Origin: Schmidtea polychroa
Lineage: Eukaryota
Length of the DNA stretch: 64,000 bases
Direction of reading: 5' to 3'
NCBI GenBank assembly: GCA_044892525.1
Contig: CM097885.1
Location: forward strand, 265,732,001 to 265,796,000
Shown: one piece after another, positions 1 through 64,000 of the stretch
Position numbering within the stretch: position 1 is the first letter of the stretch
Layout of the letters: the number at the start of each line of letters is the position of its first letter
Position numbers and translations under genes: made by a program
Notes under the pieces: generated by a model
Told to the model about the DNA's origin: nothing
Seen by the model: only the letters and a program-made list of their open reading frames with translations
Database searches by the model: none

Positions 1-347
1 ACATAGTTTCACAGAAATCTTTATTCACTTCAAAAATCTAAACGGAACACACAATCGTTATACTATTTATAGTACATTGAATTGCGTAATCTACAAAAGG
101 GAGAATTATTAGTTTAAGTGATACTGTTGACACAGAAGACAAACATGCTTACATAATTTAGTTATACAAGCATTCCCGCATCATTCAATAGATATCAAGG
201 TCTAGTGACCTGGTTATGTAAGTAATTCGTTGGAAATTATTATATCATCTTACAATCTTACTCTCGGTGTTCATGACCTATCTTTTGTACTATTTCTTTC
301 AATTTTGCCTGATAGTTCGTCGTTTTATGAATATACGGTAACATACA

Positions 348-846
348 TTAGAATAATTGTTCTTTCGCTTTTTGTTTCATCTCTGAAATTATCATCTGGT
401 CCAGACATTTATTAATTTCATCTTCATCTCCAATATACAGACTATCTCGTAAATCCTGTAATTTTCCATCCCATCCTATAAAATCTGAATTTGAATGATT
501 AATTACATCTAATATCTTTACCTCATTTTTGTATCCAGGAATCAAACCACAATCGACCAAATATTCTCCATCCGCTAATTGACCCATTGGCCGTTTTTTG
601 AAATTTATTTGCACTTGCTTTCCTTTATATTTCGACATAATAAGCTCTCTCAAGCCCTAACCCTAACCCATTAGGTTTAATCGAAAATTGAAATTTCTTG
701 CTATTTCCGTCTGTCGTTTCGACAAATATGTCGGTCAAACTCTCTGTGGATCTCAGTGCTTTTCCCCATGTTTTTATTAGTTTTGCAATTCCATCGTCTT
801 GGTATTTATTGTTAACTTTAACACATACATTTAAAATAATTTTCAA
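348..846 (-). pseudogene. 3' part of gypsy-like ORF1 with a ubiquitin-like domain, frameshifted (ORFs 625-846 and 348-653)
   Basis: DIFVETTDG...QINFKKRPMGQLADGEYLVDCGLIPG is homologous to IFIKT...LRFMNRVLEDDELLIDCGLIPG in ORF 28429-29241. Both fit the ubiquitin pattern IFVKT...LIFAGKQLEDGRTLSDYNI. Confidence 0.65.
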
Positions 847-1298
847 TTTTATTTGGCTGTTGGATTTAAGTTAATTCGGTAATCAACTCTTTCAATTTCG
901 GAAGATCTGTTATCATCCCGGTATACCATCTCTCTATTTTATTTATCAACAGAATAGCTTTTTTCATTTGATAGATCATTTTTTACTTTATCACTAAGAT
1001 TTCCGCTCACGCCAGTGTCCTTTTCGTACACCATACAAGAATCTGCTTCCTCATCCTATTTGAACTTTGACATAGGCTTGTTTAATTTCTGTCTCATTTC
1101 CCGAAATTCATTTTCCATTTTCTTTTAAAATCCTCTTTTTAAGCATATGCAACATCAGTATTTGCTCATTCATCTTGAAATCTAATAGACTTCTTCAATA
1201 TTGGTCTGCTGAGTCTTTCTGAATTTCTTGTGAATGATCGAGCCATGTGGCCATAACCTTTGCATGAATGACATTAAATTTGTCCATTGGTGTTCACT

Positions 1299-1514
1299 TT
1301 ATCTCGTTGAGGCGAAGGAGATCTTAATGGTGATGGGGTGCCTGAAAAAAAAATTTCTGCTTATGTGGCCCATTTTCCTACATCTATAGCATTTCAAGTC
1401 ATTGTTAATTGACTTATTCTTTACAAACTTTCTTCTGGGGCTGAGGTCCCTTCCATATTTAAACCAGCATTGATTTGGATAGTGTCCCACTTTCTTGCAG
1501 TGATCGCATACTAT
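1299..1514 (-). pseudogene. gag: gag zinc-knuckle segment; continuation of the gag at 23986-24753
   Basis: CDHCKKVGHYPNQC (CCHC) plus a degenerate CYRCRKMGHISRN. The apparent N-terminal half of ORF 1299-1655 is AT-rich LTR sequence inserted at 1515. Confidence 0.85.
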
Positions 1515-1871
1515 TGTTGGGCTAAACGGAAAAATAATTGTTGGTGGCTGTGAACTGAGTAAACGAGGAAAAACAGAAAAAGAAAAAACAAATAAAATAA
1601 TTAAGTTAGAAATAAATAAATTAAGGACGCAATAATAACAAAATTTAGGAAACAATAAAAATAAAACCCAAACAAAATAAGGAAAAACGTAACTAAAAGT
1701 ACAAAATTAAGTAAAATTTGAAGAAAAACTAGAAATAGGCCGTCACACACCCAAAGTCAACAAAAATAGGCGAAATAACGCAAAAATACAAGAAAAATAA
1801 TAGAATAATAAAATAACTAAATAAAACAAAATAATACATAAGAAAACAATAGAAAATAAGTCAGATAACTA

Positions 1872-2594
1872 CAGGAATACCTAGCATAGTACGGTTTGAA
1901 ATTTTCAAAATATGATTGTTTTTAAAATGATTAAATAAAATTTTCGAAATTTAAAAAAGTTTTTTTAAATTAATTATTTATCGAAAATATAGGTGAAGCA
2001 TGGAATGAAGTGACACTAAAAATATGAGAACCGTTTAGAAAAATCTAATTCCGCATTGTGCTAACGATTTTGTTGGTTTTGAGAAACATTTTTTTGAAGT
2101 TACTAATGAAATTGTGGAGTTTGGACATCAGCTTGGATTTGAAGATCTAGATTCCGTAAACTTTATGGAATGTATTCAATCTAGTGCGAAAGATCTCGAT
2201 AATGAAACACTTATGAAAATAGACGAACAGTGAGCTTATGAAGAGCTGGACGAAGACTCAGAAAACGATGAAATTGTTGAACCCCCTGCTAAAGATTTAA
2301 CTGCTGAACAGCTCAAAGAAATCATTGAAATGATCGAAAAAGTTTCGGATCATATAATGGAAGTTGATTATAATATAGAACGCCGCATTACAATTCGTCG
2401 AACAATAGCCAACACACTTGAATATCAGAATAATAAAAATATTTGTTTACTAGATTATAATCACGATTTTTAAATTTCTTAATAGGGGTACTAAGCCGTA
2501 AATTTATTAGCGCCAGAATGCCTCGAATAGTCCGGTTTCAAATAGTACGGCTAAATTCAAAAACCGATTAACCGTATTGTTCGAGGTATTCCTG
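1872..2594 (+). mobile_element. Internally deleted Tc1/mariner-superfamily (pogo/Tigger-like) DNA transposon
   Basis: Imperfect ~25-bp TIRs starting CAGGAATACCT, flanked by TA on both sides. Stop-riddled remnant resembling a Tigger transposase C-terminus (NIGEAWNEV...EIVEFGHQLGFEDLD). Confidence 0.8.
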
Positions 2595-2954
2595 TACTTC
2601 AAAATCAAATTAAGGTAAGAATTTTGTAATATGAAACATAACTACTTCAAAATCAAATTAAGGTACTAACTACTACCAAACTAAGCAACCACTTTAGAAA
2701 GCACTAATTCAAAGGGAAATCTGCTAGGAAGCTTGTATAATCGGTAAATCTGAACTGCACAAGGCTTATAGAATCATTCCACATTATTACGATTGCAAGT
2801 ATCATTCAAGGATTCGTGGATCTTATCGAAGCTCTACTTATTGAATTGTTAAACGAGAAGAGAGTATATAACTCCGAATTTACTCAGTTCACTAGCAACT
2901 AATCGTTGAATTTCCAAGTAATTTAGTTGAACTTCATTTATGAAATTTATTATA

Positions 2955-4415
2955 AGTAGGTAGTTATGTGCACTCTAGATCCATGTGCANNNNNNNNNNN
3001 NNNNNNNNNNNNNNNNNNNNNNNNNNNNNNNNNNNNNNNNNNNNNNNNNNNNNNNNNNNNNNNNNNNNNNNNNNNNNNNNNNNNNNNNNNNNNNNNNNNN
3101 NNNNNNNNNNNNNNNNNNNNNNNNNNNNNNNNNNNNNNNNNNNNNNNNNNNNNNNNNNNNNNNNNNGTAATAATTTTATTTTTTGTTTTAATCATCGATT
3201 ACGTAATAATTTAAAATTTTTTTAAAACATCGATTACGTCATTGATTTTAATTTTTTATAAGAATTTTTTATGTCATTATACTTGAAATTTAATTCTCTG
3301 TTAAATGAGACTATGATGTAATCAAAATTCTGAAATTTCATTTTTAGTACACGATTTTTAAATTTACACATCTTTTTAAACAAATTGAGATATTTTCACT
3401 CAAACAATATATAGATAGAATTTTAATCTCTATAAAATGACATCAATATTTACTTCAAATTCATAATCATAACACCTTAAACAATGTATTTTTCAGCCAA
3501 CTTTTACATACACACATATTTTCAACTTTTAAAAAATACAAATTAATCATCTATACTTAACTCATAGTAAATAATTATATTAAAAGACATATTAAAAGAT
3601 GTATTAAAAACTAAACATTTATTAAAATCCCAGAGAAATTCGAGCACTATCTAATTTCCAAATCGGTGATATGACATCTTTCTCATCCATTTTATATCCC
3701 TGTATTGAAATATTTACAAACCAGCTTTCACCATCTTTATATTCAATTTCTTCAAAGGCATCATGAAAACGAGAATTTCGATTGTTGATGATTATATTTC
3801 CATTGCAACTTAGATTCTTATTGATTTTCCCCAACACTTTATTTACTGCAACAACATCTTCTTTTGTTATATGAGCAATGAAACTTGAATATTGCGACTT
3901 GATCAATTTGACTGCATTTGAGAATTTATATGGAATTTCGTCTACCAAGAAATATATCTTATGGTTATGATACATTTGTACTGGTTTCACATCATTCTTG
4001 GCATGCTTCGTCTCAGTTATTTTCTTAATTGGGCTTGTTTCTTTCAATAAATTAGAAAATGTTTTCTCACCAAAAACGTTCTTCTTGGATTGCATTTTTT
4101 AAAAATAATGACTATGATGTCATTTTATCTCTCTTTTATACTTGTGTATAACCAATCAAATGAATGCATTTGTATTGCAAACAACATGCATGTGTCATTG
4201 ACCTTCGTGTGTGACCTTTGTATGTGACCTTTACATTTGTGACCTTTGTATGTGAGTCATACATGGTTTGCATATGTATTGCAGATGTATTGCAAATTAG
4301 TTAATTAAAACGTGTACTAATTAGTGTGATATTAAAAATATTATACTAATACATGTAACATAAAAATACTATAACAACATAAAAATAGTGTACTATCACA
4401 AGTAACAATATAAAA
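2955..4415 (+). repeat. Left terminal inverted repeat (~1.45 kb; N gap 2990-3166)
   Basis: Reverse complement of 16567-18044. Carries the same 157-aa ORF and has ~19 extra nt near its inner end. Confidence 0.95.
3622..4095 (-). CDS. 157-aa TIR-encoded protein (copy 1); candidate OB-fold ssDNA-binding protein
   Basis: Translation identical to 16868-17341. The C-terminus GESWFVNISIQGYK...ISPIWKLDSARI recalls the last strands of T7 gp2.5/NCLDV-type SSBs. The function is inference. Confidence 0.8.
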   Translation of the reverse strand: MQSKKNVFGEKTFSNLLKETSPIKKITETKHAKNDVKPVQMYHNHKIYFLVDEIPYKFSNAVKLIKSQYSSFIAHITKEDVVAVNKVLGKINKNLSCNGNIIINNRNSRFHDAFEEIEYKDGESWFVNISIQGYKMDEKDVISPIWKLDSARISLGF

Positions 4416-4453
4416 ATTTTGTAACGATTAAAAATAGAATGAAAACAAATTTT

Positions 4454-7400
4454 TTATATCATAAAATTTATTAATTGACAACCATCATCATTTGGAAAAT
4501 GAGGATGATATTGCAAATCTTCATCTGGATCAACTATGGGCAGCAACATTTCTTCATCAGAATCATCAGCCATAACCATACCACCCCCCCTATAATGACC
4601 ATACGCATAACTTTTATTTTTAAGTACCCAATTGCGCTTATCGTCAGCATTAGTTAAAGCCCTCTTATTATTTTTAATACTGAAAAGTTGATGGTTTTTA
4701 CTCGTTATCCTAAATTGTGGTACTGTATAAATCTCATTATTATTATAACAATTCAGATACGACTGATGAGTTAGTCCAGTATCTTTCATTGTGACCCCCT
4801 TCGCTTTCATACATCCCTTACTACCCTTCATGCTATAACATTTTGGTCTTAAAAATATCCATTCATCATATCCAAGACCTTTGCTTTCATCTTTAAATTT
4901 CCCTATTACAGAGTCAAGGTTTTTTGAATATAATGAATGTGTTGGCTCGTAATTAGAGGTATCTAATAAATTATCCCTTATCATTGCGGGTAAAAGAGAA
5001 TTTAATTTGCAATTTTTAATTTCCAAAAAGAACGAATCTGTATCCCCAGCAACTATATTAATTTTACAATTAAATTCTATACGATATTTTTCTAAATCAA
5101 TGTACTGAAGTTGGTACATACGAAGTTTTGATAAATCCAAAACTGATTGACCAATATAACTTGGTCTATTTAAACATATTAAATCTTTTCTTAATAGAAC
5201 AGATATTAAGTCGTCATCGATTTTAGTAGTCCTTTTGAAATTAGGTTTAGAACAATATGTTAATACCTTTTGGGCTGAATTGCAAAGTCTTAAATTAATT
5301 CGTTTCTTTAGGTTTTCGACAGTCTTACCGTATAGACTGTTGTTTAATAGTTTAAAATAATTTTTATCTAATGTGTTTGTTGATGATGCCCTAAGTTGTG
5401 TGTTAGTATCTATATAATTTTTAAATATTGATGACTGTTCAAATTGTATAGCGCGATGAATTTTAGTGACCTTTACCCCAATATTTAGATAAAGCTGGAG
5501 AAGTCTCCAATGAACTACATAATTCTTTTTAGGATAGTGGGTAAGCATCAACTTCTCCACTTTGGATCCTGGTGCACAGATCTTTTCAGCTGCAACAGGG
5601 AAATCGTCAAGCTTATCATGAATCGATTCTGGAATTTCCAAATCGACTTCAACAGTATAACCGAATGTGAGTAATTCCAAGTCAACATTCATACAATCAT
5701 CCAAAATCTTATTTAATTTTATTTCATCGTTAATCCACTTAAAATTACCATCTGGTAGTTTCTGGCTAAGTGCCCAACCATATAGGTTGTTAATATCTAT
5801 ATAGAGCAACTCTGTGTTTTCATCTGATTTTACGTAATGTTTATTAACAAATGTTAATCCCCCTCGAATCCCACCCTCAAAGAAATTATAAATCTCCATG
5901 TCTTGGATCAACTCAATTGGATGATCTAAAGTCATGAGTGCAGAGTTCCATGACATACCGGGAATGCCTAAAAAGTTTAAGGGTTCCAATCTGTTATGAG
6001 CTATTGATTTTGCTCTAAACTGTTGGAAATAGTCCGCAAGTAAAAAGACATCTAATTTTAAATATATCATCATGTAATCCAAAAGTGAATTACAATTATG
6101 GTCATCCCAAATGCGCTGAGCCATATCATATTCTACTTCAGTAACACCATCCCAAATTGGAGGTAATTGGGGAGTTCCCTGAAGCACTTCTAAACTAGTT
6201 GCAAAATCATATGGGAATATGCCTTTACTATTAACAATTACTCCGTTAAATTCAGAATTAGTCAATGGAAATGTAGTTAATGTTTGTACAGCATTTTTTA
6301 AGGAATCGTTAATAAATTGACAAGAATCGATAAATTTTATAGTTAATCCATCAATTCTTGCATATAAACTTAAAAATTTTTCACTAGTTATAGGAATACA
6401 ATTAATATTCCATGATTTAAATTTACCTAAGCCAAATTTGAGAATATGATGGAGATCATATCCTCTCAAATTATGAAAAATAACTGGTAAAACCGGTCTA
6501 ATTCTTCGAGAAAGATTACAAGTTGAGCAAGCTGCACCTAAATATTTACCCGAAAAATGGTCATGATCTCTTACTGGATTTACTAAAGTTTTCTTACACA
6601 AATGACAATTTACAGCCGAAGAAAAGTTTATTTTGTCAATACTACTAAAAAACATCATTTTCCTATATCGTGTTTCAAAATATGGAGCCACTATTTGCTT
6701 ACCAATTTCTTCAAGTTCATGAAGAAACTGTTCAACACAATCCAATCCTATAAAACTTTTATAAAATTTATCCCCTGTAAAATTATTTATAAAAACAAAA
6801 CCAGCTGAGATTGGTAAATGTTTTTGATAGTATTTATTATCTTTAGGTAAAATTGCCTCAAAGTCGGCATAAATAACAAATGGAGGAGTGACAATCTTTG
6901 ACCAATTTGTAAAACTAAGATATTTATCTTCGGGTAATGTAAAGAGAGTGGTCCCTAACTGATTTTTATCACACAAACCCTTGTGTCTCATGAAAGAATT
7001 AGGATTTCGAAAACCATTTAAGCATCTCGAACACCATTTACTACAAATCCTAACAGCAGTTACACTAGAATCGTTACAATTCAAAAGTCTATCAAGATTA
7101 GTAACACCTATGTAATGATATGTGTCAAAATCTTCTAACAAAATTAAATTAATTGTTGTCCCCCCAATAACTTTAGATCGATAAATTATGTCAACATAAG
7201 GATGTTTCATAACTTCTTCAGTATTCTTAACATCATTTAATATATTTTCGTTATAAGTTAAAACATTTATCGATAAACCAGGGTTTTGGGATTCAAATTT
7301 AGAAATATTACAAAGGCGCATAGGGAGATCTGCAGGATCGAATTTTAATTCCGAAGTATTATAATTATATGGCTTAGATCTATTGGTACTAATACTATTA

Positions 7401-7932
7401 TATTTCAAAATAGATAAAATACTATATAGGAAGCATTCATCATTTGTATTTTTAACATTAACAGTACATTTTTTATTTAATAATGTTTCTGGTGTAGGAA
7501 TATATCCACGGCCAGTTAATCTGGATATTTGCGAATATTTTGTTATTATAAAACTAATATATTCAATTTTATGTATAACCCAGTTGCTTCCCTTTTCGTT
7601 AACTTTAATTATTTTTTCATTTAATAAATCAATACCATCTTCTAAGAAGGTATCACTCATGGGTCTAGCAGAATTTGAAATAACGAATGATTGAAATTCG
7701 TCATCTTTTACAAATTCCACTTTCAAACAAAATTGAATTTTTATTGAACCCATCTCGGATGAAACTTTATTTAATTCATTTATTAACTGAGTAGGGATCG
7801 AAACTGTTTTTAAATTTAAGGATGAAACATCCATTTTAACTTCTGCGTGTGTTTTATTTAAATCGAATATGGTTTCAGGTTCAAGTGAACCACCTTGTTG
7901 ATTAATAATGACTTCTGTAGAAGTTGATGTAA

Positions 7933-7995
<63 letters not shown>

Positions 7996-8413
7996 AAAGT
8001 GAATAAGAGTTAACTATCAAAGGCATGACCTCATCATCAGAGTCTGAAATAACGATAAGATCTTTTTTAACAAATTTAGAGGGTTTTAGATTAGGTAAAT
8101 TAATTTTTCTTTTATTATTTACATTAGGCTTATTATTATTATTATTAGTACTTGTAGTATCATTATTATGATTTATAGCGGGATTATAGGTATTGGAAAT
8201 ATTATTTTTTAATAAATTAATAAGGTCTTTTTTCTTTAAATTATACTGAGTTAAATGATCCCTATGTTGATGATAAAACTCCATGTATGTTACAGTCTCG
8301 GGGTTCATACAAACAGGGCAAATAAAAAAGATGGTATGATTATGGCTATGTTTGTAATATTTTTCCATTATGAAATCACAATCATCATGTAATGAACTAT
8401 TACAATAATTTTG
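4454..8413 (-). CDS. polB: Protein-primed family B DNA polymerase, main exon (start lies in or upstream of N gap 8414-8643)
   Basis: Exo motifs YADFE, HNLRGYD, DVFLLAD; pol motifs DINNLYG, KLLNNSLYGK, AGDTDS, KCY. Endonuclease VII-like CHLC...DHDH...CSTCN insert. N-terminal NDECFLYS...YHY (vOTU-like). Confidence 0.97.
7940..7995. repeat. (ATT)n microsatellite encoding poly-Asn in the PolB N-terminal region
   Basis: Directly visible; translates to a run of ~17 Asn. Confidence 0.9.
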
Positions 8414-8672
8414 NNNNNNNNNNNNNNNNNNNNNNNNNNNNNNNNNNNNNNNNNNNNNNNNNNNNNNNNNNNNNNNNNNNNNNNNNNNNNNNNNNNNNNN
8501 NNNNNNNNNNNNNNNNNNNNNNNNNNNNNNNNNNNNNNNNNNNNNNNNNNNNNNNNNNNNNNNNNNNNNNNNNNNNNNNNNNNNNNNNNNNNNNNNNNNN
8601 NNNNNNNNNNNNNNNNNNNNNNNNNNNNNNNNNNNNNNNNNNNATATTTTTATCAAAAAGGTAATTTTACTT

Positions 8673-8805
8673 AAATATATTTAACCTATTACATAATAGT
8701 TTAAACATACTTAATGCAAAATATATTTACCCTATTACGTAATAGTTTAAACATAATCAATACAAAATATATTTAACCTATTATATAATAGGTTAAATAT
8801 ATTTT
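8673..8805. repeat. Three 46-bp tandem units with palindromic cores; the third is a perfect 42-bp palindrome (8764-8805)
   Basis: Unit starts at 8673, 8719 and 8765. Core CTATTACGTAATAG at 8732-8745. Confidence 0.9.
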
Positions 8806-9004
8806 CAATCAAAATAAATTATTGATAAAAATAAATTTAACTTGTTACATAATATTTCATTATTATTATTATTATTCAAAGTACTATATTATAATTATTG
8901 TATTTAAAGTATTAATTATTATTAAAATAAAAACATTAATAAATCTTTTAATAAAACCTTATAAAAATTCATTAAAAATCTTTAAATAAAAATGAAAATC
9001 TTAC

Positions 9005-9360
9005 ATGTAACTTTTCTTTTTGATATTTTGCAATCATTTTTTCCATATGCAGTACTGCGCGCAATCAAATTGTTACCATTATTATTGTTATTTGTACTTG
9101 ACTCGTTCATATTTCGTCCATTTATAATGCATCCATTCATGTTGTTTATAATAAAATCTAAAAAGAATAAATAATTATAAATTTAATAATAATAACGAAA
9201 TACCATTTGGCATGTTTTCACTGTTATTGTTAGATCTTTTGTTGAAATTACGATTAAGACCTATAAATTATATCAATAATAATGACAAATAAATAAATAA
9301 ATAAATCTTACCATTCTTGACACTGTTTCCGCTTTGGCTTCCTTGATTATTTCTTGACAT
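9005..9360 (-). CDS. Three predicted coding exons (9360-9312, 9260-9204, 9157-9005), probably the 5' exons of polB
   Basis: ATG exon, then 57-nt and 153-nt exons, all bounded by phase-1 GT-AG introns (51 and 46 nt, then a GTAAGA donor at 9004). The joined frame is stop-free: MSRNNQGSQSGNSVKNG-LNRNFNKRSNNNSENMPND-FIINNMNG...KRKVT. Confidence 0.7.
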
Positions 9361-9680
9361 TTTGTTGAGTTTAAAATTTTAGGTATATAAAAAAGTGATG
9401 GTATATTTTTAAACATTGCTTTATATATCATAAATTGTGTAATATGTATTCACCCAATAGAAATTGAGAGTATTACATGCACACGCACTATGAAATATAA
9501 TTTACACACAATGTGAAATACTTTTCACACATTAGGAAGCAAAACTTACACACATTACAAAATAAAAATTTAACACAAACTAAGAGAACATGATTAATCA
9601 TGCATTTAAACTGCAATCTTAATGCATATGAGTAATAATAACAAAATTAATAATAATATAATTTTTAATCAAAAACTTTA

Positions 9681-10100
9681 TTAATTTTTTAAATAATCTA
9701 ACACAGCAATTAAACAATTTTTGTAAGCACAATTAGAATGATCACGGTAAGGACACAAGATATTATCAGGAAAATATTCTGATAATTGGATTGAATATTT
9801 TATTAATCTTAAATTTGGGAAATAATTTTTCAAAACTGTAAGTTTATCTTGATCAGTGACATAGAAAATTCCACTTGTATCTTCTACATCTCTCAATATA
9901 CATGTTGGACAAAACGAATCTTCACCTTCATACCATTCCAATCGATCTGAATTTTCACGTCCAGCCCAAAATGGTAAATCATTAAATAACCAATACTTTG
10001 GGCGTAAAATATTATTTACATTCATAATACATAATTCTTTAATAATTATTCCACCAGCATAATCATTATAACCTACAAAGTCAATAAAATAACAAGACAT
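9681..10100 (-). CDS. 139-aa protein; candidate degenerate DnaQ/DEDD-fold (Maelstrom-like) protein
   Basis: Clean ORF with ATG and stop. N-terminal IDFVGY...IIIKELCI resembles Exo I, and the C-terminus has CPYRDHSNCAYKN. The fold call is inference. Confidence 0.7.
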   Translation of the reverse strand: MSCYFIDFVGYNDYAGGIIIKELCIMNVNNILRPKYWLFNDLPFWAGRENSDRLEWYEGEDSFCPTCILRDVEDTSGIFYVTDQDKLTVLKNYFPNLRLIKYSIQLSEYFPDNILCPYRDHSNCAYKNCLIAVLDYLKN

Positions 10101-10132
10101 TTTTATTAATAAGATTTATTAAACTACATCGT

Positions 10133-10514
10133 TTATACATATAACATTGAATTTAGCCATGCAAGGCAATGTTGACCACATGTTTGAGTCATTGGATTTT
10201 GATAACGAATTTTATTATACAGAAGGGGTTTACCAACTGTTTGTAGTTTTGTTATCATTATATCTGGATAATAATATCCCATCGGATCAAAAACATGTAT
10301 TTTATCAGGTTTCACATATATTGCAATCCAATGTTCTCCTTCAAGATTTGATGATTGAGTATTGACGACTATAGCTTGGTTTGCGTTCAGATAGGGGATT
10401 TTATCTAATGGGAATACTCCAGTAAACTGATTCCCCAACAACATTTTTCCAATTCGATTAACCTGAATAGAACTAATCAAATAAAATTAATTATTAATTA
10501 AAAACTTACTCCAT
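10133..10514 (-). CDS. Adenain-like cysteine protease; predicted 5-nt first exon (10514-10510) and 37-nt intron (10509-10473)
   Basis: Catalytic set GEHW, FDPMG, YQ, CGQHC. The tracked ORF starts at TTG with a stop just upstream; splicing ATGGA|GTAAGT...TTAG|T gives MDSIQVNRIG in frame. Confidence 0.92.
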
Positions 10515-10579
10515 AATAAATTGTTTCCATTGTTTAATTCATTTATACTACGTTTAAACCAATACAGTTTGAAATACTT

Positions 10580-11803
10580 TCAAACCAATACTGATCGACT
10601 TGCAGTAATTTGTAATTCTCTTTCGAAAACTCCGTATACTATTACATAAACCGATTCCTCGAGTGATTTATTAAACTTTACACTCAATTTTAAATTTCCT
10701 TGTTGTGGTAATTGACTTTGATTCAAATCAAAATCTGGAGACAAAACAAATGTAAAGAATGGATATTTATCTTTAAAATCTTCAAGTGTAATCCCACAGT
10801 TCATGTTTTTATCCAAATACCCCAGATTTCTCACAATACTTTGCATATACGTTGTAGTATAATCATTTGTGTCAAAGTTTTGTGTATATGTTTCTCGATA
10901 GTCATTATTTTTGGCTAAAGTGATTGATGTAATATCCAAATGTTTAAAGATTGAGCTGGATTCCTTATATGTTCCCTTAAATTGAGATTCAGTTTGAAAT
11001 GCCACTAAAACGAAATTTGGTAATCTTTTGTCAATAAATAATTGTTCCTTGTAAAATGACGATGAACCTTTACTGATTGTAAAGTCGACAGTTTCTTTAC
11101 TTCTAATTGGATATATAGCATTTTTAGAATTTAACCCTATTTGATGCCCTGCTAAAACTGATGGTTCAACTCGAACTCTGCGAATCATTAATTTTGCTTC
11201 CAATACCTTTATCTTTGGTTCATCTGTTAGCGAATGTATACTGAATGATGATGGGTTTCTTTTCAGTGTTACATTAACATTAACTCCTGGAAGTAAATAT
11301 TTTGGTTGATCCATAAAATCTATTTGCAATGACGAACATAGGGAAACTAATTTAGAACCGGCAATTAATGCTGTTCTTTCCTTATCAGATGGAATGTAAC
11401 CCATAGGAGCCAGACAAATGTTTTTACTATCTCCATTATAATTTAAAATAGTTTCAATTAAAGCTTTTTGTGTATATCTTCCGTTTCCACCTTCAATCTT
11501 TTGACTATTGAGTCCAACAATAACATCACTAAAAAGTGTATGGAACAAGTAATTGTTAGCTTTTGCATCTGAAGTAACCGGTAATTCCTTTCCATTATTA
11601 TTTGTAACCTTTAATTTAATGTAGAGTAATGTATCATTCAAATCGAGATATTCAGTATGAGAACCAGTTATTTTGAATTCAATATCGCTTTTATTATCAA
11701 CAATTGAATTAAAGGGGAATACGTCTTCAAATGTCGCATATTCTATAACCGCCTGAGGAGTCGGTCGATCAAAAATACATAATTCAGTTTTTCCACAAAT
11801 CAT
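10580..11803 (-). CDS. Major capsid protein (double jelly-roll, Polinton PY type), 407 aa
   Basis: Polinton MCP N-terminal signature KTELCIFDRPTPQ...FP...IEFKI...YLDLNDTLLYIKLKV; size and position in the morphogenetic cluster. Confidence 0.92.
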   Translation of the reverse strand: MICGKTELCIFDRPTPQAVIEYATFEDVFPFNSIVDNKSDIEFKITGSHTEYLDLNDTLLYIKLKVTNNNGKELPVTSDAKANNYLFHTLFSDVIVGLNSQKIEGGNGRYTQKALIETILNYNGDSKNICLAPMGYIPSDKERTALIAGSKLVSLCSSLQIDFMDQPKYLLPGVNVNVTLKRNPSSFSIHSLTDEPKIKVLEAKLMIRRVRVEPSVLAGHQIGLNSKNAIYPIRSKETVDFTISKGSSSFYKEQLFIDKRLPNFVLVAFQTESQFKGTYKESSSIFKHLDITSITLAKNNDYRETYTQNFDTNDYTTTYMQSIVRNLGYLDKNMNCGITLEDFKDKYPFFTFVLSPDFDLNQSQLPQQGNLKLSVKFNKSLEESVYVIVYGVFERELQITASRSVLV

Positions 11804-12186
11804 TTTTCGAATATAGTTCCACGTCCTGTCATTCGTTTGTTTATATACCTTCGATGTTTTCTTCGCTTAGGCTGTGGTTCAGACTCTTCAGATTCTGATG
11901 CTTCATTTGATCCCATTACATTTGGTAATGAAGAAATCACATCTGGTAATGCCTCTTTGAATTCAGATATGGCATTGGATTTTAAAGATGGTAATATTTT
12001 TGCATTATTCATTATTACATCTTTAGCTGTTTTCATACCAAAATTTCCTATACGTTTAAGAATAGGAAGAGCAAACCGACCAATAGTTTTTAACCATCCG
12101 GATCCATATTGTTTGCCAACAAAATATGGTAATTCGCCACCAGTTTGACTATTGGCATAAAGAGAAACTATATCAGGATTAGACAT
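11800..12186 (-). CDS. Putative virion core/membrane-active protein (PZ-like), 128 aa
   Basis: QTGG, QYGSG and MTGRG glycine motifs, amphipathic GWLKTIGRFALPILKRIG, basic C-terminus; lies between the minor and major capsid genes. Confidence 0.75.
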   Translation of the reverse strand: MSNPDIVSLYANSQTGGELPYFVGKQYGSGWLKTIGRFALPILKRIGNFGMKTAKDVIMNNAKILPSLKSNAISEFKEALPDVISSLPNVMGSNEASESEESEPQPKRRKHRRYINKRMTGRGTIFEK

Positions 12187-13195
12187 CTTGTTTTCTAAAA
12201 TGTAAAGTTACGTGTGTTTTTGAATCGTTTGCAAATCGGATTAAATTTCCGCTATCATCGCGTATATTAATTTCTATATTGTTTATACATGTTCTCCCAA
12301 CTGGTAAATACATAGGATTTTCTATTTGTATTTGCACAACTTCATCTTGCTCATATTTCTTAATCCACACCGCTTTCAGAAGAGGTACCAGTGAATCACC
12401 AACATTTATCGGATCAATAATATCGCTATAGATGAACATTTGTTGATGATGATTAAATATTTTTCCTTTACGAACTCCACCAAATTGTTTGTCATTATAT
12501 AATTGTTTTTGTAATCCAAATGTGTTGACCAAGTTTTTATCAAATATAACTTCTTTAATGTTTTCACCGAGACTGAATTTGAAGACATTTTCATTCAGTT
12601 CAACAGACTTGAAAATATGGGGGCAATTACTTGTTAAATAGTTGGTTAAATCTTCAAGCTTCTTTATGTATAAATCATCAGTAAATGTGAAAACTGAATC
12701 TTGTAAACAATTGTACGTTAACTTCATTCTAATTACATTATTCATAATGCCATCAACATACGGCGGAATTACAATTTGAAATGTATCAGTGTGACTTATA
12801 ATTGTTGGTTCAGGAACTCCTAATCTTTTTACGCTTGCATCTTCAAATGTTATCTCGAATGGATGGTAATCGCAACAAATATTTAAAACTCCCTTGGTAA
12901 TATACATGTAACAATCATTATTTAATTCTTTTATTGTCGTTTCATCATCTTCGGGTTCAATAACATAAAAGCTGCTAACTGATTTCGATGCAATTTCTTT
13001 ATATTCAATCTTAGAATTACTGTAAAATGGAAATGTATTGTACACAAATGTGTAATCAAGCAAAGCAACTTCCCACATGTCATGCAGGTAAATGGGATTT
13101 TGTAACTCAACGATAAATTTACTAGCCTCATTATTCGGATGAATTAATGGACAGCTATTGCTTGGTAAAATAGTGAAAAAATTGTTTCTATTCAT
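12179..13195 (-). CDS. Minor capsid/penton protein (single jelly-roll, PX type), 338 aa
   Basis: FFTILPSNS...NNEASKF.V.L.NPI.L...WEVAL N-terminus and IYSDII...GDS..PLL...IEINIRD..G...LHFR C-terminus. Confidence 0.92.
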   Translation of the reverse strand: MNRNNFFTILPSNSCPLIHPNNEASKFIVELQNPIYLHDMWEVALLDYTFVYNTFPFYSNSKIEYKEIASKSVSSFYVIEPEDDETTIKELNNDCYMYITKGVLNICCDYHPFEITFEDASVKRLGVPEPTIISHTDTFQIVIPPYVDGIMNNVIRMKLTYNCLQDSVFTFTDDLYIKKLEDLTNYLTSNCPHIFKSVELNENVFKFSLGENIKEVIFDKNLVNTFGLQKQLYNDKQFGGVRKGKIFNHHQQMFIYSDIIDPINVGDSLVPLLKAVWIKKYEQDEVVQIQIENPMYLPVGRTCINNIEINIRDDSGNLIRFANDSKTHVTLHFRKQDV

Positions 13196-14211
13196 TCAAT
13201 TTGAGATGCTGATATCCAAGTTGGGTTTTGATATCCATGCCATTTGACGTAATATTGTTTATCCTTACCTTTATATTTTGATTTAAGAATTTTTTCAATT
13301 CTAAAGACAGATGGTGTCGGAATAACTTGCAGTTCCTGTTCGTAAAATTTACCCTGGATTTCATTATTATCAATATCTTTAATAACATACATAACGGGAC
13401 TCTGTTTCGTATTAATCTTCGATATTTGAAAGACTTCGTCACTCCAGTTGTTGTCAAAATTTTTAATGAATGGTGAAGCCGATATTTTACTTATTCTAAC
13501 ATGATCACCAACTTTATATTTAGGTTTCTTAATTTTTGTTACATCTTGTTGTGATAATAATATTTTCATACTATTTTTAGATGTTACATCAATCGGTCTC
13601 ATACCCTTTAGACCTCCATGTTCGGAATGATTGTAACTATGAATTATTTTCGGTAAAACATTTATCCAAGTTTTGTTACCTTGATGTACAAAATATTTTT
13701 TCAATCGATCTCTTAATGTTCTATTAAACCTTTCCACATGAGCAGCTTTGAATTGTGAAAAAACAGAGTAATGATTTATTCCCTTTAGATTTTCTTTAAC
13801 TTTGCTATTATAAAATTCTTTACCCAAATCAGTTTGTAAATTATCTGGTTTACCATTTTTAAACATTGTTTTTATTGCAACAGCCATTTCACTAGCAGAT
13901 TTGGTTTTCAATGGTATAGCTCGAGCAAATCTACTAAAGACATCAATACATGTCAAAATATATTTGTAACCCTTATTAATTTTAGAAAATGGAATCATTT
14001 CCATTAAGTCCATTTGCCATAAATCATTAATACCATATGTTTTATATGCTCTTGTGGGAAACCGTTTCAACATTGGCTTGTTTAAATTGTATGCCAGTTG
14101 ACTCGACAACCATTTTTGAGTCTCCTTTTTTGATTTGGGTACTTTTTTCTTTAACTTTTCGACTCCACCGAAACCGGCTGGATCTTTTGGGTTTGTCCAT
14201 ATCTTCTCCAT
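13192..14211 (-). CDS. int: Retrovirus-like DDE integrase with C-terminal chromodomain, 339 aa
   Basis: WQMDL (D), LQTDLGKEF (D), VERFNRTLR (E); chromodomain FRIEKIL...YYVKWHGY..PTWI. Confidence 0.97.
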   Translation of the reverse strand: MEKIWTNPKDPAGFGGVEKLKKKVPKSKKETQKWLSSQLAYNLNKPMLKRFPTRAYKTYGINDLWQMDLMEMIPFSKINKGYKYILTCIDVFSRFARAIPLKTKSASEMAVAIKTMFKNGKPDNLQTDLGKEFYNSKVKENLKGINHYSVFSQFKAAHVERFNRTLRDRLKKYFVHQGNKTWINVLPKIIHSYNHSEHGGLKGMRPIDVTSKNSMKILLSQQDVTKIKKPKYKVGDHVRISKISASPFIKNFDNNWSDEVFQISKINTKQSPVMYVIKDIDNNEIQGKFYEQELQVIPTPSVFRIEKILKSKYKGKDKQYYVKWHGYQNPTWISASQIE

Positions 14212-14309
14212 TACAACACGATGATTTAAAATTTAGAATAAGGTTTGGTAAATGTCCCATAGGTAATTGACCCATTGTTTATGATGATGATATTAAAATA
14301 ATTCAACGT

Positions 14310-14642
14310 TTATGAAGGCTCACCTAATAAACCAGATCCACCTAATAAAGATAATGCGATTGGTATCAAAGCTGATATAAACCCCCCTTTCTGTTTGTAT
14401 ATAATTTTTCGCATTATACGTTTATTTTTTGTATTTACTAACGATAAAAGTGATTTTTTATGGTTTTGCAATACAAGTTTTTTCGCTTTACTAATGTCAA
14501 CATTGCCACGCACAACATTAACAATAATTTCAAGCAAATCGTCCACAACAAATTGTGGGAATGATTGTAAAATACTTGTTCTTTTCATGAGTGGTGCTTT
14601 TATCAATGCATTAAAATATGGTATACTACGTTGTAATTTCAT
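14310..14642 (-). CDS. Conserved Polinton small core protein (PW-like), 110 aa
   Basis: LLEIIVNVVRGNV...LQNHKKSL...QKGGFISALIP pattern with a QxGG cleavage-type motif before a hydrophobic tail. Confidence 0.75.
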   Translation of the reverse strand: MKLQRSIPYFNALIKAPLMKRTSILQSFPQFVVDDLLEIIVNVVRGNVDISKAKKLVLQNHKKSLLSLVNTKNKRIMRKIIYKQKGGFISALIPIALSLLGGSGLLGEPS

Positions 14643-14675
14643 TATTGAAATTTATTTTTTATCGTTTAACTTTGT

Positions 14676-14846
14676 TTATAATTTAATCCATTTTTTAGGT
14701 GTTTTGATTGATCTTTTCTTCAACGTTTTCTTTACAGATTTCTTTACTATCTTTTTTATAGATTTCTTTACATGTTTCTTTACACGTTTCTTCTTCACTT
14801 TGACTAATTGATTATCATGTTTAATTAAAACTTTCTTGAACCCCAT
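14676..14846 (-). CDS. 56-aa Lys-rich (H1/protamine-like) protein, below the ORF-track cutoff
   Basis: MGFKKVLIKHDNQLVKVKKKRVKKHVKKSIKKIVKKSVKKTLKKRSIKTPKKWIKL*. It fills the gap between the ATPase and PW-like genes on the cassette strand. Confidence 0.75.
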   Translation of the reverse strand: MGFKKVLIKHDNQLVKVKKKRVKKHVKKSIKKIVKKSVKKTLKKRSIKTPKKWIKL

Positions 14847-14870
14847 TTTTTATTATAATAGATTCATAAT

Positions 14871-15494
14871 TTAATTTTGTTTATAAACTGTTACACCATC
14901 TTTATTAAAAATATCTGTCCTAATACGTACATCATCCATGCATTGCTGAGTAAAATCAAAGAATAAATATCCATGGGGTATTTTGGTTGCATCTTGAAAT
15001 GATTCAATTAGAAAGTTACGATTGTTTGGATATGCTTGTCTTGCAATGAAATCAATAACAGTTGCATCCCTCGGATTTTTGAAAATAACAAGATATTGAA
15101 CATTCAAGTTCCGAGTTCGATGACTCCCACCCTGATGAAACAGATTTTGTGTTATAAAAATAACTGTTACACCATGATGTCGAGATATTTTTGTAAATAA
15201 ATTATTAAAATCTTTTTCTTTGTTAGCTTCTTGATATAAATCATCAATAATAATTACATCACCCTGTTGTAATCTAGATGACCAGTTTTTATCAAATCCT
15301 TTTATTATTGTCATTTTTAATTTACAGAATTGTTCTTGCGTCAAACCATGTTCGTCATCAGCACCCCTATGCCAATATATTTTATTGAATTTTGACTTGA
15401 ACATTTTTGATTGTAATAATTTACAAACAAATAAAGTTTTACCACTACCGCTTGGACCTACAATTTGATAAACAGCATCATTTCTTAATTCCAT
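14871..15494 (-). CDS. A32/FtsK-HerA-family genome packaging ATPase, 207 aa
   Basis: Walker A GPSGSGKT, Walker B IIIDD, SRHHGVTVIFITQ, R..LN.QY. Confidence 0.96.
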   Translation of the reverse strand: MELRNDAVYQIVGPSGSGKTLFVCKLLQSKMFKSKFNKIYWHRGADDEHGLTQEQFCKLKMTIIKGFDKNWSSRLQQGDVIIIDDLYQEANKEKDFNNLFTKISRHHGVTVIFITQNLFHQGGSHRTRNLNVQYLVIFKNPRDATVIDFIARQAYPNNRNFLIESFQDATKIPHGYLFFDFTQQCMDDVRIRTDIFNKDGVTVYKQN

Positions 15495-15579
15495 TTTAAA
15501 AAATTAGTTATATATATTAATATTGTTTATATTTGTTTTAATTCATCAGTTTACTTGATGAAAAATTATTTGAAAAAAT

Positions 15580-16044
15580 ATGATTAGTAATATAAATTAT
15601 AAAGGTAGATTTGATGTATCTCATATGGAATTTCCAAAAGGTAAACCACAACAAATTGTTGACAGAAGCGGTAAACATTCAATAATATTTTTCAAGTCAG
15701 GTAAATGTCGAATAATGGGATGTAAAAAATCGATCAAAGTTGAAGATTTAAAATATGAAATCAAGGATTTACAAATTCAATCGATTACAGTTACTGCTGA
15801 TATTGAATCAAATGTTATTTTAAATGATTTATCAAAGTATATGAAATGTATTTACGAACCAGAAATATTTCCGGCATTAAGATATATAAAATACAATCCA
15901 ATGTGTGTTAACATATTCAATAGTGGTAAAGTAGTTATACTCGGTATAAAGACATTGGATTATCATTTACTTGTTTATAAAATTATTAAAGATATTAAAT
16001 CAGTAATTGATGACATGGAATTTTTAAAATTTTTCCTAAACTAA
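15580..16044 (+). CDS. TBP: TATA-binding protein (TBP)-like protein, 154 aa
   Basis: Two TBP repeats: IIFFKSGKCRIMGCK, and IQSITVT...YEPEIFPALRY...VNIFNSGKVVILGIK versus canonical IQNIVGS...YEPELFPGLIY...LIFVSGKVVLTGAK. Confidence 0.9.
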   Translation: MISNINYKGRFDVSHMEFPKGKPQQIVDRSGKHSIIFFKSGKCRIMGCKKSIKVEDLKYEIKDLQIQSITVTADIESNVILNDLSKYMKCIYEPEIFPALRYIKYNPMCVNIFNSGKVVILGIKTLDYHLLVYKIIKDIKSVIDDMEFLKFFLN

Positions 16045-16153
16045 AGTTGCAATCGTCCATGCATGAATCCAATTGGTTGATGGTGTGTATCGAAATAAGT
16101 ATATATATATATATACAATAACACTTTAATCATTTATTAAGTACTAGTTGAGA

Positions 16154-16531
16154 ATGTCAAATTTAACTGTAAATGGTATATTTTGATTATTGCTTTTTAT
16201 ATTTATAATTTTAAATGTTTTAGAAAAAATGATACAGATTCTGATTGGGAAAATGGGGGAATTATATCCGAATATTTTAAAGGATCTAATCTATTGGGCA
16301 CCAGAGATTATTCCATTCAGAATATGGATGTCTACCGGAATAGATTTGAATGTGGTTTTGTTTGATCACTTGAGGACGTTAGAAGACGATCTTGGCCCTG
16401 TTGACAGCAGCAAGCCATCAGTATGCCCATACAAATGCGAAGGATGTATTGATAGAGAGAAGAAGTATAATATATGGATATTAAGGAAAGAGTTGAGAAA
16501 AGCTCACTTTTCATTAATTGTAGATCACTAA
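16154..16531 (+). CDS. ~109-aa unknown protein, predicted two exons (16154-16175, 16224-16531)
   Basis: ATG...AAT G|GTATAT-(48 nt)-TTTTAG|AA AAA ATG gives MSNLTVNEKMIQ in the frame of tracked ORF 16190-16531; contains CPYKCEGC. Confidence 0.65.
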
Positions 16532-16703
16532 TAAATGTTTAGTTATTATAATACAGTGTTTTCTAATTTTATATTGTTACTTGTGATAGTACACTAATTT
16601 TATGTTACATGTATTAGTATAATATTTTTAATATCACACTAATTAGTACACGTTTTAATTAACTAATTTGCAATACATCTGCAATACATATGCAAACCAT
16701 GTA

Positions 16704-16856
16704 TGACTCACATACAAAGGTCACAAATGTAAAGGTCACATACAAAGGTCACACACGAAGGTCAATGACACATGCATGTTGTTTGCAATACAAATGCATT
16801 CATTTGATTGGTTATACACAAGTATAAAAGAGAGATAAAATGACATCATAGTCATT
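16704..16856 (+). promoter_or_regulatory. Predicted Pol II promoter of the TIR gene (mirrored in the left TIR on the minus strand)
   Basis: TGACTCA 16704-16710; AGGTCA x4 (16718, 16733, 16746, 16759); ATTGG 16807-16811; TATAAAAG 16823-16830; TCATT with its A at 16854, 31 nt from the TATA start; ATG at 16868. Confidence 0.65.
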
Positions 16857-16867
16857 ATTTTTAAAAA

Positions 16868-17341
16868 ATGCAATCCAAGAAGAACGTTTTTGGTGAGAAA
16901 ACATTTTCTAATTTATTGAAAGAAACAAGCCCAATTAAGAAAATAACTGAGACGAAGCATGCCAAGAATGATGTGAAACCAGTACAAATGTATCATAACC
17001 ATAAGATATATTTCTTGGTAGACGAAATTCCATATAAATTCTCAAATGCAGTCAAATTGATCAAGTCGCAATATTCAAGTTTCATTGCTCATATAACAAA
17101 AGAAGATGTTGTTGCAGTAAATAAAGTGTTGGGGAAAATCAATAAGAATCTAAGTTGCAATGGAAATATAATCATCAACAATCGAAATTCTCGTTTTCAT
17201 GATGCCTTTGAAGAAATTGAATATAAAGATGGTGAAAGCTGGTTTGTAAATATTTCAATACAGGGATATAAAATGGATGAGAAAGATGTCATATCACCGA
17301 TTTGGAAATTAGATAGTGCTCGAATTTCTCTGGGATTTTAA
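16868..17341 (+). CDS. 157-aa TIR-encoded protein (copy 2)
   Basis: Translation identical to 3622-4095. Confidence 0.8.
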   Translation: MQSKKNVFGEKTFSNLLKETSPIKKITETKHAKNDVKPVQMYHNHKIYFLVDEIPYKFSNAVKLIKSQYSSFIAHITKEDVVAVNKVLGKINKNLSCNGNIIINNRNSRFHDAFEEIEYKDGESWFVNISIQGYKMDEKDVISPIWKLDSARISLGF

Positions 17342-19871
17342 TAAATGTTTAGTTTTTAATACATCTTTTAATATGTCTTTTAATATAATTATTTACTATG
17401 AGTTAAGTATAGATGATTAATTTGTATTTTTTAAAAGTTGAAAATATGTGTGTATGTAAAAGTTGGCTGAAAAATACATTGTTTAAGGTGTTATGATTAT
17501 GAATTTGAAGTAAATATTGATGTCATTTTATAGAGATTAAAATTCTATCTATATATTGTTTGAGTGAAAATATCTCAATTTGTTTAAAAAGATGTGTAAA
17601 TTTAAAAATCGTGTACTAAAAATGAAATTTCAGAATTTTGATTACATCATAGTCTCATTTAACAGAGAATTAAATTTCAAGTATAATGACATAAAAAATT
17701 CTTATAAAAAATTAAAATCAATGACGTAATCGATGTTTTAAAAAAATTTTAAATTATTACGTAATCGATGATTAAAACAAAAAATAAAATTATTACGTAA
17801 TCGATAATTAAAACAAAAATTTAAATTTAAAAAAAAAATANNNNNNNNNNNNNNNNNNNNNNNNNNNNNNNNNNNNNNNNNNNNNNNNNNNNNNNNNNNN
17901 NNNNNNNNNNNNNNNNNNNNNNNNNNNNNNNNNNNNNNNNNNNNNNNNNNNNNNNNNNNNNNNNNNNNNNNNNNNNNNNNNNNNNNNNNNNNNNNNNNNN
18001 NNNNNNNNNTGCACATGGATCTAGAGTGCACATAACTACCTACTATTATATATTCATGCATTGCTAATAATATTTAGAATTTGTGAAAAATGTTATAATG
18101 AAAATGTTTTTTTATTAACAACCTTGCCTTGGCGACGATGCCGTCTGGAAACCCCGAGTGTGATGGGTATGAAAAATATCAAATTTTACAATTATGATAT
18201 GAATTCCAACTATGCCATGACTTCGAAATGCCAGATTTATGCAGTGAGGGAGACGATATGAATTGCGTGCTCAGAGTAGTCACTTAAAGATTACTGTAGA
18301 GACATCAGCTATGGCATCACACTCGGATTTCAAAGGGCATGGTCGCCGGGTAAATTTATTTCATTTATTGTTTAATCATTAAAAGTAGACAATTTATAAC
18401 TACATTGAACATTCTGTAACAATATTTATGTTTTCATAACATTCATTTGATAATACTGTTTCGATTTTCACATTGCTTTATTATTATTGATAGTACACTA
18501 TGCGGTGTACTATGTCTATCAGGACGGTCTAGAGAACAGTCGGTAGGGATACCGGTCGTATCTGGATGGTCCTGGTGAGCGGAAAAGCCACGACTGTATA
18601 ATCCATCGAGTGTAATGGCAAGTGTTTTCATCGAGGAGCGATAGAAGTCGTTTTTCGCGAAAGATTTTGTAAATCCAAACGTCTTCAAATCTCATAGGAT
18701 TCCAGATTTTCTTACTAGACAAATTCCAAGTGATCTAGGAAAATTCCGTTCGATAAATTTGTTTCCGGGGCAGTCGTGGAATTCACCTTCATCGAATTAT
18801 AGAAAATCATCCATCTTTACTTCTTTGATCAGACGATCATTTTCTAATCGACTCGGAGAATCTGTATAATTTACGACCTAAATATTCCCAATGTTTAGTA
18901 ACAGTATTGTTTATAGCGATAGCCCAAATTCGATGTAGATTACGATCTGTAGGCAATAGCATCTCTGAATTCGCAAAGCATCGTCAGCGATTCAGGCACG
19001 ATCGACAACGATTGAATTTCGTCGATAAACAACCAGCTAGTAGAATTCCACTGCACGATTGTAATGAGATTTTCACTAAACAAAGAAGAAGATAATATAA
19101 ACAAATTAGAGCCAACGATCAATAGAATCGATTAAATCCGTCAGACTTGTTTATCCAACAGTATATGTCAATGTAAGCTCTCGTAGTAGACTGGAATTAA
19201 GAGAATCTCCTGGCAAAATGCAAATATTTACACGTCGCAGAATGTTAAGGCTCGGAGATGAATTTACCTAAATCAACTACACATTGACAAATTGAAACGC
19301 TTAACATAAATAATGAAAATTGACGACGAATAATATATCTACTATTGAAATAATTCAACTTAGAATCTCACATGAAAAATTTAGAATTAGTTCTTATTAT
19401 TTAAGTCTAAATATTTCAAAATCTAGAATTGGTTATTATTATTCAAGTACATTCAATACATAAAAACAATTAAAAATCGATTCGTCTAATAAATTAACTA
19501 ATAATGTAGATTTCTAAAGAAAATTTAGGCAAATAATGCAATTGATCAAATTTCACCCTAGTCGTAATCCCAGTGCTATTACGATAATGATTATGATTCC
19601 GAAAATTAAAAGGTTACTGTATGAGGGAAGGAATGCCTCTAAAGTTGAAATTTATACTAGCGGTCAGTGATCGGTCTTATCTACCATAATACGACGATTC
19701 ATTTTCTCTAACTACGTCCTTTTCTATAAATGTGTGAACCCAATCTGCCGCCGAAGGGACTCCAATCCTGTTTCTCTTGCGCAGATAAAAATTCCGATAT
19801 AAAAAAACTCCAAGAACACAATGGCACGCTGAAGAAGCGAATTGAGCATTACGAATGCACATGGTTCTTTC

Positions 19872-22800
19872 CAGTAGCGGATTTAGCTATAGGCGTGGGG
19901 GGGCGAATCGCCCCCCCCCCAAAGATAATTTTATGAATTTTTTCGCTTATTAAAGTTTTGTCTGTGTACAAAGTTCAAATGGATTTAAACAACTCCAGCT
20001 GTTATGCTGCATCATATTAATAATATTACATAGCTCCAGTGAAGAGCGACTGTTTGAAGTTTTTAAGCTTGTATAGTGTTTGTACATAAATCTAACCATA
20101 ATAATTATTGTCAATTTGGACTTTTTTGACAAACAAATTATTGCGTTACTATTGAAATATTAAAATAATATTCAATATTGAATTAAAATAAAATTTAAAT
20201 TATAGCCATGCTGAGTCAGCTGGTGATACTACTAAAAGCAAAGCAATTACCAAATTAAGTGGATCATCTAGGCGTAAATTGGCAAAGGAAGCTAGTCTCA
20301 AGGCAGATGCTAGCAAATATATTAAGTCAACATCATTTATAACTAAACAATCTAAACTGCCAGTAGTTCAATCAACTGAAGTTTCTGCTAAAAATGAGCA
20401 TGTATTTGATGATCAACACCCATCTACGCATTCGAGTTTCTGTGCTGAGCCTGCTGAGACAGAAACATAATCTGAAGTTCTTCTTGAAGATGAGCAAGTA
20501 GTTGATGAACAACACCCAGCTATACATTCATATGCAGAGAATATTGAGACGGTAACATTACCTGCTCAGGGCTTGAAACATAATCAGGGTGATTCAGAAT
20601 TTGATACAGCGGAAAAGCAACTTGTTTCAGATATTTTACAAGAACCACTTCTTCCTCAATCCGACTTTCCTACAGATCCAGGACTCTACATTAATACAAG
20701 CATAAGCTCGAAACTGATACGAAAATTGTTTGAAATCGGACCATGTCAACCTGGACTCAATGAACCATTTCAATTTCCGACAGATGAATTGGGGCGCAAG
20801 TTTCAAATTTCTTGGTACACAAAATTTTTTGGAAAAGTTAGTATGAAGGAGGAAAGAAATAGGCTTGTCTATTCACCAACAAATCAAAAAATGCATTGCC
20901 AAGCTTGCTAGTTATTCGCTGATTGTAAAACTGAAAATAATAGCAAGGAATGGTCCGACCCAAATTTTGGAGTTTATAACTGAAAAAAAGGCATGGAAAA
21001 AATCGTTAAACATGAAACTTCCAATCAACATCAAAGTGCAATATGTCAATATTTGCTTGCTAAATATCGCATTTCAAATGATAAAACTGTGATATCTGGT
21101 TTGATCAGTCAGGAGCGTTATCAAGTGGAATAAAATAGAGAAGTTTTGAAACGAATGGTAGATGCAACGTTGTTTTTAGCAAAGCAAGGTTTGCCATTTA
21201 GATGACACAGAGAACATTCTGGCTCTGACAGGTGTAGTAATACTGGAAGTTTTCGTGAATTGCTATTTTTATTGGCTAAATATGATTCCACTTTGGACAA
21301 TCATCTAAAGTTTGAAAAGAAAAATGAACTTTATTTATGCCATGATGTACAAAATGACCTAATTCAATCACTTGCCTCAGAATTATCCGCAAATATTGAT
21401 AATAAAGTTAAGTTTGCACAATTCTTTTCTCTAATTGTTGATTCAACAATTGATATATCCAGAGTTGATCAGATGTCAGTTTCTTTAAGATTAGTGTTAA
21501 AATCAGGACAAGTTGTTGAACGATTTATAGGCTTCTACACGTTGGAAAACAGTAATGCTGCAGCATTTTCTGATATATTATTAACGGAGTTACAAAAGCA
21601 AAACATTGACATTACACTTTGCAGAAGACAGGCATATGATGGTGCCTCTGTGATGTCTGGAATTAAAAATGGTCTTCAAACTAAGATAAAGACACTTTCA
21701 CCAAATGCCATCTTTGTTCACTGTTGTTCTCATGCATTGAATTTGGTGATTATTGAAGCAATGTCTCTTAACAGTGATGTTCAGTTGTTTTTTGGTACAA
21801 CAGAAAAGTTGTATACTTTCCTTACATCAAGTCTACCACGACTACATATTCTCGAAGAACATCAGAAGTCTCGATATGAATCGACAGTAGATACTCTAAA
21901 ACGACTTTTTGATACAAGATAGGCAAGCCGAAAGCATGCAGTTGATGCAGTTGTTGGATCATTCTCCGCTATTATATCTACTCTAGAAGATATAATTTTT
22001 GGGGAATCAAAAGAACACAAAGGAAGTGTCAGAGCAGAAGCTATGGGACTATCTATTTTGATAACAAAATATTCTTTTGTTTTTCTGATGCTATTTCTAC
22101 AAAAGCTGTTACATAATATCTTTGTGTTATCAAACTATTTGTAACGAAAGGACGTTGATATTGCGTTTGCAAAACAATTGATTTATGTTGCCAGAAATAA
22201 GTTTGCTGATATGAGAAATGATAAAGCTTTTGAAAGTCTAAATGTTGCTGTAAAATCATTTATTATCAAAAATTGTTCCTTACTAGATATTGAAACAGAA
22301 TTTAAAGAAAAGCGAGTTTCAAAAAGGAAACGCATGGCAGGTGAACTTAACAGAGATGAAAGGGTTGATGATCCAACTACACGCATCAAATGTGAAACGT
22401 ATTTCACTGCCTTGGATACACTTGTAACACAACTAGATGAACGTTTTAATGATTTTCATAACATTGTTGCTTTATTCTCCTGTCTTGATCCATCACAAAT
22501 ATCAGAAGAAAATAAAGAATCTTTTCAAAATTTATGCGACATTTACAAAAATGATATTAATATTGAAGAAGCAATCCTAGAATATGATACTTTCAAATAC
22601 GTGTATGCATCAATACGCCCATTAATATCTTGTGAACTACAACTTAAATAGGTACTACCTTTCTTGGTTGAAAAACAGATGGCACCAGAACTTCCCAATT
22701 TGGCAATTCTCTATAAAATATACTTGACTCTTCCTGTTACATCTGCTACTGCTGAAAGAAGTTTCAGTAGACTGAAAATCATCAAAAATTATTTGCGATC

Positions 22801-23121
22801 AACAATGACAAACGAACGTCTGTCTGGATTAGCATTAATTTCAATAGAACGCGAACTGGCTGAGAACGTTGACTTTGAATCGACTATAAATCGTTTGCTT
22901 CAATGAAATCACGCAGGAAGCAATTTAAATAATAAAAAAACTTGTATGTTTGTTACATCAATAAATTTACTAGAAAATATTTACTGAATATAATGCTTTT
23001 TAATAATATTAGTATTCACTCAATACTTACGAAAATAAGTAGTACCATCTTCATAATTTGTGGCGCCCCCTGAAAATTTTCCTCGCCCCCCCCCACGCAC
23101 CAAAATCTAAATCCGACACTG
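19872..23121 (+). mobile_element. hAT DNA transposon (ZMYM1-like transposase), 3250 bp
   Basis: TIRs CAGTAGCGGATTTAG / CAGTGTCGGATTTAG; 8-bp TSD GTTCTTTC (19864-19871, 23122-23129). Confidence 0.93.
20208..22906 (+). pseudogene. Disrupted hAT transposase
   Basis: Fragments with LIVDSTIDIS, YDGASVMSG, VHCCSHALNL, and the hATC tail LPVTSATAERSFSRLK; multiple stops. Confidence 0.9.
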
Positions 23122-23791
23122 GTTCTTTCCTGCCCAAATGAAGGATGAGAAGACGAAGGTATTGCGGCTGGAGCACTGTCGAGACAGCCTCCTAGAAGAA
23201 AGCCGATACCAACGGCTAACGATAAAAGCTCAGTCAGAAGCTTTGCACAAAATCTACACCGAGACAGATATCCAACGAAGGGATGAGTTCGCGGTTCTAG
23301 AAGCATCCCTTTTTGCTGCACCAAATCCATAAAGAACAAGCTCCAAGGATAACCGTATCCACTCCACAGGAGAATTTCCGCATAGTTTCGACGGAAGTGT
23401 CCCGTTTGTGCAATGATACTCAGCTTCAGGTGGACATCGACGTCCTGATGGCTGAGGGCGATATGATCTGATCAGTCAAAGTCAAATTCAATGAAATCAA
23501 TCCCCTGTTCAAAAATTTACTTTTCTAAACGTATGGTGTGATTGTACCCCGTCAATTGATTTTTCAATAATTTTCTTACTTGTGATTCTTAATGTATTTT
23601 GTGTTACTCAATAAAACTTATTGACGTCAAAGTTATAAAGTTACGATGAATTATTTTAATGTATGTGTGAAATCTATAAACATAATAATGACCACGAGTT
23701 ATTAAAGACGTCGTTTGGACCAGGATGCCAGTCTGTGATTTAGAAATGAGTTAAGTCCTTCTATGGCACTCTCAAACCCGAACTTTGAATT

Positions 23792-23886
23792 CTACCGGGA
23801 GTAGTTCTACCATGGGAGCTCACCTGCCGGTAGGTTTCGACCTGTGTATACACTACCAACGTCTCACATCACCACGGGTATACATA
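23792..23886 (+). ncRNA. Conserved structured RNA motif, copy A
   Basis: Stem CTACCGG/CCGGTAG around GAGTAGT..GCTCACCTG; hairpin TGTGTATAC/GTATACATA with an ACTACCAA x G internal loop. Confidence 0.55.
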
Positions 23887-23985
23887 ATGGAGATGATTGC
23901 TAAATCGTGGAAATTACCCAAGCGAGTCTGTCTGAGCATGCGAATGATTTGTCTTTCTTTGTTTCTTCCTCTTGGGTAACCAACA

Positions 23986-24753
23986 CTATGCTATTAGATC
24001 TCCCAGTCACCTGACACCCAAGCGCTGCTTTATTAATTTCGTCTTTATTACTTAGTCTCGGCGAACTGATTGTTTGGGCTAGTTTCTTTGATACCCATTG
24101 ATCTCGTACTGGAGTTATCGACCTTTATCTTTTCTCGGCATTTGCGGCAAATACTTCAGATTTTCCGGTACTTTTAAAATTCAATTCAATTTTCATGAGT
24201 CTTTTCACAAGTTCATCGAAATTCGAAAAATCCACGTAGCATAGTGCTTTTTTATTTCAGGAAGGCTCCATTTATAAATTGATTTAGAAGCAGTTTTCTG
24301 ACTTGTTTTACCATCTCAACTTATTCAGGCTTTGCTTCGAAGGCTTTGCTAAAGTCGTTAAATAGTATGCGTATTCACTTACCGATTCATTTGGATTTTG
24401 CACTCTGGCATAAAACTTTTGTCGCATTATCCTTTGAATATCGCCTACCACCAATTTCATTGCCATAGCGTCTTTGAGTTTGGCCCAATCATTTCCAATT
24501 GTCTTTTTATCCACTTGCTGCCAAGCTTCTCTTTGGGCTCCTTTGAAATAGAATGGGAATCTTTGTACCATAATGGCTTGTGCCACCCATAGGCCGAAGC
24601 GTACATATAATAATTTCCCATGAAATCAGCAAACTCAACCGCGTCTCCTCCATACTGATTCACAGGTAATTTTTGATAACTGGCAAAGTCTATCATCTCG
24701 GCGTTCTCTCTGGCCATCTTTATTGTTCGATTTCTCAGATTATATTCACTCAC
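23986..24753 (-). pseudogene. gag: gypsy-like gag, 5' part (frameshifted ORFs 24457-24753 and 24308-24586)
   Basis: KLPVNQYGGD...YASAYGW...QRFPFYFKGA...QNPNESVSEYA; homologous to 29337-30376. Confidence 0.85.
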
Positions 24754-24886
24754 TGCTAAATAATAAAATTAATAATCAATAATTACTACCTCTTTCAATT
24801 TTCCCGATTTCTGATTATTTTCAAATTTTATTAATTTAGTTTTCTTAACCTCTTTTTACTATTCAATATTTACCCACCAACGTTTG

Positions 24887-24904
24887 ATCACATCGGGTTC
24901 ACCA
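24887..24904 (-). promoter_or_regulatory. Primer-binding site, tRNA-Trp type
   Basis: TGGTGAACCCGATGTGAT versus the canonical Trp PBS TGGTGACCCCGACGTGAT (16/18), next to an LTR end ...CCCAACA. Confidence 0.85.
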
Positions 24905-24969
24905 AAAATATATGTTGGGTTTTATGATATTAAAAATCAACCGTTGGTTACTCTGACTCAACGTGTTCC

Positions 24970-26327
24970 AAAAATTAATAAACACAACTTCCAACGTATA
25001 TTTGTTTTTTAGAATTTCTTAAACCTTTAGATGAACACCTCAACCAGTTCGGGAAAAAACCTCCGTCCTTGCTTTTCCTGCGCGGATAAAAATGCCGATA
25101 TCGCACAGCTACACTTATACATCGGGGAGTTAAAGAAGAGAATTGACCTTTATGAAGGAACGTGGTTCTCCCCACCACAAATGAAGGAGGAGAAGAGCAA
25201 AATTCTACGTTAGGAGCACTGCCGTGACAGTCTCCTGGAAGAAAGCAGGTGCCAGAGGCTAACCATAAAAGCCCAATCAGAGGCACTGCACAAAGTGTAT
25301 TCTGAATCAGAAATAGCGAAGCGAGTTCGTGAATATCCAATGCAAGATGGGACTAACGTGTTCCCAGGACACCACCAGTAAGCTGAAACATCATCAACAA
25401 CTAGCTGTAAGGGGCATGGCCTACAATTGACGCCAATTCCCGCCCCAGTTCTTTCTGGTTATCGGTCTATGACCGGCGGTCCATCGGACCCTATCTTGGC
25501 CCCACTCCTCGTGCCTCACCTCACTCAACCTCCAGTAAAAGCCACATTGCCACATCGAAAGCGTAAACGGCTGACGCGCTCTGAGAAAAATCAGAAGCGT
25601 AGAAACGCAATGGCCGCCCTTGAAGCATCCTTGTCAGTGGCACAATCCAAAATTAATGAAATAACCTCCACGCATTCAATTACCGCCAAGGAGATCTTCA
25701 AAATAATTCCGGCAGAGGGGATTAAATATGAGGCCGATCAGTACTTACCTGTCGACATCGACGAGATGCTTGCCGAAGGAGAAGCATTCTCGTAATAAAC
25801 TTTCCCATCGGTCCCGATCATCCTACCTTATGCATGGACTCGAAGAATTTGACATTTATCTTGTGCATGTTCTTAAATGTTTTATCATTATCCAAATAAT
25901 ATGGACTGTCTTGTTATGTTTATCTTAAATACAACTGTTTGATTTCTTTGACTGCGTTAGTAGTATATCTGATTGGCTGTGGTTGATTGGAATGGAAAAG
26001 TGATCCTGAAGGTATAGTACGAGCTTGAATGTCGTCCCTTTGGACCAGGGTCGGACTGAATTATGCGTGTAAAATGGGTAAGACCTTCTAAGGCACCATG
26101 GAACCCGAACCGAGAAAGGGTTAGAAGTAGTCCTAAGGCAGGGGCTCACCTGCTAATTTTTTCCAACCCGTGTGAGCAGCACCAACGTGGAACGTCACCA
26201 CGGGCTCATACGTGGGAATATGCTAATGATCATTTGGTGTATGTGAGGGAATAGTCTGAGCAGAACCATGATACTTGAGATGTATGATAATCATGTATGT
26301 ATATTTTCTTTCCCACATACGCCAACA
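24970..26327 (+). mobile_element. 3' part of multi-kb LTR (copy B)
   Basis: CFSCA ORF homolog and structured motif (26119-26211); ends CCAACA at 26327. Confidence 0.75.
26119..26211 (+). ncRNA. Conserved structured RNA motif, copy B
   Basis: GGTTAG/CTAATT stem; GTGTGAGC/GCTCATAC; AGCACCAA x G loop; CGTGG/CCACG. Confidence 0.6.
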
Positions 26328-26397
26328 TTTATATAAATATTTCTTCCATTTTTATTGATTTATTTTTTAATTTAATTGTAAAATAGTCATTGGCGAC

Positions 26398-27630
26398 ATG
26401 GATAAAAATAAAAAAATAAAACTTTCTGGTTATGAATTTATGAAAAAAAGAGAGGAAAAAGAAAAGAGACACGAAAAAGATAAAGATAGTCTCCTAAAGT
26501 TTTTATTCAATCCCACTGCCTCTATAAGGAATGATATGGACTTACAACCCTCAACTTCAAATAGCTCTGCAATTAAAGTTGCAGTTAGTAATGCAGTTCA
26601 GATAACTCGTCAAGAAAATTGTGTAATTGAGGAAACTTATCTGGATTTGGATCAGGACTATGACAGAAATAGATTTCATGATTTAGTAATCACTGACCCT
26701 GGTACATGGCCTATAATGAAAGATGAACTCCGGCAGATGATTATTAAAACGAATATAGGACATATTGAAAATAATACTTTCCCAGCTGACAAAGACAACA
26801 GAAAATTCACGACATTTCATTATCAACGAAAATTATGTAATGGTGAAAGTATGACAAGAAAATTGTTGCAATAATCGTTAGATAAAGATCGTGTTTTTTG
26901 TATTTGCTGTAAACTTTTCTCCTCAACTGCATCAAATTCATCATTAAATGACAGTGGAAGCTATGATTGGAAGAATCTGGCAGCACAGCTTTCAATGCAT
27001 GTAAAGAACGCTAAACAAGTCGAATGTTTCCAACTATGGTGAGAATTGTAGATGCGTCTTATAACAGAACGTACAATTGATCAATCCCAATTAGCCATAA
27101 TTAAAGAAAAAGAAAATTATTGGCAAAACATCTTGGAAAGATTGATTGATTTAGTACGGGTTCTTGGGTAACAGAATTTGCATTTTCGTGGGAGTGGAGT
27201 AGAACAATTAAATTGCCCCCGAAATGGAAATTTTTTGAAATTAATTCAATATTTTGGACGGTACGACCCTATTATGAAGGAACATTTAAGAAAAATTACA
27301 AGTAATGAAGTACATGTTCATTATTTATGGAAGAATATTCAAAATGAATTGATGCACGTACTTTTTGAAGCAATAATTAACAAAACAATTGAACATGTCC
27401 GTCAGGCAAAATATTATGCAATAATCCTCGACTGTACACCGGATGCAAGTCATGTTGAACAGATGACCATGTTAGTACGTTTTGTGGACATGGATAAACT
27501 GCAGCATTCGGAAGTCTTCATTAGGGAACATTATTTAGGTTTCATTCCTATTAAATCTTCTAGCAGAAACTTTAATAAAACAATTGAAACATTTGTCATT
27601 GGATGTTCAAATGCAATGGACGTAATATGA
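26398..27630 (+). pseudogene. Truncated hAT (ZMYM1-like) transposase relic
   Basis: DPGTW, RNGNFLKLI, YYAIILDCTPDASHVEQMT; broken by stops and 3'-truncated; no TIR seen. Confidence 0.8.
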
Positions 27631-30600
27631 AGTAATATTTCTCAGTTTACTTTGAGTCTTTCTGTTTTTTCTCCTCTTGAAATTTCTGTATTATTTTACA
27701 TCTTATTTCATACAAATTTCTGCATTATTTTTCTTTAATGTTATTATCACTCGTCATCTTGGTCATATATGCCTCATTTTTAACTTCAATTTTTATCTCA
27801 TTTTCAACAATAATCTGCTCCGCTTCATTTTCTATTTCATCTTTTTCAGTCTTCATCTCATTTTTAACAATAATCTCTCCAGTTTCATTTAATATTTCAT
27901 ATCTTCTCATTTCTTGTTCATCGTGCGTCTCATCATCATTACTCATTATCTCATTTTTCCAGTTTGGTAATTCCATTTTAAAGCTTTCTTCTACTTCCTT
28001 TAATTCCCATTGTTTCGCCGCAACTAATTCAGTAATAAACTTTCCTGATTCGTCAAAGATTCATTTTCATCAAATTTTCGTGGTACGCAGCCACAATCAA
28101 ATAAATACTTATCATCATCTAACTCAAAACCTTTATATGTCAATACAATTATTCCATCATTGCCCATAATTTCTGCTGCTCTTCGTCGTATTTTACTCAC
28201 TTTCGTACAACAATGCTCGTTGGTACATTCCATTTCTTGATCGTTTACTTTTAACATTATTACGAATGGCTCAACATAAACTACTTTTCTCTAAATTCCT
28301 GCCCAATTTTTTGAATAAGCGTTTTTATTATTTCACTATATTCATTATCATAATTTACATAATTTACTGATCCAATCTAAAATTTTTAATTTATCTTCCA
28401 CCTCATATTCTAAATTCAAAATATCATTTTATTTATTAATAATATCACCTGTATCTCCCTTGATCAATGCTTCATTTAATTCAAATTTAATTTTATCGAC
28501 ATCATATTTGACTGGTTTTTCATTGGTAATCATGCTCATTATTTGTATCTCATTTTCAACACCGGGGATCAATCCACAATCTATCAAAAGTTCGTCGTCT
28601 TCCAACACCCGATTCATAAATCTAAGTTCTACTGCCCAAACTTCACATTTGTGCATTATTTCTCTTTTTAACTCGTGCACCTTTTCATATGCTTCAATTT
28701 GATACTCGAATTTGGTGCCACCTGATGCATTTGTTTTAATAAATATCGGGTCTAACCATTTCAATTTTCGTAGAGTTTGGCCAAATTCTTTCATATACTT
28801 TTCAAATACATCTCGCTTTTCCACACTTGCTGCATAACATTTCGTACAAAGTTTAATAACAGTTTTAATTTTTGTTAAACTCAACGGTTTTTCCTTTAGC
28901 TTCATTAACACTTCTATCAATTTCTGAAAGTTTGCGTTAGGTTCTGTTACTAATTTTCTGGCCTTAGCAATAAGTATTGTACTCTTTTCACTTTGCATAT
29001 CCGTTTTAACTCTGTTTCTTTTAACATCATCAAGTTTTGATTCATCTGTCTTCACCTCTCGTCTTGTCATCATATGAGAATCTGTTTCTTCATCTGATTC
29101 AAATTTTGCTATCAATTTATTCAATTTTTGATTTAACTGTTTAACATCGTTCTCGATTTTTTCTCTAAATTTATCTTTCTGAACATAAGCAACGTTATTC
29201 TTTGATTGGTTTTCATCTTGAAATCTAATTGTTCGTTTCAAAATCGGTCATTGAAATTTATCGGAATTCCTGGGACAAGATCTTGCAATATGCCCGTAAT
29301 TTCTGCATAAATGACATTGAATTTGTCCATTTAAATTCATATTATCTCTTTGTGGTGATGGTGATCTATCACACATCCTTTTCTATCAGAGCGATAACAT
29401 TTTACCTCATTAAAATTTGACTTTACATTAGGAATTGCTCTTCGAAAATTCGTTCCTCTATCATCTCTACGCCAATCGGGACCCGATCTCCTGGGTACTC
29501 TTTCAGAATTATTTTTAAACCAACACTGATTTGTATAATGGCCAATTTTCTTACAAATATCACACTGAATAACTTTAGCTCTCTCAGTGCCTGGTGAATT
29601 TTGGCTTGCTCTGTTCATATTATTATCGTTTCTCCATTTGGGTGATGGGCTCTTTGATCGTCGAAATCTATTTCCTGATTCCCAATTACCTTGAGTTGGG
29701 GTTATTGATCTCTCTCTTTGTACTGGAATTATTGCAAATACCTCAGATTTATTTTTAGAGCGCTTTAGATTCAATTCGATTTTTATAGCCTTTTTAACTA
29801 GTTCATCAAAATTGTCATAATCTACAAAACATAATGCCGTTTTTATCTCTTTATTTACTCCGGACGAAAATTGATCTTGAATCAGTTCCTGGATCTGTTG
29901 GATTAATCTTGGTTGTTTCGAATCTTCTTCAAAGGATTTACTGGCAAAGGTGGATAAATTATATGCAAATTCGCTCACTGTTTCATTTGGATTCTGAACT
30001 CTATTATAAAATTTCTGACGCATTAATCTCTTTATATCTCCTCCAATAAGTTTAGCAGCCAAGGCATCTTTTAATTTAGCCCAATCATTGCCGATTGTTT
30101 TCCTGTCGATTTTTGCCAAACCTCTTTAGCTGCTCCTTTAAGATATAAGGGTAATCTTTGAATCATGATTGCTTGAGACCATCCATAAGCCGTTGCATAC
30201 ATATAGTGATCACTCATGAAATCAACAAAAGTAATTGGATCTCCTCCATATTGCTCTACTGGCAATTTTTGACAACTGGCAAAATCATTATTTTCTTTAA
30301 CAACTGAAACTGGTAAATCTTCACTGCTCATTATCTTTTCCTTTTTACTCTGGCTCCGAAAATAATATGGGTTCACTTTAATAAATTATTTCGTTTTCAA
30401 ATTGCACAAAATCTAAATCTCAAATTATTATTATAATAAATAATTTACCCTTTTCAAAAATTCTTTTATAATTTCAATTTACCACAGTTTATTTTCACAA
30501 TTTTCTTTTTCAACAATCTCTTCACCAACTTTTGATCACGTTGGGCTCACCAAAATATGTTGGGTTATTGAGTTGGGGATAGAATTAGAACTCTTACTCT

Positions 30601-31032
30601 GACTCCAAGCGTGTCTTTGACTGCCACACAAATAACAATTAACACTGGAAACTTTATTGAATATCACAAATATTTTCACAATGATATAATTGACTCAACA
30701 AGCTAACTATTATAATGTGCTTATTACAACACAATAGTGAGAAATAGCACACTCGTATAACTTTGATTTGTCAAACCTCTCACAACTGAGGAGTGTAATA
30801 ATTGGTAATTTTAACAGGTTTTTTCTCTGATTTTGACTTGGCTTTACTCTTCTAACTTTACTCTATTATCAACTGAATTAACTCTATCTTTTCTTCTCCT
30901 GCTTATGCTGTGCCACCTCCTTTTATACCTTGTAAATTTATGGCAAGTGTTTTCCCATTTTCTTTCTCCTGATTTCCCCGACTGTCCCATTTTTATCTCT
31001 GACAGCTGTCAAGTTCTTTTCCCTTTTTAACA
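27630..31032 (-). mobile_element. gypsy-like LTR element copy 2: 5' LTR (30558-31032), Trp PBS (30535-30552), broken gag-coiled coil-UBL-UBL ORF, no pol visible
   Basis: LTR termini TGTT/AACA; PBS TGGTGAGCCCAACGTGAT; ORFs 30071-30376, 29337-30119 (CDICKKIGHYTNQC), 28429-29241, 28024-28257, 27725-27976. Confidence 0.8.
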
Positions 31033-31107
31033 TCACTTAAAAAATGTCTTCAACCACACTCTCAGTATATTTCTTGGTAATCTGTTTAAAGTCAATGAAA
31101 GTCTTTT

Positions 31108-32037
31108 TTAACTACATACTCGTAGACAGATGATAACTGAGCACGATATTGATGGGCATTCTCTTCTGTTGTGTCCAATATCTTTACACGCAAAACATCT
31201 CATCTCTGCATTCTGTGCTCTCTGATTGCACTCTCTGGATTGGTGCCCTTCTTTTCCAGATTGGGAGCATTTCTGAACCCTTGGTTTCCGACATTCTTGA
31301 CTCATATGACCCGCCTCCTGACAATTCCAACATATAATAACTGATCTATTTCTAACCGGCATTTCTCTTTTTTGGAATCTGTTCTGGAAATTATCGGCTT
31401 TCATCCTAGGTGTTAAATCATATCTGTCTTCTATTCGTTGTGAACTTGTAAAAGTTCTGCTTTGGTTCTGTCTATCGGCTAATCCTTGTCTTATCTTGAC
31501 AATACTCGCAAACGCTTCCTTCCTTCTATTCAAAATTGAAATTCCATATACTTCAATGTTTATATCATCGACCTTCTTTATCACTCCTTTTATTTCGTCG
31601 ACGCTCATCGCATCTCTCATCATTATTTCTTTCTGTGTATCCTTGCCTTTGATATAATGGACCAAAAAATATGACATTAATTCTTTCTTGTCCCATTTGT
31701 GCTTCAGAACCATCTTTTCTATTTTTTCGAAATATACTCGGGGTGTATCCTCGTTTTTTTCATAATTGCAGAGGGTTAGAAAATCCCCTATCAACGTCGA
31801 TGGTTTCTTGAAAGCCTTTTTCAATCTGTCTACAAAACAAATTTCATTTTCTTCTATTGCTTCATAAATTGGCAACAACTCTCTTGCGATCAAACATTTG
31901 ATCATCATACTTTGGCTGGATTGTTCTAGTCCACATACTTGGAAATACCTCTTGCATTCTCCAATAAAAACGTCTACATCGACGCTGCCATCGTAAATAT
32001 CCGGGATCATTTTATTGATCATTGCCAGGGTCGCCAT
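31108..32037 (-). pseudogene. gag: gag of a different LTR retrotransposon (three CCHC-type knuckles), 3'-truncated
   Basis: CWNCQEAGHMSQEC, CSQSGKEGHQSREC (degenerate), CFACKDIGHNRREC. Preceded by a PBS-like TGGCGACCCTGGCA (32023-32036). Confidence 0.85.
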
Positions 32038-32256
32038 GTTAATATTAACCAGTTAGTAATTTACAAATATTTATTTTTAATACAAATACAAATTATTGCC
32101 TAACTCTGGTATTATTAAAACACCCGATTTATATGGCGAATTAATTAATTAATTAATAATGCTAATTATGCGTACCAGCATTTATACTTATTATACTTTT
32201 ACTTATAATACAATATATATTTTATTTATAAATTAATTATTTAAATATCCCTAACA
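32037..32256 (-). repeat. Candidate short LTR (~220 bp)
   Basis: TGTTA...TAACA termini directly abutting the PBS-like sequence. Confidence 0.55.
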
Positions 32257-33601
32257 CACCATATAACAATTTGGCATCTTGAGTCTTCGAAGCTTTGTTC
32301 CTCGTGCGTTCATCTCATGAGCTTCTCAATTATTTAATGAGCCGTATTCATGTGGTTCGGTCGGAATTATAAACATTTCATCTTAGGGAGTCATTCTTTG
32401 AATTTGTCGTAACCTCCGGGTTTTTGCACAGACAAAATAACAAGATGACTTTTCATTGTGTCGATTCTAATCTGAAAACTGTGGTACCGTCCAAAGTATG
32501 GGTAACCTCCCAAAAAATCTTTAAACATTTATATATACAGGCGTGAATTCAAAGTTTTTTCTTTTTATTTTTATCAATTTGGCATCAGTGATCATATTAA
32601 TTTGGGATCATATAAATTTGTTTTCAGCAATTTACAAATGAAGAAAAGTATATTTGATTTAGAATGAAATCATTAATTTAATCCTATTTACTTCTAGTGA
32701 TAAATGGAAAGGAATTTAATTGCAACAAGTAGTTCATTTTTCGTCGCCCATAAAAATATGATATCCATCATTTTGCCTCTAAATGATTTTCGTGAATTTT
32801 TTATTTTCATGGCGGCATCTGGCTGAGATTGTTCGTTTGGATGTCATGTCCCTTTATTTATGGATCAAAATTATAACCATAATGATAGTATTAATCGTAC
32901 TAATAATTCAATGTCTTTTTCAACATTTAGGACAAACTATGAGAAATCAGGGCTGTCTTGCGAGAATCAGCAAGTATGACAACTTAAAATTACTATTGTT
33001 ATTAAATTTGTCCAAATAATGGGATTTGCAGTTAAGTCTACGGATCCGACCTTAATGTGTATGGTTCTTTGTTCAACATAAAGAAAATATTATTTTATTT
33101 TAAAATTATTTTTTTTGTTATGGATAAACATTATTAAGATTGTTAATCATATAATATCAATGTAATTTTAAAATTAGAACTAATTAAAAAATTTTTTTTT
33201 GTGATTAAATAATTGTTTAAATAATCATAAAAATAATTTAACACCACCATTTTGAAACGTGACGTCTTCGATCGAATTTCTGATTTACAAAGTAAATTAT
33301 TGCTTTATATTATAAGTTTATATATATATTTAAAGGTAAAAGGCTGTAAGTGTATTACAAAGATGATTATGAACCATTGAAATGCATTTCACCATTCGAT
33401 TGGCATCTTGTATATTTCCATGTTAGTTTTTGATATTTCTGACAAATTGAAATTTTAATAATTTATGACAAAACGCAAAACCGAGCTTTATATTTACTCA
33501 ATTACAAATTATTTGTTATCAATTCTAAGTTATTTATTATTTAGTCTCATAATTCTAGCATAAATTCAGTTCGGTACCAGTCTGTTTTTAAATGAACAAA
33601 T

Positions 33602-34525
33602 GGGTAAAGTGGAATATACGCTCCCACTGATTTACAAAATATACATTACTAGATAAATAGAATGCTGGTTTAACTCATACTAAACTGATAAGATACACTA
33701 AATTCATAAAAATATACTTTTATCAAGATGGCGTGTTAATTTCGTTCCCTTTTTCTTTAAAAATAATTATAATGAATTCCAAGTTGATTCCATCTTTTGA
33801 GTGTTAATTTTTGGATTATCAGGATTGAAAAAATTATAACGGTGGGTTACGAAAAAATTGGTAATTCCAGACTAATTTTAATTAATTCTCCAAGCACAAT
33901 TACACTTCGATTCTCAACTATTTCCATAAACGCTTCAAACATATCCCCTCTTGCTATTCACTCAACCATCCAAACAGTACTTACAATTTTCCCAACATTG
34001 TACTTTCTTTTTGTTACGACACTTTCATCGATTTACACTATTTTTCCTGGTTTCCATATTTTTGTCTTTGGGACAAAGCGGATAAAATATTCAAATCCAA
34101 TATCTCGCATGAACATATACCAGTCAATTACAGAATTTTTATAGACATTCAAAACACATCTTGAATGCTTGTTTTGCGAGACCATTCATACTTAATAACA
34201 ACCAATATTTTTAGTGGGAGTTTAGATTTTTCAAAAATTGTACTCTTGTTACACTATCAGTCACTGCATTTCCAACGACAGGCATCTGAACTGGTTTATT
34301 ACAAGTTGCAAGGTAACGGGTTGAAGCAATCAAATTGTTGGTTTGTAACAATGTTATCAAATTTTCTTGTGTTCTGCAAATATCAAACAGATTATAGCGT
34401 TTAAAGAAAGGTCTAATCACTACTAGAATTAAATTTCTGCAAATAGATTATAATTACAAAATAATCAAATATAAAATTGATTTTTAATTAATATATAAAT
34501 GGGGGGCGTATATTCCACTTTACCC
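33602..34525 (-). mobile_element. Merlin (IS1016/ISXO2-like) DNA transposon, degenerate and internally deleted
   Basis: ~24-bp TIRs GGGTAAAGTGGAATATACGC(T/C)CCC; 8-bp TSD GAACAAAT; remnants IDESVVTKRKYNVG and NTQKMESTW. Confidence 0.9.
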
Positions 34526-35207
34526 GAACAAATTTATCAATTTAAATTATTTCAGTTGAAATATAATATATTTTTGAGATTTTTCAAACCAAGGAGTCTC
34601 TAAAAACAAGAGACATGTAATACAGGACTTTTTTATTCTTAAACTAATATATAAATTTTTTATTTTATCTACAAAACCATTTACAAACATTCATATATTT
34701 CAATGCGCAATTGATAACGGTGGAAACCTTTTTAATTATTCCATTTTCAATTTTGCAACAAATGCTTAATATTTGGTTTTCTTGATTCCTTTAATATTCT
34801 TTTTCCCGGTTCTCATAACGCTTTGCCACACACCACTTTGTAATAGCACAGGCAATTCAACTCCATCTTCTAACAACTTCTGACAGACTTTTGATACCTT
34901 ATGAGACGATAATGATAACCTTGTCTCAAGATTACATGCAGAAGAAGTGCTGTATTTCTTTTTTGGAATTGGCGATGAAGACTGATTTATGCTGTTGTCT
35001 TATTACAATTGGTATTTTTTGTAATATTTTTATCTTCACTATTTGTATCAACCAAAGAATCTTGCAGTGGCTCACATTCAATATTAGATGTAGATCTTTT
35101 CAAGTAATGTCTTTTTGAAGATAAACCTAGTGCGGGTTTCACAATTGTATAACCGATTTTTCCATCAGATTTATGCTGCTTTTGATACAACTCTTTATCC
35201 TCTATAC

Positions 35208-37420
35208 CAGTGGTTCTCAAACTTTTTTGATCACGACCCAAATTTTTGACATTTCATGCCAAAAATTTTATTGCGACCCACATGACAAAGATTAATTTTA
35301 AAATAAATGTTTATTTAATGAGATGAATGTAGTTGCTTAAGTTCAAGTATTTTTGACATCCTTGGTGAATAATTTTTACTCAAACATATTCGAAGATCGT
35401 TTGAAATATTGAGTTGGTTTCTTTGCTTTGTCTTTATTTGAACCAATTTACTAAATCCAGATTCACAAAGCCATGTAGATGTAAATGGAATAAGAATTTT
35501 CATAGCTAAATCTTTCAAGTTATAATATTTTTGTGATATATTGCACCAAAATTTCAACAAATCAACTTCATGAAAAAATTTTTTCATATTAATATCTGAA
35601 TTTAAATCAATTATTTCTTCGATAAATTCGTTTTTTAAAGAAAATTTTGTTGATAAAATTTCTGTACTAAAAGGATTTGAAATAAGCAAAACAATAGTTT
35701 CTTTTGAAAATAGACTATGAAAATAATCATTGAATTTAACAATCAAAGCATCCAAATGATTAAAAATTATAATTTTGATGTTATCAGAATTTTCATAATT
35801 TTTCAATTCTTGAGAAAGTTTTGGAAAAATATTGAAGTCGTTTTTAACAATACATTCTTTCCAAAAATATATTTTGTTAATAAACCCCTTTAATGAAGAA
35901 AATGATTCAATAATTGTTTTTTCAGAGCCCTGAAGTTGTAAGTTTAGTTGATTTAGTTTTTCAAATATATCACAAAGATATGCAAATTTCAAAATCCAGA
36001 AGAAATCATTAAATTTGGTTGCTAGTTCTGGTTTTTCACACTGCAAAAAAAGTTCAACTTCATTTTTCAAATCAAACAATCGATTAAGCACTTTTCCTCT
36101 TGATAACCAGCGCACATTGCTGTAATATAATAAATTTTCGTATTCAGAATTCATTTCACTACAAAGCAACTTGAAAAGTCGTGATTTTAATGGATTTGAT
36201 TTTATAAAATTTACAATTTTTATAATATCATTCATAACAATGTCCAATTCTTGAGATAAATCGTTGGCCACCAATGCTTCTCTATGAATTATGCAATGAT
36301 TCCATTCAATATTTGGTGATTTTTCTCTTATAAATTTCATCAATCCAACATTTTCCCTGTACACGACGAAGCTCCATCCGTACAAACTTCAATACATTGA
36401 TTCCAATTTAACTGATTTTTTTCGAAGAATTCATTTAATAATCTAAATATATCAATTCCTTTTGTATTTGACGCAAAATTTTCATGAAAAAGAAAATTTT
36501 CCACAATATATTCATTGCAAATATATCTAGCAAAGACTAGCAGATTAGATTGATTAGAAATATCAGTTGATTCGTCAAGTTGGATTGCAAAGTATGGAGA
36601 TTTTCTAATATCAATTAAAATTTGTTCAGATAAATCAGCAGAAATATCACTTATTCTTCTACGAATAGTATCATTAGATACAGCTATGTCATTTAATTTT
36701 TCCGATTCTTTTTCACTAAACATTATTGATGAAATTTTTTTCATTGTAGGCATTAAAAAAGATTCAGCAATATTATGGCTCTTCATATGTTTAGCGATTT
36801 CATAAGCAATAGTATATGATGCTAATGTTGATGTTTCATTTTTCGAAGTAAATTTCAATATTGCATTTTTTTGATTCGTCAATAACTTTTTCTTTTCTTC
36901 AAAAATACTTCTTGGAGAATTAACAAAATCAGGATGATTTGTTTCTAAATGTCGTTTTAGTTTACTTGGTTTTAATGATTCTGATGATAAAGTAACTCCA
37001 CAAATTACACACTGAGGTTTATTTCCATTATTACAAAACCCAAAGTCTATGAAATTTTCATTAAAATTACAATTTGCAGATTTTTGGTTTGAATTAGACA
37101 AGCTTGGAGATTTCATTTTAAGATTATTGAAACAAAATGAGATGGATGGATAGAAAATTTTTTCACTTTGCAATGACCCCTGCTCAACTTTAAATGGCTT
37201 AAATCGAAATTTTTTGAAATTAACTCTTATTATTAAAAAATCAAAATAACAATATTTAAGAAAATAATAAGCGTTCTAAATATTAATTTATATAAATAAA
37301 TTTAAAAGGCTTAAACTTCCAAAATTTATATTTGTAGATCTTTCCATAAGTCATCGCGACCCACCAAAAATTCTTTCGCGGCCCAAAAATGGGTCGCGAC
37401 CCATAGTTTGAGAAACACTG
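35208..37420 (-). mobile_element. hAT Charlie/Buster (SCAND3/ZBED5-like) transposon; transposase has one frameshift
   Basis: TIRs CAGTGGTTCTCAAAC / CAGTGTTTCTCAAAC. ORFs 36340-37173 and 35315-36385 (QLDESTD, TDGAS, HCIIHREAL, VRWLSRGKVL) join by a 1-nt shift near 36351-36354. Confidence 0.92.
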
Positions 37421-37485
37421 GTTTAGGGTGATGGTTAAATTGTTTTACATATTATTGTCAAAAAAAGTCTAAAACTCCGGTTGAA

Positions 37486-37686
37486 TTGTGTTCCGATCTC
37501 GTTTATCAGTTTACATATAATAGGTGTAATGCCACATACATTGGAGATACTTCCCGTCATCTCTGCATTCAAGCTCGAGAACATTATAAACCAAAGGCTT
37601 TGACCAATATTAGTGACCACAATAAGGGCTGTAAGATTAAAATAGGTATGTCTGATTTGAAAGTTTTATATTTTGTAATCAGATAA
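37486..37686 (+). pseudogene. GIY-YIG endonuclease remnant of a Penelope-like retroelement
   Basis: LVYQF...CNATYIGDTSRHL...AREH. Confidence 0.75.
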
Positions 37687-39210
37687 TAGAATATGATGTA
37701 AAGTAAAGTTTTTATTAATTCCATGTTGTAGTATAGGGTACTTCCAATTTTCAATATTTTTTTTCAATGCTTCACTACCGAAGTTTTGTCAAAAATGTTT
37801 TCTAGACATATATATGATACATTTATTACGATTTAAATGAAAAATCCATTTAATAGTAAAACATTATTCATCTCTTGATATTTTTCCCTATGTATTCATT
37901 AGAAAACCATTCATTGTAAACATTTTTCAAACGATATTACAGCAGGAGTTTTCAATAACTTTGTGAAAGTTAAATTCTTCATGAGCTGCTATTCAAGAAG
38001 AACAACAACTCATGATTTATGCCTTTTAATCTTAAGTGTCAATTGTATTACATATTTAATTTTTCGGAATTGTCTCTCAATTTCGATGAATGATAATATG
38101 GGCTTATATAATTCATTTCCTTATTGTGATCTTCTGAAAAATTTCTGATTGATTTGAATGAAAATGCCTTGCCTTTGCTATGATTAACCATCATTGTGGC
38201 TACAAATGTTATTATTTAGTTTTTATAATTATTCAAACCATTCTATTTTCATCTTGCGATTTACCTGTATCTTGGGTCATGAATTTACGGTGTTGATCTT
38301 CATAACCCTCAGAACTTATTGCTGATTGCAAAAGCGACAGAAATCCACATAGATTGTTTCAAATAATTTGTAATAAACTTATTTATATAATTTTTTTCTT
38401 TAGAGACTGTTATTAATATCAACAAAGTATTAAAAGAAATCTTTGTATATAAAAGTTATTTCATACCGACATTATTAGTACCGACGTTGCAGAGTTTTCT
38501 TTAATATTCCTTAATGCATTTATATCGGTTTTCATCTGAAATACAAACTTTAATATTATCCATCACTACGACTCTATTTATGTATTTTAATAATGTTTAA
38601 CTTAAACTATTACTGTATTTCCTCTTTAACCTTTTCATTTCTTTGCTATGATTATTATGTTTTTACTGTATTTCCCTATTTCAACGGCTACAAATGACTT
38701 ATCCATTCTAACAATTCAGGAGCAATGACTTTCTTAGTTTTCATCTTAATGTAATGAATATCTCTGTATAAGCATTTAACATATAAATATTCCATAAAAT
38801 GATTCGTATAATATAAAAAGCAACTCTTTGTGTTATATAATATCCTAATTTGTGTTTATTCAGGATTCGAAATACATTTCCGATAACCCTTTATCCTTTC
38901 TTTCGAAAGAGCAAATCTTTGACGCTATAGACACCTTCATCTGTTTCCAATATTAATGAGTAAATAAAATCTGGAAATTTCAATAATTGTGTAGATGTTA
39001 GTTCTAATATTTAATTTTGAAATGAAATCTTTCAAAGTCTTTCCAAACGACCTTCTATGTTTTTTTCTATACAATGTTTCTCAGAATTTTAATAATTCAG
39101 AGAGATGCATTATTACTACCTAACAGCAACACCTACCACCTGAAGTACAGTATGAATGTAACTGAAATATGATTTAATTACATTAAAATTATTTATTTAT
39201 TTCATTTTAG

Positions 39211-39564
39211 GGATAAATCTTCTACAAAAAATAACATACGCATAAAATTCAAAACCGGATCAAATGACGGTATGCTAATATTGCTAAAAAAGATTTATAG
39301 CATTAAAAAGTCATTTTTGGTTATTGCGATTCGAAATGGAGTTATAGAAGTAGCAATAAATTTAGGAGGGAAAAATGGAATTTTAAGAATAACTGGCGAC
39401 AAGAATATTTCAGATAACAAATGGCATACAGTGCAGGTCATTAGGTAAATATTTCAGAAATAACAGGAACGTTGTACTTCTAATAGATGATCGAATGTTT
39501 CGTGCGCAAATGCTGGACAACGATAATTATAATACTCTTACAACTGATGGATGGATGTGGCTTG
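39211..39564 (+). CDS. Laminin-G domain exons of a host extracellular-matrix gene (agrin/perlecan/EYS-like); possibly a pseudogenised fragment
   Basis: Exon 39211-39444: IRIKFKTGSNDGMLIL...IAIRNG...NLGG...ISDNKWHTVQVIR. Exon 39458-39564: NNRNVVLLIDD...TLTTDGWMWLG, ending at a GTAAGT donor. Confidence 0.8.
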
Positions 39565-40096
39565 GTAAGTTTCATTTTCTTTTTGTCACAAAATTTATAA
39601 AATATTTTATAAAAATCTTACAATTTTATCATATATTATCAGATAATGAAAACAATGAAATAAATGTTCTTACTATTTCAACTTTTGACATCCTTAACTC
39701 GTGCTTTGTGAGCCATGTGCGGTTCAACTAGAAATTTAAACGCGTCAGTGACTTTCTCAATTTCGCCAATTATATTATAAGAAACATACAAAAGTTTAGA
39801 AAAAATTAATGAAACATACAAACACGGCGACACAATTTCTTTAATAAAATACAAATGCTAACAAGCGATAAAATGAACTTGAAAACTATTTTCAAGACTC
39901 GAAGTATAGTTTCATTTTAGAAAAACGAAGAAATTTTAAAATTTTAATTTGTTTATTATTAATAATTGTCGAATTATTGCAAAGTTTTTATTCTTTCCTT
40001 GTATTTATGTGTTTTTGTATTGGTTTTATTATTATTATTAATCCAAAAATTTACAATCTTTAACTCTGTCTTGGAAAGTGTCCCGTATTAGACATG

Positions 40097-40265
40097 TAAA
40101 TGGCTTAAATCGAAATTTTTTAAAATTAACTCTTATTATTAAAAAATCAAAATAACAATATTTAAGAAAATAATAAGCGTTCTAAATATTAATTTATATA
40201 AATAAATTTAAAAGGCTTAAACTTCCAAAATTTATATGGTTTGACCCATAGTTTGAGAAACACTG
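40097..40265. repeat. Second, internally deleted copy of the Charlie element end
   Basis: Matches 37191-37332 plus the terminal TIR; followed by GTCTATAC (7/8 to the left flank CTCTATAC at 35200-35207). Confidence 0.9.
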
Positions 40266-40383
40266 GTCTATACAAAGCCAGATGCCATTAACCTTCGTAC
40301 GCACTACATAACATAAAAGAGATTTACATTTATCGAGTAGCCATCTAAAAGTTAATTAAAAGTTAGAATTTGATTGAATCTAA

Positions 40384-42485
40384 TGTTGGGCTGAGTCGGG
40401 AAATCAATTTGGGAAACTAAGAAAGTAAAATAAGCAAGAGATTAAAAGAAAACAAAATAAAATAAACAAATTTAGGAATACCATAAAATAAGATATAAAA
40501 ACAATAATTAGAAAATAAGAATTAAAACAAAAAATATAAAACTAAGAAAAATTAAAATAAGACAATAGAATGACGAAAAATAACGTAAAATGTAGCAAAT
40601 AATAAGGAAATCAAAGAAATTAAATAAAAACATAATAAAAATAAAGAAAATAGGAAGAAATAACTCAAAAACAAGGAAAATAAATTAAAATAATAAAATT
40701 AAGCGGTACTCAATTCTGATTGGTCCGCGTAAATAGAAAATTAATATATAAGCAGACATTAAAATCATAATAATTACCTTTAATCCAACAATTGCAATAG
40801 GTAAAACAACAACTCACAGCTAACAGCCACCGACTTACAGTAGCTTGCAAGGACTAATTCAGAAAATCAAGAAACTTCAACTAAATCTATATTCTACTCA
40901 AGCATCAACCGATTCGACCCAGTGTTTCCGACTCAGCCTATATTGAATACTTGGTAAGGAGTTTTTCGTTTTATATTTGGGTTTATTAAGTAATGATTAT
41001 GTATACATGCATTAATTATAATTTTTATCTTTAAAATTTTGTTCTCTTTTCGTTTGATCTAAATGCGTTGCGTAATTGAATGATTTAGTGATTTAACAAT
41101 AAATGGTTTATTATGCATCAGTAATCTTATTATTTGTAATTTTATGCTATTCAAATTTTTCGAGAAACGTGGCATTGAGATACTCCATGTCATGGTGTGA
41201 GGTGCCTTCGGGAGCTCAGCCGGTGGACATGGAGTTTTCAATCACGCAGCTGATTCGGGCCGTAATGTGGGGGCTTCCTCACGGGTCCGTCGCTGAAGGT
41301 GCGACTAAATTCGATAGAAAATTATGCGAGAAGAGTAAGGTGGAAGAATGAGAACATGAATTGGAAAAAATCTTTTGTATATTTGCGTAGTGATTGAGGG
41401 TGTCGCACTATCGTCTCATAACATCGTTTTATTCCGTTCAACTTTCCTCTATCGCCAAGAGATTCAAGTCCTTCGTCAAAAACTGTTCAAACGTTAGCAA
41501 TGATATGTATGACCCATTATCGGGGTCCCGGATTTTTCTCAAAGTTTAGTCTGACTGTTTCCAGCCAACGAACCTTCGCGATTACTCGTTTCACCATCCA
41601 TGAGTTTATCTTAAAGCTGTAGTTATATTGAATTACGAAAATAAATAGTCTCAAACAATCGTCTGATTAAAAGCACAATAACTCTAATCAGGAAAAATGT
41701 AATTTTTAGAACACAATTTATCGTGATAATGCTTACAGATTAAATATGAACTCTCGGCCTACCGTTGAATTGCAATCCGGAGTTGAAGCAAGCAATTAAT
41801 TTTCAAATCGATAGGAATAGATAGCATATGTGGATAACGACCGAGGGCCATGAGTTGAATGGAGAAATAGTAGTTGAGTCCCCAAAGTAGGGAAATTTCC
41901 ATAACGGTGATGCATAGAATTCTAGTTCCAAAATTTCCCTGAGAATTCGCATGTCAATAGTGTGAGAAGAAGGGTGTGGGGTGTGTTCACAGCCGATCTA
42001 TCAGCATTACACGCTACGGAGAAACTACATCTGCATGCATACTCAAACACAAAATATCGCATGAGAATAGTAGTCAGTGATCGTGATTGTTAATAAGTAG
42101 GTGAGAGCGAATACGAGGTAGGTGAATAGCATTGAGAGTCTCAAGAAACGAGGAGCATTAGTCAGTTAGAAACTCTAGTTAGGGGCATCGCGATGGGCGA
42201 CAGAGTGAGAAGACGTAAGTCCTTCTATCGGCAGTCGGGGTTAGGAAGTCGAGACCTCAGTAAGGAGTAGTCCGAAGGAGCTGGCTCACCTGCTTACTGG
42301 CGTCTCGCCGGCATAGCGCAGTTCCAACGTGACGCAACTCACGGGTGCTATGCTGGAGGGTAGGTTATGTACGGGTCCTGCTCAGCGATGACAAAAATAA
42401 AGACGAGCGAAATTGATGTGGGCATTTCATCCTCTAGATTAAACGCGGAACAAAGGGGGGTCATCTGAGTAGCTACCCGCCAACA
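40384..42485 (+). mobile_element. Solo LTR copy C (2.1 kb)
   Basis: TGTTGG...CCAACA with 4-bp TSD CTAA; ATTGG at 40719, GTAAGG donor at 40954, structured motif at 42258-42353. Confidence 0.85.
42258..42353 (+). ncRNA. Conserved structured RNA motif, copy C
   Basis: CAGTAAG/CTTACTG; GCATAGCGC/GTGCTATGC; AGTTCCAA x G; CGTGA/TCACG. Confidence 0.6.
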
Positions 42486-43711
42486 CTAATAATAATATTT
42501 TTTGGTAAATTTTATTTTAATAAAATTTTGAAACAGATGTCTTTGTTTTCAATCATATAAGTGCACGTTGATTTTTCGATTATATTCATTTGAGATCTCA
42601 ACCGACTGAACAAATTTTTAATTTAGTTTGAATACCAGTAATTTGTGACCACATCATCCGATTTGATGGAACAATTCAACATAGGAGATTTAATGCAACG
42701 ATTCGACATCAAGAAAGAATGGCCCAGTAAAATCAAAGAAAACCCAATCAATCCTATCTTACGACAAATAGACATCGATCAAATTAATACACTAACATAC
42801 ACAATCAATTTGAGTCACAAACACAGCAAACACACATTGGAAACTTTTTCCAATTTTACATAAATGGGGCAATAGTTGAAATCCCTGAGGGCTACAAATT
42901 CCAAAAATCAATAAAATATTGGAAAAACCCAAATAGAATAACCCCACAAAAAACACAATAGAACATATCCACAATGAGGGTATAATAGGAATAGTCATTG
43001 ACGATGTTCACTCACGGAAAACGAAACAAATAGGAGCACTATTACAGAAGAAATCCAAATGGACAATAATAATAATAATAATAATTATAATAATAATAAT
43101 AATAATAATAATATTTAACATATTCTGAAATTACTATAATATTCTTGAATTACTGTTCTTAATAATATAAATATATATAGAAATCAATGAAACAATAAGT
43201 CAGACACAAAGATGGTATGTAAGACAGACTGAGAGGAAACTAGTAAAAACTTAGCTGAAACCAACACTGGCTAGTGGTTACAGTAATATATAAGGTCTAT
43301 AATAATTATTATTGTCACCAAAAATAATTATATTTTATACTATATCAATTTGTGCACTTGCTTTTGATTTATTTTGGATGAATCATTGGTGGATAAAACG
43401 TCCTAGAATATGATGATGATATGAATTCATTATCTATTTAAAAACTAAAAAATATTTTCATATTATTTAGAAACAAAAAATAAAATAAATTTGTTTTAAA
43501 TATTTGGCAATATAAAAATATTTACATATTAAATTTTCTTCCCTATAGTTCCAACTCTTCAACCTTGTTTTTAAAGACTGTGTGTTTCTTTGGGTATCTT
43601 TCCGCCTGGCTTGATCTCTAGAGACCTTCTTTTTTGGAGAAAGGTACCCGCATATAATGCAGAATATGTGAGAGACAGAATATATGCGGGACAGTCGCGG
43701 TCCATCTAGCG

Positions 43712-46156
43712 CAGGGGTCTCAAACTCAAACTGGCCTGCGGGCCGCATTAGACTAGTATCATGAGCAGGCGGGCCGCAACATAAATAATTGTTTTCCAGA
43801 ACATGTGAAGTCTGAAACACCGACGTTAATATTTATTTAATTAAAAACTCAACAAAACTAAAAAACATTTTATTTTAATATTTTAGCATTCATTATACTG
43901 CTTTCTTACATTAAAATACTAAAATTAATGTTACTGTGAAATCAATCCATGTTTTGCCCACTTACCTGGCATCGTTTAGCATCAACCAAGGCATCAATGT
44001 TAGGTTTAATGTCCTGTGATGAAACCAGTCTTAGAGATGCTTGCAGATGTTCATCAGTAAGCCTAGATCTTAATGGCGATTTGATAATTTTCATGGAAGA
44101 GAAAAATTGTTCGCAAACATACGTACTTCCAAACATTGCTATCATCCTTGCAGCAGCAGAAAGTAACATAGGAAACCTTTCTTTTGAAACAAACTGATAA
44201 AATTCTAGAATTCCAACATCTGAATACTTTTGCTTCAATATGGAATCACACTGAAGATCTACTAATTCCATCTGCAGTTCCTCTGCTATATTTTCAATCT
44301 CAACGGCGAATGGTGTTGCAAAAAGCTGAAAATGTGGTTCAAGTGCCTTAAAATCGTTAAAACGTAAAACAAATTGTTGATGCAAATCTGAAATTATATC
44401 TGCATATTCTTTCAGGGATTGGTTTTCGACTTTTCCTAAGGAATTCAAAGTTGAGAAATGGGCTAAGTTGCCTACAATAAGCTGTCTTTGAAATAAAGAC
44501 AATTTGACTTTGAATGATTTAACACTGTCATACATCTGTGTAATGACTTGTCTTTTGCCCTGAAGTTTTAAATTTAATGCATTCAAATGACCAGTTAAAT
44601 CTGTCAGAAAGGCAAGGTCGCAAATAAACTTGGCATCAGTAAGCTGTGGAACCTCATTCTTTTTGAGTTTCATGAAAGAATAAATCTCTTCTCTAAGTGC
44701 AAAAAAACGATTCAGCACATTTCCTCGACTCAGCCATCTAACTTCGGTCTAATAAAGAATTTCCCGATATTCGCTTTCTATACTTGCTAGGAAAGAAGTG
44801 AACTGTCGGTGATTTAAGCCTCGTGAACGTATAAAATTGACCGTTTTCACAACCACATCCATGACACCCATCATTTTAATACTTTTGCTACAAAGAGCTT
44901 CTTGGTGCACAATGCAATGTAAGCTAGTGAAATTATTATTTGGTATATTGAGGCTTTGTAGTTTGGTCTTCACCAATCCAACAACACCGATTGTTTGTGA
45001 ACACATAGCTGGCGCTCCATCCGTGACCATTGATACAAGTTTGTTCCATGGTAATCCAGCTTTTTCAAGACAATCTTCCAATCCTTTAAATAAATCACGT
45101 CCCGTTGTGGTATTCTTCAATGGTACCAAGTCTAGAAATTCTTCCGTTACATTAAATTTACTGTCCACTCCTCTTATAAAAATTGCGTACTGTGAAGTAT
45201 CTACCAAATCAGTACTCTCATCAAGAGCGATCGAAAATGCTTCAAAATCTCCAGCCTTTTCAATAAATTGTTTTTTCACATTATCTGCTAAATCGGTTAT
45301 TCTGCTTGCAACTGTATTAGCAGACAGACTTATGCTTTCGAATAGTTTCTTTTTATCAGGAATTAAAATTTCGCTGGCCTTCAAAAAACATTCTTTTATG
45401 AATGGACCTTCTGTGAAAGGTCGCGATGATTCAGCTATCATCAGGCTTAGCTCAAAACTTGTTTTTACTGAATTTTCTGCAAATTGGCTTAAATTCGAAA
45501 AAAAGTTTCGTTGCTTATCAAATCCTATTTTAAGCTGGTTAACTTTTTCATCTCGAATTTTTCCAGTATATTTATCATATTTTTCACGATGCATAGTGTC
45601 GTAGTGCCGGCGAAGGTTGAACTCCTTTGGTACTGCGATAGTCTGCTGGCATATAAGGCACTGAATTTTATCTCTCGCCTCTGTGAAAAAATATAAATTC
45701 TCCCACTTCTCTTGGAAAACCCTTCTTTCATCAACGAGTTTTCTTTTTCTAGATAACGAAGTCATTTTGTGATGGGTATAAAAAATTTTAAATATGCCAA
45801 TTATTTGTTGATTGAAATAACATTAAATTAAAATAAATAAAAATTTAAATTATGTAAAATATATGTATTTTTAATATAACTTATATTTTTTTAATTTTTT
45901 TAATTTAAATAATAAAATCAATAATTTTTAAAATAAATAAACTGTTTTCGATAAGATTCATAAGGAAGATGTAATAAAGCCATTATTAAATTGTACTAGA
46001 CGTCATATGTATAAATAAAAATAATTAAAAAGAGTAGTTTTAATTTATACAGCCAATTATGATTTTAATTGTTAAATAAGTTTGGTTAAATTACAAATCT
46101 ATGTTTGTTCGTTGCGGGCCGTATGCGGCCCGCGGGCCGCGTGTTTGAGACCCCTG
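43712..46156 (-). mobile_element. hAT transposon (GTF2IRD2/SPIN-like), nearly intact
   Basis: Perfect 14-bp TIR CAGGGGTCTCAAAC and perfect TSD ATCTAGCG. A ~607-codon transposase (45765-43942) is broken only by one in-frame TAG at 44749-44751 (ILY*TEVRWLSRG). Confidence 0.96.
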
Positions 46157-48339
46157 ATCTAGCGTTTATCGATCGAATTGATAAACAAACTGAACCTACT
46201 ACGTGTAACCAACAATGACTTAATTATTGGTTTATCTTAAATTTTTATTTCTATTTCTATTTCATCCACACTGGCAATGAATGATAGAATAAGTTCTCCA
46301 AGTCATCCATAATCAGAAATAGTTTAGTAATAAAATTAAATTGATTTATGGAGACAATTTGGCCTTAATATACACGTTAAGTTTTTTTGTGGTTGCATAG
46401 AAAATACACTAGTACTTAATTAACTCAAAATTGTGTGTTCTTTTTTCACCATGATGTTTGTGTACAGAACCAGACGATTTTCGCACTGTCCCTGGGATTT
46501 TGAATGCATTCATCGAATAAAGTACTTGTTATTTTGCTTATAGCAAACTGAATTTGGAAATGGTGTATTAAAAAATGTAAGAATAAAATTAGAAATATTA
46601 CATCTTGATAATTTATTTGGTGATTCATAGAATCATAAGAAGTTTACTGAACTAATTTATGTTTAAATGATTCTGTGAGATTAGATATTTACACATTATG
46701 TTCATAAAATATAAATTAGAATAAATTTCTATTCCTTGGGCCATGTGGGATGAACAATTGTTTATTTTTCAATAATGTAAATGACCTTTAGTGCATAACA
46801 ACTACCAAAACTATAGATCTCGTTTCTCAAACATCTAGTGGACTGAAAGAAACGAGCATTTAATCATTATCGATTGAAACTCATCACAAAATACAACGAA
46901 TATTTGAGTTGACTCATTATTAATGAATAAAGATGAATTGGGCAGATCATCGAGTCCTCAAGGGAGTGAAATCAACACTCAAAAACTAAAAGTTTAAGAG
47001 AAATTAAAAGGGTCAAAAATCTAAGTAGCCTTTTACCAAAAAAAAGTTGAACCAGGAGCGTAAACAAATGTACACCTTGATGAAGGCCCATAGCAGCACT
47101 TTTTCACGCTCGATAGGGAAGGGAGGATAGTTGATTTTACATATTCAAATATAAATATAAATGCAATGCAAATAAAAGAATTAAATGTAAAGAAAATGTT
47201 TAAGTCACCATTGATCAGCCAGGGCTGTCTCCACTGCAACATTGGTGCGTAGCCCCCTGAAGGGAACCACGCTCTGCTACCATGTTTAACACTTCAACTG
47301 ACTGTCTTTCGTCTAGCATCAGAAAATGGATGCCTATTTAGAAATTACTGCATTATTAGATAAATTTGTGAGACTTATTTTTGTGCTGTCTCTAGTTTTA
47401 ATTATTCTTCAGGATTATCCTTTAGAATTGCTAGACACTAATTTTTGGCGATTTTACTAAATTTTGTTGGGTATTTGTAGCACTCCAAATATTAATAAAA
47501 TAAAATATTTTAATTTCCGGCTTATACGCACGGAATAATATATTCTTTTTTTATCTTTTTTATTATATCATGCTATTATAGCAGATGTTATTATTATATT
47601 ATATTTATTTTATGCTTTTTCTTATAGCAATAGTCTTTTATAATATCTTTATTTAAAATATATTAATTTCCGGCTTGTACGCACGGAATATATAATTTTT
47701 TTAAAAATATTAAATATATAATATTCATTGTACTTTAAATAATTAATATTTTATAATAATTTTATAATTAATATTTAATAATTTTATTTAAATGTTAAAA
47801 TTGTAATAATTTTTTAATAATACCACAAACCATATCTGTACATCAATAGATACACAATTAAATAGAAATATATACACAAACAATTAGCAAATAATCGTCA
47901 AGAATAATCAAAAGATAAATAAATGATTGTCATAAAAGATAGAGTAAAATGTAAAAATATATACAAACTATCACTGAATAAAAATTAATCAATACATAAA
48001 TAATCAATTGTCCGTAAAGATAAATAAATGATTGTTACAAGAGATAGTCACATAAGGGATGATTTTTTCTGGATGGACTATTTCTGGATAGCTTGTTTCT
48101 GACTTCGTGAATCTATCGTCTTTCTACTGCGCATACGTTAAATTTTAATTAAAATATCTTTTACAAAGAGAATTAGTGTAAGGTTAATATTCAAAATGAT
48201 AATAATAAAGTTCCTTCAGTATTTTCAAGTCTGCAAAATAGCAATTTTGAAAATTTCTCCCTAATAAACCAAGTATATTCAATTAAAAAGATTATTAAAG
48301 TTATAAATAAAAAAATACGATATTAGGAAAACTGTCTTA

Positions 48340-49145
48340 AATTCACAAACGATAATATTTTTAAATATTACATCGATACCAATACCCGACTTAGGGCGAA
48401 TCGAGTAATGCCTTGGATAAAAATTATTATAAGTTATTAAATAATAGTCTTTACGGCAAGACCGTAGAGAATCTGAAAAGTCTGAATTTGCGGCTTTGTA
48501 ATTCGGCTTCTAAGCTAATTACATATACATCTAAACCAACGTTTAAAAGGACTTATGAAATTGACAGTGACTCAGTATCAGTCTTGCTAAATAAGGAAGC
48601 TATTTGTTTAGATAGACCCAGCTACATTGGCCAAACTGTACTGGACTTATCGAAATTTAGAATGTATCAGTTGCAGTATGAAGAGTTACAAAAATATCGT
48701 AACGAATTCAACAGTAAAATTAATATCGTTGCAGGTGATACGGATTTTTTTTTCCTTGAAGTTATTCATTGTAAACTTGATGTTCTTTTACCAGCCATGA
48801 TCCGAGATAATTTACTAGACACATCTAATTACGAACCTAGTCATCCATTATATAGTAGGGATCTTGATTCTGTCATTGGAAAGTTCAAAGACAAGAATAA
48901 AGGTCTTGAATATAGGGAGTGGGTTTTCTTAGGTCAAAATGTTATAGTTTGAAGAACTAACATTGAAAGGTAGTACATCAGTCGTACCTGGAATGTTATA
49001 ACACTAATCACATTTTTTCTATACCCCAAACTAAAATAACTAGATAAAACCACCAGCTATTCACCATAAAAAATGAAAAAACTGCACTTACCAACGCAGA
49101 TGATAAAAGGGTTTGGGTGGGGAAAAATAAGTTATGCATATGGGA
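48340..49145 (+). pseudogene. polB: Decayed Polinton polB fragment (motif B to C-terminus)
   Basis: YKLLNNSLYGKTVENL, AGDTDFFF, LTNADDKR, closely paralleling the intact PolB; frameshifts and deletions. Confidence 0.92.
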
Positions 49146-49149
49146 ATTA

Positions 49150-49636
49150 TATGGGAGGTAACTCATTTGCTGTTCAATAATTCGATCCGGTCCAACATTC
49201 ACGAGGTAGGAATAACAAAGGATAACATCACTTTAAAAGAAGAATTCAACATCTTCAAAAAAACTTCTATCAGCACAAAAATTCTTGAATCGCTTTATAA
49301 GGTATTGAAAACGGCGAAGCCGACTTCAACAGATTCCGAGAGAACTTTTTCGGTTTCTGGAAACTTTTGCAACTAAGATCAGATCTCGTCTCTCTTGTGT
49401 ATCACTTAATTCATTGGTGTTTCTAAAATATTATTATTTAAATGAAAAAATGCAGTAAATATAATTTTAGTTATATATATACTTATATATATATATATTT
49501 ATAAGAAATAAAAGAAGATTTGGTGAAGTTCCATATTAAACAATATTTTTAAAAGGTTATCTGGTAATCGCCGGATAAATTCAAAATGTCCATTCGATAA
49601 CCGCGGTTTCCGGAAATCCGGATATTTGGAAATCCT
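49150..49636 (+). pseudogene. 3' relic of a hAT transposon (dimerisation domain)
   Basis: KPTSTDSERTFSVSG...RSRLS motif. Confidence 0.7.
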
Positions 49637-50753
49637 AGTTATAAAGTTAATCAGAAATCTAACATTGACCTTATTTTACTGCACACTAGACTAACTACAT
49701 CGTCTACTAAACGTTTTTTTGTTTGCGGCACACTAAGAAACGGCCTTTTGTTTTGCGACACACTAAATAAAATATATCGGAAAAATTTAATATAACTTAT
49801 GAATATAAGCAAAAATATACAAATTCTTTAGTGTATTAATAACAAAGATCCTTATTATTTTATTGAGATATAATGCACATATATAGAAACTAAAATCTCG
49901 CAAACGAGCAATAGTTGAACTATCATTTCAAAATTGCGATATTCATATTTTCATATATTTTCATATTCATATTTTGGTTTTAAATTTCTAAAATGTATGT
50001 TTAAAAAAACAAAATTAAAATAATTTACCATTTTCAAAAAAAAAATATTCATATTTTGGTTTTAAATTTCTAAAATGTATGTTTAAAAAAACAAAATTAA
50101 AATAATTTACCATTTTCAAAAATTCTGGAAATATCTATGAGATCTTCATTCTGCGTGATCTCGAACCAATCTCCAATTAAAAGACCTAAAATAATATTAA
50201 TAAAATTAATTGAAATAATAAAATTTATCATTGCCTTCATGTTCCATTGAATTTCCTCCTAAATTGGTAAGAATCAACTTGAGTAGTTTCTAACCATTTT
50301 AACGAAGAAGAATTTTCTTTGTGGGAAAACAAAAGTAAAAAATTACATTTGTGGTCATATTTGATATGATTAAAGTTTAAAATATTATAAANNNNNNNNN
50401 NNNNNNNNNNNNNNNNNNNNNNNNNNNNNNNNNNNNNNNNNNNNNNNNNNNNNNNNNNNNNNNNNNNNNNNNNNNNNNNNNNNNNNNNNNNNNNNNNNNN
50501 NNNNNNNNNNNNNNNNNNNNNNNNNNNNNNNNNNNNNTATAAAATAAAAATAAAAACACCAACATTTTTCTTTGACATCTTCGGCATTCATAATTATTCA
50601 ATCGGGGGCTTAATTTAATTTTTCATAATGCTGGGTCTTGTGTCGGGTCAGAAAAACATTTTTACATACTAGGGGTTGATTGTCCTAATTGGACATGCAG
50701 ATATTATCGTTCCACGGGACCCTTAACCAAAACACACACGATCATACTTCGAG

Positions 50754-50835
50754 CATGACACCCATGATTTGCATCATGTTGGTGCTGTGCCATGTCGGCG
50801 AGTTACGATGGAGCCTTAGGACTACTCCTTCATCG
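50754..50835 (-). ncRNA. Conserved structured RNA motif, copy D
   Basis: CGATG/CATCG around GAGTAGTCCTAAGGCTC; CATGGCAC/GTGTCATG; AGCACCAA x G; CATGA/TCATG. Confidence 0.6.
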
Positions 50836-52761
50836 CAGCTCGACTTCACCAACACTTGTCTGCCGTTAGAAGGTGTTACGTCATTTCCATCATTCCTAGA
50901 AAATCATGCATCATTCCGGTTATCGACCAGTCTCTATTACGACACCCAATTCGCCGATTTATCTTTATCCAATACTCAATCAAACCCTCATAATCAGTTC
51001 ATCCGTCTCTCCACGCAAGAAAATACATTTATAAGCGACAACAAGATATATTTATAAAGACATGACCAGAAATTACACTCATAATTAACATCATAGACAG
51101 CATAGGAATCGAATCATAAGATGTTCGGGGAAGTTCCTGAAAAGATCTCGATAAGATCGAAAAAATCTCTGGCGTTTTCTTCCCATGACGTGCTGGTTGG
51201 CGGAACTACCGTGAAGACAGGAGGAGAACGAAGTATGGATTCCGTAGGAGGCATCGAGCTGGTGGTTGAGCGGAGGCGATCAGAGCCGCTTCTCTTTCGG
51301 CCTGGAGGGCCATTCTTCTTTTGGCGCGCTCGGCCCTAGAGGGTTGCCGGCGTTTGGTACCTTTCTTTACCTCCGGGAGAGTGACCAGGGTCGTTAGGTC
51401 TACCACTCTTGGAGCAGCTCGACTTGTGCCTGTGCAGATGACTTCGGCCGGAACCGTCGGCTGGGAAGTATTCGAATGGCTCAAATATGCCTGATTGATT
51501 GATTTGGTCAATGATATCCCCGAGAAGTGGTGGGGCGGGAATAGGTTGTCTTCTTCTGCGATGGGGATGTTTACTATTTTCTTTGTAATTGATGCTTGCC
51601 AATAAACCTTGTGCAGCGCTTCCGACTGTTATTTGATTAGGATGCGTAAGGCACGATTTTCTGCTAATAAATCGTCTCGGGACTTCTCCACTCGGGTGAG
51701 TCTCATCCTCACCTTCATTTGTGCTGGGGAGAAATAAGTCCCCTCCAGGTGGTCTGACTTCTTCTTAAGGAGGCCATTCTGAGTTTGAAGGGTCTGGATC
51801 AGATGATTTTTGTTAGCGCAAGAAAAACATTTGCGCAAGACTGGTATTTGCTGGAATTTTAGACATCCTGAATAATTGAAAGAATTTTATTAATATCGGG
51901 CTTTCCAGAATCAGACTATCCCGCACACTCCATCAGATGTTACGGTATCAAACCAGACAGCAAAAATTAAAGGTAATGATAATGAATAAAAAATCAATCA
52001 ATCCACGTACGTGTGCGGTAGAAACGTCGGAGCTCTATTTAACTTAAAAATGAAAGAGACTTTAATTTTATTATCATCCATTTTGATCTTACGCACGTCT
52101 GAAATTATTCATTTTACCCAAAATTTTGGTAAGCGAAATTAGATTCATCATTATCATTCAACTCACTACACACGCCTCAAAAAACTTTATTTATTAATGT
52201 AACCTATAAGTTCGGTCGATAGGAAAATCTGTCGAAGTCGGGCCGGAGATCCCTACCCCCTTATGCGGGTTCCTGCTCCTGGCTGGGAGATGAGTGTTTT
52301 AAACCCGAGAAACATTTAATTAAAAACTTAATTTTAATGCGTATAATAATTGCATTATAATATTTAGCAATTTGGCTATTGGATCGACTCTCGCGATCTT
52401 ATCAGTATGGCTTTTTGGATTATTATCTCGTATAGTTATCACTTTTAATAACTCGCCTTCATGATTGATGTAATATTACCAGTGCCATTATACGTCTCTG
52501 TGAAGTTATCTCTGTATATTAGACGTGATTCGATTAGTAAAAGTGCAGGTGTCTGATTAACTGGCTTCCCTTTCAACTCATGTGTAAGTGATTGTCAATC
52601 GTGCGATATTCAGGTACGCGCATTTTGGCACATGGATGTTATTCGAATGAGTAGATTTAACATGTGAATACTAAGCTATACGTGCGATAGCGTTATGTCG
52701 GTGTGATCGATGGTCTAAAAATTATCGGCTGTTATGATTGTCGATCTGATGGCGTTCATAT

Positions 52762-55274
52762 TAGGGTGGAGCTTAAAAATTAAAAAAAATTAAAAAAAGT
52801 ATTTTTGAAAGTCTTACCCTCCTAATCTGTTCCTTATAATATAGAAACACTACATAAAAAGTTTGAATAATAAATTATTGTGTTTAGGGGTAGCTCAAGT
52901 GCTTCAAATTTACCAAAATTATGAAAATTACATAAATTCTCAATTTATTTGTAACAAATCAGTATAAATTTTTCAACACAATTAGATTGCAATCTCAGTT
53001 CAGTTTTGGGAAGAGTTCAGGGTGTCAGTTCAACAATTTCCAAATTTATTGTTTATGTGGTACTCCAGACATAGTTTGTTTCCTGCTGTCAGGGTACATT
53101 CGACGATGATCCTCGACAACTTGCAGGAGGAATTGTAACTGTGATTCATCGTGAGTTAACAAGCCGCTGTATTCCTGAATTAAGGCAACTCCACGTTCGG
53201 CATGATCATTTACTACTTTCAGTGACTTGACTGTTTCCTTTGCTTGCCTGAAATCATCTCTGTCCTCCCACAAATCAGGATCAACCGCGAGGAATCCATG
53301 TGGAACACTGGCAGGCGATCGACCTTCTCTTTTCCAATTAGGTCAGGGATAAGTTTCCCGTCCCAGTGAACAACAAGGGGAACGTTGCCCTGAAACTCAG
53401 CCTTTATGTTTGCTGATCTCTGGACTCTGTGTTCAACTCTGTGTCGTCGAATTGAATCTCTGTTTAGAGCAAGTTCATCAATGTTATGTCCCAAGCTTTT
53501 GGCGGTCTCTGCAATAACGAAAACGGCCTTGCGGTCTGAAACTTTTGTTCGATCCAGTGCTGCCGCAAGTTCAGGAGTGACAACAGTTTTTCGTCCCCTT
53601 TTTCTCTTTGGTGTCCTAAATGCTATACTTCCAACAGCCTCCTCACATGCATCATTCTCAGTTTCCATCTTCTCTGTGTCTTCTGTTGAACTGTTTTCTG
53701 AACCAGATGAAGCCAATTCCACTGTAGACTCTGCAAACTGTTTCATTTCAATCATTTGCTGTCGCTTAGCAAGCATTTTCTTATCTCTTTCAGATGCCCT
53801 TTTCTCTTTGGAAGCAAGCTTTTCATCTACCCCAGCCATCGACCCTCTTCTTCCTTTCTCTCGCTGTGCTAGTAAGAAATCTTTATCTTCTTGTAAAACT
53901 GATTTCATGTTCAGAGTATCGGCGTGAGCGACATCAAAAAGATCATCGAGCCTGGAAATAAAAGCCGCCTCTCTTGAGAGTTGAGTTGGTGAAGCTCGTG
54001 TTTTGTTCTTCTTGAGAAGACGCCATTCCTCAAATGTCTTCTCCAGCTTGGTTTGACAGTTTTGATGTTCTCTCATCGGGATTCTAGCTTTCAGCCAAAA
54101 CTTTGATATTTCAGTGATGGTAACAGCCGACGATTGTCTTATGGTTTCCTTCAGTTCGAGATGGTGATGCAGGAAGAATCCAAGAGTCATACGCAATGAC
54201 GGCAACTTGCTGCCGGTTAATACAGTCACAGAGTCCCCAAGAAGATACAGCTGGTTCTGAGATCTTGTTGCTTGTGCCATAGATGACATTTTTCATCAGC
54301 TCAATTAGTCTGAAAAAAATTAGAAAAGGCATTTTTATCAATCATTTGGCATTTGGAATCACGAATTTTACCATTTTAAACATGAAACATTAAAAACAGT
54401 TATTTAGCAGTGTTAACTCAACAATAATTGTAATAATAAAGTAGAGCAATATGCCTCAATCAAGCAAACATTCTGAATTGCCATACTGCTGCAACAATTC
54501 TAAAAATATTTGGACTCAACCAGTCAACCTCCACACTGCAATACACAGATTGTCAAATAAGGTCATACACATTACACAATCAAACACATACACACACAAA
54601 TTACACATATTTGAAACTTTAAGATAAACCATAAACCTGTAACATGTGTTACTACATTGTATAAATTTAAAAATAATTTCAAATACCTGGTTTGCTGTAG
54701 TGTAGTGTTGATGAAAAAATAATCACATTTACAAATTTATCACTATTTCAATCATTAATAATAAATAGAAACAAAAATTGTATTTCTTCTGCTTAAGTTA
54801 GCAAAATGGCTGTCAGCTTTGGTAGTCTATTGCACTGCCTCTAACCTGTGAATAAGTAAGCAAACCTACATGCATCAAGGGCAAAAGTTAGTTACTTTTA
54901 TTAGAAATTAAAAAACACTAAGCTGATGCAAAAATTTTATGATAATAATGATAATTACGTAATATCATAAGTTTAGTTTTATTTTGTTTGAATGAACAAT
55001 TCCAGCTATTATTGATTGTAATGATTAAAAATGATTAAAGCCCCCTAACCAGTAACCACACGGCTTGTGAAATATATTTTACACTGAAAGAATACAATTA
55101 TGGACCCGTCGGAGTCTGACGACCAGAGTGCTGGAAACTTCACCGTCATTGAGCTACCTCTAAATATTGTTCAATTGTGCTCATATGTTGTCTGAATTAT
55201 TATTTCATAAATAGGAACAAAATTAGAGGGTAAGAAGATCATATTTCAAAAGTTAAAAAATAAGCTCCACCCTA
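52762..55274 (-). mobile_element. hAT-related (hATm-like) transposon with an internal deletion of the catalytic core
   Basis: TIR TAGGGTGGAGCTTA; 8-bp TSD GTTCATAT. The ORF jumps from VHWDGK...DRLPV to the C-terminal VVNDHAERGV near 53310. Confidence 0.88.
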
Positions 55275-57055
55275 GTTCATATCGCCTAAAAATGTGCTTA
55301 GCTGATTGTGATATTTTGTGGAACTGGACGACGTAAATTATCTCGAACTAGACTTTACGGGCGAGAGAGTTCTTACTGCGATTCAGATTTTTGGGCAGTT
55401 CCCCTGAGGAAAATATGATTAGCACAACGTGGTTTTGGAGGCGAGTCATTTAATGCTTTGATATTAAATCACTTTGTATTTCGAAACTCTTTGGAATGGA
55501 GACTTATTTCGGTTATTTTAAATTTAAAGTCAGTACAAATTGACTCTTCTATCGAATCTTATGTGTTTTAATTGTCAGCAACGAAATTTTTTATTCGTCG
55601 AAACTATCGTCTCCTCATGCATGAGTGGTATGTTTACCTGTCCTTCGCATAAGGTTGTTAGTGCAAGAAGTCTCGATATTCAAATCGCGGTGAAAACCAT
55701 TATTGTATTTCGAATATGTCTAACAATTCTGACTGACTCATCTATTACGACACGATATAAAAATAGCGATTTTTGGTGAAGATGGTATCTTTCACTTTAT
55801 TTAGCATTCCGATGATTATTAGAGAACATTAATATCGTGAAAATAGAGATTGAACTTTCGACGCGAGACCAGATCGGCACTGTATATGATTATCAGAAGA
55901 TTATAACGATGACAGATACAGCTCGAGAATTATGAGTTTCTGCAGTGATGCTCGACGGACGATGATTCGATCACCTTAGTCATTGCAAAGGGTCACACAC
56001 GCTCTTTAATGGAAAATCTCGCATTTCTCAATTGTACCATTTTGTTCTGCCGACTTTACTCTTCTCCTGTGGCGACAGATCAGTGAGGAAACCCCTACAA
56101 TGACCCGTTTTCAACCACTGCGCCGCTGAAGTAACATCTGACCTTCTGGCAAGAGGAACAACTGGTGTCCCTCGAACTGTGGCCAGCTGAACCTCAGCTT
56201 CGCGGAATGCATTAAAATTCATCATATGTGAGCATATTAAATATCAAAATTCCATAAAAATTCAGTTAAATCGTGAAAATTTAATTAATTAAATGGTAAA
56301 CAAGGAGAACACCTCATTAAAAAAAAATTATGTAATTTACTAAAACTCCAAATCATACTCAAAAGATTTAATTTACTAAACATCTCTGATTCAAAATATA
56401 AACAAAATTTTACTTGGTTTCTTAACTATCTTTCCGCCGAATGAAAAATATGGATCCTCGAGTGATTCGTTGATTCGAAAGTCTCTGGGAATAGTCTTTG
56501 ATTTTCTCCGAGTTGCTGTATGAACTTAAAACTTAAAAATTGGTTGGTTAACACTGGTATCAAATATGTGTAAACTTACCTTAAAAATTGGTTGGTTAAC
56601 ACTGAAAATTTCATTTCAGTGTTTCCCTTATATACTTAATTTTGTGTTTGTGCGGACCAATCAAAATTGAGCGCGGTGTAATTCTTTATTTTAATTCGGT
56701 TTCTTAGTTTTTCGTAGTTTTCCTAGTGTTTCCTTATCGTTTTCTTTATTTTTTATTTATTTTCTTATTTCTTATTTAATTTTTCTTATTTTACTATTTT
56801 TTCCGGTTTTCTTATCTTAATTTTTCATTTTTATTTTTTGTTTTAATTCTCCTTAGCTAATTTGTTATTATTTATTCCTATTGTTTATTCGTCTGGATTT
56901 TTAATTTATTTTCGATTTGTTTCTGATTTTTATTTTATTTCCTAGTGTTCACCTTTCTAGTTATCACCTTTCTTTCCAACTCAACAAATCACTCGGGGAC
57001 CCGACAAAATTGCGTCCCGCAATTACATACCTAAATTATTTTCATAGGGTATTAT

Positions 57056-58618
57056 TTACATAGGAAATGTGTACAGTGTTGTGCCAGTCTGATTTTTACA
57101 GCGTAGAGCAACATGCTGATCGAAGGCATTCTTATATCTAAAGCCATTTAAACAATGTGGGCACCAGTTACACCTTATTTGACAATTGACATTTTCATTT
57201 AAATGACAATTCATTAATTTGCCCAAGTCTGTAACGGCCGTATAGTGATATTTATCTTTATTACTCAAAAGTAATAAATAAATCGGCCTACCGTCTATAA
57301 CCTTGGAGCGATGTATAATATTAAGATGAGGGTGGTGAGCAACATAATCCTCAGAAATATCAGAATCAGAACTGGACGGATTATAAGATAAAACATAAGA
57401 TAAAATACACAAGTTTAAGTCAGGATTTTTCCTTTCGAATTTGAGAATGTTACACAGTCTCATCGGGCAATCTGTGTCTTCATCATAATTTAAAAGATGT
57501 AAAAATTCGTAATATTTGGCGGCTCTTTGATGATTACGACCTATTTCTTCTCTTTTTAAAAGTGCAAGAATGCTATACAAGAAACACTTATGGTCGTTGT
57601 TTTTAACATTAATTATTGCGTGTTTTAATTTTAATGCTGATGGGGTTTTTATATAACTATGTCCGGATAATCTACTAACGGGTGCGTATTTCGTTAAAAT
57701 AAAATCAATTTCTAAGATATTCATTACTCGCCACCCGCTTCCTAAATAAGTAAATTACTCAATCTTTTCATTTAATTTGCTCACCCCCTCGTTTATAAAG
57801 TTGTCTGTAAAAACTTGCGCATTGTTGGAAAAATTATTATCCCGGATCTCCCCATCTTTTTCAAATTTGATTAAAATTGTGAATTGAATTTTTACTTTGC
57901 CCATTTTTCTATTTCTGCTATTAACCTTTCTTCAATTTTAGATGTTAGGGCTATTTTTATCAATTTTTCGTTCCTTATATCAAACTTTAACGTTTTTCGC
58001 GATCCGTTCAAATCGGATTCTACAACAGGTTCAAACAAAGAGCCGCCTATTTGACATATGTTAAAAGACGTTGAAGCTACACATTCATCATCACTGATGA
58101 CTATCACTTCTTGTTGTGTAAAGGGTGCTTTTTGTGTGAACGATGTTGAAGCTACACATTCATCTTTGCTGATGACTATCACTTCAGGTCGCGATAATTT
58201 ATTAGGAATAGAATTTTTAATTAAAGCAGCAGGTCTTTTAATAGGATCTTTTTTAATAATATTTTTAATAGAATCTTTTATAATATTTTTTTAAATATTT
58301 TTTATATCTTTAATATCTTTTTTAATATCGTCTTTTTTAATAATATTTTTTATATCTTGTAAATTTTTTTGTAAATTTTTTTATTTATTTTTTTATTTAT
58401 TTTTTTAAATAAATCATTTTTTGGTATCGAAAATTGCCCTAAGTGATTACGGTGTTTGTTAAAAAATGCTTTATATTTTATTTTTTCGCTAGTTACGCAT
58501 TTGGGGCATTTAAAAAAGTTGATGCAGTTGAATACTTTTCGATAGTATTTCTTCATAGTACGATGACATTCATCGCTATGACCAATTGATGCTTGACAAT
58601 AATTTGGATATAGTCGAC
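57056..58618 (-). pseudogene. polB: Decayed 5' half of a divergent Polinton polB
   Basis: NYCQ..H.DEC..MKKYY...CPKC...HRNHL, VIVISDDE, QIGGS, NVKNNDHKCFLYSIL, KYHY, WCPHCLNGF, all collinear with the intact PolB N-terminus. Confidence 0.9.
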
Positions 58619-58800
58619 CTGATAAATATTAACATTAAAGTTTTAGTGTTTTTCTATATAGAAAACTATTTGTTACATCTATAAGGACGATAAATCCTTA
58701 TAGAAAATAGGTTATAATTCAATATTTGAGAATATATTAAATATTAGAGACTACATTGGATGGGGACTTATTATTATTTATATTATTATATTAAAGAGAA

Positions 58801-58858
58801 GTAGCTGCATTCTCACTGCAGACTACTATGTAGCTGCATGCTCACTGCAGACTACTGT
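58801..58858 (-). repeat. 29-bp tandem duplication; candidate Polinton terminus (AGTAGTCTGCAGTGAGCATGCAGCTAC)
   Basis: Two units are visible. The minus strand starts AGTAGT and has two TGCA, like the intact terminus. Confidence 0.45.
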
Positions 58859-58869
58859 AGATGGGGTCA

Positions 58870-58872
58870 GAA

Positions 58873-58940
<68 letters not shown>
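58870..58940. repeat. (ATT)n microsatellite (a similar (AAT)n lies at ~43065-43115)
   Basis: Directly visible. Confidence 0.95.
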
Positions 58941-58941
<1 letters not shown>

Positions 58942-61120
58942 CGTTGGGCTAAATTTTGAAGTTGAGAAAACTGGATCGAATAGGAAACTAACCGCGAAAA
59001 ATAAACAAAATATAAATTACAGCCAAATCTCAGTAGTAAATAGGAGGAAACAATAAAATACCGATAAAGGAAATAAGAATAAGCAACCAAAATAAATAAA
59101 ACCCCAAGAGTTGGAAATAATACAAAAAGGAAATGGCCTAAGGTACACAGCAGTGAAAGTAGAAATAAAGTAACAAAATAAAAATAAACGAAAAATTAAG
59201 GAAATAAAATAGAAATAAAACCGTTCTCAAATAAATGCAGACTAATTAAAACAAAATTACATTACAGTAAAATATCAATAAATTCGCACGAAAAGATAGG
59301 AGAAAAATAATAAAAATAAGAAAATAAATAAAATAATAATAAGAAATAAGTTAAGTCATTAAAATCTAATATATTATAATAAAAAACATAAAAAATAATA
59401 ATAAATAACGAAATTACAAACGAGTCGTGTCCTGATTGGACGAAAAATAATATATAAAGAACGAGAAAATCTGTAGAGTATCATTCTTAACCCAAAACTC
59501 TACAGGACTTCAGGACTATTCAACCACTTTTAAAAAATACTCTACAGGACTAGATAGCAACATTCAACCATACTCTCCAGTACTCTACAGACTAATTTAG
59601 CGGACTAATTCAGAGACTCAAAACCGAACCTAGACGAGGAATATATAGTAGTCAACCGACAAACCTATTAAGGACAAATCCCAAATCAATCTATTTAATC
59701 CAGTTTTCGAGAAACTTGAGGTATGTCTCGGTAGTTGATTTATTTATGTTTGTTGATTTAATCTAGTTTAATTTTTTTTGTAAATATAATTAAAAAGAAT
59801 TTTGTCTAATAAATTTATTTAAAACAAAACAGCCTTTTCTTCATGGTACCGGCGACTGTGCCATCTGGGAGCTTCAAGTATGATGTGGACGAGCGAGAGA
59901 TATGCCACAGTGGAATGTACAGAAATTTTCAGAGTAGGCATCCAGGAGATGTCGTAGAAATTAGGTACTTCCAGAAAATGATGAGAGTTTATGAGATTTT
60001 CATTTCGGTTACGATCCGACGCATGATTTCGGGGCAATAGAGACATCATACTTGTAGCCCAAATGATATGGTCGCCGGGTAAAATTTAATTATTCATTTA
60101 CCCATTATTATATTTTGCATAGTTTTAATTTGATTAAAGAGAGATGGGTTGATTGGTCCCTCATGACGGTGCAGGAACGGCGGCAGAGATGAATGCCGTT
60201 CTTGGGTGTGTCATGGGGGGTGAAGAAACTCGGTATGTCGAGATTTAGATTAAGAAATGAAATTTTCTCCATCGAGTGAGATCGTTTGTAGAGTCTTCCA
60301 TCATTCTCATCGGCAGCACAGAAATCTTCAGTAGTTGTAGAAAATTGATTAAAATCCAAAAGAGACTGTTTCGTACTGAGCTAGACCTTTTAATCCAGTT
60401 TTGATTTTACGAGAACCCATGGAGAATGGGAAGACCTTTTCATGATCAGCGTGGCGGTCAGCGTGGTTAGGTAGAGAAGCGATTTCGATCATAGTCGGCG
60501 AGGAATTGCCATATTCTCCACATCTGAGCGTATTCCCAAGATTTCCGAAGATTTCCCAAGATTTAGATCGCTATGACATTGCCACTAAACCTATCGTCGG
60601 TGTACTTTCGAAGTGAATTGTTGATCTTGGGTCATTGATAAGAATTTTCTGTCTGAAAATAGAATAAACAACTCAGGAGAAATTATCTAGATGCTTACCA
60701 AGAGACGTGAGGAAATAATCGCCAATATTATCGGGTAATCATCGAAGATTTCGGCCGGTGTCGAGAGAATTTGCGATATTTCCACGAGAAAGATAAGGCC
60801 AAATTGCTGACAGGAATTGTCGCGCGCACGAGTTGATAACCGATATCTTAAAATCAACATCGTGAAGGAACAAGCTTATAACTGAACTCAAGCTTACTCG
60901 ATGACTTTCTTGTTTGACCGCCCACTCAGAATGACTTAATTCGGCTCTCACTAATTGATGGATGTTGTTGCTCGTCTAGGAATAACGAATACAGATCTAC
61001 GTTACGTCAATCGAAGACTGCAATGTACACGCACACACCAGTCAACTCCGCACAAGATTGATTAGAAATCGGTATTTTTCTCCATGCTTTTAAAAAATAT
61101 GAATCCTTTTCAATACCTAT
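58942..61120 (+). mobile_element. Multi-kb LTR copy E (degenerate; right boundary approximate)
   Basis: CGTTGGGCTAAA start, A-rich head, ATTGG at 59435, GTATGT donor at 59721; similar to 18100-19300 (for example the shared ATGGTCGCCGGGTAAA). Confidence 0.6.
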
Positions 61121-61187
61121 TACCCGCCGTTTCCCAGTGCTTAGCAGAACTACTGCTACATATCATTCATAGCACTGGGCAGATCCA

Positions 61188-62280
61188 ATGACCACGCTAA
61201 AAATTTTTGGTAAAAGTCCTCAGAGCTTAGTAGAATTACTCCATATAACATTCACTAGCACTGGGGCAGAAATCAATGAGTTTTTTATTGCTTTTCAGCT
61301 TATTAACTTTTTTTCAGGAACCATTGAAATGTCAAAGGATCTCCGAAAAGCATGCTGGGACTGTGTTGGCTCCAATATTCGGGAAATAAGCCATAATACG
61401 TTCAAATATGCCGACAATATTATCTCTGGATGTTTTACTTTTGAAAACTTGGTCCGAGAGCAGCATATTGAATTCCTAGATGCTTTCGAAACAGCTATAA
61501 AAATATGGCACTCAAACGTAAATTATGATCAAAACTACCTTAATTTTTCCCATTCTTATAATATTAATTCCCTCGGAAAACATGCTTTTTTTAAGAAAAA
61601 TGTTAATTTTAAAATAAATCCTAATTCAAAAGAAAATCATTATTTTAATGAAAATACTAATTTTAATGAAAATCTTAATCTTAAAAATATACTCTATAAA
61701 ATTAATAAAAGTAATGAAATTTTTATCAAAAAACAAGCTTTAAAAAATAAAAACGTGAATACACTTTCTGAAAAAAAGCATGATAATTGGTTTTTTAATG
61801 ATTTTATAACTAAATCTAAATATTCTAAGTGTAAAAAACGTAAAAAATTAAAGAAAAAACAAATTCGGAGTAATTTGTTTGAATATTCTAACAATAATTT
61901 CAGATCCAATGACCACGCTAAAAATTTTTTTGGTCCTCCTTAGACTTATTTCAACACCCAAAATTAACGAAAATTACACAAAATCACCAAATTTAACTGC
62001 CTGTGAGTCAGTGTTCAAACCTGATAACTCCAAAATTGATGTGATTATATCTGCCTCCCATAGTCACAGGGACAGCAATTCGTCACTACCAAACCCACAA
62101 TTAGCTGCCAAAATTATCTCATCTGTCAACACGGCATACTCTCACCTGTCCGAAAACCTAAAACCTGATGTCATAGACCAATCTACTATGTTTATTAACT
62201 CAACTGACAATCCTATAAACTTGACTGAACGAGAAAAACCAAAGAACAATGGTAAAAAGAGGAAAAAAAGGAGACATTAG
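61188..62280 (+). other. Two low-complexity ORFs of unknown nature, both containing MTTLKIF because of a ~30-bp direct repeat
   Basis: CAGATCCAATGACCACGCTAAAAATTTTT near 61182 and 61901; no domain recognised. Confidence 0.3.
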
Positions 62281-63138
62281 GTCTCTTTACCCAACTGTCA
62301 TTGGGTACTTGTAGGGATCCTTGTATGGATCCCGCCCATTGACAGTTAATCCTTTTTTATCTAATGTCTTGCTATCTCTATTATATCTTTCTCATACCTT
62401 TAACATTCTATAGGCTATATTATATTATATTAAATTATCCAACGCTACAAATATCACCAATAGGAGTCTTTCTACTCCGAAAAAATTAACCATTTCCTTC
62501 AGAACCACTCAATTTATAACACTGAAGCTGTAACTGTCCATTCTGACCTGATTGGAATTTCTCCTCCAATTAGATCCAGCAGAAACTCAAAACTGACAGA
62601 AGATATGAAAAACTTCGAAATCCGACCAGACCTGATTGGAGCACCTCTTCAGAATTCAATTGGGTCCGGCGGAATCAAATAACATTCCAAAAATTACTAC
62701 CGGAAAATACGTCTGAAAATCCGTCCTGACATGATTGGACCTGATTGGAACACCTCCACAGAATTCAATTGGATCCGGCGGAAACTGAAACTCACCTGAC
62801 AGAGGATGGACTTGCTCTGCCTCTCCTAATCAACCTCCAATGAATGATTGCCAGGTGCATCTATATGGGCCATGGCTGATCATGTTCATGATTAGCCATG
62901 ATTATCCCCTACACTGCCCAATGATGCTTACCTTAAAAGAGAATGATCAATTGCCAGGAGCTTCAGAAAGGATCCCCTCAAAAAAACCTGACTGGAGTTT
63001 TCAGGGAAAACCGCGTTTTGATACCGGAGTTTATAACTCTGGTATCCATTGACTATTGGAATAAAAGCTGTAGATTTCATAAGGGTGAGAATCGATCTCC
63101 CCTTCTTGGCCATGTGGCCCGTGAATTACATAAAATAA

Positions 63139-64000
63139 AATTTGATTTTTTTTTTGGCAGAGGATTCCAGGAATAATAATACCTACCTGGATGGAAGAAG
63201 CTCCAATAATGGAGACAATATTAAGAACAACTTATTGTTATTATTATCTAAACTTTTTACTAGAGCTGATGATATTCGACCTCACGGATCTCCTTCGGCT
63301 CCCTCAGATCCACATGGGAGAGGCTCTTCTTCCAGAGATAAATCAATCGATAAAGTAAATTTATTGCATCCTAAACATATATATAGAACCGATGAGACCC
63401 CACCCGACGAATCACCTGCTGATCCATATGAAACGAGGAAAATCAGATCTTACTGCCCGGCTAGGATGATCCTCAAGCAATATGGCACATTTGCCACAGC
63501 ACGTACTAAAATAAAGGATACAATTAATCACAAGGAGCCGATCAATAATGGAATTTCTCTTATCTGTAACAATGAAGTGAACCGTATGCCTAAGAACTAT
63601 TATTCTGAGAAGAATGCTAAAGTGAATGAAACACCCGATATATATGCCACCTCTTGGAAAACTTTTTGCCCAGCTCGAAAGATTCACATACTAAAAAAGG
63701 GTAATCATAATCAAAATTATTATAAAGATTATAAACCAAATAGCCTTAATTATAATGGTGATAGTCGTAAATTTAATGATGGTGATTGTATATTGAATTG
63801 TAATGGTAATAACTTAAATAGTGGAAACTTTGATTTTAGTATTAATAATTTTAAACCTGCTAATAATTATACTTATGACTCTCAATCCAATCCACCTCTA
63901 TCCCCAAATGCTCTCTCACTCCCTACTGAGGAATATACTAGATTTAAAAATGGCCCTGCATATGACAATATTAATCTGAACTCTATTTATAATACAAATA
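63139..64000 (+). CDS. Stop-free frame (>285 codons) running off the window; unknown product
   Basis: Manual translation of frame +1 shows no stop from 63139 to the end. A poly-T-GGCAG acceptor-like site lies at 63160. Confidence 0.45.

Follow-up and report, generated by a model that had tools for sequence, protein, structure and literature searches.

The window is a stretch of 64,000 nucleotides of Schmidtea polychroa contig CM097885.1, and it contains a Polinton/Maverick element (Table 1). The outermost 35 readable bases are identical at both element ends, beginning AGTAGGTAG. Beyond them, 1198 more bases are identical, giving 0 substitutions over 1,233 readable bases. The two TIRs diverge only by indels: the left copy carries 19 additional bases close to its inner end, and the right copy has one extra 36-bp terminal repeat unit, as calculated from the N runs (177 + 36 = 169 + 44). 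An exact 6-bp direct match at the very borders of a perfect inverted identity of 1.2 kb is not plausibly a product of chance. The earlier note had described a perfect TSD with matching termini, identical TIR proteins and a recent integration. The first is borne out at base level, the TIR proteins agree at 157 of 157 aa, and the TSD together with the TIR identity backs recent integration.

Table 1. Features of the element and its borders (positions in the window)
Feature	Position	Strand	Remarks
Left TSD	2949-2954	+	6 bp, ATTATA
Polinton/Maverick element	2955-18044		15,090 bp
Left TIR	2955-4415		1461 bp; 36-bp tandem array near end; N run inside
TIR gene, left copy	3622-4095	-	157 aa; predicted T7 gp2.5/Enc34-type OB-fold ssDNA-binding protein
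Main polymerase exon	4454-8413	-	Motifs; weak endonuclease VII matches; no PF03175
Unreadable stretch	8414-8643		230 N; probable site of the main polymerase exon's splice acceptor
46-bp tandem array	8673-8804		Near-perfect 40-bp palindrome at end; inside inferred third polymerase intron
Three candidate polymerase 5' exons	9312-9360, 9204-9260, 9005-9157	-	Inferred from sequence
ORF139	9681-10100	-	Cys-rich, conserved; box at -37
Adenain-type maturation protease	10133-10514	-	PF00770 above cut-off; TATAAAT at -33
Major capsid protein (MCP)	10580-11803	-	407 aa; predicted double jelly roll; box at -42
Putative core protein	11800-12186	-	128 aa; basic tail, GG motifs
Putative minor capsid protein (mCP, penton)	12179-13195	-	338 aa
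rve integrase with C-terminal chromodomain	13192-14211	-	339 aa; PF00665 1.3e-10, PF00385 8.4e-6
MG..CC ORF	14042-14275	-	77 aa; Cys-Cys pair; CATAAAC at -39
ORF110, putative core protein	14310-14642	-	Box at -38
Lys-rich ORF	14676-14846	-	56 aa; box at -39
A32/FtsK-type packaging ATPase	14871-15494	-	207 aa; PF04665 above cut-off; box at -37
Short TBP-like protein	15580-16044	+	154 aa; PF00352 2.7e-15; no box
ORF109	16154-16531	+	Candidate 48-nt intron 16176-16223
Right TIR	16567-18044		1478 bp; N run inside
TIR gene, right copy	16868-17341	+	Protein identical to left copy
Right TSD	18045-18050	+	6 bp, ATTATA

The surroundings are decayed, as had been claimed. At least three hAT-type transposases (21206-22648, 35318-37275 and 43945-45822) and a gag at 29340-30385 are spread over several frames or interrupted by stops. 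Related Polintons have left two polymerase remnants, at 48336-49159 and 57062-58620. Inside the element, every ORF that the earlier note listed is open and lies in the given order and orientation. Its statement that no core ORF has a stop or frameshift outside one gap stands for the readable ORFs, but there are three N runs (2990-3166, 8414-8643 and 17841-18009) instead of a single gap. The listed gene set also keeps its order, but lacks one gene, at 14042-14275.

The protein of the TIR gene has a predicted structure with pLDDT 88. Its best four fold matches are DUF2815, Enc34 SSB, ASFV CP312R and T7 gp2.5, all of which share with the TIR protein an OB fold and its long insertions. The Z scores are 7.3, 7.2, 7.0 and 6.6 (rmsd 2.9-4.3 over 102-126 residues, identity 9-12%), a range that can mirror a common arrangement, and the assignment is by fold only. 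PF10991 is a further lead (Atlas, 0.89). On the predicted fold, with moderate Z, the gene is classified as a gp2.5/Enc34-type SSB. A full HMMER search finds 45 relatives, and a word-based protein search finds none among 19 candidates. A cluster of four AAGGTCA words upstream of the SSB gene was rejected as a general feature, since a similar number occurs in just 1 of 20 related loci.

The polymerase is a protein-primed family B type. All ten vOTU, exonuclease and palm motifs sought are present, and the protein is 34-52% identical to the polymerases of seven related loci. Searches of the sequence against Pfam, NCBIfam and PDB give no polymerase match, and PF03175 is not matched at E 0.1. Weak endonuclease VII matches (Pfam, NCBIfam/PHROGs) fall within the polymerase and are consistent with an HNH/endonuclease VII-like insertion. 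The 5' part of the gene is probably spliced across the unreadable stretch. The candidate 5' introns are 51 and 46 nt long and every donor is in phase 1; the remnant at 58620 has a phase-1 acceptor at the place matching the unreadable stretch. The palindrome array folds with z -5.2, and none of 200 shuffles is equally stable. The protease is 114 aa long provided that a candidate 37-nt intron (10473-10509) is spliced. This intron occupies the matching position in both close relatives inspected (L004 and L012) and is missing from L026, L027 and L036. The polymerase and protease ORFs of the earlier note are open, but the protease, and probably the polymerase, would begin in short upstream exons.

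The model of MCP (pTM 0.82) is predicted to fold as a double jelly roll. It resembles the PBCV-1 capsid (Z 25.3, rmsd 3.3 over 342 aligned residues), the faustovirus MCP (24.4) and the mavirus MCP (20.4), and the best 15 matches are all double-jelly-roll capsid or scaffold proteins. PDB sequence searches for MCP and mCP returned nothing useful. For mCP, which has 57 relatives, position and conservation fit a penton; Atlas places it at 0.98 with unnamed Preplasmiviricota clusters, with a recognition value below threshold. The 128-aa ORF, which 6 of 80 loci keep in the matching position, may encode a core protein. The C-terminus of ORF110 has a weak adenovirus pX-like match (PF05829, E 0.084, below cut-off). 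NCBIfam and PHROGs give only weak endonuclease VII and ATPase matches. The order of the morphogenesis gene set is kept in relatives of 25-75% identity. The claim of a complete virion module is supported by the predicted MCP fold and by the protease, ATPase and integrase motifs.

ORF139 had been labelled DnaQ-like, a label that Pfam, PHROG and PDB sequence searches do not confirm, as none of them gives a match. Most of its 12 relatives have a D-x-E (DEDD-like) first motif, which is absent from the present copy. The protein is also about 12 residues shorter here, within a block kept in all 12 relatives. A private lesion was rejected as the cause, because contigs of runs X1 and X8 cross the site without a matching insertion. 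ORF109 has no relative among 80 loci. The MG..CC ORF, missed in the first reading, overlaps the integrase start in a different frame. The gene with its box is found in 8 of 19 relatives inspected, all eight being closer relatives, and its product looks lipid-anchored.

The TBP-like protein matches 35 PDB TBP chains (best 2.3e-15) and has 88 relatives. Its second repeat is clear, and its first repeat is shortened, keeping N4, F18, F38 and the SGK motif. Across 43 sequences, F38, F97, F113, E93, P94 and E95 show little or no variation. They match the DNA-intercalating Phe and the YEPE stirrup residues of TBP. Of 80 loci, 62 have such a TBP relative beside another gene of the present element, and 45 beside a core gene of Polintons. 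A (T/C)ATAAAC box lies about 37 bases upstream of most virion-module genes; it is at -33 to -42 for 7 of 10 leftward genes, ATPase through ORF139. In the present copy it is not found within 70 bases of the core, mCP and integrase genes. Among relatives, the box is commoner at ATPase (27/29), ORF110 (9/9), ORF139 (11/14) and MCP (5/7), and rarer at mCP (4/8), integrase (5/15), protease (1/8), core (1/6) and TBP (0/60), where chance would give about 1.5% per gene. The TBP and SSB genes have either a different TATA form or no TATA.

Long near-identical contigs are found in all four public runs compared, and run X1 has contigs of 394-639 bases with 0-1 differences from the present copy. The family has been mobile recently. 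These run data are assembled contigs, in which ends, strand and level are not visible. They have no position at which many molecules start or stop, and none of the 24 loose ends listed, out of 1985, is at the left junction. At ten or more sites the present copy departs from the contigs of every run that covers them, a count that leaves out 4 of 14 classified variant sites where X1 agrees wholly or partly. Five of the differences change a residue, in the polymerase (two), protease, MCP and mCP. None is inside the listed catalytic motifs, and one precedes the vOTU His motif by three residues. The description of the element as intact holds for its reading frames only: 230 5' bases of the polymerase are unreadable, the five changed residues may affect function, and ORF139 is shortened. 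In two public runs, a derivative devoid of most virion genes is common. In run X8, which is only guessed to be RNA and covers flank DNA too, one contig has the candidate protease intron unspliced. None of the 15 joints listed, of 213 in the run contigs, has GT..AG ends. The summed contig depth of the element exceeds that of some flank places, from which no copy number follows, the flank itself being repetitive.

Polintons are 13-25 kb long, with TIRs of 100-1500 bp and TSDs of 5-8 bp, usually 6 (10.1101/2023.08.22.554363); the element is within these ranges in size, TIR lengths and TSD. The Beta adintovirus or group 1 is defined by an OTU-pPolB with no PF03175 match (PMC8502044, section 3.1). 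With a vOTU present and PF03175 absent at E 0.1, the element is, judged from its sequence, a group 1/Beta-type Polinton (Maverick, adintovirus). Like Beta adintoviruses (Polintoviricetes), it has a vOTU-pPolB, rve integrase, adenain, A32 ATPase, putative double-jelly-roll MCP and candidate penton. Unlike them, it has its own TBP, the (T/C)ATAAAC box, a TIR-duplicated gp2.5-type SSB and apparent spliceosomal mini-introns. The short TBP, the box, the candidate 37-51-nt introns and the MG..CC gene appear to lie beyond the usual Polinton kit. In the available text of PMC8502044, TBP appears once, in the Fig. 5 legend, for viruses under non-animal datasets. The pPolB2 Polintons of nematodes and oomycetes share the HNH/endonuclease VII-like polymerase insertion, to which the matches here are weak, and the main text describing them does not mention TBP or TATA (10.1101/2023.08.22.554363).

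Adenoviruses are similar in their adenain protease, and the present element has a weak pX-like core protein. Protein-primed replication, a polymerase leader that is spliced and early-to-late timing of genes, all predicted for the element, are further adenovirus traits. To our knowledge, they have neither integrase nor TBP, and their DNA-binding protein is of a different fold. Resemblance is also seen to viral TBP mimics: ORF24/BcRF1/UL87 of beta- and gamma-herpesviruses, the poxvirus intermediate factor, and the TBPs of NCLDVs and mirusviruses. As far as these sources describe them, a virus-coded TBP-like protein is paired with a TATA variant, peculiar to the virus, upstream of late genes (PMC7498053, PMC12529657, PMC12917281, PMC10132985). 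Those viruses are large and rely on complexes of several proteins or on an RNA polymerase of their own, whereas here a single 154-aa TBP-like protein, with a predicted role, is encoded by a 15-kb integrating element.

We consider the element to be full-length, recently inserted and one of the copies of a multi-copy group 1 Polinton/Maverick family in an AT-rich animal genome, with a proposed expression-replication cycle (probability about 0.7). Judged by known Polinton and adenovirus biology, the cycle would run as follows. The replication genes (SSB, the spliced polymerase and TBP) would come first, expressed by the host's RNA polymerase II and spliceosome. Primed by its own terminal protein, the polymerase would copy the linear genome starting at the ends, and SSB would cover the displaced strand. 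The element TBP might then help to activate the genes behind the (T/C)ATAAAC box, namely ATPase, core proteins, capsid and protease. Capsids would package the DNA, and the integrase would insert new copies with 6-bp duplications. Gene content suggests that the present copy could excise, replicate and form particles. Against this reading stand the unreadable start of the polymerase, with its inferred splicing, the ten or more differing sites, the shortened ORF139, the ordinary TATAAA within the box, the three cassette genes that lack the box, the shortened first TBP repeat and the absence of GT..AG ends among the 15 joints listed.

The present copy could already be dead or silenced, by a private change, a lesion in the gap or host small-RNA silencing, its frames being open only from youth. 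The five changed residues, the 230 unreadable bases, the common derivative and the decay of all neighbours keep this a serious contender, which we nevertheless hold to be slightly the wrong side of even: the changes lie outside the listed catalytic motifs, the readable sequence has no stop or frameshift, and boxes and splice signals are intact. Somewhat more doubtful is that the family spreads purely as an intracellular transposon, with capsid genes serving an intracellular particle or being relics of a recent viral ancestor. Host-style introns point towards long residence in one host lineage, which counts for it, and narrow pattern scans (TBP alignment, MCP alignment, ATPase) find no relative in a viral contig collection. 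Maverick-Polinton virions have not been observed, according to a 2026 preprint (10.64898/2026.06.19.733378). The ordered morphogenesis set in relatives, with its conserved box, and the small conserved MG..CC protein, seemingly lipid-anchored, argue against it.

The box might instead be a strong host-type TATA for host TBP, with the element TBP acting against host transcription factors, as a decoy or an inhibitor, and not as a late activator. TATAAA is an ordinary TATA core readable by host TBP, and the element TBP has a shortened first repeat. We regard this as unlikely, since the final C of the box is constant, the CATAAAC form, a poor host TATA, is used at equal distance, the TBP and SSB genes do without the box, and the residues matching the intercalating Phe and the stirrup are near-invariant. 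It is very improbable that the perfect sequence results from assembly, many copies having been collapsed or polished into one consensus. The family is multi-copy and N runs occur at matching places in both ends, but the TIRs differ by indels, the flanks are unique with an exact TSD, and the present copy has letters that no compared run shows as majority.

Young Polintons of full length are already known in many animals, so that intactness alone is not new. The wider question is whether Polintons are real viruses, and how their genes could be timed without a helper giant virus. Many near-identical copies, an own TBP and a sharply placed box make both testable by observation; if the box is a promoter, late transcript starts are expected about 25-30 bases behind it. 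Going beyond the recently inserted full-length copy, a rather speculative extension is a helper-independent virus lineage with its own early-to-late switch (miniature TBP and box), host-spliced early genes and protease, particles in an invertebrate host and capsid-less derivatives. If true, the switch would rank with the smallest self-coded systems for late transcription that are known. The candidate mini-introns also mean that ORF-only annotation would cut short the protease and polymerase of such elements.

By every feature testable, the element is a Polinton/Maverick. It spans 15,090 bp (2955 to 18044) and is flanked by ATTATA on each side, and the outer 35 readable bases are the same at both ends, which bears out the perfect target site duplication and matching termini described in the earlier note. 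Inward of the terminal N runs, a further 1198 bases are identical between the terminal inverted repeats (TIRs), with 0 substitutions in the alignment. The TIRs are 1461 bp (left) and 1478 bp (right) in length. The left TIR has 19 additional bases near its inner end relative to the right one, and, if the readable surplus on the right is counted together with the terminal N runs, the right end has one 36-bp repeat unit more than the left. Because these sums give exactly one added unit on the right, the terminal N runs behave as true-length stretches. The target site is loosely palindromic about the duplicated ATTATA (2938-2954, 18045-18058). Coding sequence as annotated occupies 11,551 of the 15,090 bases. 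Every ORF named previously is open, and the proposed gene order holds.

In the polymerase, 10/10 sought motifs are present, vOTU Cys and His among them. The vOTU role is described in PMC11071308. The match to endonuclease VII is weak. There is no PF03175 match in the polymerase, the criterion for the Beta class in PMC8502044 (section 3.1). The N-terminal linker contains a poly-Asn tract derived from an (AAT)n run at 7939-7994.

For the TBP-like protein there are 88 relatives, with identities of about 39-66%. Among the best 80 of 100 confirmed loci, 62 contain another gene of the element and 45 contain a core Polinton gene; for the 38 loci of at least 3 kb, the numbers are 34 and 30. In the window, TATAAAC is located at -37 to -42 upstream of ORF139, the major capsid protein (MCP) gene, ORF110, the Lys-rich ORF and the ATPase gene, and the chance of this placement is about 4e-8 (5/13 genes, 33-base band, second-order model). 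CATAAAC is seen at -39 of a gene starting with MG and containing a Cys-Cys pair (MG..CC gene), and TATAAAT at -33 of the candidate spliced protease start. The box was not found in the window upstream of the core, putative minor capsid protein (mCP), integrase, TBP, ORF109 and predicted single-stranded DNA-binding protein (SSB) genes or the polymerase leader.

Relatives matched to the N-terminus were searched for (T/C)ATAAAC within -28 to -60. The box is present in 27/29 for ATPase, 9/9 for ORF110, 11/14 for ORF139 and 5/7 for MCP, then in 4/8 for mCP, 5/15 for integrase, 1/8 for protease, 1/6 for core and 0/60 for TBP; these counts are not independent, given the kinship of the loci and the shared sample origin of several, but the loci cover a range of 35-75% ATPase identity. 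The reverse-strand control gives 1/156, and the background expectation is 1.5% per gene. The box is real. By analogy with the TBP mimics of herpesviruses and poxviruses, it might be read by the element's own TBP. The host TBP could read the TATAAA of the box as well.

Full-length Polintons and recent mobility have been described in nematodes (10.1101/2023.08.22.554363), and no Polinton/Maverick virions have been observed to date (10.64898/2026.06.19.733378). In the literature searched, which excludes Repbase and most of the subscription papers, no paper turned up that deals with spliceosomal introns, a late box or a TBP in animal Polintons, so such accounts may already be in print elsewhere. 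PMC8502044 mentions TBP once, in its Fig. 5 legend, and its figures and supplementary maps may show more. TBP and TATA have 0 occurrences in the main texts, supplements apart, of PMC11071308, 10.1101/2024.03.25.586562 and 10.64898/2026.06.19.733378. The class is known; what appears to be new is that one element unites a TBP, a promoter box, an SSB gene within the TIRs and candidate mini-introns.

The protease gene contains a candidate 37-nt GT..AG intron (10473-10509) after the first five coding bases. Among five related loci examined, two (L004 and L012) have an intron at the same place, 37 and 39 nt respectively, and three (L026, L027 and L036) start the protease without one. ORF109 has a candidate intron of 48 nt. 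Upstream of the polymerase are three short candidate exons, with introns of 51 and 46 nt and phase-1 donors. The acceptor of the main polymerase exon most likely lies within the unreadable 230 bases, since the polymerase remnant at 58620 opens with a phase-1 AG that directly precedes the residues found in the element after this N run, and a phase-1 intron interrupts the N-terminal region of the L004 polymerase. A strict scan of the element (AT-rich, 34-55 nt, consensus donor) yielded only two sites, each already a candidate here. A 46-bp tandem array of AT-rich palindromic units at 8673-8804, ending in a near-perfect 40-bp palindrome (folding z -5.2), would lie within the inferred third polymerase intron. 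The array may represent a small inserted element, act as an internal origin or give rise to a hairpin RNA.

Integrase (rve and chromodomain), adenain protease, A32 ATPase and TBP are above the Pfam cut-offs. The MCP model (407 aa; pTM 0.82), predicted with nine relatives, resembles double-jelly-roll capsid proteins of PBCV-1 (Z 25.3), faustovirus (24.4) and mavirus (20.4). The mCP label is putative, based on gene position, 57 relatives and an Atlas lead. The MG..CC gene, a 77-aa ORF at 14042-14275, had been overlooked. It precedes integrase in 8/19 relatives examined, with its own box each time, and is absent from the other 11, mostly distant ones. The MG..CC motif suggests a lipid-anchored protein. 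A 15-bp tandem duplication at the gene start (14247-14275) yields two in-frame MG starts. The "DnaQ-like" label proposed for ORF139 was unconfirmed by family and structure-database searches. In the element's family, the first acidic motif of ORF139 is unlike that of most relatives, and the protein is about 12 residues shorter, within a block retained by 12/12 relatives.

The SSB gene, present in each TIR, has 45 relatives. Of the 80 best loci described above, 20 have such a relative beside the TBP gene. The SSB model (pLDDT 88) best matches DUF2815, Enc34 SSB, ASFV CP312R and T7 gp2.5 (Z 7.3, 7.2, 7.0 and 6.6); these scores are moderate, yet all come from one coherent family, and the Atlas lead is to the same family (0.89). 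The product may be a ssDNA-binding protein serving strand-displacement replication. About 100-150 bases upstream of the gene, each TIR contains four AGGTCA words 13-15 bases apart (4199-4247 and 16716-16764), three of them as AAAGGTCA, a nuclear-receptor half-site. A CCAAT-type word and TATAAAA are behind this cluster. Related loci contain five such words in L015 and 0-2 in 19 others. SSB homologues of AT-rich relatives (L007, L008, L009, L015, L017, L019, L022 and others) have an apparent short GT..AG intron immediately ahead of the conserved domain, and the copy in the window is without it.

The stretch, in whole or part, is seen in 11 of 22 listed sequencing runs from six studies. Contigs of four runs were compared over 1500-16560, and all four runs contain long contigs with 0-6 differences, indicating that close copies are common to several samples. 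The 463 variant places (40 of them examined) indicate a family of copies. One likely non-autonomous derivative joins 10065 to 14600 with a 4-base overlap, in a 791-base contig of one run (X1) and a shorter contig of another (X6), and has lost the protease, MCP, core, mCP (penton) and integrase genes. In at least 10 places among the 40 examined, the window disagrees with almost the entire depth of each run that covers the site. Five of these 10 differences are silent and five change residues (two in polymerase, one each in protease, MCP and mCP), and no listed catalytic motif is affected. They may be post-insertion changes, strain differences or assembly errors. The resulting divergence is no less than 0.08% across some 11.9 kb and agrees with 0 substitutions in 1,233 TIR bases, for which the upper bound at 95% is about 0.24%. 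By divergence, the copy is young. Of the intact, recent virus that the earlier note proposed, a real and young element with open frames and a full virion gene set stands, and its activity is a hypothesis.

The host is an AT-rich animal. The hAT and gag remnants around the element are broken, as had been noted. The neighbourhood also includes a laminin G exon from a host gene and two polymerase remnants left by related Polintons. Within an AT-rich region upstream of one such remnant, two related 49-bp units are separated by 153 bases (47501-47702). An exact 82-bp tandem duplication is located at 49963-50122, near the fourth N run of the window (50392-50537).

Features in the surroundings of the element (window positions)
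Feature	Position	Strand	Remark
Laminin G domain exon pieces, host gene	39173-39728		among repeats
Decayed polymerase fragment, related Polinton family	48336-49159	+	about 75% amino-acid identity
Decayed polymerase fragment, related Polinton family	57062-58620	-	about 43% amino-acid identity

Follow-up and report, generated by a model that had tools for sequence, protein, structure and literature searches.

The protein-primed DNA polymerase of a Polinton in Schmidtea polychroa very probably has its true 5' coding start in three small exons, which lie upstream of the long polymerase frame and are joined by the host spliceosome. With equally high confidence we regard this as the plain, obligatory splicing of an inherited gene structure and not as a proven regulatory switch. 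The exon chain itself is real, and the first-pass interpretation is supported: in this Polinton the polymerase, and probably the protease, would start in small spliced exons. The window, to which all coordinates refer, is the whole stretch of 64,000 nucleotides that was analysed (contig CM097885.1, positions 265,732,001 to 265,796,000).

The gene belongs to a mobile element that we delimited by its inverted repeats, flanks and gene content:

2955..18044, no strand: Polinton/Maverick element, 15,090 bp
15574..16044, plus strand: TATA-binding-protein-like gene (PF00352, E 2.4e-15)

The element runs from AG to CT, carries terminal inverted repeats (TIRs) of about 1.45 kb (arms 2955-4415 and 16567-18044, lying partly over N), and is flanked on both sides by the 6-bp target site duplication (TSD) ATTATA. 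It encodes a retroviral-type integrase (13192-14232; Pfam rve, E 1.3e-10, plus a chromo domain), a packaging ATPase (Pox_A32, E 3.5e-6), an adenovirus-like protease (Peptidase_C5, E 1.7e-4) and a double jelly-roll capsid candidate, which scored 0.98 to DJR-like clusters in the atlas, with recognition below the tool's threshold. Its protein-primed family B polymerase is 53-55% identical to P0002 and P0003, both of which carry PF03175; a Pfam search with the window's polymerase protein itself returned no polymerase match. With its TIRs, TSD, integrase, polymerase, ATPase, protease and capsid, the element is a Polinton/Maverick. Its family, here called family 1, is young and abundant, with at least 40 matches at 97-100% to the 551 bases around the leader in the 781-Mb genome (40 of 93 candidates were scored). 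We also note that the TBP-like protein is encoded by an element whose leader and TIR genes show ATTGG plus TATA-like words. The same 158-codon frame, with promoter-like words of its own and no Pfam match, is present in both TIRs (3622-4098, minus strand; 16865-17341, plus strand).

Upstream of the polymerase frame, the following chain was resolved:

9421..9458, minus strand: candidate RNA polymerase II promoter, with ATTGG (reverse CCAAT) at 9458 and TATATAA at 9427
9312..9360, minus strand: leader exon 1, 49 nt, with the ATG, 16 codons plus 1 nt
9261..9311, minus strand: intron 1, 51 nt, phase 1, GTAAGA..TATAG; retention leads to a stop at 9270
9204..9260, minus strand: leader exon 2, 57 nt, symmetric phase 1-1, with an in-frame ATG at 9213
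9158..9203, minus strand: intron 2, 46 nt, phase 1, GTATTT..TTTAG
9005..9157, minus strand: leader exon 3, 153 nt, symmetric phase 1-1, encoding a basic patch at its 3' end, where it also supplies the junction codon's T

The first-pass annotation had described exons of 49, 57 and 153 nt, separated by phase-1 GT-AG introns of 51 and 46 nt and followed by a third phase-1 GTAAGA donor, and its coordinates, lengths and phases were all right. The donor T/GTAAGA (a slash marks the splice point) closes exon 3 at 9004, all three leader donors are in phase 1, all exons are stop-free, and the GC content is 0.27-0.39 in the leader exons versus 0.11-0.13 in the introns. If any of the three introns is retained, the reading frame closes at once. 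In family 1, initiation at an in-frame ATG (9213, 9140 or 9110) could circumvent introns 1 and 2; the later leader exons of family 3 contain no such ATG. AT-rich DNA is full of GT and AG words, and a chain of this kind might be a chance pattern in it. A chain finder that left the phase of short introns free was run on the 1037-nt stretch 8644-9680 and on dinucleotide shuffles. It recovered such a chain in the real stretch; chains of at least three exons arose in none of 1500 shuffles and chains of at least two in 11 of 1500, and the opposite strand of the same stretch gave no chain. Together with a layout that is common to five families, and with an RNA-like skip that matches intron 2 (both described below), these counts make chance hardly credible as an explanation. 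Of 44 locus reads of family 1, 39 preserve the ATG and every splice dinucleotide; this count is weak evidence, since two places were each read twice and the copies mostly differ very little.

The remainder of the gene, and a decayed relative in the same window, are laid out as follows:

8425..9004, minus strand: predicted intron 3, about 580 nt, phase 1, its 3' end positioned from sister copies
4454..8424, minus strand: polymerase exon, with a putative start
57056..58620, minus strand: decayed second-family polymerase fragment

The polymerase exon encodes, in order, a Cys/His-rich module, a low-complexity linker, a predicted terminal-protein-like domain, OTU-like Cys/His motifs, an exonuclease with an endonuclease-VII-like insert and, last, the polymerase. 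The window's own acceptor position falls in a run of N, and the exon start at 8424 was placed by position from sister copies. The visible frame (4454-8413, minus strand) comprises 1319 aa from 8413, and the open frame reported for this place is 1326 aa, so that the window frame opens just 7 codons further up, as it does in the sister copies. In 18 of the 19 other family-1 copies a phase-1 acceptor, CAG/GT, stands four codons before the NYC motif, with an in-frame stop 8 codons before NYC and no ATG upstream in frame; the one exception (L019) is without the acceptor AG. The first-pass annotation had predicted just such an acceptor for the gap. It had also pointed to the decayed fragment as carrying a phase-1 acceptor with an in-frame stop just upstream, and both are real: the AG lies at 58620-58619, the exon runs from 58618, and the stop is 24 nt upstream of NYC. 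No leader exons were found within 1.5 kb upstream of this decayed copy; other members of its family do have them. Predicted intron 3 contains three imperfect palindromic repeats of 46 bp (8673-8812), and in other families the repeats at this place are different. They are reminiscent of repeats that serve large DNA viruses as origins or enhancers.

Searches with the decayed copy (58.4-58.7 kb) and with the polymerase N-terminus yielded four further families in the genome, whose leader exons are compared with those of family 1:

Family 1: leader exons of 49, 57 and 153 nt
Family 2: leader exons of 49, 63, 72 and 153 nt
Family 3: leader exons of 52, 84 and 42 nt
Family 4: leader exons of 58, 63 and 66 nt
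Family 5: leader exons of 48 and 169 nt

The polymerases of these families are about 64-66% identical. An acceptor (YAG/GT or YAG/GC) stands exactly seven codons before the conserved Cys in all 20 loci that have a recognisable motif (21 were tried), and the leader chain is complete in 14 of the 20, the remaining six looking decayed. The last leader donor reads T/GTAAG or T/GTAGG in all five families. With the phase left free, the short introns came out in phase 1 in nine of nine cases across families 1-4, and the single short intron of family 5 is in phase 0 if the first ATG is used. Within families, all five differences in exon length (3, 6, 6, 39 and 27 nt) are multiples of 3, and none of the five differences in short-intron length (4, 2, 1, 2 and 1 nt) is; in one family-2 copy (L026) the first donor is gone. 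ATTGG is found upstream of the leader ATG in five of five families and a strict TATA word in four of five. The five families share ancestry, and such counts do not amount to five independent trials. Judged by their sequence, the leader introns are of the host's spliceosomal GT-AG type, with a GT donor, a YAG acceptor, AT-rich interiors and the size of host short introns: across the five families they measure 43-51 nt (intron 3, 342-1101 nt), and seven candidate introns of host chaperonin genes, likewise read from sequence only, are of the same style at 42-66 nt.

Several further observations were made in the course of these comparisons. The leader peptides show no visible alignment between families; four families (1, 3, 4 and 5) have an Asn-rich leader whose end is basic, and the family-2 leader is acidic. 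The earlier description of the leader as Asn/Ser-rich needs this qualification, the sequence being poorly conserved. A conserved nuclear-localisation role for the leader, considered on account of the basic ends of families 1, 3, 4 and 5, was rejected, because the family-2 end is acidic and the polymerase linker has a basic patch of its own. A comparison of L071 and L072 with L023, L026 and L070 shows that family-4 leaders stand behind two different promoter regions, one of them common with family 2, which suggests an exchange of modules between families; exon 3 of L071 contains a tRNA-like insertion as well. Finally, the chaperonin region 311-455 occurs alone in a repeated element with frames of up to 1377 codons (G000:C1:74023328 and about 15 similar rows), possibly a mobile element that has taken up a chaperonin domain.

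The residue at the splice junction ties the leader to the polymerase most directly. The final leader exon of each family contributes a T, and the first two bases of the polymerase exon are GT (in two loci, GC); joined, they form a Cys codon, where the unspliced genomic frame reads Gly. A query with the first 72 residues found 22 matches among 1.84 billion proteins, with ENA and JGI assemblies as the sources of the 10 that were checked. These relatives carry the equivalent Cys inside one open frame: all 14 testable relatives, and all 17 of their units, have it 5-7 residues ahead of the second Cys, the other eight of the 22 having no testable unit (a later start called, the motif absent, or, as with P0017, an unrelated protein). 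Because the Cys is kept in all 14, the residue made by splicing would be a conserved part of the domain, and nothing speaks more strongly for a junction of exon 3 with the polymerase exon than this conservation. Several relatives start M-x-C (e.g. P0011, P0012 and P0016), and the sequences suggest that relatives do without a long leader. Metagenome contigs yielded four distant relatives; in the one inspected (L097, 34%), a single open frame of 1713 codons includes both the ATG and the zinc fingers. The viral contigs searched yielded no relative, and among shorter transcript-derived proteins the same 72-residue query confirmed none of seven candidates. The Cys/His module matched no convincing Pfam or atlas family. 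It is present in tandem repeats at the polymerase N-terminus of P0005, P0013, P0014, P0020 and P0023.

Taken together, the sister acceptors, the four further families and the junction Cys support the first-pass claim of an intron-containing Polinton polymerase whose true start lies upstream. We additionally compared the contigs of four sequencing runs over 8000-16560, one of which (X1) is only guessed to be RNA and another (X2) is DNA-like; the other two (X6 and X7) contain almost none of the element. None of the runs listed for this sequence is recorded as RNA. In a 496-nt contig of X1 (record 2), 9157 and 9205 are separated by a single letter, which corresponds to the removal of intron 2 plus a change in the last base of exon 2. 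This joint is seen in one contig, with a short side of 30 letters against a bridging rule of 31. DNA-like X2 keeps intron 2 (record 10) and covers 8895-9533 without a gap, and no intron-2-less copy was found in genome G000. Five of the six differences listed for record 2 were found in older genomic copies, and its base at 9204 is absent from all 44 locus reads. Intron 1 is still present in record 2, as is a candidate 37-nt intron of the protease in a further contig (record 3). Of intron 3, the bin 8572-8857 is the only one of 30 without X1 depth, an absence of cover that proves nothing. Record 1 of X1 runs 41 letters beyond 8413, that is, 11 exon letters plus 30, the length expected for crossing into exon 3; this is a hint only, as a genomic path into a repeat is possible. 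RNA support for the leader splicing is thus partial.

No joint of the leader to the polymerase is among the X1 joints listed, and removal of intron 2 does not in itself link the two. At a distance of 12-14 residues downstream of the NYC-type Cys stands a conserved Met, from which P0002 and P0003 were called, and a shorter polymerase product from this internal Met is possible. On these grounds the leader could be a separate small spliced gene ending at 8984, with the polymerase starting at the internal Met by way of another promoter or a non-coding splice. We consider that reading improbable. It gives no account of the conserved C/H codons upstream of the internal Met, of an acceptor whose position and phase are fixed in all 20 loci, of the T that invariably precedes the last donor, or of the corresponding Cys carried by each of the 14 relatives. 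Less probable still, and by a good deal, is the splicing of the polymerase exon to a distant exon, after the manner of an adenovirus-like shared leader, or to a trans-spliced leader, the nearby exons being incidental. Any phase-1 donor would suit the acceptor, and X1 does contain the long-range joints 10516-15007 and 10760-15080. These joints, however, carry 6-8 extra letters, the one whose ends are shown reads GG..TT, which is not an intron end, and similar long skips in DNA-like X2 make them look like deleted copies. Moreover, the Cys needs a T before the donor, and exon 3, or its counterpart, is the sole leader exon ending in T in each family.

The protease of the element appears to be organised in a comparable way:

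10510..10514, minus strand: candidate 5-nt micro-exon (ATG GA), the protease start, conserved in families 1, 3, 4 and 5
10473..10509, minus strand: candidate protease intron, 37 nt, phase 2

Ahead of its conserved start, the protease frame lacks an ATG. In families 1, 3, 4 and 5, ATGGA or ATGAA before GTAAG, a short intron, and the acceptor TAG/TTCT(A or G)TTCAG recur, and the spliced protein is predicted to start M-D/N-S-I/V-Q; the protease gene probably takes its ATG from the 5-nt micro-exon. Elsewhere in the element, an ORF at 16187-16531 (plus strand) has a candidate 22-nt ATG exon within 16154-16223, with a 48-nt phase-1 intron at 16176-16223.

The predicted dependence of both genes on splicing raises the question of regulation. 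Intron 3 might be removed only in some cells or states, and otherwise a leader-only peptide of 93 aa would be made; such a switch would add to the explanation preferred here, and we hold it to be unlikely. Read-through of the last donor meets a stop within 7-26 codons in all five families, intron 3 is long where the others are minimal, X1 retains two short introns, the protease is apparently splice-dependent as well, and ATTAAA is present at 8952 inside intron 3. Early stops and an ATTAAA are, however, expected at 13% GC, the read-through tails and leader peptides are unconserved between families, and retention in contigs can reflect pre-mRNA or DNA. That the lineage has put its replication polyprotein and its maturation protease behind introns, with host splicing as an on/off gate, is accordingly a tentative idea that we rather doubt. 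If it were true, an unspliced polymerase would lose a predicted zinc-ligand Cys and just the short leader peptide would be made, and the splicing state would decide in which cells the element replicates or forms particles.

Under obligatory splicing, the reading that we prefer, host RNA polymerase II would start near 9395 and three phase-1 introns would then be removed. The resulting mRNA would encode a protein of about 1409 aa: a low-complexity leader of 86 aa, the Cys split by intron 3 (T/GT), and the rest. The junction Cys would complete the pattern C-x6-C-x4-H-x3-C ahead of a C2H2-like finger, a module predicted to be likely zinc-binding, and downstream of it lie the predicted terminal-protein, OTU-protease and polymerase domains. 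Splicing would have to deliver the start codon and the junction Cys, the leader peptide being seemingly a replaceable tail, and symmetric phase-1 exons would let exon number and length drift with the frame kept. The linker (about 8030-8060, minus strand) contains the hydrophobic-acidic motif IVISDSDDE (IIVISEDDD, VITISDDE and IVISDDE in other families), which we take to resemble a SUMO-interaction motif; a similar word occurs in the region of family 2's second leader exon.

A structure model was built for residues 1-500 of a family-3 copy, counted from the unspliced Gly; its overall confidence is low (mean pLDDT 52.8, pTM 0.31). It contains a folded Cys/His module at about 14-60 (pLDDT about 70-79), then a disordered linker, and at about 220-323 four strands and two helices (pLDDT about 80) with a Gly-Ser loop before the last strand. 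The best fold matches were adintovirus/MELD and bidnavirus-like polymerase proteins; there was no sequence match to solved structures and no PDB fold match at E <= 0.001. As modelled, the domain at about 220-323 fits the terminal-protein description in the accessible part of 10.1101/2024.03.18.585575, where the OTU-like domain is also proposed to cut behind the terminal protein. After such a cut, the protein attached to the genome ends would still carry both the leader and the Cys/His module.

In the available portions of two reports (PMC8097293 and 10.1101/2022.07.12.499685), the core genes of intact Mavericks are described as intronless. This is a descriptive trait and not a classification criterion, and the Polinton in the window appears to depart from it. 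Our literature searches found no spliced Polinton polymerase, including in the portions available of 10.1101/2023.08.22.554363, PMC12220804, 10.1101/697771, 10.1101/2024.03.25.586562, 10.1101/2024.03.18.585575, PMC5803895, 10.1101/2024.01.15.575659 and PMC8363768; Repbase, Kapitonov and Jurka 2006, or supplements may describe such exons. The part seen of PMC8532177 concerns piRNA control only.

These results bear on annotation practice as well as on the biology of the elements. Polinton and adintovirus polymerases are annotated from open frames, and their real N-termini can therefore be missed; as one example, we point to P0002 and P0003, which are called from the internal Met. The picture of intronless core genes is corrected for at least one lineage. 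Expression would depend on nuclear transcription and on host machinery suited to minimal introns, and the spread of such elements from one host to another may be restricted as a result. In gene expression, Polintons and adenoviruses come closer together, a resemblance that does not show common ancestry of the splicing.

The closest known system is the Polinton/adintovirus TP-vOTU-pPolB polyprotein of Krupovic et al., which, from the part available of 10.1101/2024.03.18.585575, shares with the present element the TIRs, the 6-bp TSD and the core genes, as well as the terminal-protein domain of four strands and two helices, which is predicted here. The element described here differs from theirs in that the polymerase, and probably the protease, need splicing. 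Intron-type sequences within Polinton-like elements are also a feature of dinoflagellates, where, according to the available portion of 10.1101/2025.03.18.643946, introners in Maverick-Polinton-like elements are mostly transposon insertions after integration. Unlike introners, the last intron of the present gene looks inherited, since its position and phase are common to families whose polymerases have diverged to the identity given above.

In the Drosophila P element, the key enzyme needs the last (third) intron removed, and a short product is made if that intron is kept. The present element resembles it as a transposon whose key enzyme needs the removal of a last intron, with a short product otherwise. 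Tissue-specific splicing and a repressor product are features of the P element, and the Polinton is likened to it by layout alone.

The adenovirus terminal protein precursor (pTP) and Pol both take their first residues from a small upstream exon, a parallel that the first-pass annotation had drawn. It holds as a working analogy, in that a protein-primed replication gene is expressed by splicing in both, and goes no further, in that the TP-like domain is here predicted to be fused to the polymerase. Nor was a shared leader of adenovirus type found, the TP-like domain being predicted inside the polymerase frame and the protease using its own micro-exon. In the sections available of PMC9499273 and PMC7851563, adenovirus pTP and DNA polymerase come from alternatively spliced E2B RNA. 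There, two separate proteins are made; here, an adjacent multi-exon leader would add 55-135 residues to one polyprotein, and an intron splits the codon of a conserved Cys.

Follow-up and report, generated by a model that had tools for sequence, protein, structure and literature searches.

[quoted passage not shown] Judged from the sequences of this element and its relatives, we consider the conserved element-borne TBP variant with a matching promoter word to be real. The reading we favour, at a probability of roughly 70%, is that vTBP, expressed early and driven by the host, switches on the cassette via YATAAACR using host TFIIB and RNA polymerase II (Pol II); 'early' and 'late' are labels assigned from gene function.

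Within the window (the whole stretch of DNA that was analysed, 64,000 nt), the element occupies 2955..18044, is 15,090 bp long and has the ends AGTAGG...CCTACT. Its TIRs are 100% identical across 1199+35 unmasked nt, which together with the TSD ATTATA at either end indicates a young insertion. The rve integrase, packaging ATPase, adenain protease, long TIRs and 6-bp TSD identify it as a Polinton/Maverick, of adintovirus type. A protein-primed family B polymerase is indicated as well by comparison with sister copies, since the window polymerase has no direct Pfam match and is 57-62% identical to sister copies above the PF03175 cut-off. The element and its flanks are laid out as follows.

2949..2954, + strand: left TSD, ATTATA, 6 bp
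2955..4365, + strand: left TIR (2990-3166 are N)
4454..8368, - strand: family B DNA polymerase, 1304 aa, recognized by identity to sister copies; no ATAAAC box upstream
9681..10100, - strand: orf139, kept in relatives, without family match
10133..10514, - strand: adenain-type protease (Peptidase_C5, 1.1e-4), predicted to have a first exon of 5 nt and a GT-AG intron of 37 nt
10580..11803, - strand: putative major capsid protein, 407 aa, from position, size and weak matches
11800..12186, - strand: orf128, a conserved cassette gene, probably cupiennin-like in Starrett's naming
12179..13195, - strand: putative minor capsid protein, 338 aa, from position and size only, without family match
13192..14211, - strand: rve integrase with C-terminal chromodomain, 339 aa (Pfam rve, 1.3e-10)
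14042..14275, - strand: Met-Gly ORF, 77 aa, in a different frame across the integrase start; other families have similar starts
14310..14642, - strand: pX-like ORF, 110 aa (weak C-terminal Adeno_PX match, E 0.084), probably GasderminX-like in Starrett's naming
14676..14846, - strand: Lys-rich ORF, 56 aa, a putative core protein from its composition
14871..15494, - strand: A32-like packaging ATPase, 207 aa (Pox_A32, E 4.8e-6)
15495..15579, no strand: head-to-head spacer between the ATPase and vTBP genes, 85 bp, 12% GC
15580..16044, + strand: vTBP, 154 aa, a short TBP-fold protein (Pfam TBP and model)
16154..16531, + strand: orf100, with a predicted 48-nt intron (16176-16223), downstream of a (TA)n TATA-like run
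16868..17341, + strand (second copy 3622-4095, - strand): TIR ORF, 157 aa, with a canonical TATAAAAG 45 nt upstream
16598..18044, - strand: right TIR (17841-18009 are N)
18045..18050, + strand: right TSD, ATTATA, 6 bp

The cassette lies on the minus strand, head-to-head with the vTBP gene. Its capsid candidates gave weak matches to Capsid_N (E 0.0079) and to a DJR-like family (E 0.039), each in 1/11 relatives, and the putative capsid proteins had zero matches in PDB and PHROGs. The pX-like and cupiennin-like genes suggest a Beta virion module, and the TIR ORF yielded only an ssDNA-binding-protein-like lead (score 0.89). Among the ORFs of the 15-kb element, an RNA polymerase gene is absent. A poly(T) loose end at 14126 was discounted; it coincides with a genomic A-run.

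The initial annotation had described a clean 154-aa ORF in a TIR/TSD-bounded element, and this is confirmed: the 154 codons at 15580-16044(+) are open without stops, and the product matches Pfam TBP (PF00352) with an E-value of 2.7e-15 (56.4 bits against a cut-off of 22.9). Repeat 2 (residues 64-127) is the one stretch that passes Pfam alone. Searched against PDB sequences, vTBP returned 36 matches at E<=1, the best 35 of which are all TBP. A model built from a 74-sequence alignment has a mean pLDDT of 96, and its top 44 Foldseek matches are TBPs. With a second structural aligner, the model matched an archaeal TBP at Z 12.5 and an rmsd of 2.5 A over 143 residues, with the nearest unrelated fold at Z 6.4; across cellular TBP structures (2z8u, 1ytb and 1cdw) the values are Z ~12 and rmsd 2.4-3.2 A. 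Residues 1..145 of the model superpose on yeast TBP 66..240, spanning both lobes. The structural check proposed in the initial annotation thus came out in favour of TBP, and vTBP is predicted to be a pseudo-symmetric two-repeat TBP saddle. Both repeats are present, as had been claimed, yet repeat 1 is cut down: in the model its H1 helix is missing and H2 is a 3-residue remnant. The span of yeast G125-Q158 measures 19 residues in vTBP versus 32-35 in cellular TBPs, and that of yeast T73-F116 measures 29 versus 42-46. Long-form relatives keep 28-31 residues in the H2 span; a single-sequence fold prediction for one of them had a low pLDDT of 33.5.

To describe the DNA face we used yeast numbering, taken from an ungapped match between the host TBP exon and full-length yeast TBP, with the residue register set by sequence alignment and backed by structural alignment; the survey covered 23 element-borne proteins and 15 more distant relatives without known context. 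Three intercalating Phe are kept and the first is replaced, exactly as initially annotated: F38, F97 and F113 correspond to yeast F116, F190 and F207 and are invariant (23/23 element proteins), and yeast F99 has become P23, which is Pro in 23/23. The reported change of the second-repeat Asn to Ser also holds, with yeast N159 being S68 (Ser/Thr in 23/23). Further replacements on this face are V122 to R44 (Arg in 22/23), T124 to M46 (Met in 22/23), V161 to Thr (Thr/Ser in 23/23), I194 to R101 (Arg in 23/23), L205 to N111 (Asn in 23/23), V203 to C109, V71 to N6, T73 to Lys and T215 to Leu, the last position being mostly L/C/M in the element proteins. Yeast N69 is kept in 21/23 element proteins, and P191 is kept in vTBP. 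As a counterpoint, a position-7 G:C pair clashes with L114, and the element proteins are still hydrophobic (I/V/L) at that position.

The positions of R101, C109 and N111 are the same three that are mutated (I194, V203 and L205) in the altered-specificity yeast TBPm3, as given in a passage of PMC1636458. The distant relatives share Pro at F99 (13/15), Arg at V122 (15/15), Met at T124 (15/15) and Asn at L205 (15/15), and since most of them have a longer H2 span, the change of the DNA face is older than the loss of H2. In contrast to the replaced DNA-face residues, the acidic stirrup YEPEIFP is kept, with E93 (yeast E186) in 21/23 and E95 (yeast E188) in 23/23 element proteins. Acidic residues of the C-terminal stirrup, numbered E184 and E188 there, bind TFIIB according to the portion of 10.1101/2025.08.25.672222 available. 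The canonical TFIIB gene of the host is intron-split in this genome. In summary, vTBP belongs to the TBP fold family and is not a canonical TBP: it has three of the four Phe, and it lacks the full N69/N159 and T124/T215 set and most of H2 of repeat 1.

The vTBP gene is neither unique to this copy nor recent. In its own genome, 150 scored matches were obtained from 4170 first-look candidates; 23 of the 150 are identical to the window vTBP (the window copy counted), and 48 run over the full length without a stop at an identity of 93% or more. The remaining ones are mostly sister families at 63-66% identity, with further families at 55-59%, and the sister families have the same gene neighbours around vTBP. 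Outside this genome there are 88 relatives among 107 candidates, and 61 clusters were found at E<=1e-30 among 50%-identity representatives. Metagenomes yielded 80 loci: a further element gene is present at 58, and 22 lie on contigs of just 1.0-3.1 kb. Between the window vTBP and 6 sister-family copies dN/dS is 0.10-0.24, and across 226 pairs with pS of 0.08-0.6 its median is 0.24 (range 0.03-0.45); dN of vTBP is on a par with that of the putative capsid gene. vTBP is under purifying selection between families. Three older copies in the window's own family have dN/dS of 0.6-1.9 from few changes, as expected from post-insertion decay.

At the protein level, vTBP is 23-28% identical to cellular TBPs and 17-22% identical to the proteins of the host itself, its canonical TBP (L051) and four divergent paralogues. 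In a quick tree built from 52 proteins, 37 proteins of the element and its wider family were separated from 15 cellular, host and other proteins by a long branch with an SH-aLRT of 100; this tree has SH-aLRT support only and a midpoint root, and the window vTBP, a duplicate row, is represented in it by sister families L033, L035 and L066. The long branches mean that the donor cannot be named. A recent capture of host TBP, the origin that the initial annotation had set against its own proposal, is rejected on identity, tree and dN/dS, as the gene occurs in many copies, is old, falls outside the group of host TBPs and is selectively maintained.

The initial annotation had further supposed that variant TATA promoters might be used at viral genes. 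Such a motif, which it did not name, was found: a reading of the ATPase upstream regions across all loci showed (T/C)ATAAAC(A/G) ~35 nt ahead of the ATG, and the same word stands ahead of other cassette genes, frequently inside the preceding coding region. In a de-duplicated set of starts, whose rows are related by descent and from which unplaceable starts and those with <130 nt upstream were left out, sense ATAAAC occurs <=130 nt upstream of 95/107 cassette-gene starts, compared with 2 for antisense and 11.4 for shuffled sequence. By gene, the counts are 26/27 for the ATPase, 10/10 for the pX-like gene, 17/20 for the integrase, 9/10 for the putative minor capsid gene, 8/8 for orf128, 14/14 for the putative major capsid gene, 5/8 for the protease and 6/10 for orf139. 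Non-cassette starts have it at chance level (6/59 versus 4.7 expected), split into vTBP 4/49, PolB 0/3, TIR gene 1/4 and orf100 1/3. A canonical TATAWAWR is instead found ahead of 24/49 vTBP starts (6.5 expected), mostly at 35-49 nt; at the remaining 25/49 starts, the preceding 130 nt contain none.

The flanks of the box are Y in 94% and R in 99% of 93 sites with no bias further out, which defines a word of 8 bp; this length is that of the TBP footprint. The minimum distance from box to ATG is 32 nt. In the coding regions of 21 loci, 61 boxes fall in the last 130 nt (12,220 nt in sum) and a single one in the 55,448 nt that are left. The codons ATA AAC are used for Ile-Asn in 37/54 cases in the last 130 nt versus 4/91 elsewhere (p 5.5e-17). 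The clustering in coding ends and the codon bias together point to selection on the DNA word itself. Sense-strand counts are 105 for ATAAAC, 9 for ATAAAG, 24 for ATAAAT, 25 for ATAAAA and 6 for GTAAAC, with ATAAAT and ATAAAA about equal on the two strands. In 48 sites, the sequence that follows the box showed no conspicuous initiator-like signal. We also considered whether the first base of the box tracks the form of vTBP (T in 61/74 short-form versus C in 16/21 long-form cases) and rejected this, as it is inconsistent per locus and confounded by GC content and descent.

YATAAACR occurs 10 times in the window element, each time on the cassette strand, against a background of 19 in the whole 64,000-nt window, where 18.5 are expected by chance. 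The sites of the box and its variants, together with the TATATATA of the spacer, are the following.

15524..15531, - strand: TATAAACA box, 37 nt ahead of the ATPase ATG; predicted late promoter
15509..15516, + strand: TATATATA, 71 nt ahead of the vTBP ATG; not conserved across families
14878..14885, - strand: TATAAACA box within the ATPase 3' end, ahead of the Lys-rich ORF
14673..14680, - strand: TATAAACA box overlapping the stop of the Lys-rich ORF, ahead of the pX-like gene
14307..14314, - strand: CATAAACG box lying across the stop codon of the pX-like gene, 39 nt ahead of the 77-aa Met-Gly ORF
14276..14283, - strand: CATAAACA box, 72 nt ahead of the integrase ATG
13256..13263, - strand: GATAAACA variant box within the integrase chromodomain, ahead of the putative minor capsid gene
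12280..12287, - strand: TATAAACA box within the putative minor capsid 3' end, ahead of orf128
11838..11845, - strand: TATAAACA box within the orf128 3' end, 42 nt ahead of the putative major capsid ATG
10540..10547, - strand: TATAAATG box, 33 nt ahead of the predicted spliced protease start; the exception, fitting canonical TATA
10130..10137, - strand: TATAAACG box overlapping the protease stop, 37 nt ahead of orf139
9143..9150, - strand: TATAAACA box with no gene assigned downstream

At the protease start, four families of the element in this host have TATAAATG, TATAAATA, TATAAATG or TATAAACC at 32-34 nt, so that the box is canonical (TATAAATG/TATAAATA) in 3/4; the predicted 5-nt exon and short intron are in frame in 3/4 of these families. 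The 85-bp spacer and its TATATATA, both reported in the initial annotation, do exist, but the word is weak and is not a conserved signal. In spacers, <=60 nt from the ATPase start, TATATATA occurs in 4/12 copies, all of the window family, compared with 12/12 for ATAAAC, and it appears in 8.8% of 5000 spacer shuffles. We therefore rejected it as the key spacer promoter; it may be a host-type TATA of the window copy's vTBP gene.

Box and vTBP were then compared in elements recruited by other means, as nearly all loci were recruited by a TBP query and co-occurrence is to that extent built in. An unrelated Polinton type in the same genome carries PLA2-integrase and DJR-like genes and a polymerase of 27% identity; the vTBP profile matches nothing in it, and the box stands ahead of 0/11 of its genes. 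A TBP-independent ATPase query gave 5 loci (L215-L219). L215 and L216 have vTBP and boxes, L216 without a box ahead of its ATPase. L217 and L218, which are one lineage, show no vTBP on their incomplete contigs and the box at 0/3 genes each, and L219 shows no vTBP on its incomplete contig and the box at 0/2 genes; the contigs of these few controls are not long enough to show that the gene is missing. One locus, L149, has vTBP and no box on its 2-kb contig. A search of viral contigs and phage records returned nothing for the ATPase or the putative capsid proteins and one weak, unrelated TBP match, and a divergent capsid query of the own genome gave matches at 28-30% identity, the one examined (L220) being a member of a known sister family. 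By association, the pairing of vTBP and box appears strong.

The mechanism we propose begins with host TBP, which would read the canonical TATA boxes of the vTBP gene and the TIR gene. vTBP would in turn bind the 8-bp YATAAACR ahead of the packaging, integrase and putative capsid genes in the usual orientation, with repeat 1 over the 3' half of the box, and would accept the invariant C at position 7. It is repeat 1 of TBP that the position-7 end of the box faces in the usual orientation, and the box departs from TATAWAWR mainly in this fixed C. The repeat-1 residues predicted to lie at the C7 end are P23 for F99, R44 for V122, N6 for V71 and Ile/Val for L114. The kept stirrup (E93, E95) would dock TFIIB and so recruit host Pol II, and the loss of H2 would free vTBP from the host regulators that grip that face; TFIIA, Mot1, TAF1 and Brf1 all use the H2 face of TBP. 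The predicted spliceosomal GT-AG introns and the lack of a polymerase gene indicate host nuclear Pol II. The outcome would be an early-to-late switch and a late transcription wave for particle assembly and integration. Alternatively, vTBP might bind in reverse register, where N111 would contact the G of TGTTTATR in the way that TBPm3 recognizes TGTA; the forward register is favoured by the retained stirrup and by a distance like that of TATA boxes.

Four other explanations compete with this mechanism. The box might be a deliberately weak TATA read by host TBP/TFIID, with vTBP acting as a decoy or repressor (TRF2-like or dominant-negative) that occupies TFIIB or TATA DNA and damps host or early viral genes. 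Cellular TBP does tolerate a position-7 C, only via a Hoogsteen pair that avoids Leu-72 (Arabidopsis; yeast L114) according to a passage of PMC13566119 citing Patikoglou 1999, and as it can bind such a variant (PDB 1qn3) the box may indeed be a weak host TATA. vTBP is also without equivalents of F99, N159, T124 and T215, and the lost Phe, Asn and both Thr could leave it with weak or no DNA binding; the canonical protease box in 3/4 families fits as well. A merely weak box, however, need not hold an invariant C, which the excess of ATAAAC over ATAAAG, ATAAAT and ATAAAA shows it to do, the new DNA-face residues are fixed rather than degenerate, and the TBP-less elements examined are without the box. 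On this evidence we regard the decoy as unlikely. Much less probable still is that a host forkhead factor acts on the box and ties the cassette to a host tissue or stage, with vTBP unrelated. The forkhead consensus is RYAAAYA, to which ATAAACA conforms, and further host-factor-like repeats occur in the element (TTACGTAA, AAGGTCA). The other common forkhead core, GTAAAC, was nevertheless counted 6 times against 105 for ATAAAC, and the strand bias of 95:2 and the hard 32-nt minimum to the ATG are core-promoter traits.

The location of most boxes in the last 130 nt of the preceding gene, several overlapping its stop codon, would also suit an RNA-level 3'-end or processing signal of that gene without promoter function. 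This we hold to be very improbable, because the ATPase box of the window and sister families lies in the head-to-head spacer with no upstream gene on the same strand, a box that lies as far as ~100 nt within a coding region cannot mark the end of the mRNA concerned, and the spacing is bounded relative to the downstream ATG. Equally little weight goes to the box as a late promoter belonging to a large DNA virus that acts as helper, in virophage-like fashion and with vTBP as an accessory: virophages and Polinton-like viruses are described, in the accessible parts of the literature, as sharing motifs with their helpers, but no helper was seen, the predicted spliceosomal introns imply nuclear host Pol II, and the box is common to lineages from many habitats whose proteins are 26-68% identical. 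Activation of the cassette by vTBP through YATAAACR is the reading we retain. For its wider form we hold only a slight preference, namely that integrating viruses of 15-20 kb, forming a widespread lineage, carry out their gene programme in two stages with one orthogonal TBP of 150 residues, which would have its own C7 box, a stirrup to TFIIB/Pol II and a shed regulator surface.

If true, no viral switch of basal transcription smaller than this would be known; it would be independent of the one that herpesviruses use, and a natural altered-specificity TBP-promoter pair that offers a handle on what licenses Polinton particle production. It matters for the control of Polinton capsid genes and for helper-free particle formation, a question that a factor and promoter pair makes testable. 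vTBP would also serve as a natural experiment on the saddle residues that set TATA specificity and on the need for the H2 face in Pol II initiation, and an orthogonal TBP-box pair could serve synthetic gene circuits.

Among known systems, the element shares PolB, rve integrase, A32/FtsK ATPase, adenain, TIRs and 6-bp TSD with adintoviruses, Polintons and Mavericks, as far as these are described in the available part of Starrett et al. 2021 (PMC8502044). The initial annotation's statement that TBP lies outside the standard Polinton gene set fits this literature with one reservation: the text layer of the supplement of PMC8502044 has no TBP label in its adintovirus maps, yet a figure legend on related MELD viruses names 'TBP', without analysis or promoter in the portions available (Starrett et al. 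2021, PMC8502044; preprint 10.1101/697771). That gene may be a member of the vTBP family. In the Polinton/Maverick literature on TBP, TATA and promoters, with subscription papers and Repbase notes outside the scope, we found no published work on this vTBP family or the YATAAACR motif, and the accessible portions of PMC11161782, PMC11131425, 10.64898/2026.10.13.758929, 10.64898/2026.06.19.733378 and PMC12220804 contain no relevant passage on TBP, TATA or promoters.

TBPs of giant viruses and mirusviruses are also virus-borne, and the best BFVD match of vTBP is from Heterosigma akashiwo virus 01 (E 1.6e-8, ~17% identity). Giant viruses and mirusviruses greatly exceed the element in size and for the most part supply an RNA polymerase themselves. 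TBPs are mentioned in mirusvirus-like elements in a passage of PMC10675990. Like TRF2/TBPL1, vTBP has a replaced intercalating Phe, and unlike it vTBP is shortened and element-borne. TRF2/TBPL1 is a cellular TBP paralogue with a full-length saddle in which intercalating Phe are replaced; it acts at a promoter class of its own and is not known to bind TATA DNA. Our TBP alignment contained no sequence identified as TRF2.

A working analogy is offered by the TBP mimics of beta- and gammaherpesviruses, such as KSHV ORF24, which in the available text of 10.1101/2025.08.25.672222 likewise combine a viral TBP fold and a polar DNA face with a private TATA variant at structural genes. Herpesviruses with such mimics use TATTWAA at late promoters and host TATA for early genes (same source), and the vTBP box YATAAACR differs from TATTWAA. 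ORF24 is described there as large and multi-domain, working in a six-protein complex, with four Phe and without the TFIIB acidic residues, and as binding Pol II directly. vTBP, in contrast, is a single domain of 154 aa with three Phe, a kept stirrup and no partner complex evident. The weak structure matches between the two (BcRF1, E 0.032) make it likely that vTBP arose independently of the herpesvirus mimics.

In the host genome (L051–L057, on contigs C1 and C2), the canonical TATA-binding protein (TBP) is accompanied by at least four divergent paralogues, at least two of which have intronless cores, and one of which lacks both first-repeat Phe residues. TFIIB-like genes also occur in clusters, at 38–39 Mb of contig C3 and 23.8–24.2 Mb of contig C1; they number at least 13, are nearly identical to one another, lack introns and encode about 300 aa each. 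They are separate from the host's intron-split TFIIB and BRF1-like gene, and in the three stretches examined (L238–L240) they do not lie within a Polinton.

The host genome also carries a second, Alpha-like Polinton type (L195–L198; C2 at 101.94 Mb and C3 at 134.88 Mb), in which no vTBP was found; many of its gene starts are preceded by an A/T-rich ...TAAA-ATG. Two further Polinton contigs with both vTBP and boxes, L215 and L216, recovered by an ATPase query made without TBP, sit inside bacterial metagenome bins (bacterial MAG records) and are most likely mis-binned eukaryotic virus DNA.

Within the element itself, the following small genes, predicted introns and repeats were recorded.

Small genes, introns and repeats of the element (window positions)
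3622-4095 and 16868-17341: TIR ORF, one copy per TIR
14042-14275: unannotated 77-aa Met-Gly ORF overlapping the integrase start, with its own box upstream
14676-14846: unannotated 56-aa Lys-rich ORF, with its own box upstream
10473-10509: predicted GT-AG intron in the protease, very short (37 nt)
16176-16223: predicted GT-AG intron in orf100, very short (48 nt)
8673-8854: three to four copies of a 46-bp repeat upstream of PolB
16708-16764 (left-TIR counterpart 4205-4246): upstream region of the TIR ORF, with four AAGGTCA repeats, a CCAAT and TATAAAAG

Counterparts of both predicted introns are present in sister families. The TIR ORF adjoins vTBP in many metagenome relatives, and language-model features liken it to phage ssDNA-binding proteins (score 0.89), a resemblance that serves as a lead only.

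PolB contains a (TAT)n run at 7930-7994, which encodes a poly-Asn tract; judging from the unequal open frames, the length of this tract seems to differ between copies. Outside the element, a second, diverged PolB fragment (71–76% DNA identity) lies at 48400-48939, and hAT and retroelement remnants occur in the flanks.

Together, the 46-bp repeats upstream of PolB make a 132-bp imperfect palindrome, and every one of them contains TTA(C/T)(A/G)TAA. Their TTACGTAA palindrome is found again in both TIRs (3199, 17757 and 17793) and may drive the genes labelled early by function. The AT-rich region upstream of PolB also holds a box at 9143-9150 with no assigned gene behind it. With regard to known factor sites, the TTACGTAA, or TTA(C/T)(A/G)TAA, palindrome appears bZIP-site-like, and the AAGGTCA repeats upstream of the TIR ORF resemble nuclear-receptor half sites.

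Follow-up and report, generated by a model that had tools for sequence, protein, structure and literature searches.

The LTR 3' ends of Burro-like giant gypsy elements carry a conserved, covariation-supported RNA structure on the sense strand, which has no match to known ribozymes. The motif spans about 160 nt, with a recurrent AAUAAA on its 5' side and a tRNA-Pro primer site on its 3' side, and is composed of three hairpin domains, which are referred to as P1, P2, and P3. In the window (the whole 64,000-nt stretch that was analysed), four copies had been predicted at 23792-23886, 26119-26211, and 42258-42353 of the plus strand and at 50754-50835 of the minus strand. All four are present at these places, and their outer stems, 8x1 internal loop, and upper stems read as described. 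The motif is bigger than earlier reported: the original prediction captured a real part of it, but missed P1 and a predicted helix with the LTR end (P4). P1 is a conserved 5' hairpin located 40-45 nt upstream of the motif start reported earlier, and it carries a splice-donor-like GUAAG. P2 is a long stem enclosing a near-invariant core, and P3 is a hairpin with the 8x1 internal loop. The 8-nt strand of this loop had been written as A(G/C)Y(A/U)CCAA; of this, only the first A and terminal CCAA are kept (CCAA in 47 of 52 copies), and the second base is free.

Over the 160 nt, 21 unpaired and 33 paired columns are at least 90% conserved, a share of these being set by the search patterns. Many of the unpaired bases are invariant, and several tertiary pairings are possible. 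A candidate pairing between the P1 loop and the core UAG is itself invariant, and hence carries no covariation signal. Pairing of the P1 loop with the 3' strand of the core was rejected, as it breaks upon inspection of a gag-only family. Another register for the core hairpin was likewise rejected because columns 67 and 78 covary in the chosen register, in which a second U-A swap appears in new families. A short intron with its 3' end inside the motif was dismissed on inspection, as no conserved AG follows CUCAC.

The four window copies differ in preservation. Copy A has P1 at 23748-23771 with the donor-like site altered at its first base, P2 at 23785-23838 with the near-invariant core at 23799-23826, and P3 at 23841-23888 with the 8x1 loop at 23852-23859 (plus strand). 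Its AATAAA at 23610-23615 is at -189 from the core, where the signal clusters across families. The surrounding LTR (23120-23985, plus strand) is Burro-like and 5'-truncated, and comprises an LTR-ORF remnant, the motif, and the LTR end. Copy B, also on the plus strand, has P1 at 26075-26098 with a donor-like GUAAG at 26078, P2 and core at 26112-26164, P3 at 26167-26214 with the loop at 26178-26185, and a box at 26228-26233 that is the predicted base of P4, its partners in 5' LTRs being the LTR end and the spacer. Equivalents of this box are at 23903 in copy A, 42363 (plus strand) in copy C, and 50743 (minus strand) in copy D. The LTR of copy B (25011-26327, plus strand) is again Burro-like and 5'-truncated, is 80-84% identical to the LTRs of full elements, and has a decayed LTR ORF at about 25031-25795. 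Copy C has P1 at 42212-42236 with a donor-like GUAAGU at 42215, P2 and core at 42251-42306, and P3 at 42309-42355 with the loop at 42320-42327; it resides in a solo LTR (40384-42485, plus strand) with a 4-bp target-site duplication and an internal rearrangement. Copy D (50754-50882, minus strand) has P1 at 50882-50858, a P2 with a core deletion, and the P3 loop at 50786-50779. It is located in a 3' LTR (50629-56986, minus strand) that is broken by other insertions and comes after the conserved end of the internal region. The distances from the motif to the LTR ends at 23985, 26327, 42485, and 50629 are 99, 116, 132, and 125 nt, in line with the 100-130 nt proposed. The predicted core GAGUAGUYC is present, but begins with AAG rather than GAG in copy B, and in copy D 14 nt of the core 3' strand are missing relative to the closest relatives, so that the stem of copy D closes a damaged core. 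In the covariance model, copy D scores 60 bits versus 130-153 bits for copies A-C, which were in the model.

The case for a structure is comparative, because single-sequence folding by itself is not significant (z from -0.7 to -2.5). In the motif alignment, 94.7% of 2,026 cells are paired with 379 double changes; none of 500 shuffles was as high, and slid controls gave 37-44%. An independent test found 43 compensatory changes in 26 disjoint sequence pairs, compared with a null mean of 3.6 and a maximum of 13 in 1,000, so the covariation on which the original prediction had staked itself is strong. Support is weakest for P1, with 2 compensatory changes, 2 broken double changes, and 12 broken single changes. 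The assignment to the LTR sense strand also holds: in full elements, the tRNA-Pro primer site follows the motif on the same strand, and the non-Watson-Crick cells comprise 133 G-U versus 32 A-C, with two near-invariant U-G pairs excluded. A minus-strand primer site close by, near 24900, had hinted at an antisense reading, but it belongs to another element, and this reading was rejected. Searches with the Rfam 15 covariance models returned nothing over the motif, either across the window (E<=1) or across 15 loci (E<=5), and thus no known family that would remove its novelty. An HDV-like descriptor (nested double pseudoknot, P2, and J4/2 cytosine around a CC-loop-GG hairpin), which we built ourselves, fits 1 of 49 copies, and a loose pattern of the hammerhead core (CUGAnGA and GAAA) fits 2 of 49, in agreement with the earlier failure to match a ribozyme consensus.

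The motif is abundant in the genome. Exact matches for three sub-patterns number 984, 1,212, and 2,998, the last being those of one 5' sub-motif, while reversed-pattern controls gave 0. When loci were chosen solely by an LTR end and a Pro primer site, the motif was found in 29 of 30, about five of which are also in the model, and in 29 of 30 of a second set. Two full elements are 96% identical in RT and 85% in Gag, and their LTRs yield a single blastn match of 38 nt, inside the core. A gag-only element, in which no RT, integrase, RING, or LTR-ORF match was found, has LTRs 99.3% identical to each other and the motif in both. The first kilobase after the primer site, within which retroviral psi usually lies, differs between copies of this gag-only family. 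In other collections, the core pattern was found in 2 viral contigs and in 14 from metagenomes; their match to the model was confined to positions 54-85, at no more than 20.7 bits, and therefore none of those contigs contains the whole motif.

Judged by its reading frames, the host is classed as a Burro-like giant gypsy element with gag, env-like, and pol genes and ankyrin/MATH/RING cargo between long LTRs. Burro and GYPSM1 are giant gypsy-like LTR retrotransposons of planarians, and the cited part of their description gives them, in common with the hosts here, a length of about 30 kb, LTRs of 3.7-4.2 kb, and ORFs for Gag, fusion glycoprotein, PR, RT, RNase H, integrase, ankyrin, MATH/TRAF, and RING (PMC6431247). 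That part covers proteins and leaves LTR RNA structure unmentioned (PMC6431247). BIR and BCL2 domains are absent among the 10 frames scanned. The LTR itself has an ORF upstream of the motif within one LTR module, with an Arg/Lys-rich stretch and an acceptor-like AG. Its protein has no match in Pfam, in the protein collection (near lengths only), or in PDB, and its Atlas matches are at chance level. The start of the RING ORF is 293-571 nt past the LTR end and follows an acceptor-like AG, which is two bases before the AUG in 16 of 16 located starts from a few related families.

We propose that the motif is a donor-plus-packaging/priming leader, through which unspliced genomic RNA would be singled out for binding by Gag and for reverse transcription; on the sequence evidence, we give this reading about an even chance. 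The AAUAAA about 200 nt upstream would act as the poly(A) signal, which would place the motif in U5 and only at the 5' end of genomic RNA. AATAAA occurs in the -210 to -160 bin at 33 of 76 loci and in other bins at 0-8, and only one of the four window copies has it in the peak bin. Both the RING and the LTR-ORF message would be spliced from the GUAAG in P1 as major donor, in which case spliced RNAs would lack P2, P3, and the primer site. Of 26 leaders, which represent few related families, 23 have no better donor-like site than that of P1 before the first ORF begins. Contigs from sequencing runs presumed to be of RNA, aligned to two LTRs, contain no junction at this site and no start or end sites, features that contigs cannot reveal. 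Among the three positions counted, the first G is changed most often (186, versus 86 for the fifth G and 82 for the loop C, against 2,998 intact), which a strictly required donor would not predict. The fourth helix P4 is predicted to form between the box after P3 and the LTR end with the 7-nt spacer following it, and would bring the primer site beside the motif, the domain then reaching about 300 nt to the primer site. Of 17 distinct leaders (few related families, no shuffled control), 15 have P4 predicted with p>=0.7, and a crude test of its base gave a weak 7.1 versus 6.0 bp in shuffled sequences. Gag or RT would be the putative binder of motif-bearing genomic RNA. Among the functions suggested originally, a packaging-type replication signal fits best with what was found: it is compatible with the position of the motif, its retention in gag-only elements, and its sharing across unalignable LTRs with near-identical RT. 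Dimerisation by a kissing loop does not fit, as no loop has a 6-nt palindrome in more than 3 of 52 copies, and the IRES and the new ribozyme, also on that list, are disfavoured on the grounds given below. The rarity of loop palindromes counts against the packaging model as well.

The donor-like site, which follows the AATAAA peak by about 140 nt, and the acceptor-like AGs before the RING and LTR ORFs would also suit a motif whose main job is RNA processing. The fold would then govern U1 access to GUAAG, the spliced/unspliced ratio, or silencing of the 5'-LTR poly(A) site, with no packaging role, and the invariant core CUCAC could base-pair with the donor and so mask it. U1 silencing of a 5'-LTR poly(A) site is described for HIV-1 and foamy viruses in the portions cited (PMC3694450, PMC12789967). 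However, a donor requires about 9 nt, far less than the conserved columns listed above (partly pattern-fixed), its first G is the position most often changed, and the motif is intact in elements without both spliced ORFs; we consider this explanation rather unlikely. A nuclear export element for unspliced RNA, either CTE-like or bound by the basic LTR-encoded protein in the manner of Rev/Rex/Rem, would draw on the same exclusion of the motif from spliced RNA, on the Arg/Lys-rich stretch and acceptor-like AG of the LTR ORF, and on the joint travel of ORF and motif in one LTR module. Export elements overlapping LTRs exist, according to the cited section of PMC12789967. The LTR ORF, however, reaches only 36% identity between families in which the core hardly varies, no homologue backs a Rev-like identity, no Rfam family matches, and the predicted link to the primer site is unnecessary for export, all of which makes this role improbable. 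The many invariant unpaired bases, the possible tertiary pairings, and a P1 loop size resembling HDV P3/L3 might instead point to a self-cleaving or branching ribozyme of a new class, serving 3'-end formation or retrozyme-like circular intermediates. This is very improbable, given the Rfam, HDV, and hammerhead results, the ordinary poly(A)-like signal of the LTR, and the consideration that cleavage in the 5' U5 would sever the R region required for strand transfer. Least credible is an IRES for gag-pol or the RING ORF: a multi-stem fold within the 5' leader would suit it, but the gag AUG is 3,113, 3,172, and 8,787 nt from the primer site, past 48, 47, and 253 ATGs, respectively, and the RING ORF sits close behind its acceptor-like AG and is missing in gag-only elements that keep the motif.

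The primer itself offers a further explanation, in which the motif is a tRNA-Pro capture or primer-activation device. The P3 loop would offer CCA-A to the UGG anticodon, and an ACCCG linker, found in 25 of 52 copies, would swap from the primer-site start to the tRNA T-arm in the manner of a primer activation signal (PAS). The primer site is matched by the genome's own tRNA-Pro(TGG), which ranks 1 of 26 for extra complementarity to U5, with 1 of 60 shuffles equal. Of the 8 leaders having the box, 4 show predicted pairing of the linker with the primer-site start at p>=0.9, and the retained CCAA agrees with the idea. Precedent for primer activation and tRNA capture in HIV is given in the cited parts of PMC11251516 and PMC1865047. 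Nevertheless, the margin is small (-18.5 versus -17.4 kcal/mol) and an upstream control region reaches -17.5; 23 of the 25 control tRNAs are from phage T5, used because a genome search with Rfam RF00005 returned only Lys and Arg tRNAs. About half of the copies have no linker box, a 4-nt match is frequent by chance, and no motif-bearing family with another primer was found among 13 candidates. We regard such a device as quite improbable. By analogy with the T-box, whose specifier loop reads a tRNA anticodon, the proposed leader might also contain a tRNA-reading switch: the tRNA-Pro anticodon would be recognised by the P3 loop, the linker would exchange the primer site for the T-arm as its partner, and capture of the primer would go together with masking of the donor, committing the RNA to packaging. 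This version is speculative and more doubtful still.

Cis-acting RNA structures are well mapped in a few retroviruses and Ty1, and to our knowledge hardly at all in gypsy-type elements. The motif provides a ready family: it has about 3,000 copies rich in compensatory changes, and its location, within the LTR and before the primer site, is the reverse of the usual psi layout. Because it is the sole alignable part of LTRs sharing one Gag/RT machinery, it is an obvious handle on RNA selection and priming by a 30-kb env-bearing element. A Burro element is reported to be active in planarian stem cells in the cited passage of PMC13465017, itself citing another study. No earlier description of the motif was found in a literature search that ran without the primary Burro papers and Repbase, whose supplements may bear on LTR annotation.

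Compared with known systems, the motif resembles retroviral psi in being a structured element in the genomic 5' leader, its U5 assignment resting on AATAAA clustering. Retroviral psi mostly lies 3' of the primer site, whereas the donor-like site and hairpins of the motif are inside the LTR and 5' of it, an unusual arrangement for a psi that counts against the packaging model. The 5' leaders of HIV-1 and MLV have a major splice donor hairpin followed by psi (PMC12789967 in part), and the motif resembles them in its donor-like hairpin and in the conserved hairpins after it, which splicing would remove. It differs from them in lacking a conserved palindromic dimer-initiation loop, and it shows neither a sequence match nor an Rfam one. 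In the cited portions on HIV-1, RSV, and Tf1, U5-leader/U5-IR stems and a primer activation signal likewise include a helix closing just 5' of the primer site, as predicted here, and a box complementary to the primer T-arm, as in about half of our copies (PMC1865047, PMC11251516, PMC4974528). The domain here is much longer than in those systems and has the 7-nt spacer after the LTR end, and its PAS-like role is putative. The Ty1 5' pseudoknot and the Ty3 bipartite primer site are also structured 5' RNAs of LTR retrotransposons, with Gag-binding and priming roles of their own, but the Ty1 elements reach into gag and use tRNAi-Met, and no homology was found; the cited part of the review states that Ty3 RNA structure is uncharacterised (PMC4974528, PMC5371799). 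Retrozymes, as partly described in PMC4918200, likewise have a conserved RNA structure in the LTRs of gypsy-dependent non-autonomous elements, whereas the motif seldom fits the hammerhead core and is present in autonomous elements as well.

The four stretches of the original prediction are present in the window as it described them, and its core starting with GAG holds except in copy B (~26075-26214, plus strand), where the core begins with AAG. Self-BLAST of the window links only one pair of copies, C (~42212-42355, plus strand) and D (50754-50882, minus strand). Short motifs nevertheless have exactly four occurrences each in the window, one in each of these three copies and one in copy A (~23748-23888, plus strand). 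Among them is a CCUUCUA..GGCA block, 40-45 nt upstream of the reported start, which the prediction had overlooked. The RNA is modeled as three hairpins. P1 has GUAAG on its 5' side and UUCUA in its loop, P2 is a long variable stem capped by the near-invariant core, and P3 has an 8x1 loop with CCAA at its end. In the 781-Mb genome, three sub-patterns gave 984, 1,212, and 2,998 exact matches, and their reversed-pattern controls gave none. The motif model scored copy D, whose core lacks 14 nt, at 60 bits and found no further match in the window below E 1.2. Read from the opposite strand, the invariant 3' strand of the core (e.g., window 42283-42292) looks like a canonical splice donor; in the sense reading it resembles a branch point and the U1 5' end. 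Many families have an extra hairpin ~30 nt upstream of P1 (window 23707-23729 and 26031-26056), with variable stems and a conserved UGGACCA loop complementary to the tRNA-Pro D-arm.

We aligned 52 rows with a mean identity of 63% and a minimum of 45%. From 100 occurrences, 64 distinct ones were retained; we then left out copy D, one lacking an anchor, and 12 that had insertions or large deletions, and added copies B and C. The claimed conservation of pairing is borne out, with 94.7% of 2,026 cells paired and 379 showing double changes. None of 500 shuffles paired as highly, and slid registers were 37-44% paired. As relatedness inflates double-change counts, a second comparison used 26 disjoint nearest pairs, which hold 43 compensatory double changes (null mean 3.6, maximum 13 in 1,000): 19 in P2, 15 in lower P3, 4 in the core, 3 in upper P3, and only 2 in P1. 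G-U pairs exceed A-C 133 to 32, which fixes the sense strand as proposed. Invariance of the motif is partly imposed by the search patterns. When loci were selected solely on LTR end and primer site, the full motif was present in 29 of 30 of a first set (of which about five are in the model as well; the one exception bears a deletion) and in 29 of 30 of a second (the exception is non-LTR). These loci also revealed a U-A swap new to the core. Support for the structure is good; its function we infer.

Where matches form pairs spaced by ~26 kb, they are the two LTRs of a ~30-kb element. One full element has LTRs of 4,181 bp that are 99.86% identical; those of another are 99.6-99.8% identical, with ~550 bp deleted from the 5' copy. 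Pfam domains comprise Gag, zinc knuckles, fusion glycoprotein, protease, RT, RNase H, integrase, ankyrin, MATH, and RING, in agreement with planarian Burro/GYPSM1 elements as described in PMC6431247, an agreement that suggests a planarian host; PMC8532177 and PMC13465017 give only biological context for Burro. The motif of a 5' LTR is succeeded on its own strand by the LTR end, then by a spacer of 7 nt, and then by a site to which the genome's tRNA-Pro(TGG) is complementary. Of the window copies, A and B sit in LTRs truncated at the 5' side, C in a solo LTR flanked by a 4-bp target duplication, and D in a 3' LTR. A polypurine tract is absent ahead of the 3' LTR (window 56987-57030, minus strand) and at the equivalent position of three full elements; a conserved ~45-nt block with a hairpin and a C-run, common to four families, lies there. 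The LTR also contains an orphan ORF of ~250 aa, marked by CxxC, conservation of its N-terminal half, and a basic stretch. Pfam, PDB, and a protein collection searched at near lengths only yielded no homologue, other matches being chance-level. In the window, the ORF is seen at 25031-25795, 23120-23320, and 19760-19876 (plus strand) and 51314-51841 (minus strand).

The window has other elements as well. A Polinton-like element (3167-17796) has 1.2-kb terminal inverted repeats of 99% identity, frames for an integrase-chromodomain and an A32-like ATPase, and, at 15574-16044, a frame with a Pfam match to TATA-binding protein (E 2e-15). A different LTR element has left remnants (~24090-24920 and 28429-30560, minus strand) with gag fragments, a weak ubiquitin-like frame, and a different primer site, presumably tRNA-Trp-like.

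A non-autonomous family of ~13.7 kb is abundant and has short LTRs and a 7-9 kb non-coding leader (L209+L195+L196, L197-L201, and L205-L207). Its coding capacity is limited to Gag at most, with 35% identity to the Gag of the full elements; in three copies examined, RT, integrase, RING, and the LTR ORF had no match. The first kilobase 3' of the primer site is not alike between copies. In one element with both LTRs, these are 99.3% identical and each has the motif. Two full elements are 96% identical in RT and 85% in Gag; their LTR ORFs are 36% identical, and their LTRs align over just 38 nt, in the core. Non-aligning LTRs on elements with 96%-identical RT (loci L031-L034 versus L035-L038) suggest LTR swapping between lineages. 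Because the motif is kept across such LTRs and in gag-only elements, it has the character of a cis signal that a common machinery reads.

In 33 of 76 loci, AATAAA lies 160-210 nt 5' of the core, as against 0-8 loci for the other 50-nt bins, and U-rich sequence usually comes after it; from this clustering we infer that the motif is within U5. Among the window copies, only A has AATAAA in the peak bin. In 15 of 17 distinct natural 5' leaders, folding predicts a fourth helix between a box just 3' of P3 and the LTR end plus spacer, with spacer G opposite C or U and spacer A opposite U; a cruder test of this pairing gave a weak result.

An IRES, one proposed role, is disfavored by the gag start, which lies 3.1-8.8 kb downstream with 47-253 ATGs in between. 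In 23 of 26 leaders, no donor-like site surpasses GUAAG of P1, AG stands two bases ahead of AUG in all 16 located starts of the RING ORF 3' of the LTR (YAG in 15), and the LTR ORF has a similar acceptor. Against a strict donor, the first G is the most often altered of three positions (186 copies; the fifth G is altered in 86 and a loop C in 82). These changes fit a donor required for expression and not for copying in trans; they also fit simply a bulged G under less constraint.

Contacts with tRNA-Pro are a lead from sequence complementarity. CCAA (47 of 52 copies) could pair with its anticodon loop, ACCCG (25 of 52) with its T-arm, and other boxes with its D-arm. tRNA-Pro ranked first among 26 tRNAs, 23 of the 25 controls being phage tRNAs, by a margin of ~1 kcal/mol, with an upstream control region nearly equal; one of 60 shuffles matched the complementarity (25 of 49 sequences used). 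No motif-bearing family with another primer was found: 10 of 13 candidates had the motif, and in those representatives that were inspected the Pro site was damaged or a primer site was lacking. The tRNA-Pro 3'-end pattern has 2,164 matches genome-wide. tRNA-Pro(TGG) genes form a tandem array of 475-bp units (G000:C1 from 130.90 Mb, L109-L116), and Lys and Arg tRNAs form arrays as well.

The motif matched no RNA family in Rfam (window and 15 loci), nor, as anticipated, HDV (descriptor in 1 of 49) or hammerhead (core in 2 of 49). Together with two differences from retroviral psi, namely its position before the primer site and the lack of a palindromic loop, these results led us to reject membership in any of the described families tested. 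No earlier description was found in the literature searched, a scope outside which the original Burro papers fall. We consider the motif a real structured RNA family, apparently undescribed so far and, as far as searched, confined to Burro-like LTRs. By analogy, its nearest functional parallel would be a retroviral donor-plus-psi leader connected with a U5-leader stem, as these are presented in PMC12789967, PMC1865047, PMC11251516, PMC4974528, PMC5371799, and PMC3694450.

Follow-up and report, generated by a model that had tools for sequence, protein, structure and literature searches.

A duplicated helix-bundle and ubiquitin-like module in the Gag-Env-Pol polyprotein of a compact Burro-like retrotransposon of Schmidtea polychroa

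What a ubiquitin-like domain (UBL) does behind the zinc knuckles of a retrotransposon Gag protein is the question raised by a locus on contig CM097885.1 of Schmidtea polychroa, contained in a stretch of 64,000 nucleotides (hereafter the window; positions 265,732,001 to 265,796,000 of assembly GCA_044892525.1), the coordinates of which are used throughout. An initial annotation, made from the letters of the window, described a Gag open reading frame extended by two UBLs, and proposed that these could not be conjugated and might engage the proteasome or ESCRT, or serve as decoys. The quoted ubiquitin-like residues lie on the minus strand as described, and the remark that such domains are not a standard gypsy feature is supported; folded host-derived accessory domains are not generally known in Ty3/gypsy Gag proteins.

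The interval 27638-30750 is almost certainly a broken copy, reduced to its 5' end, of an env-bearing Ty3/gypsy element that is present in many copies; it belongs to subfamily A, the focal subfamily. On the minus strand, the copy opens with the 3' part of its 5' LTR (30555..30750), which was located by blastn against both LTRs of family-A copies and terminates with CA at 30558; another LTR fragment lies at 30946-31028, the LTR being broken up by other DNA. The primer-binding site (30537..30552, minus strand) starts with TGG, 5 bases past the LTR end, and four other copies have the same motif behind their 5' LTR. The Gag start and capsid domain follow on the same strand (29750..30331; Pfam Retrotrans_gag, E 5.5e-4, and tblastn), with a frame change near 30110, and then the zinc knuckles (29275..29564, minus strand). 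Two knuckles were reported initially, but the family has three, of which the first (29564-29523) and third (29316-29275) are intact and the middle one is damaged here. A stop at 29248-29250 on the minus strand separates the last knuckle from UBL1.

The remainder of the copy, also on the minus strand, consists of two modules and the beginning of a further domain. Helix bundle 1 (28755..28995), the first half of module 1, has four helices predicted by AlphaFold and is followed by UBL1 (28525..28752), a predicted beta-grasp domain without a terminal GG and with R at the position of Ile44. Helix bundle 2 (28275..28512) is broken by a stop at 28429-28431, between the UBLs, and by a frame change at 28361-28284, while UBL2 (28019..28269), a predicted beta-grasp domain and a duplicate of UBL1, has its last strand off-frame, with a change near 28057. 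An acidic low-complexity linker (27700..28016; pLDDT < 50) is the least constrained part, and leads into the first residues of a Bcl-2-like domain (27638..27699), where the blastn match ends at 27638; the Bcl-2 matches themselves come from natural copies. The copy is truncated a few codons into this domain, and the window contains no Env, Pol, or 3' LTR of it. Its identity to young copies is 91.7%, and its capsid, knuckles, UBL1, and UBL2 are cut off from one another by stops and frame changes (one more of the latter near 29367). UBL1 starts at 28746 (IFIKT) within an open frame at 29247-28432 on the minus strand, and has a Pfam ubiquitin match (residues 168-227, E 3.4e-4) that lies below the curated cut-off. 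It also matches ISG15 and RAD23 weakly, and against the genome's own ubiquitin it scores above 1000 of 1000 shuffles.

The second element noted initially in the window does carry the same domain. This sister element, of subfamily C, occupies 255..1514 on the minus strand with knuckles, helix bundle 1, UBL1 (732-504), and helix bundle 2, and extends past the window start, so that its UBL2 falls just beyond the edge (located through L077 9977-9800). Its 5' part, comprising the LTR end and the gag start, lies at 23985..25011, also on the minus strand. The two halves correspond to adjoining segments of one other copy, L067, to which the sister element is 89% identical (L067 1803-2826 to 23985..25011, and L067 2822-4081 to 1514-255), and are split by nested insertions of ~22.5 kb.

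The architecture that these remnants once belonged to is read from natural copies. In a family search of the own genome (781 Mb), 150 of 1,389 candidates were scored and all matched, and the sister-element query gave 965 candidates, of which 150 were scored. Bands of identity define at least five subfamilies: A (focal), B, C (sister), D, and E. Among 14 locus pairs examined, six full-length natural copies of 14.4-16.5 kb were recovered, with LTR pairs of 0.92-1.17 kb that are 98.2-100% identical, and a primer-binding site and polypurine tract are present in 4/4 copies examined. Open frames reach 3,329-3,346 aa in natural copies. A single ORF of ~3,330 aa encodes Gag with three knuckles, two modules, each composed of a helix bundle and a UBL, the acidic linker, the Bcl-2-like domain, a class III Env, and protease, reverse transcriptase, RNase H, and integrase (PR-RT-RH-IN). 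In L031, Gag to integrase are read in one frame (2,791 aa inside the locus) in the Pfam order zf-CCHC, ubiquitin, Bcl-2, Monjiviricetes_fusion (E 6e-89), PR, RT, RH, and IN. The class III fusion glycoprotein (PF24664) was found between Bcl-2 and PR with E-values of 6e-89 and 2e-91. Paired LTRs, primer-binding site, polypurine tract, and the PR-RT-RH-IN order (Pfam, L031) place the family in Ty3/gypsy.

The UBLs are the middle of a Gag-Env-Pol polyprotein and not the tail of Gag; the description of a Gag ORF merely extended by UBLs is therefore superseded, as the frame runs on through the Bcl-2-like domain, Env, and Pol. The claim that the UBL is in frame with gag is correct for natural copies, but not for the window copy with its stops and frame changes. 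Among the 28 best-scoring A loci, a set that leaves out the window copy and its twin and favours the copies closest to that of the window, knuckles and UBL1 are in frame in 13, knuckles with both UBLs in 10, and the whole stretch from capsid to Bcl-2 in 6.

Several features around the modules bear on how they may work. The Bcl-2-like domain has a Pfam match under the cut-off (E 3.6e-4) and no clear BH1 match, and all 23 of 23 matches of its profile against the PDB are Bcl-2 or Bcl-xL (E 0.002-0.01), so the putative assignment is weak but consistent. A hydrophobic segment follows this domain, lying between its BH2-like motif and the start of Env in 5/5 subfamilies, and a membrane anchor lies between the fusion glycoprotein and PR. 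Behind the Env anchor, a YPxxxL motif is conserved in 4/4 full-length subfamilies. A membrane protein of no known family, the second in the element, follows integrase.

The fold of the UBLs, which the initial annotation had put up for checking as a beta-grasp, is borne out by prediction. Pfam ubiquitin matches were obtained for 10/10 aligned members, the best at 27.8 bits being the sole one above the cut-off of 25.4. AlphaFold modelling of a 585-residue natural segment from 14 sequences (mean pLDDT 65, the UBLs mostly 73-86 per ten residues) gave two beta-beta-alpha-beta-beta units, each after four helices. The best Foldseek rows for the UBL model are di-ubiquitin chains and ISG15 (E 4e-7), and VIA-align superposes the UBL1 model on ubiquitin with Z 12.5 and 1.2 A over 72 residues; the model is close to the UBLs of RAD23 and DSK2 as well. 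Both UBLs are, as modelled, beta-grasp folds. Most single domains are weakly like ubiquitin in pairwise comparison, 3/11 compact-family domains reaching <=9 of 1000 shuffles, and in the ESM Atlas the best score was 0.80, with ubiquitin/Rad60 clusters at 0.76-0.79, which serves as a lead only.

Judged by sequence comparison, the two modules are duplicates: module 1 and module 2 align by hhalign at 94% (E 9e-8, 80 columns). Helix bundles 1 and 2 compared alone show no similarity by hhalign (0.5%), and their link is drawn from the whole-module match together with one-module relatives, in which helix bundle 1 and the UBL are matched together. UBL2 had been described as the more diverged unit, and it is indeed farther from ubiquitin, but it is better conserved than UBL1 between subfamilies (80 vs 69% for C-D, and 57 vs 44% for A-B).

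The helix bundle modelled alone, from 10 own-genome sequences, reaches a pLDDT of 85. Sequence comparison with the PDB gave it no match below E 0.05, Foldseek gave none at E <= 0.001, and Pfam gave none. By VIA, domains of the TFIIS-N type (TND/LW/IBD) make up 7 of the 50 top rows, tied with HEAT-type rows, and the best of them is 7faw (Z 8.9, 2.4 A, 79/84 residues), with identities of 4-16% and with Z values of 7-9 lying in the range of common helical arrangements. The predicted bundle may, over the whole domain, weakly resemble TFIIS-N domains, a likeness noted for helix bundle 2, which is a lead and not a result.

The module extends beyond the family. A full HMMER scan of 1.84 billion proteins gave 15 matches, from which P0011, P0013, P0015, and P0017 were set aside as generic poly-UBL or TPR proteins; word-indexed, length-limited protein searches gave nothing at E <= 0.001. 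Among sequencing runs recorded as RNA, none was listed with the module, which speaks neither for nor against expression. P0007, P0008, and P0016 are long Gag proteins with a single helix-UBL unit that matches both module profiles, while P0003 and P0004 have two units. P0007 also carries a Bcl-2-like domain, and P0016 has Env and protease, with no Bcl-2 match. The own genome further contains a separate element of the 30-kb type (span 30.0 kb), in which ankyrin and RING-MATH domains were found by Pfam, and whose reverse transcriptase is 58% identical to that of the compact family. Homology to module 2 is seen in its last segment before Bcl-2 (14.8 bits, against a maximum of 3.8 in 200 shuffles). 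The first two UBL-like segments of that element do not beat shuffles against the module profiles or ubiquitin, their likeness being one of motifs seen by eye together with one PI3K_rbd match (E 0.008). The number of modules per element varies, being one, two, or, probably, three.

The surfaces by which ubiquitin is read and attached were mapped on 10 domains from five subfamilies by sequence alignment with the genome's own ubiquitin, at 13-23% identity; because identity is this low, no donor gene can be named. The C-terminal GG (Gly75-Gly76) is missing in 10/10 domains, as had been noted for the window copy, and no basic LRLR-type tail follows the last strand in any of the 10. Read from this alignment, the UBLs cannot be conjugated because the GG is absent, in agreement with the original proposal. 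Position 44 is aligned as K or N in 5/5 UBL1 and T in 4/5 UBL2 domains, I44 being kept in 1/10 and L8 in 2/10, while the V70 position is hydrophobic in 10/10, and positions 63 and 68 are P and N, respectively, in 10/10. The conserved UBL residues are mostly fold-core positions (L50, D52, and L56). The Ile44 patch is the surface that most ubiquitin receptors read, and the aligned residues suggest that the UBLs probably do not use it.

These residues weigh on two explanations that start from the likeness to ubiquitin. Host deubiquitinases might cleave behind each UBL and thereby free segments of the polyprotein, for which the ubiquitin inserts in pestivirus polyproteins provide a precedent; the UBLs do belong to a polyprotein that has to be cleaved, and long frames with near-intact ubiquitin pairs occur in other elements of the same genome. 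Such a processing signal is very improbable here, however, with neither GG nor basic tail in 10/10 domains and an aspartyl protease of the element's own. The UBLs might instead act as a ubiquitin signal, recruiting ESCRT, docking on the proteasome in the manner of RAD23 or ubiquilin, or decoying ubiquitin receptors. The close fold match to ubiquitin and to the RAD23 and DSK2 UBLs speaks for this, as does an element that is enveloped by design, and ubiquitin without GG fused to Gag has been described as able to replace a late domain (PMC2958808). In those engineered fusions, which resemble the present proteins in having a ubiquitin fold without GG behind Gag, budding needed L8 and I44 (PMC2958808), whereas here the domain is internal and both residues are mostly altered, with N at position 68 throughout. 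The conserved YPxxxL motif could also serve a late function in place of the UBLs. The canonical proteasome or ESCRT engagement first proposed is not supported, the residues at position 44 speaking against it, and a ubiquitin signal of any kind is unlikely. A parallel is provided by integral (type II) UBLs, such as those of RAD23, DSK2/ubiquilin, the ISG15 tandem, and Elongin B, which are likewise beta-grasp folds without a conjugation tail; unlike these, the present UBLs have largely lost the Ile44 patch and are each paired with a four-helix bundle.

Selection on the modules, the other check named initially, was measured with pairs among C, D, and E and within subfamilies only, the cross-subfamily pairs with A or B being left out because dS was saturated. 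Between C and D, Nei-Gojobori omega is 0.13 for UBL1, 0.07 for UBL2, 0.39 for the linker, 0.28 for Bcl-2, 0.06 for capsid, and 0.04 for Env. Uncorrected pN/pS for the same pair is 0.24 for UBL1 (bootstrap interval 0.15-0.37) and 0.15 for UBL2 (0.07-0.25), with 0.50 for the linker and 0.09 for capsid, and all module intervals exclude 1 for C-D, C-E, and D-E. UBL1 and UBL2 are under purifying selection. A captured host sequence that stays in frame by chance is consequently refuted by the selection test and barely credible; Env and Pol require an open frame, so that stops would be purged anyway, but amino-acid changes are purged as well, in all three subfamily pairs. The module has moreover been duplicated and kept, is present in unrelated metagenome contigs, and has an open frame where Pol is gone.

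This last situation is found in two independent derivatives of ~9 kb (LTRs >99.6% identical), which lack the Env ectodomain and the whole of Pol and both keep Gag, the two UBLs, and Bcl-2 in one frame, of 1,323 aa in the E derivative and 1,404 aa in the A-type derivative. Between collinear copies of the E derivative, replacement versus silent changes in the two modules number 2 vs 7 and 4 vs 8, giving pN/pS values of 0.07 (0-0.27) and 0.13 (0.02-0.43). The A-type derivative compared with a full-length copy gives 0.46 (0.19-1.19) and 0.47 (0.21-1.04), intervals that include 1, and two copies of the A-type derivative compared with each other give 0.39 (0.20-0.78). Because of the selection and the retention in pol-less copies, the modules are taken to be used in cis by the element and not just tolerated as open frame before Pol.

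Selection shows that the modules are used, not for what, and a spacer or assembly role fits it equally. The main rival to a binding function is such a structural role, in which the modules form a matrix-like or spacer layer that bridges the membrane anchor and the nucleocapsid end of Gag, aiding folding or assembly with no host partner. The modules do lie after the knuckles and before the first membrane segment, are produced in a one-to-one ratio with Gag, range in number from one to probably three, and are selected in pol-less derivatives, which have no evident need other than packaging; their conserved residues, too, are mostly those of the fold core. A plain spacer, however, needs no ubiquitin fold kept at pN/pS 0.15-0.24 where the acidic linker already supplies length, and the neighbours of the modules across the clade (Bcl-2, RING-MATH, and ankyrin) are host-control domains. 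A purely structural role is accordingly judged somewhat improbable, if less so than a ubiquitin signal.

The reading preferred here is that the modules are non-conjugated binding modules, with a probability for the mechanism as a whole of about 0.45. The hydrophobic segment after the Bcl-2-like domain would anchor the Gag precursor and may double as the internal signal of Env, and Gag, both modules, and Bcl-2 would thereby face the cytosol and be made one to one. The element's own protease would cut the modules free, and they would travel with every Gag molecule; the freed modules and the Bcl-2-like protein may then be accessory proteins that the particle carries and that act on a partner in the host. 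The modules would make contact by a surface distinct from the Ile44 patch, with a partner that could belong to the host or to the element, and the TFIIS-N-like helix bundle is the best lead to it.

TNDs bind short acidic motifs, and the IBD of LEDGF binds lentiviral integrase. A more specific and quite doubtful version would take each unit, a TFIIS-N bundle of the LEDGF-IBD or Elongin A kind followed by a ubiquitin fold, as a mimic of host elongation-factor modules. One to three copies per Gag, cut free in the particle, would hold the incoming complex at transcribed chromatin or titrate factors that bind TNDs, and the cell would be kept alive by the Bcl-2-like neighbour; pol-less parasites would have to keep the unit.

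Part of this layout is already in print. The giant planarian elements Burro/GYPSM1 were treated by Arkhipova and Yushenova (2019), citing Jurka (2007) and Grohme et al. (2018), and their text describes a 4,873-aa ORF with Gag, MATH, 'Ubi2/SUMO-like (PF11976)', and BCL-2, in which gag and pol are separated by an in-frame env, and proposes an interference with apoptosis and ubiquitination (PMC6431247). Burro is also mentioned in PMC8532177, PMC11410931, and PMC13238120, where, in the passages concerned, its domains are not detailed. As described there (PMC6431247), Burro resembles the present family in having one polyprotein, from a Gag with three knuckles to integrase, and a ubiquitin-like motif between Gag and BCL-2, followed by an in-frame env. 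The two also differ: this family measures 14.4-16.5 kb with an ORF of ~3,330 aa, as against ~30 kb and 4,873 aa, and has two modules where one motif is named for Burro (PMC6431247). The Burro cargo of MATH, ankyrin, and BIR (PMC6431247) had no Pfam match in the scanned polyprotein parts and downstream ORFs of the compact family. For the dUTPase-like region between PR and RT, which in Burro came from HHpred (PMC6431247), Pfam gave no match here. The compact family, for its part, has the unfamiliar second membrane protein after integrase.

A second set of relatives consists of the GAG-ENV-POL errantiviruses with gB-type env in flatworms, including Smed_errantivirus_1-6 from S. mediterranea (Chary and Hayashi, eLife, PMC13524379), which share the gene order and the class III env and are of similar size (listed as 14.5-18.0 kb). 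The env of Smed_errantivirus_1 (PMC13524379) agrees with family A at 76 of its first 100 residues, compared by eye, which is like the 73% between subfamilies here. In the main text of that paper, ubiquitin, Bcl, polyprotein, and Burro go unmentioned, and ubiquitin is absent from seven supplementary files. The element is classed as a compact Burro-like gB-type GAG-ENV-POL element, and not as Burro because the size and the MATH and ankyrin features fail.

The combination of a ubiquitin-like motif, BCL-2, and in-frame env (PMC6431247) and the existence of close relatives as Smed errantiviruses (PMC13524379) had thus been published, as far as the text of these sources goes. In the literature searched, a ubiquitin-like motif in such an element is named only in PMC6431247, and the supplements of Grohme et al. 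(2018), Repbase, and GyDB may hold more. No printed account was found of the duplicated helix-UBL module and the variation in its number, of the selection data, of the lost Ile44 patch, or of the retention in pol-less copies. The ubiquitin-like cargo of the giant Burro elements is a conserved, duplicable helix-UBL module across the planarian env-bearing clade, and it is selected even in non-autonomous copies. The compact form, with two small modules and many young copies, makes the question of meddling with host ubiquitin and apoptosis, raised in the text on Burro (PMC6431247), testable on isolated domains.

In the full-length family, the polyprotein extends past the integrase into a hydrophobic segment, approximately 300 further residues, and a C-terminal membrane anchor (L048 3-2264, L073 2-1822, and L068 1-2028). 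A Pfam scan of the ~300 residues that follow the integrase at these three loci returned no match; this post-integrase part is a probable second surface protein, and it is joined to the Gag-UBL-Bcl2 frame in both pol-less derivatives. All four full-length subfamilies have a YPxxxL sequence, a candidate ALIX-type late motif, after the Env anchor and ahead of the protease (residue 1781 of the L031 ORF and the equivalent positions). Downstream of the family A polyprotein, a separate accessory ORF encodes a DEDD exonuclease (RNase_T, E 2e-6; L048 2421-3959 and L034 2081-2989).

Derivative E, a pol-less element, is a recombinant: its LTR (98.8% identity) and gag start (92.5%) are C-like, whereas its UBL-Bcl2 block is only 68% identical to that of subfamily C (L069 807-2910 versus 2918-4947).

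The focal copy has a 99.9% identical twin approximately 67.8 kb upstream (L001, G000:C1:265691145-265694513), which is either a recent segmental duplication or an assembly duplicate. The 5' LTR pieces of the focal copy are immediately preceded by an unrelated gag (window 31108-32052; zf-CCHC, E 1e-10), and the cut end of the copy adjoins one of four hAT/ZMYM-like transposase remnants in the window (21206-22651, 26371-27630, 35315-37275, and 43942-45822), which carry DUF4371, Dimer_Tnp_hAT, and zf-BED domains. The gag of the sister element is cut into two parts by approximately 22.5 kb of nested insertions (window 1514-23985), among them a Maverick/Polinton (window 2955-18044) with long, 99% identical terminal inverted repeats, a 1,408-aa ORF, an integrase with a chromodomain, and an A32-like ATPase.

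A 30.0-kb Burro-type element (G000:C1:260793-290807; loci L078, L079, L088, and L089) probably has three UBL-like segments ahead of Bcl-2, and it encodes ankyrins after the integrase and a separate RING+MATH ORF. P0016, a relative found on an ENA contig, encodes Gag, one helix+UBL module, and an Env of class III, as well as four protease-like repeats. When the S. polychroa genome (G000) was searched with ubiquitin, many of the 150 scored matches occurred as pairs within long frames, with a spacing of 219-228 bases; these pairs may represent a second and far more recent capture of ubiquitin.
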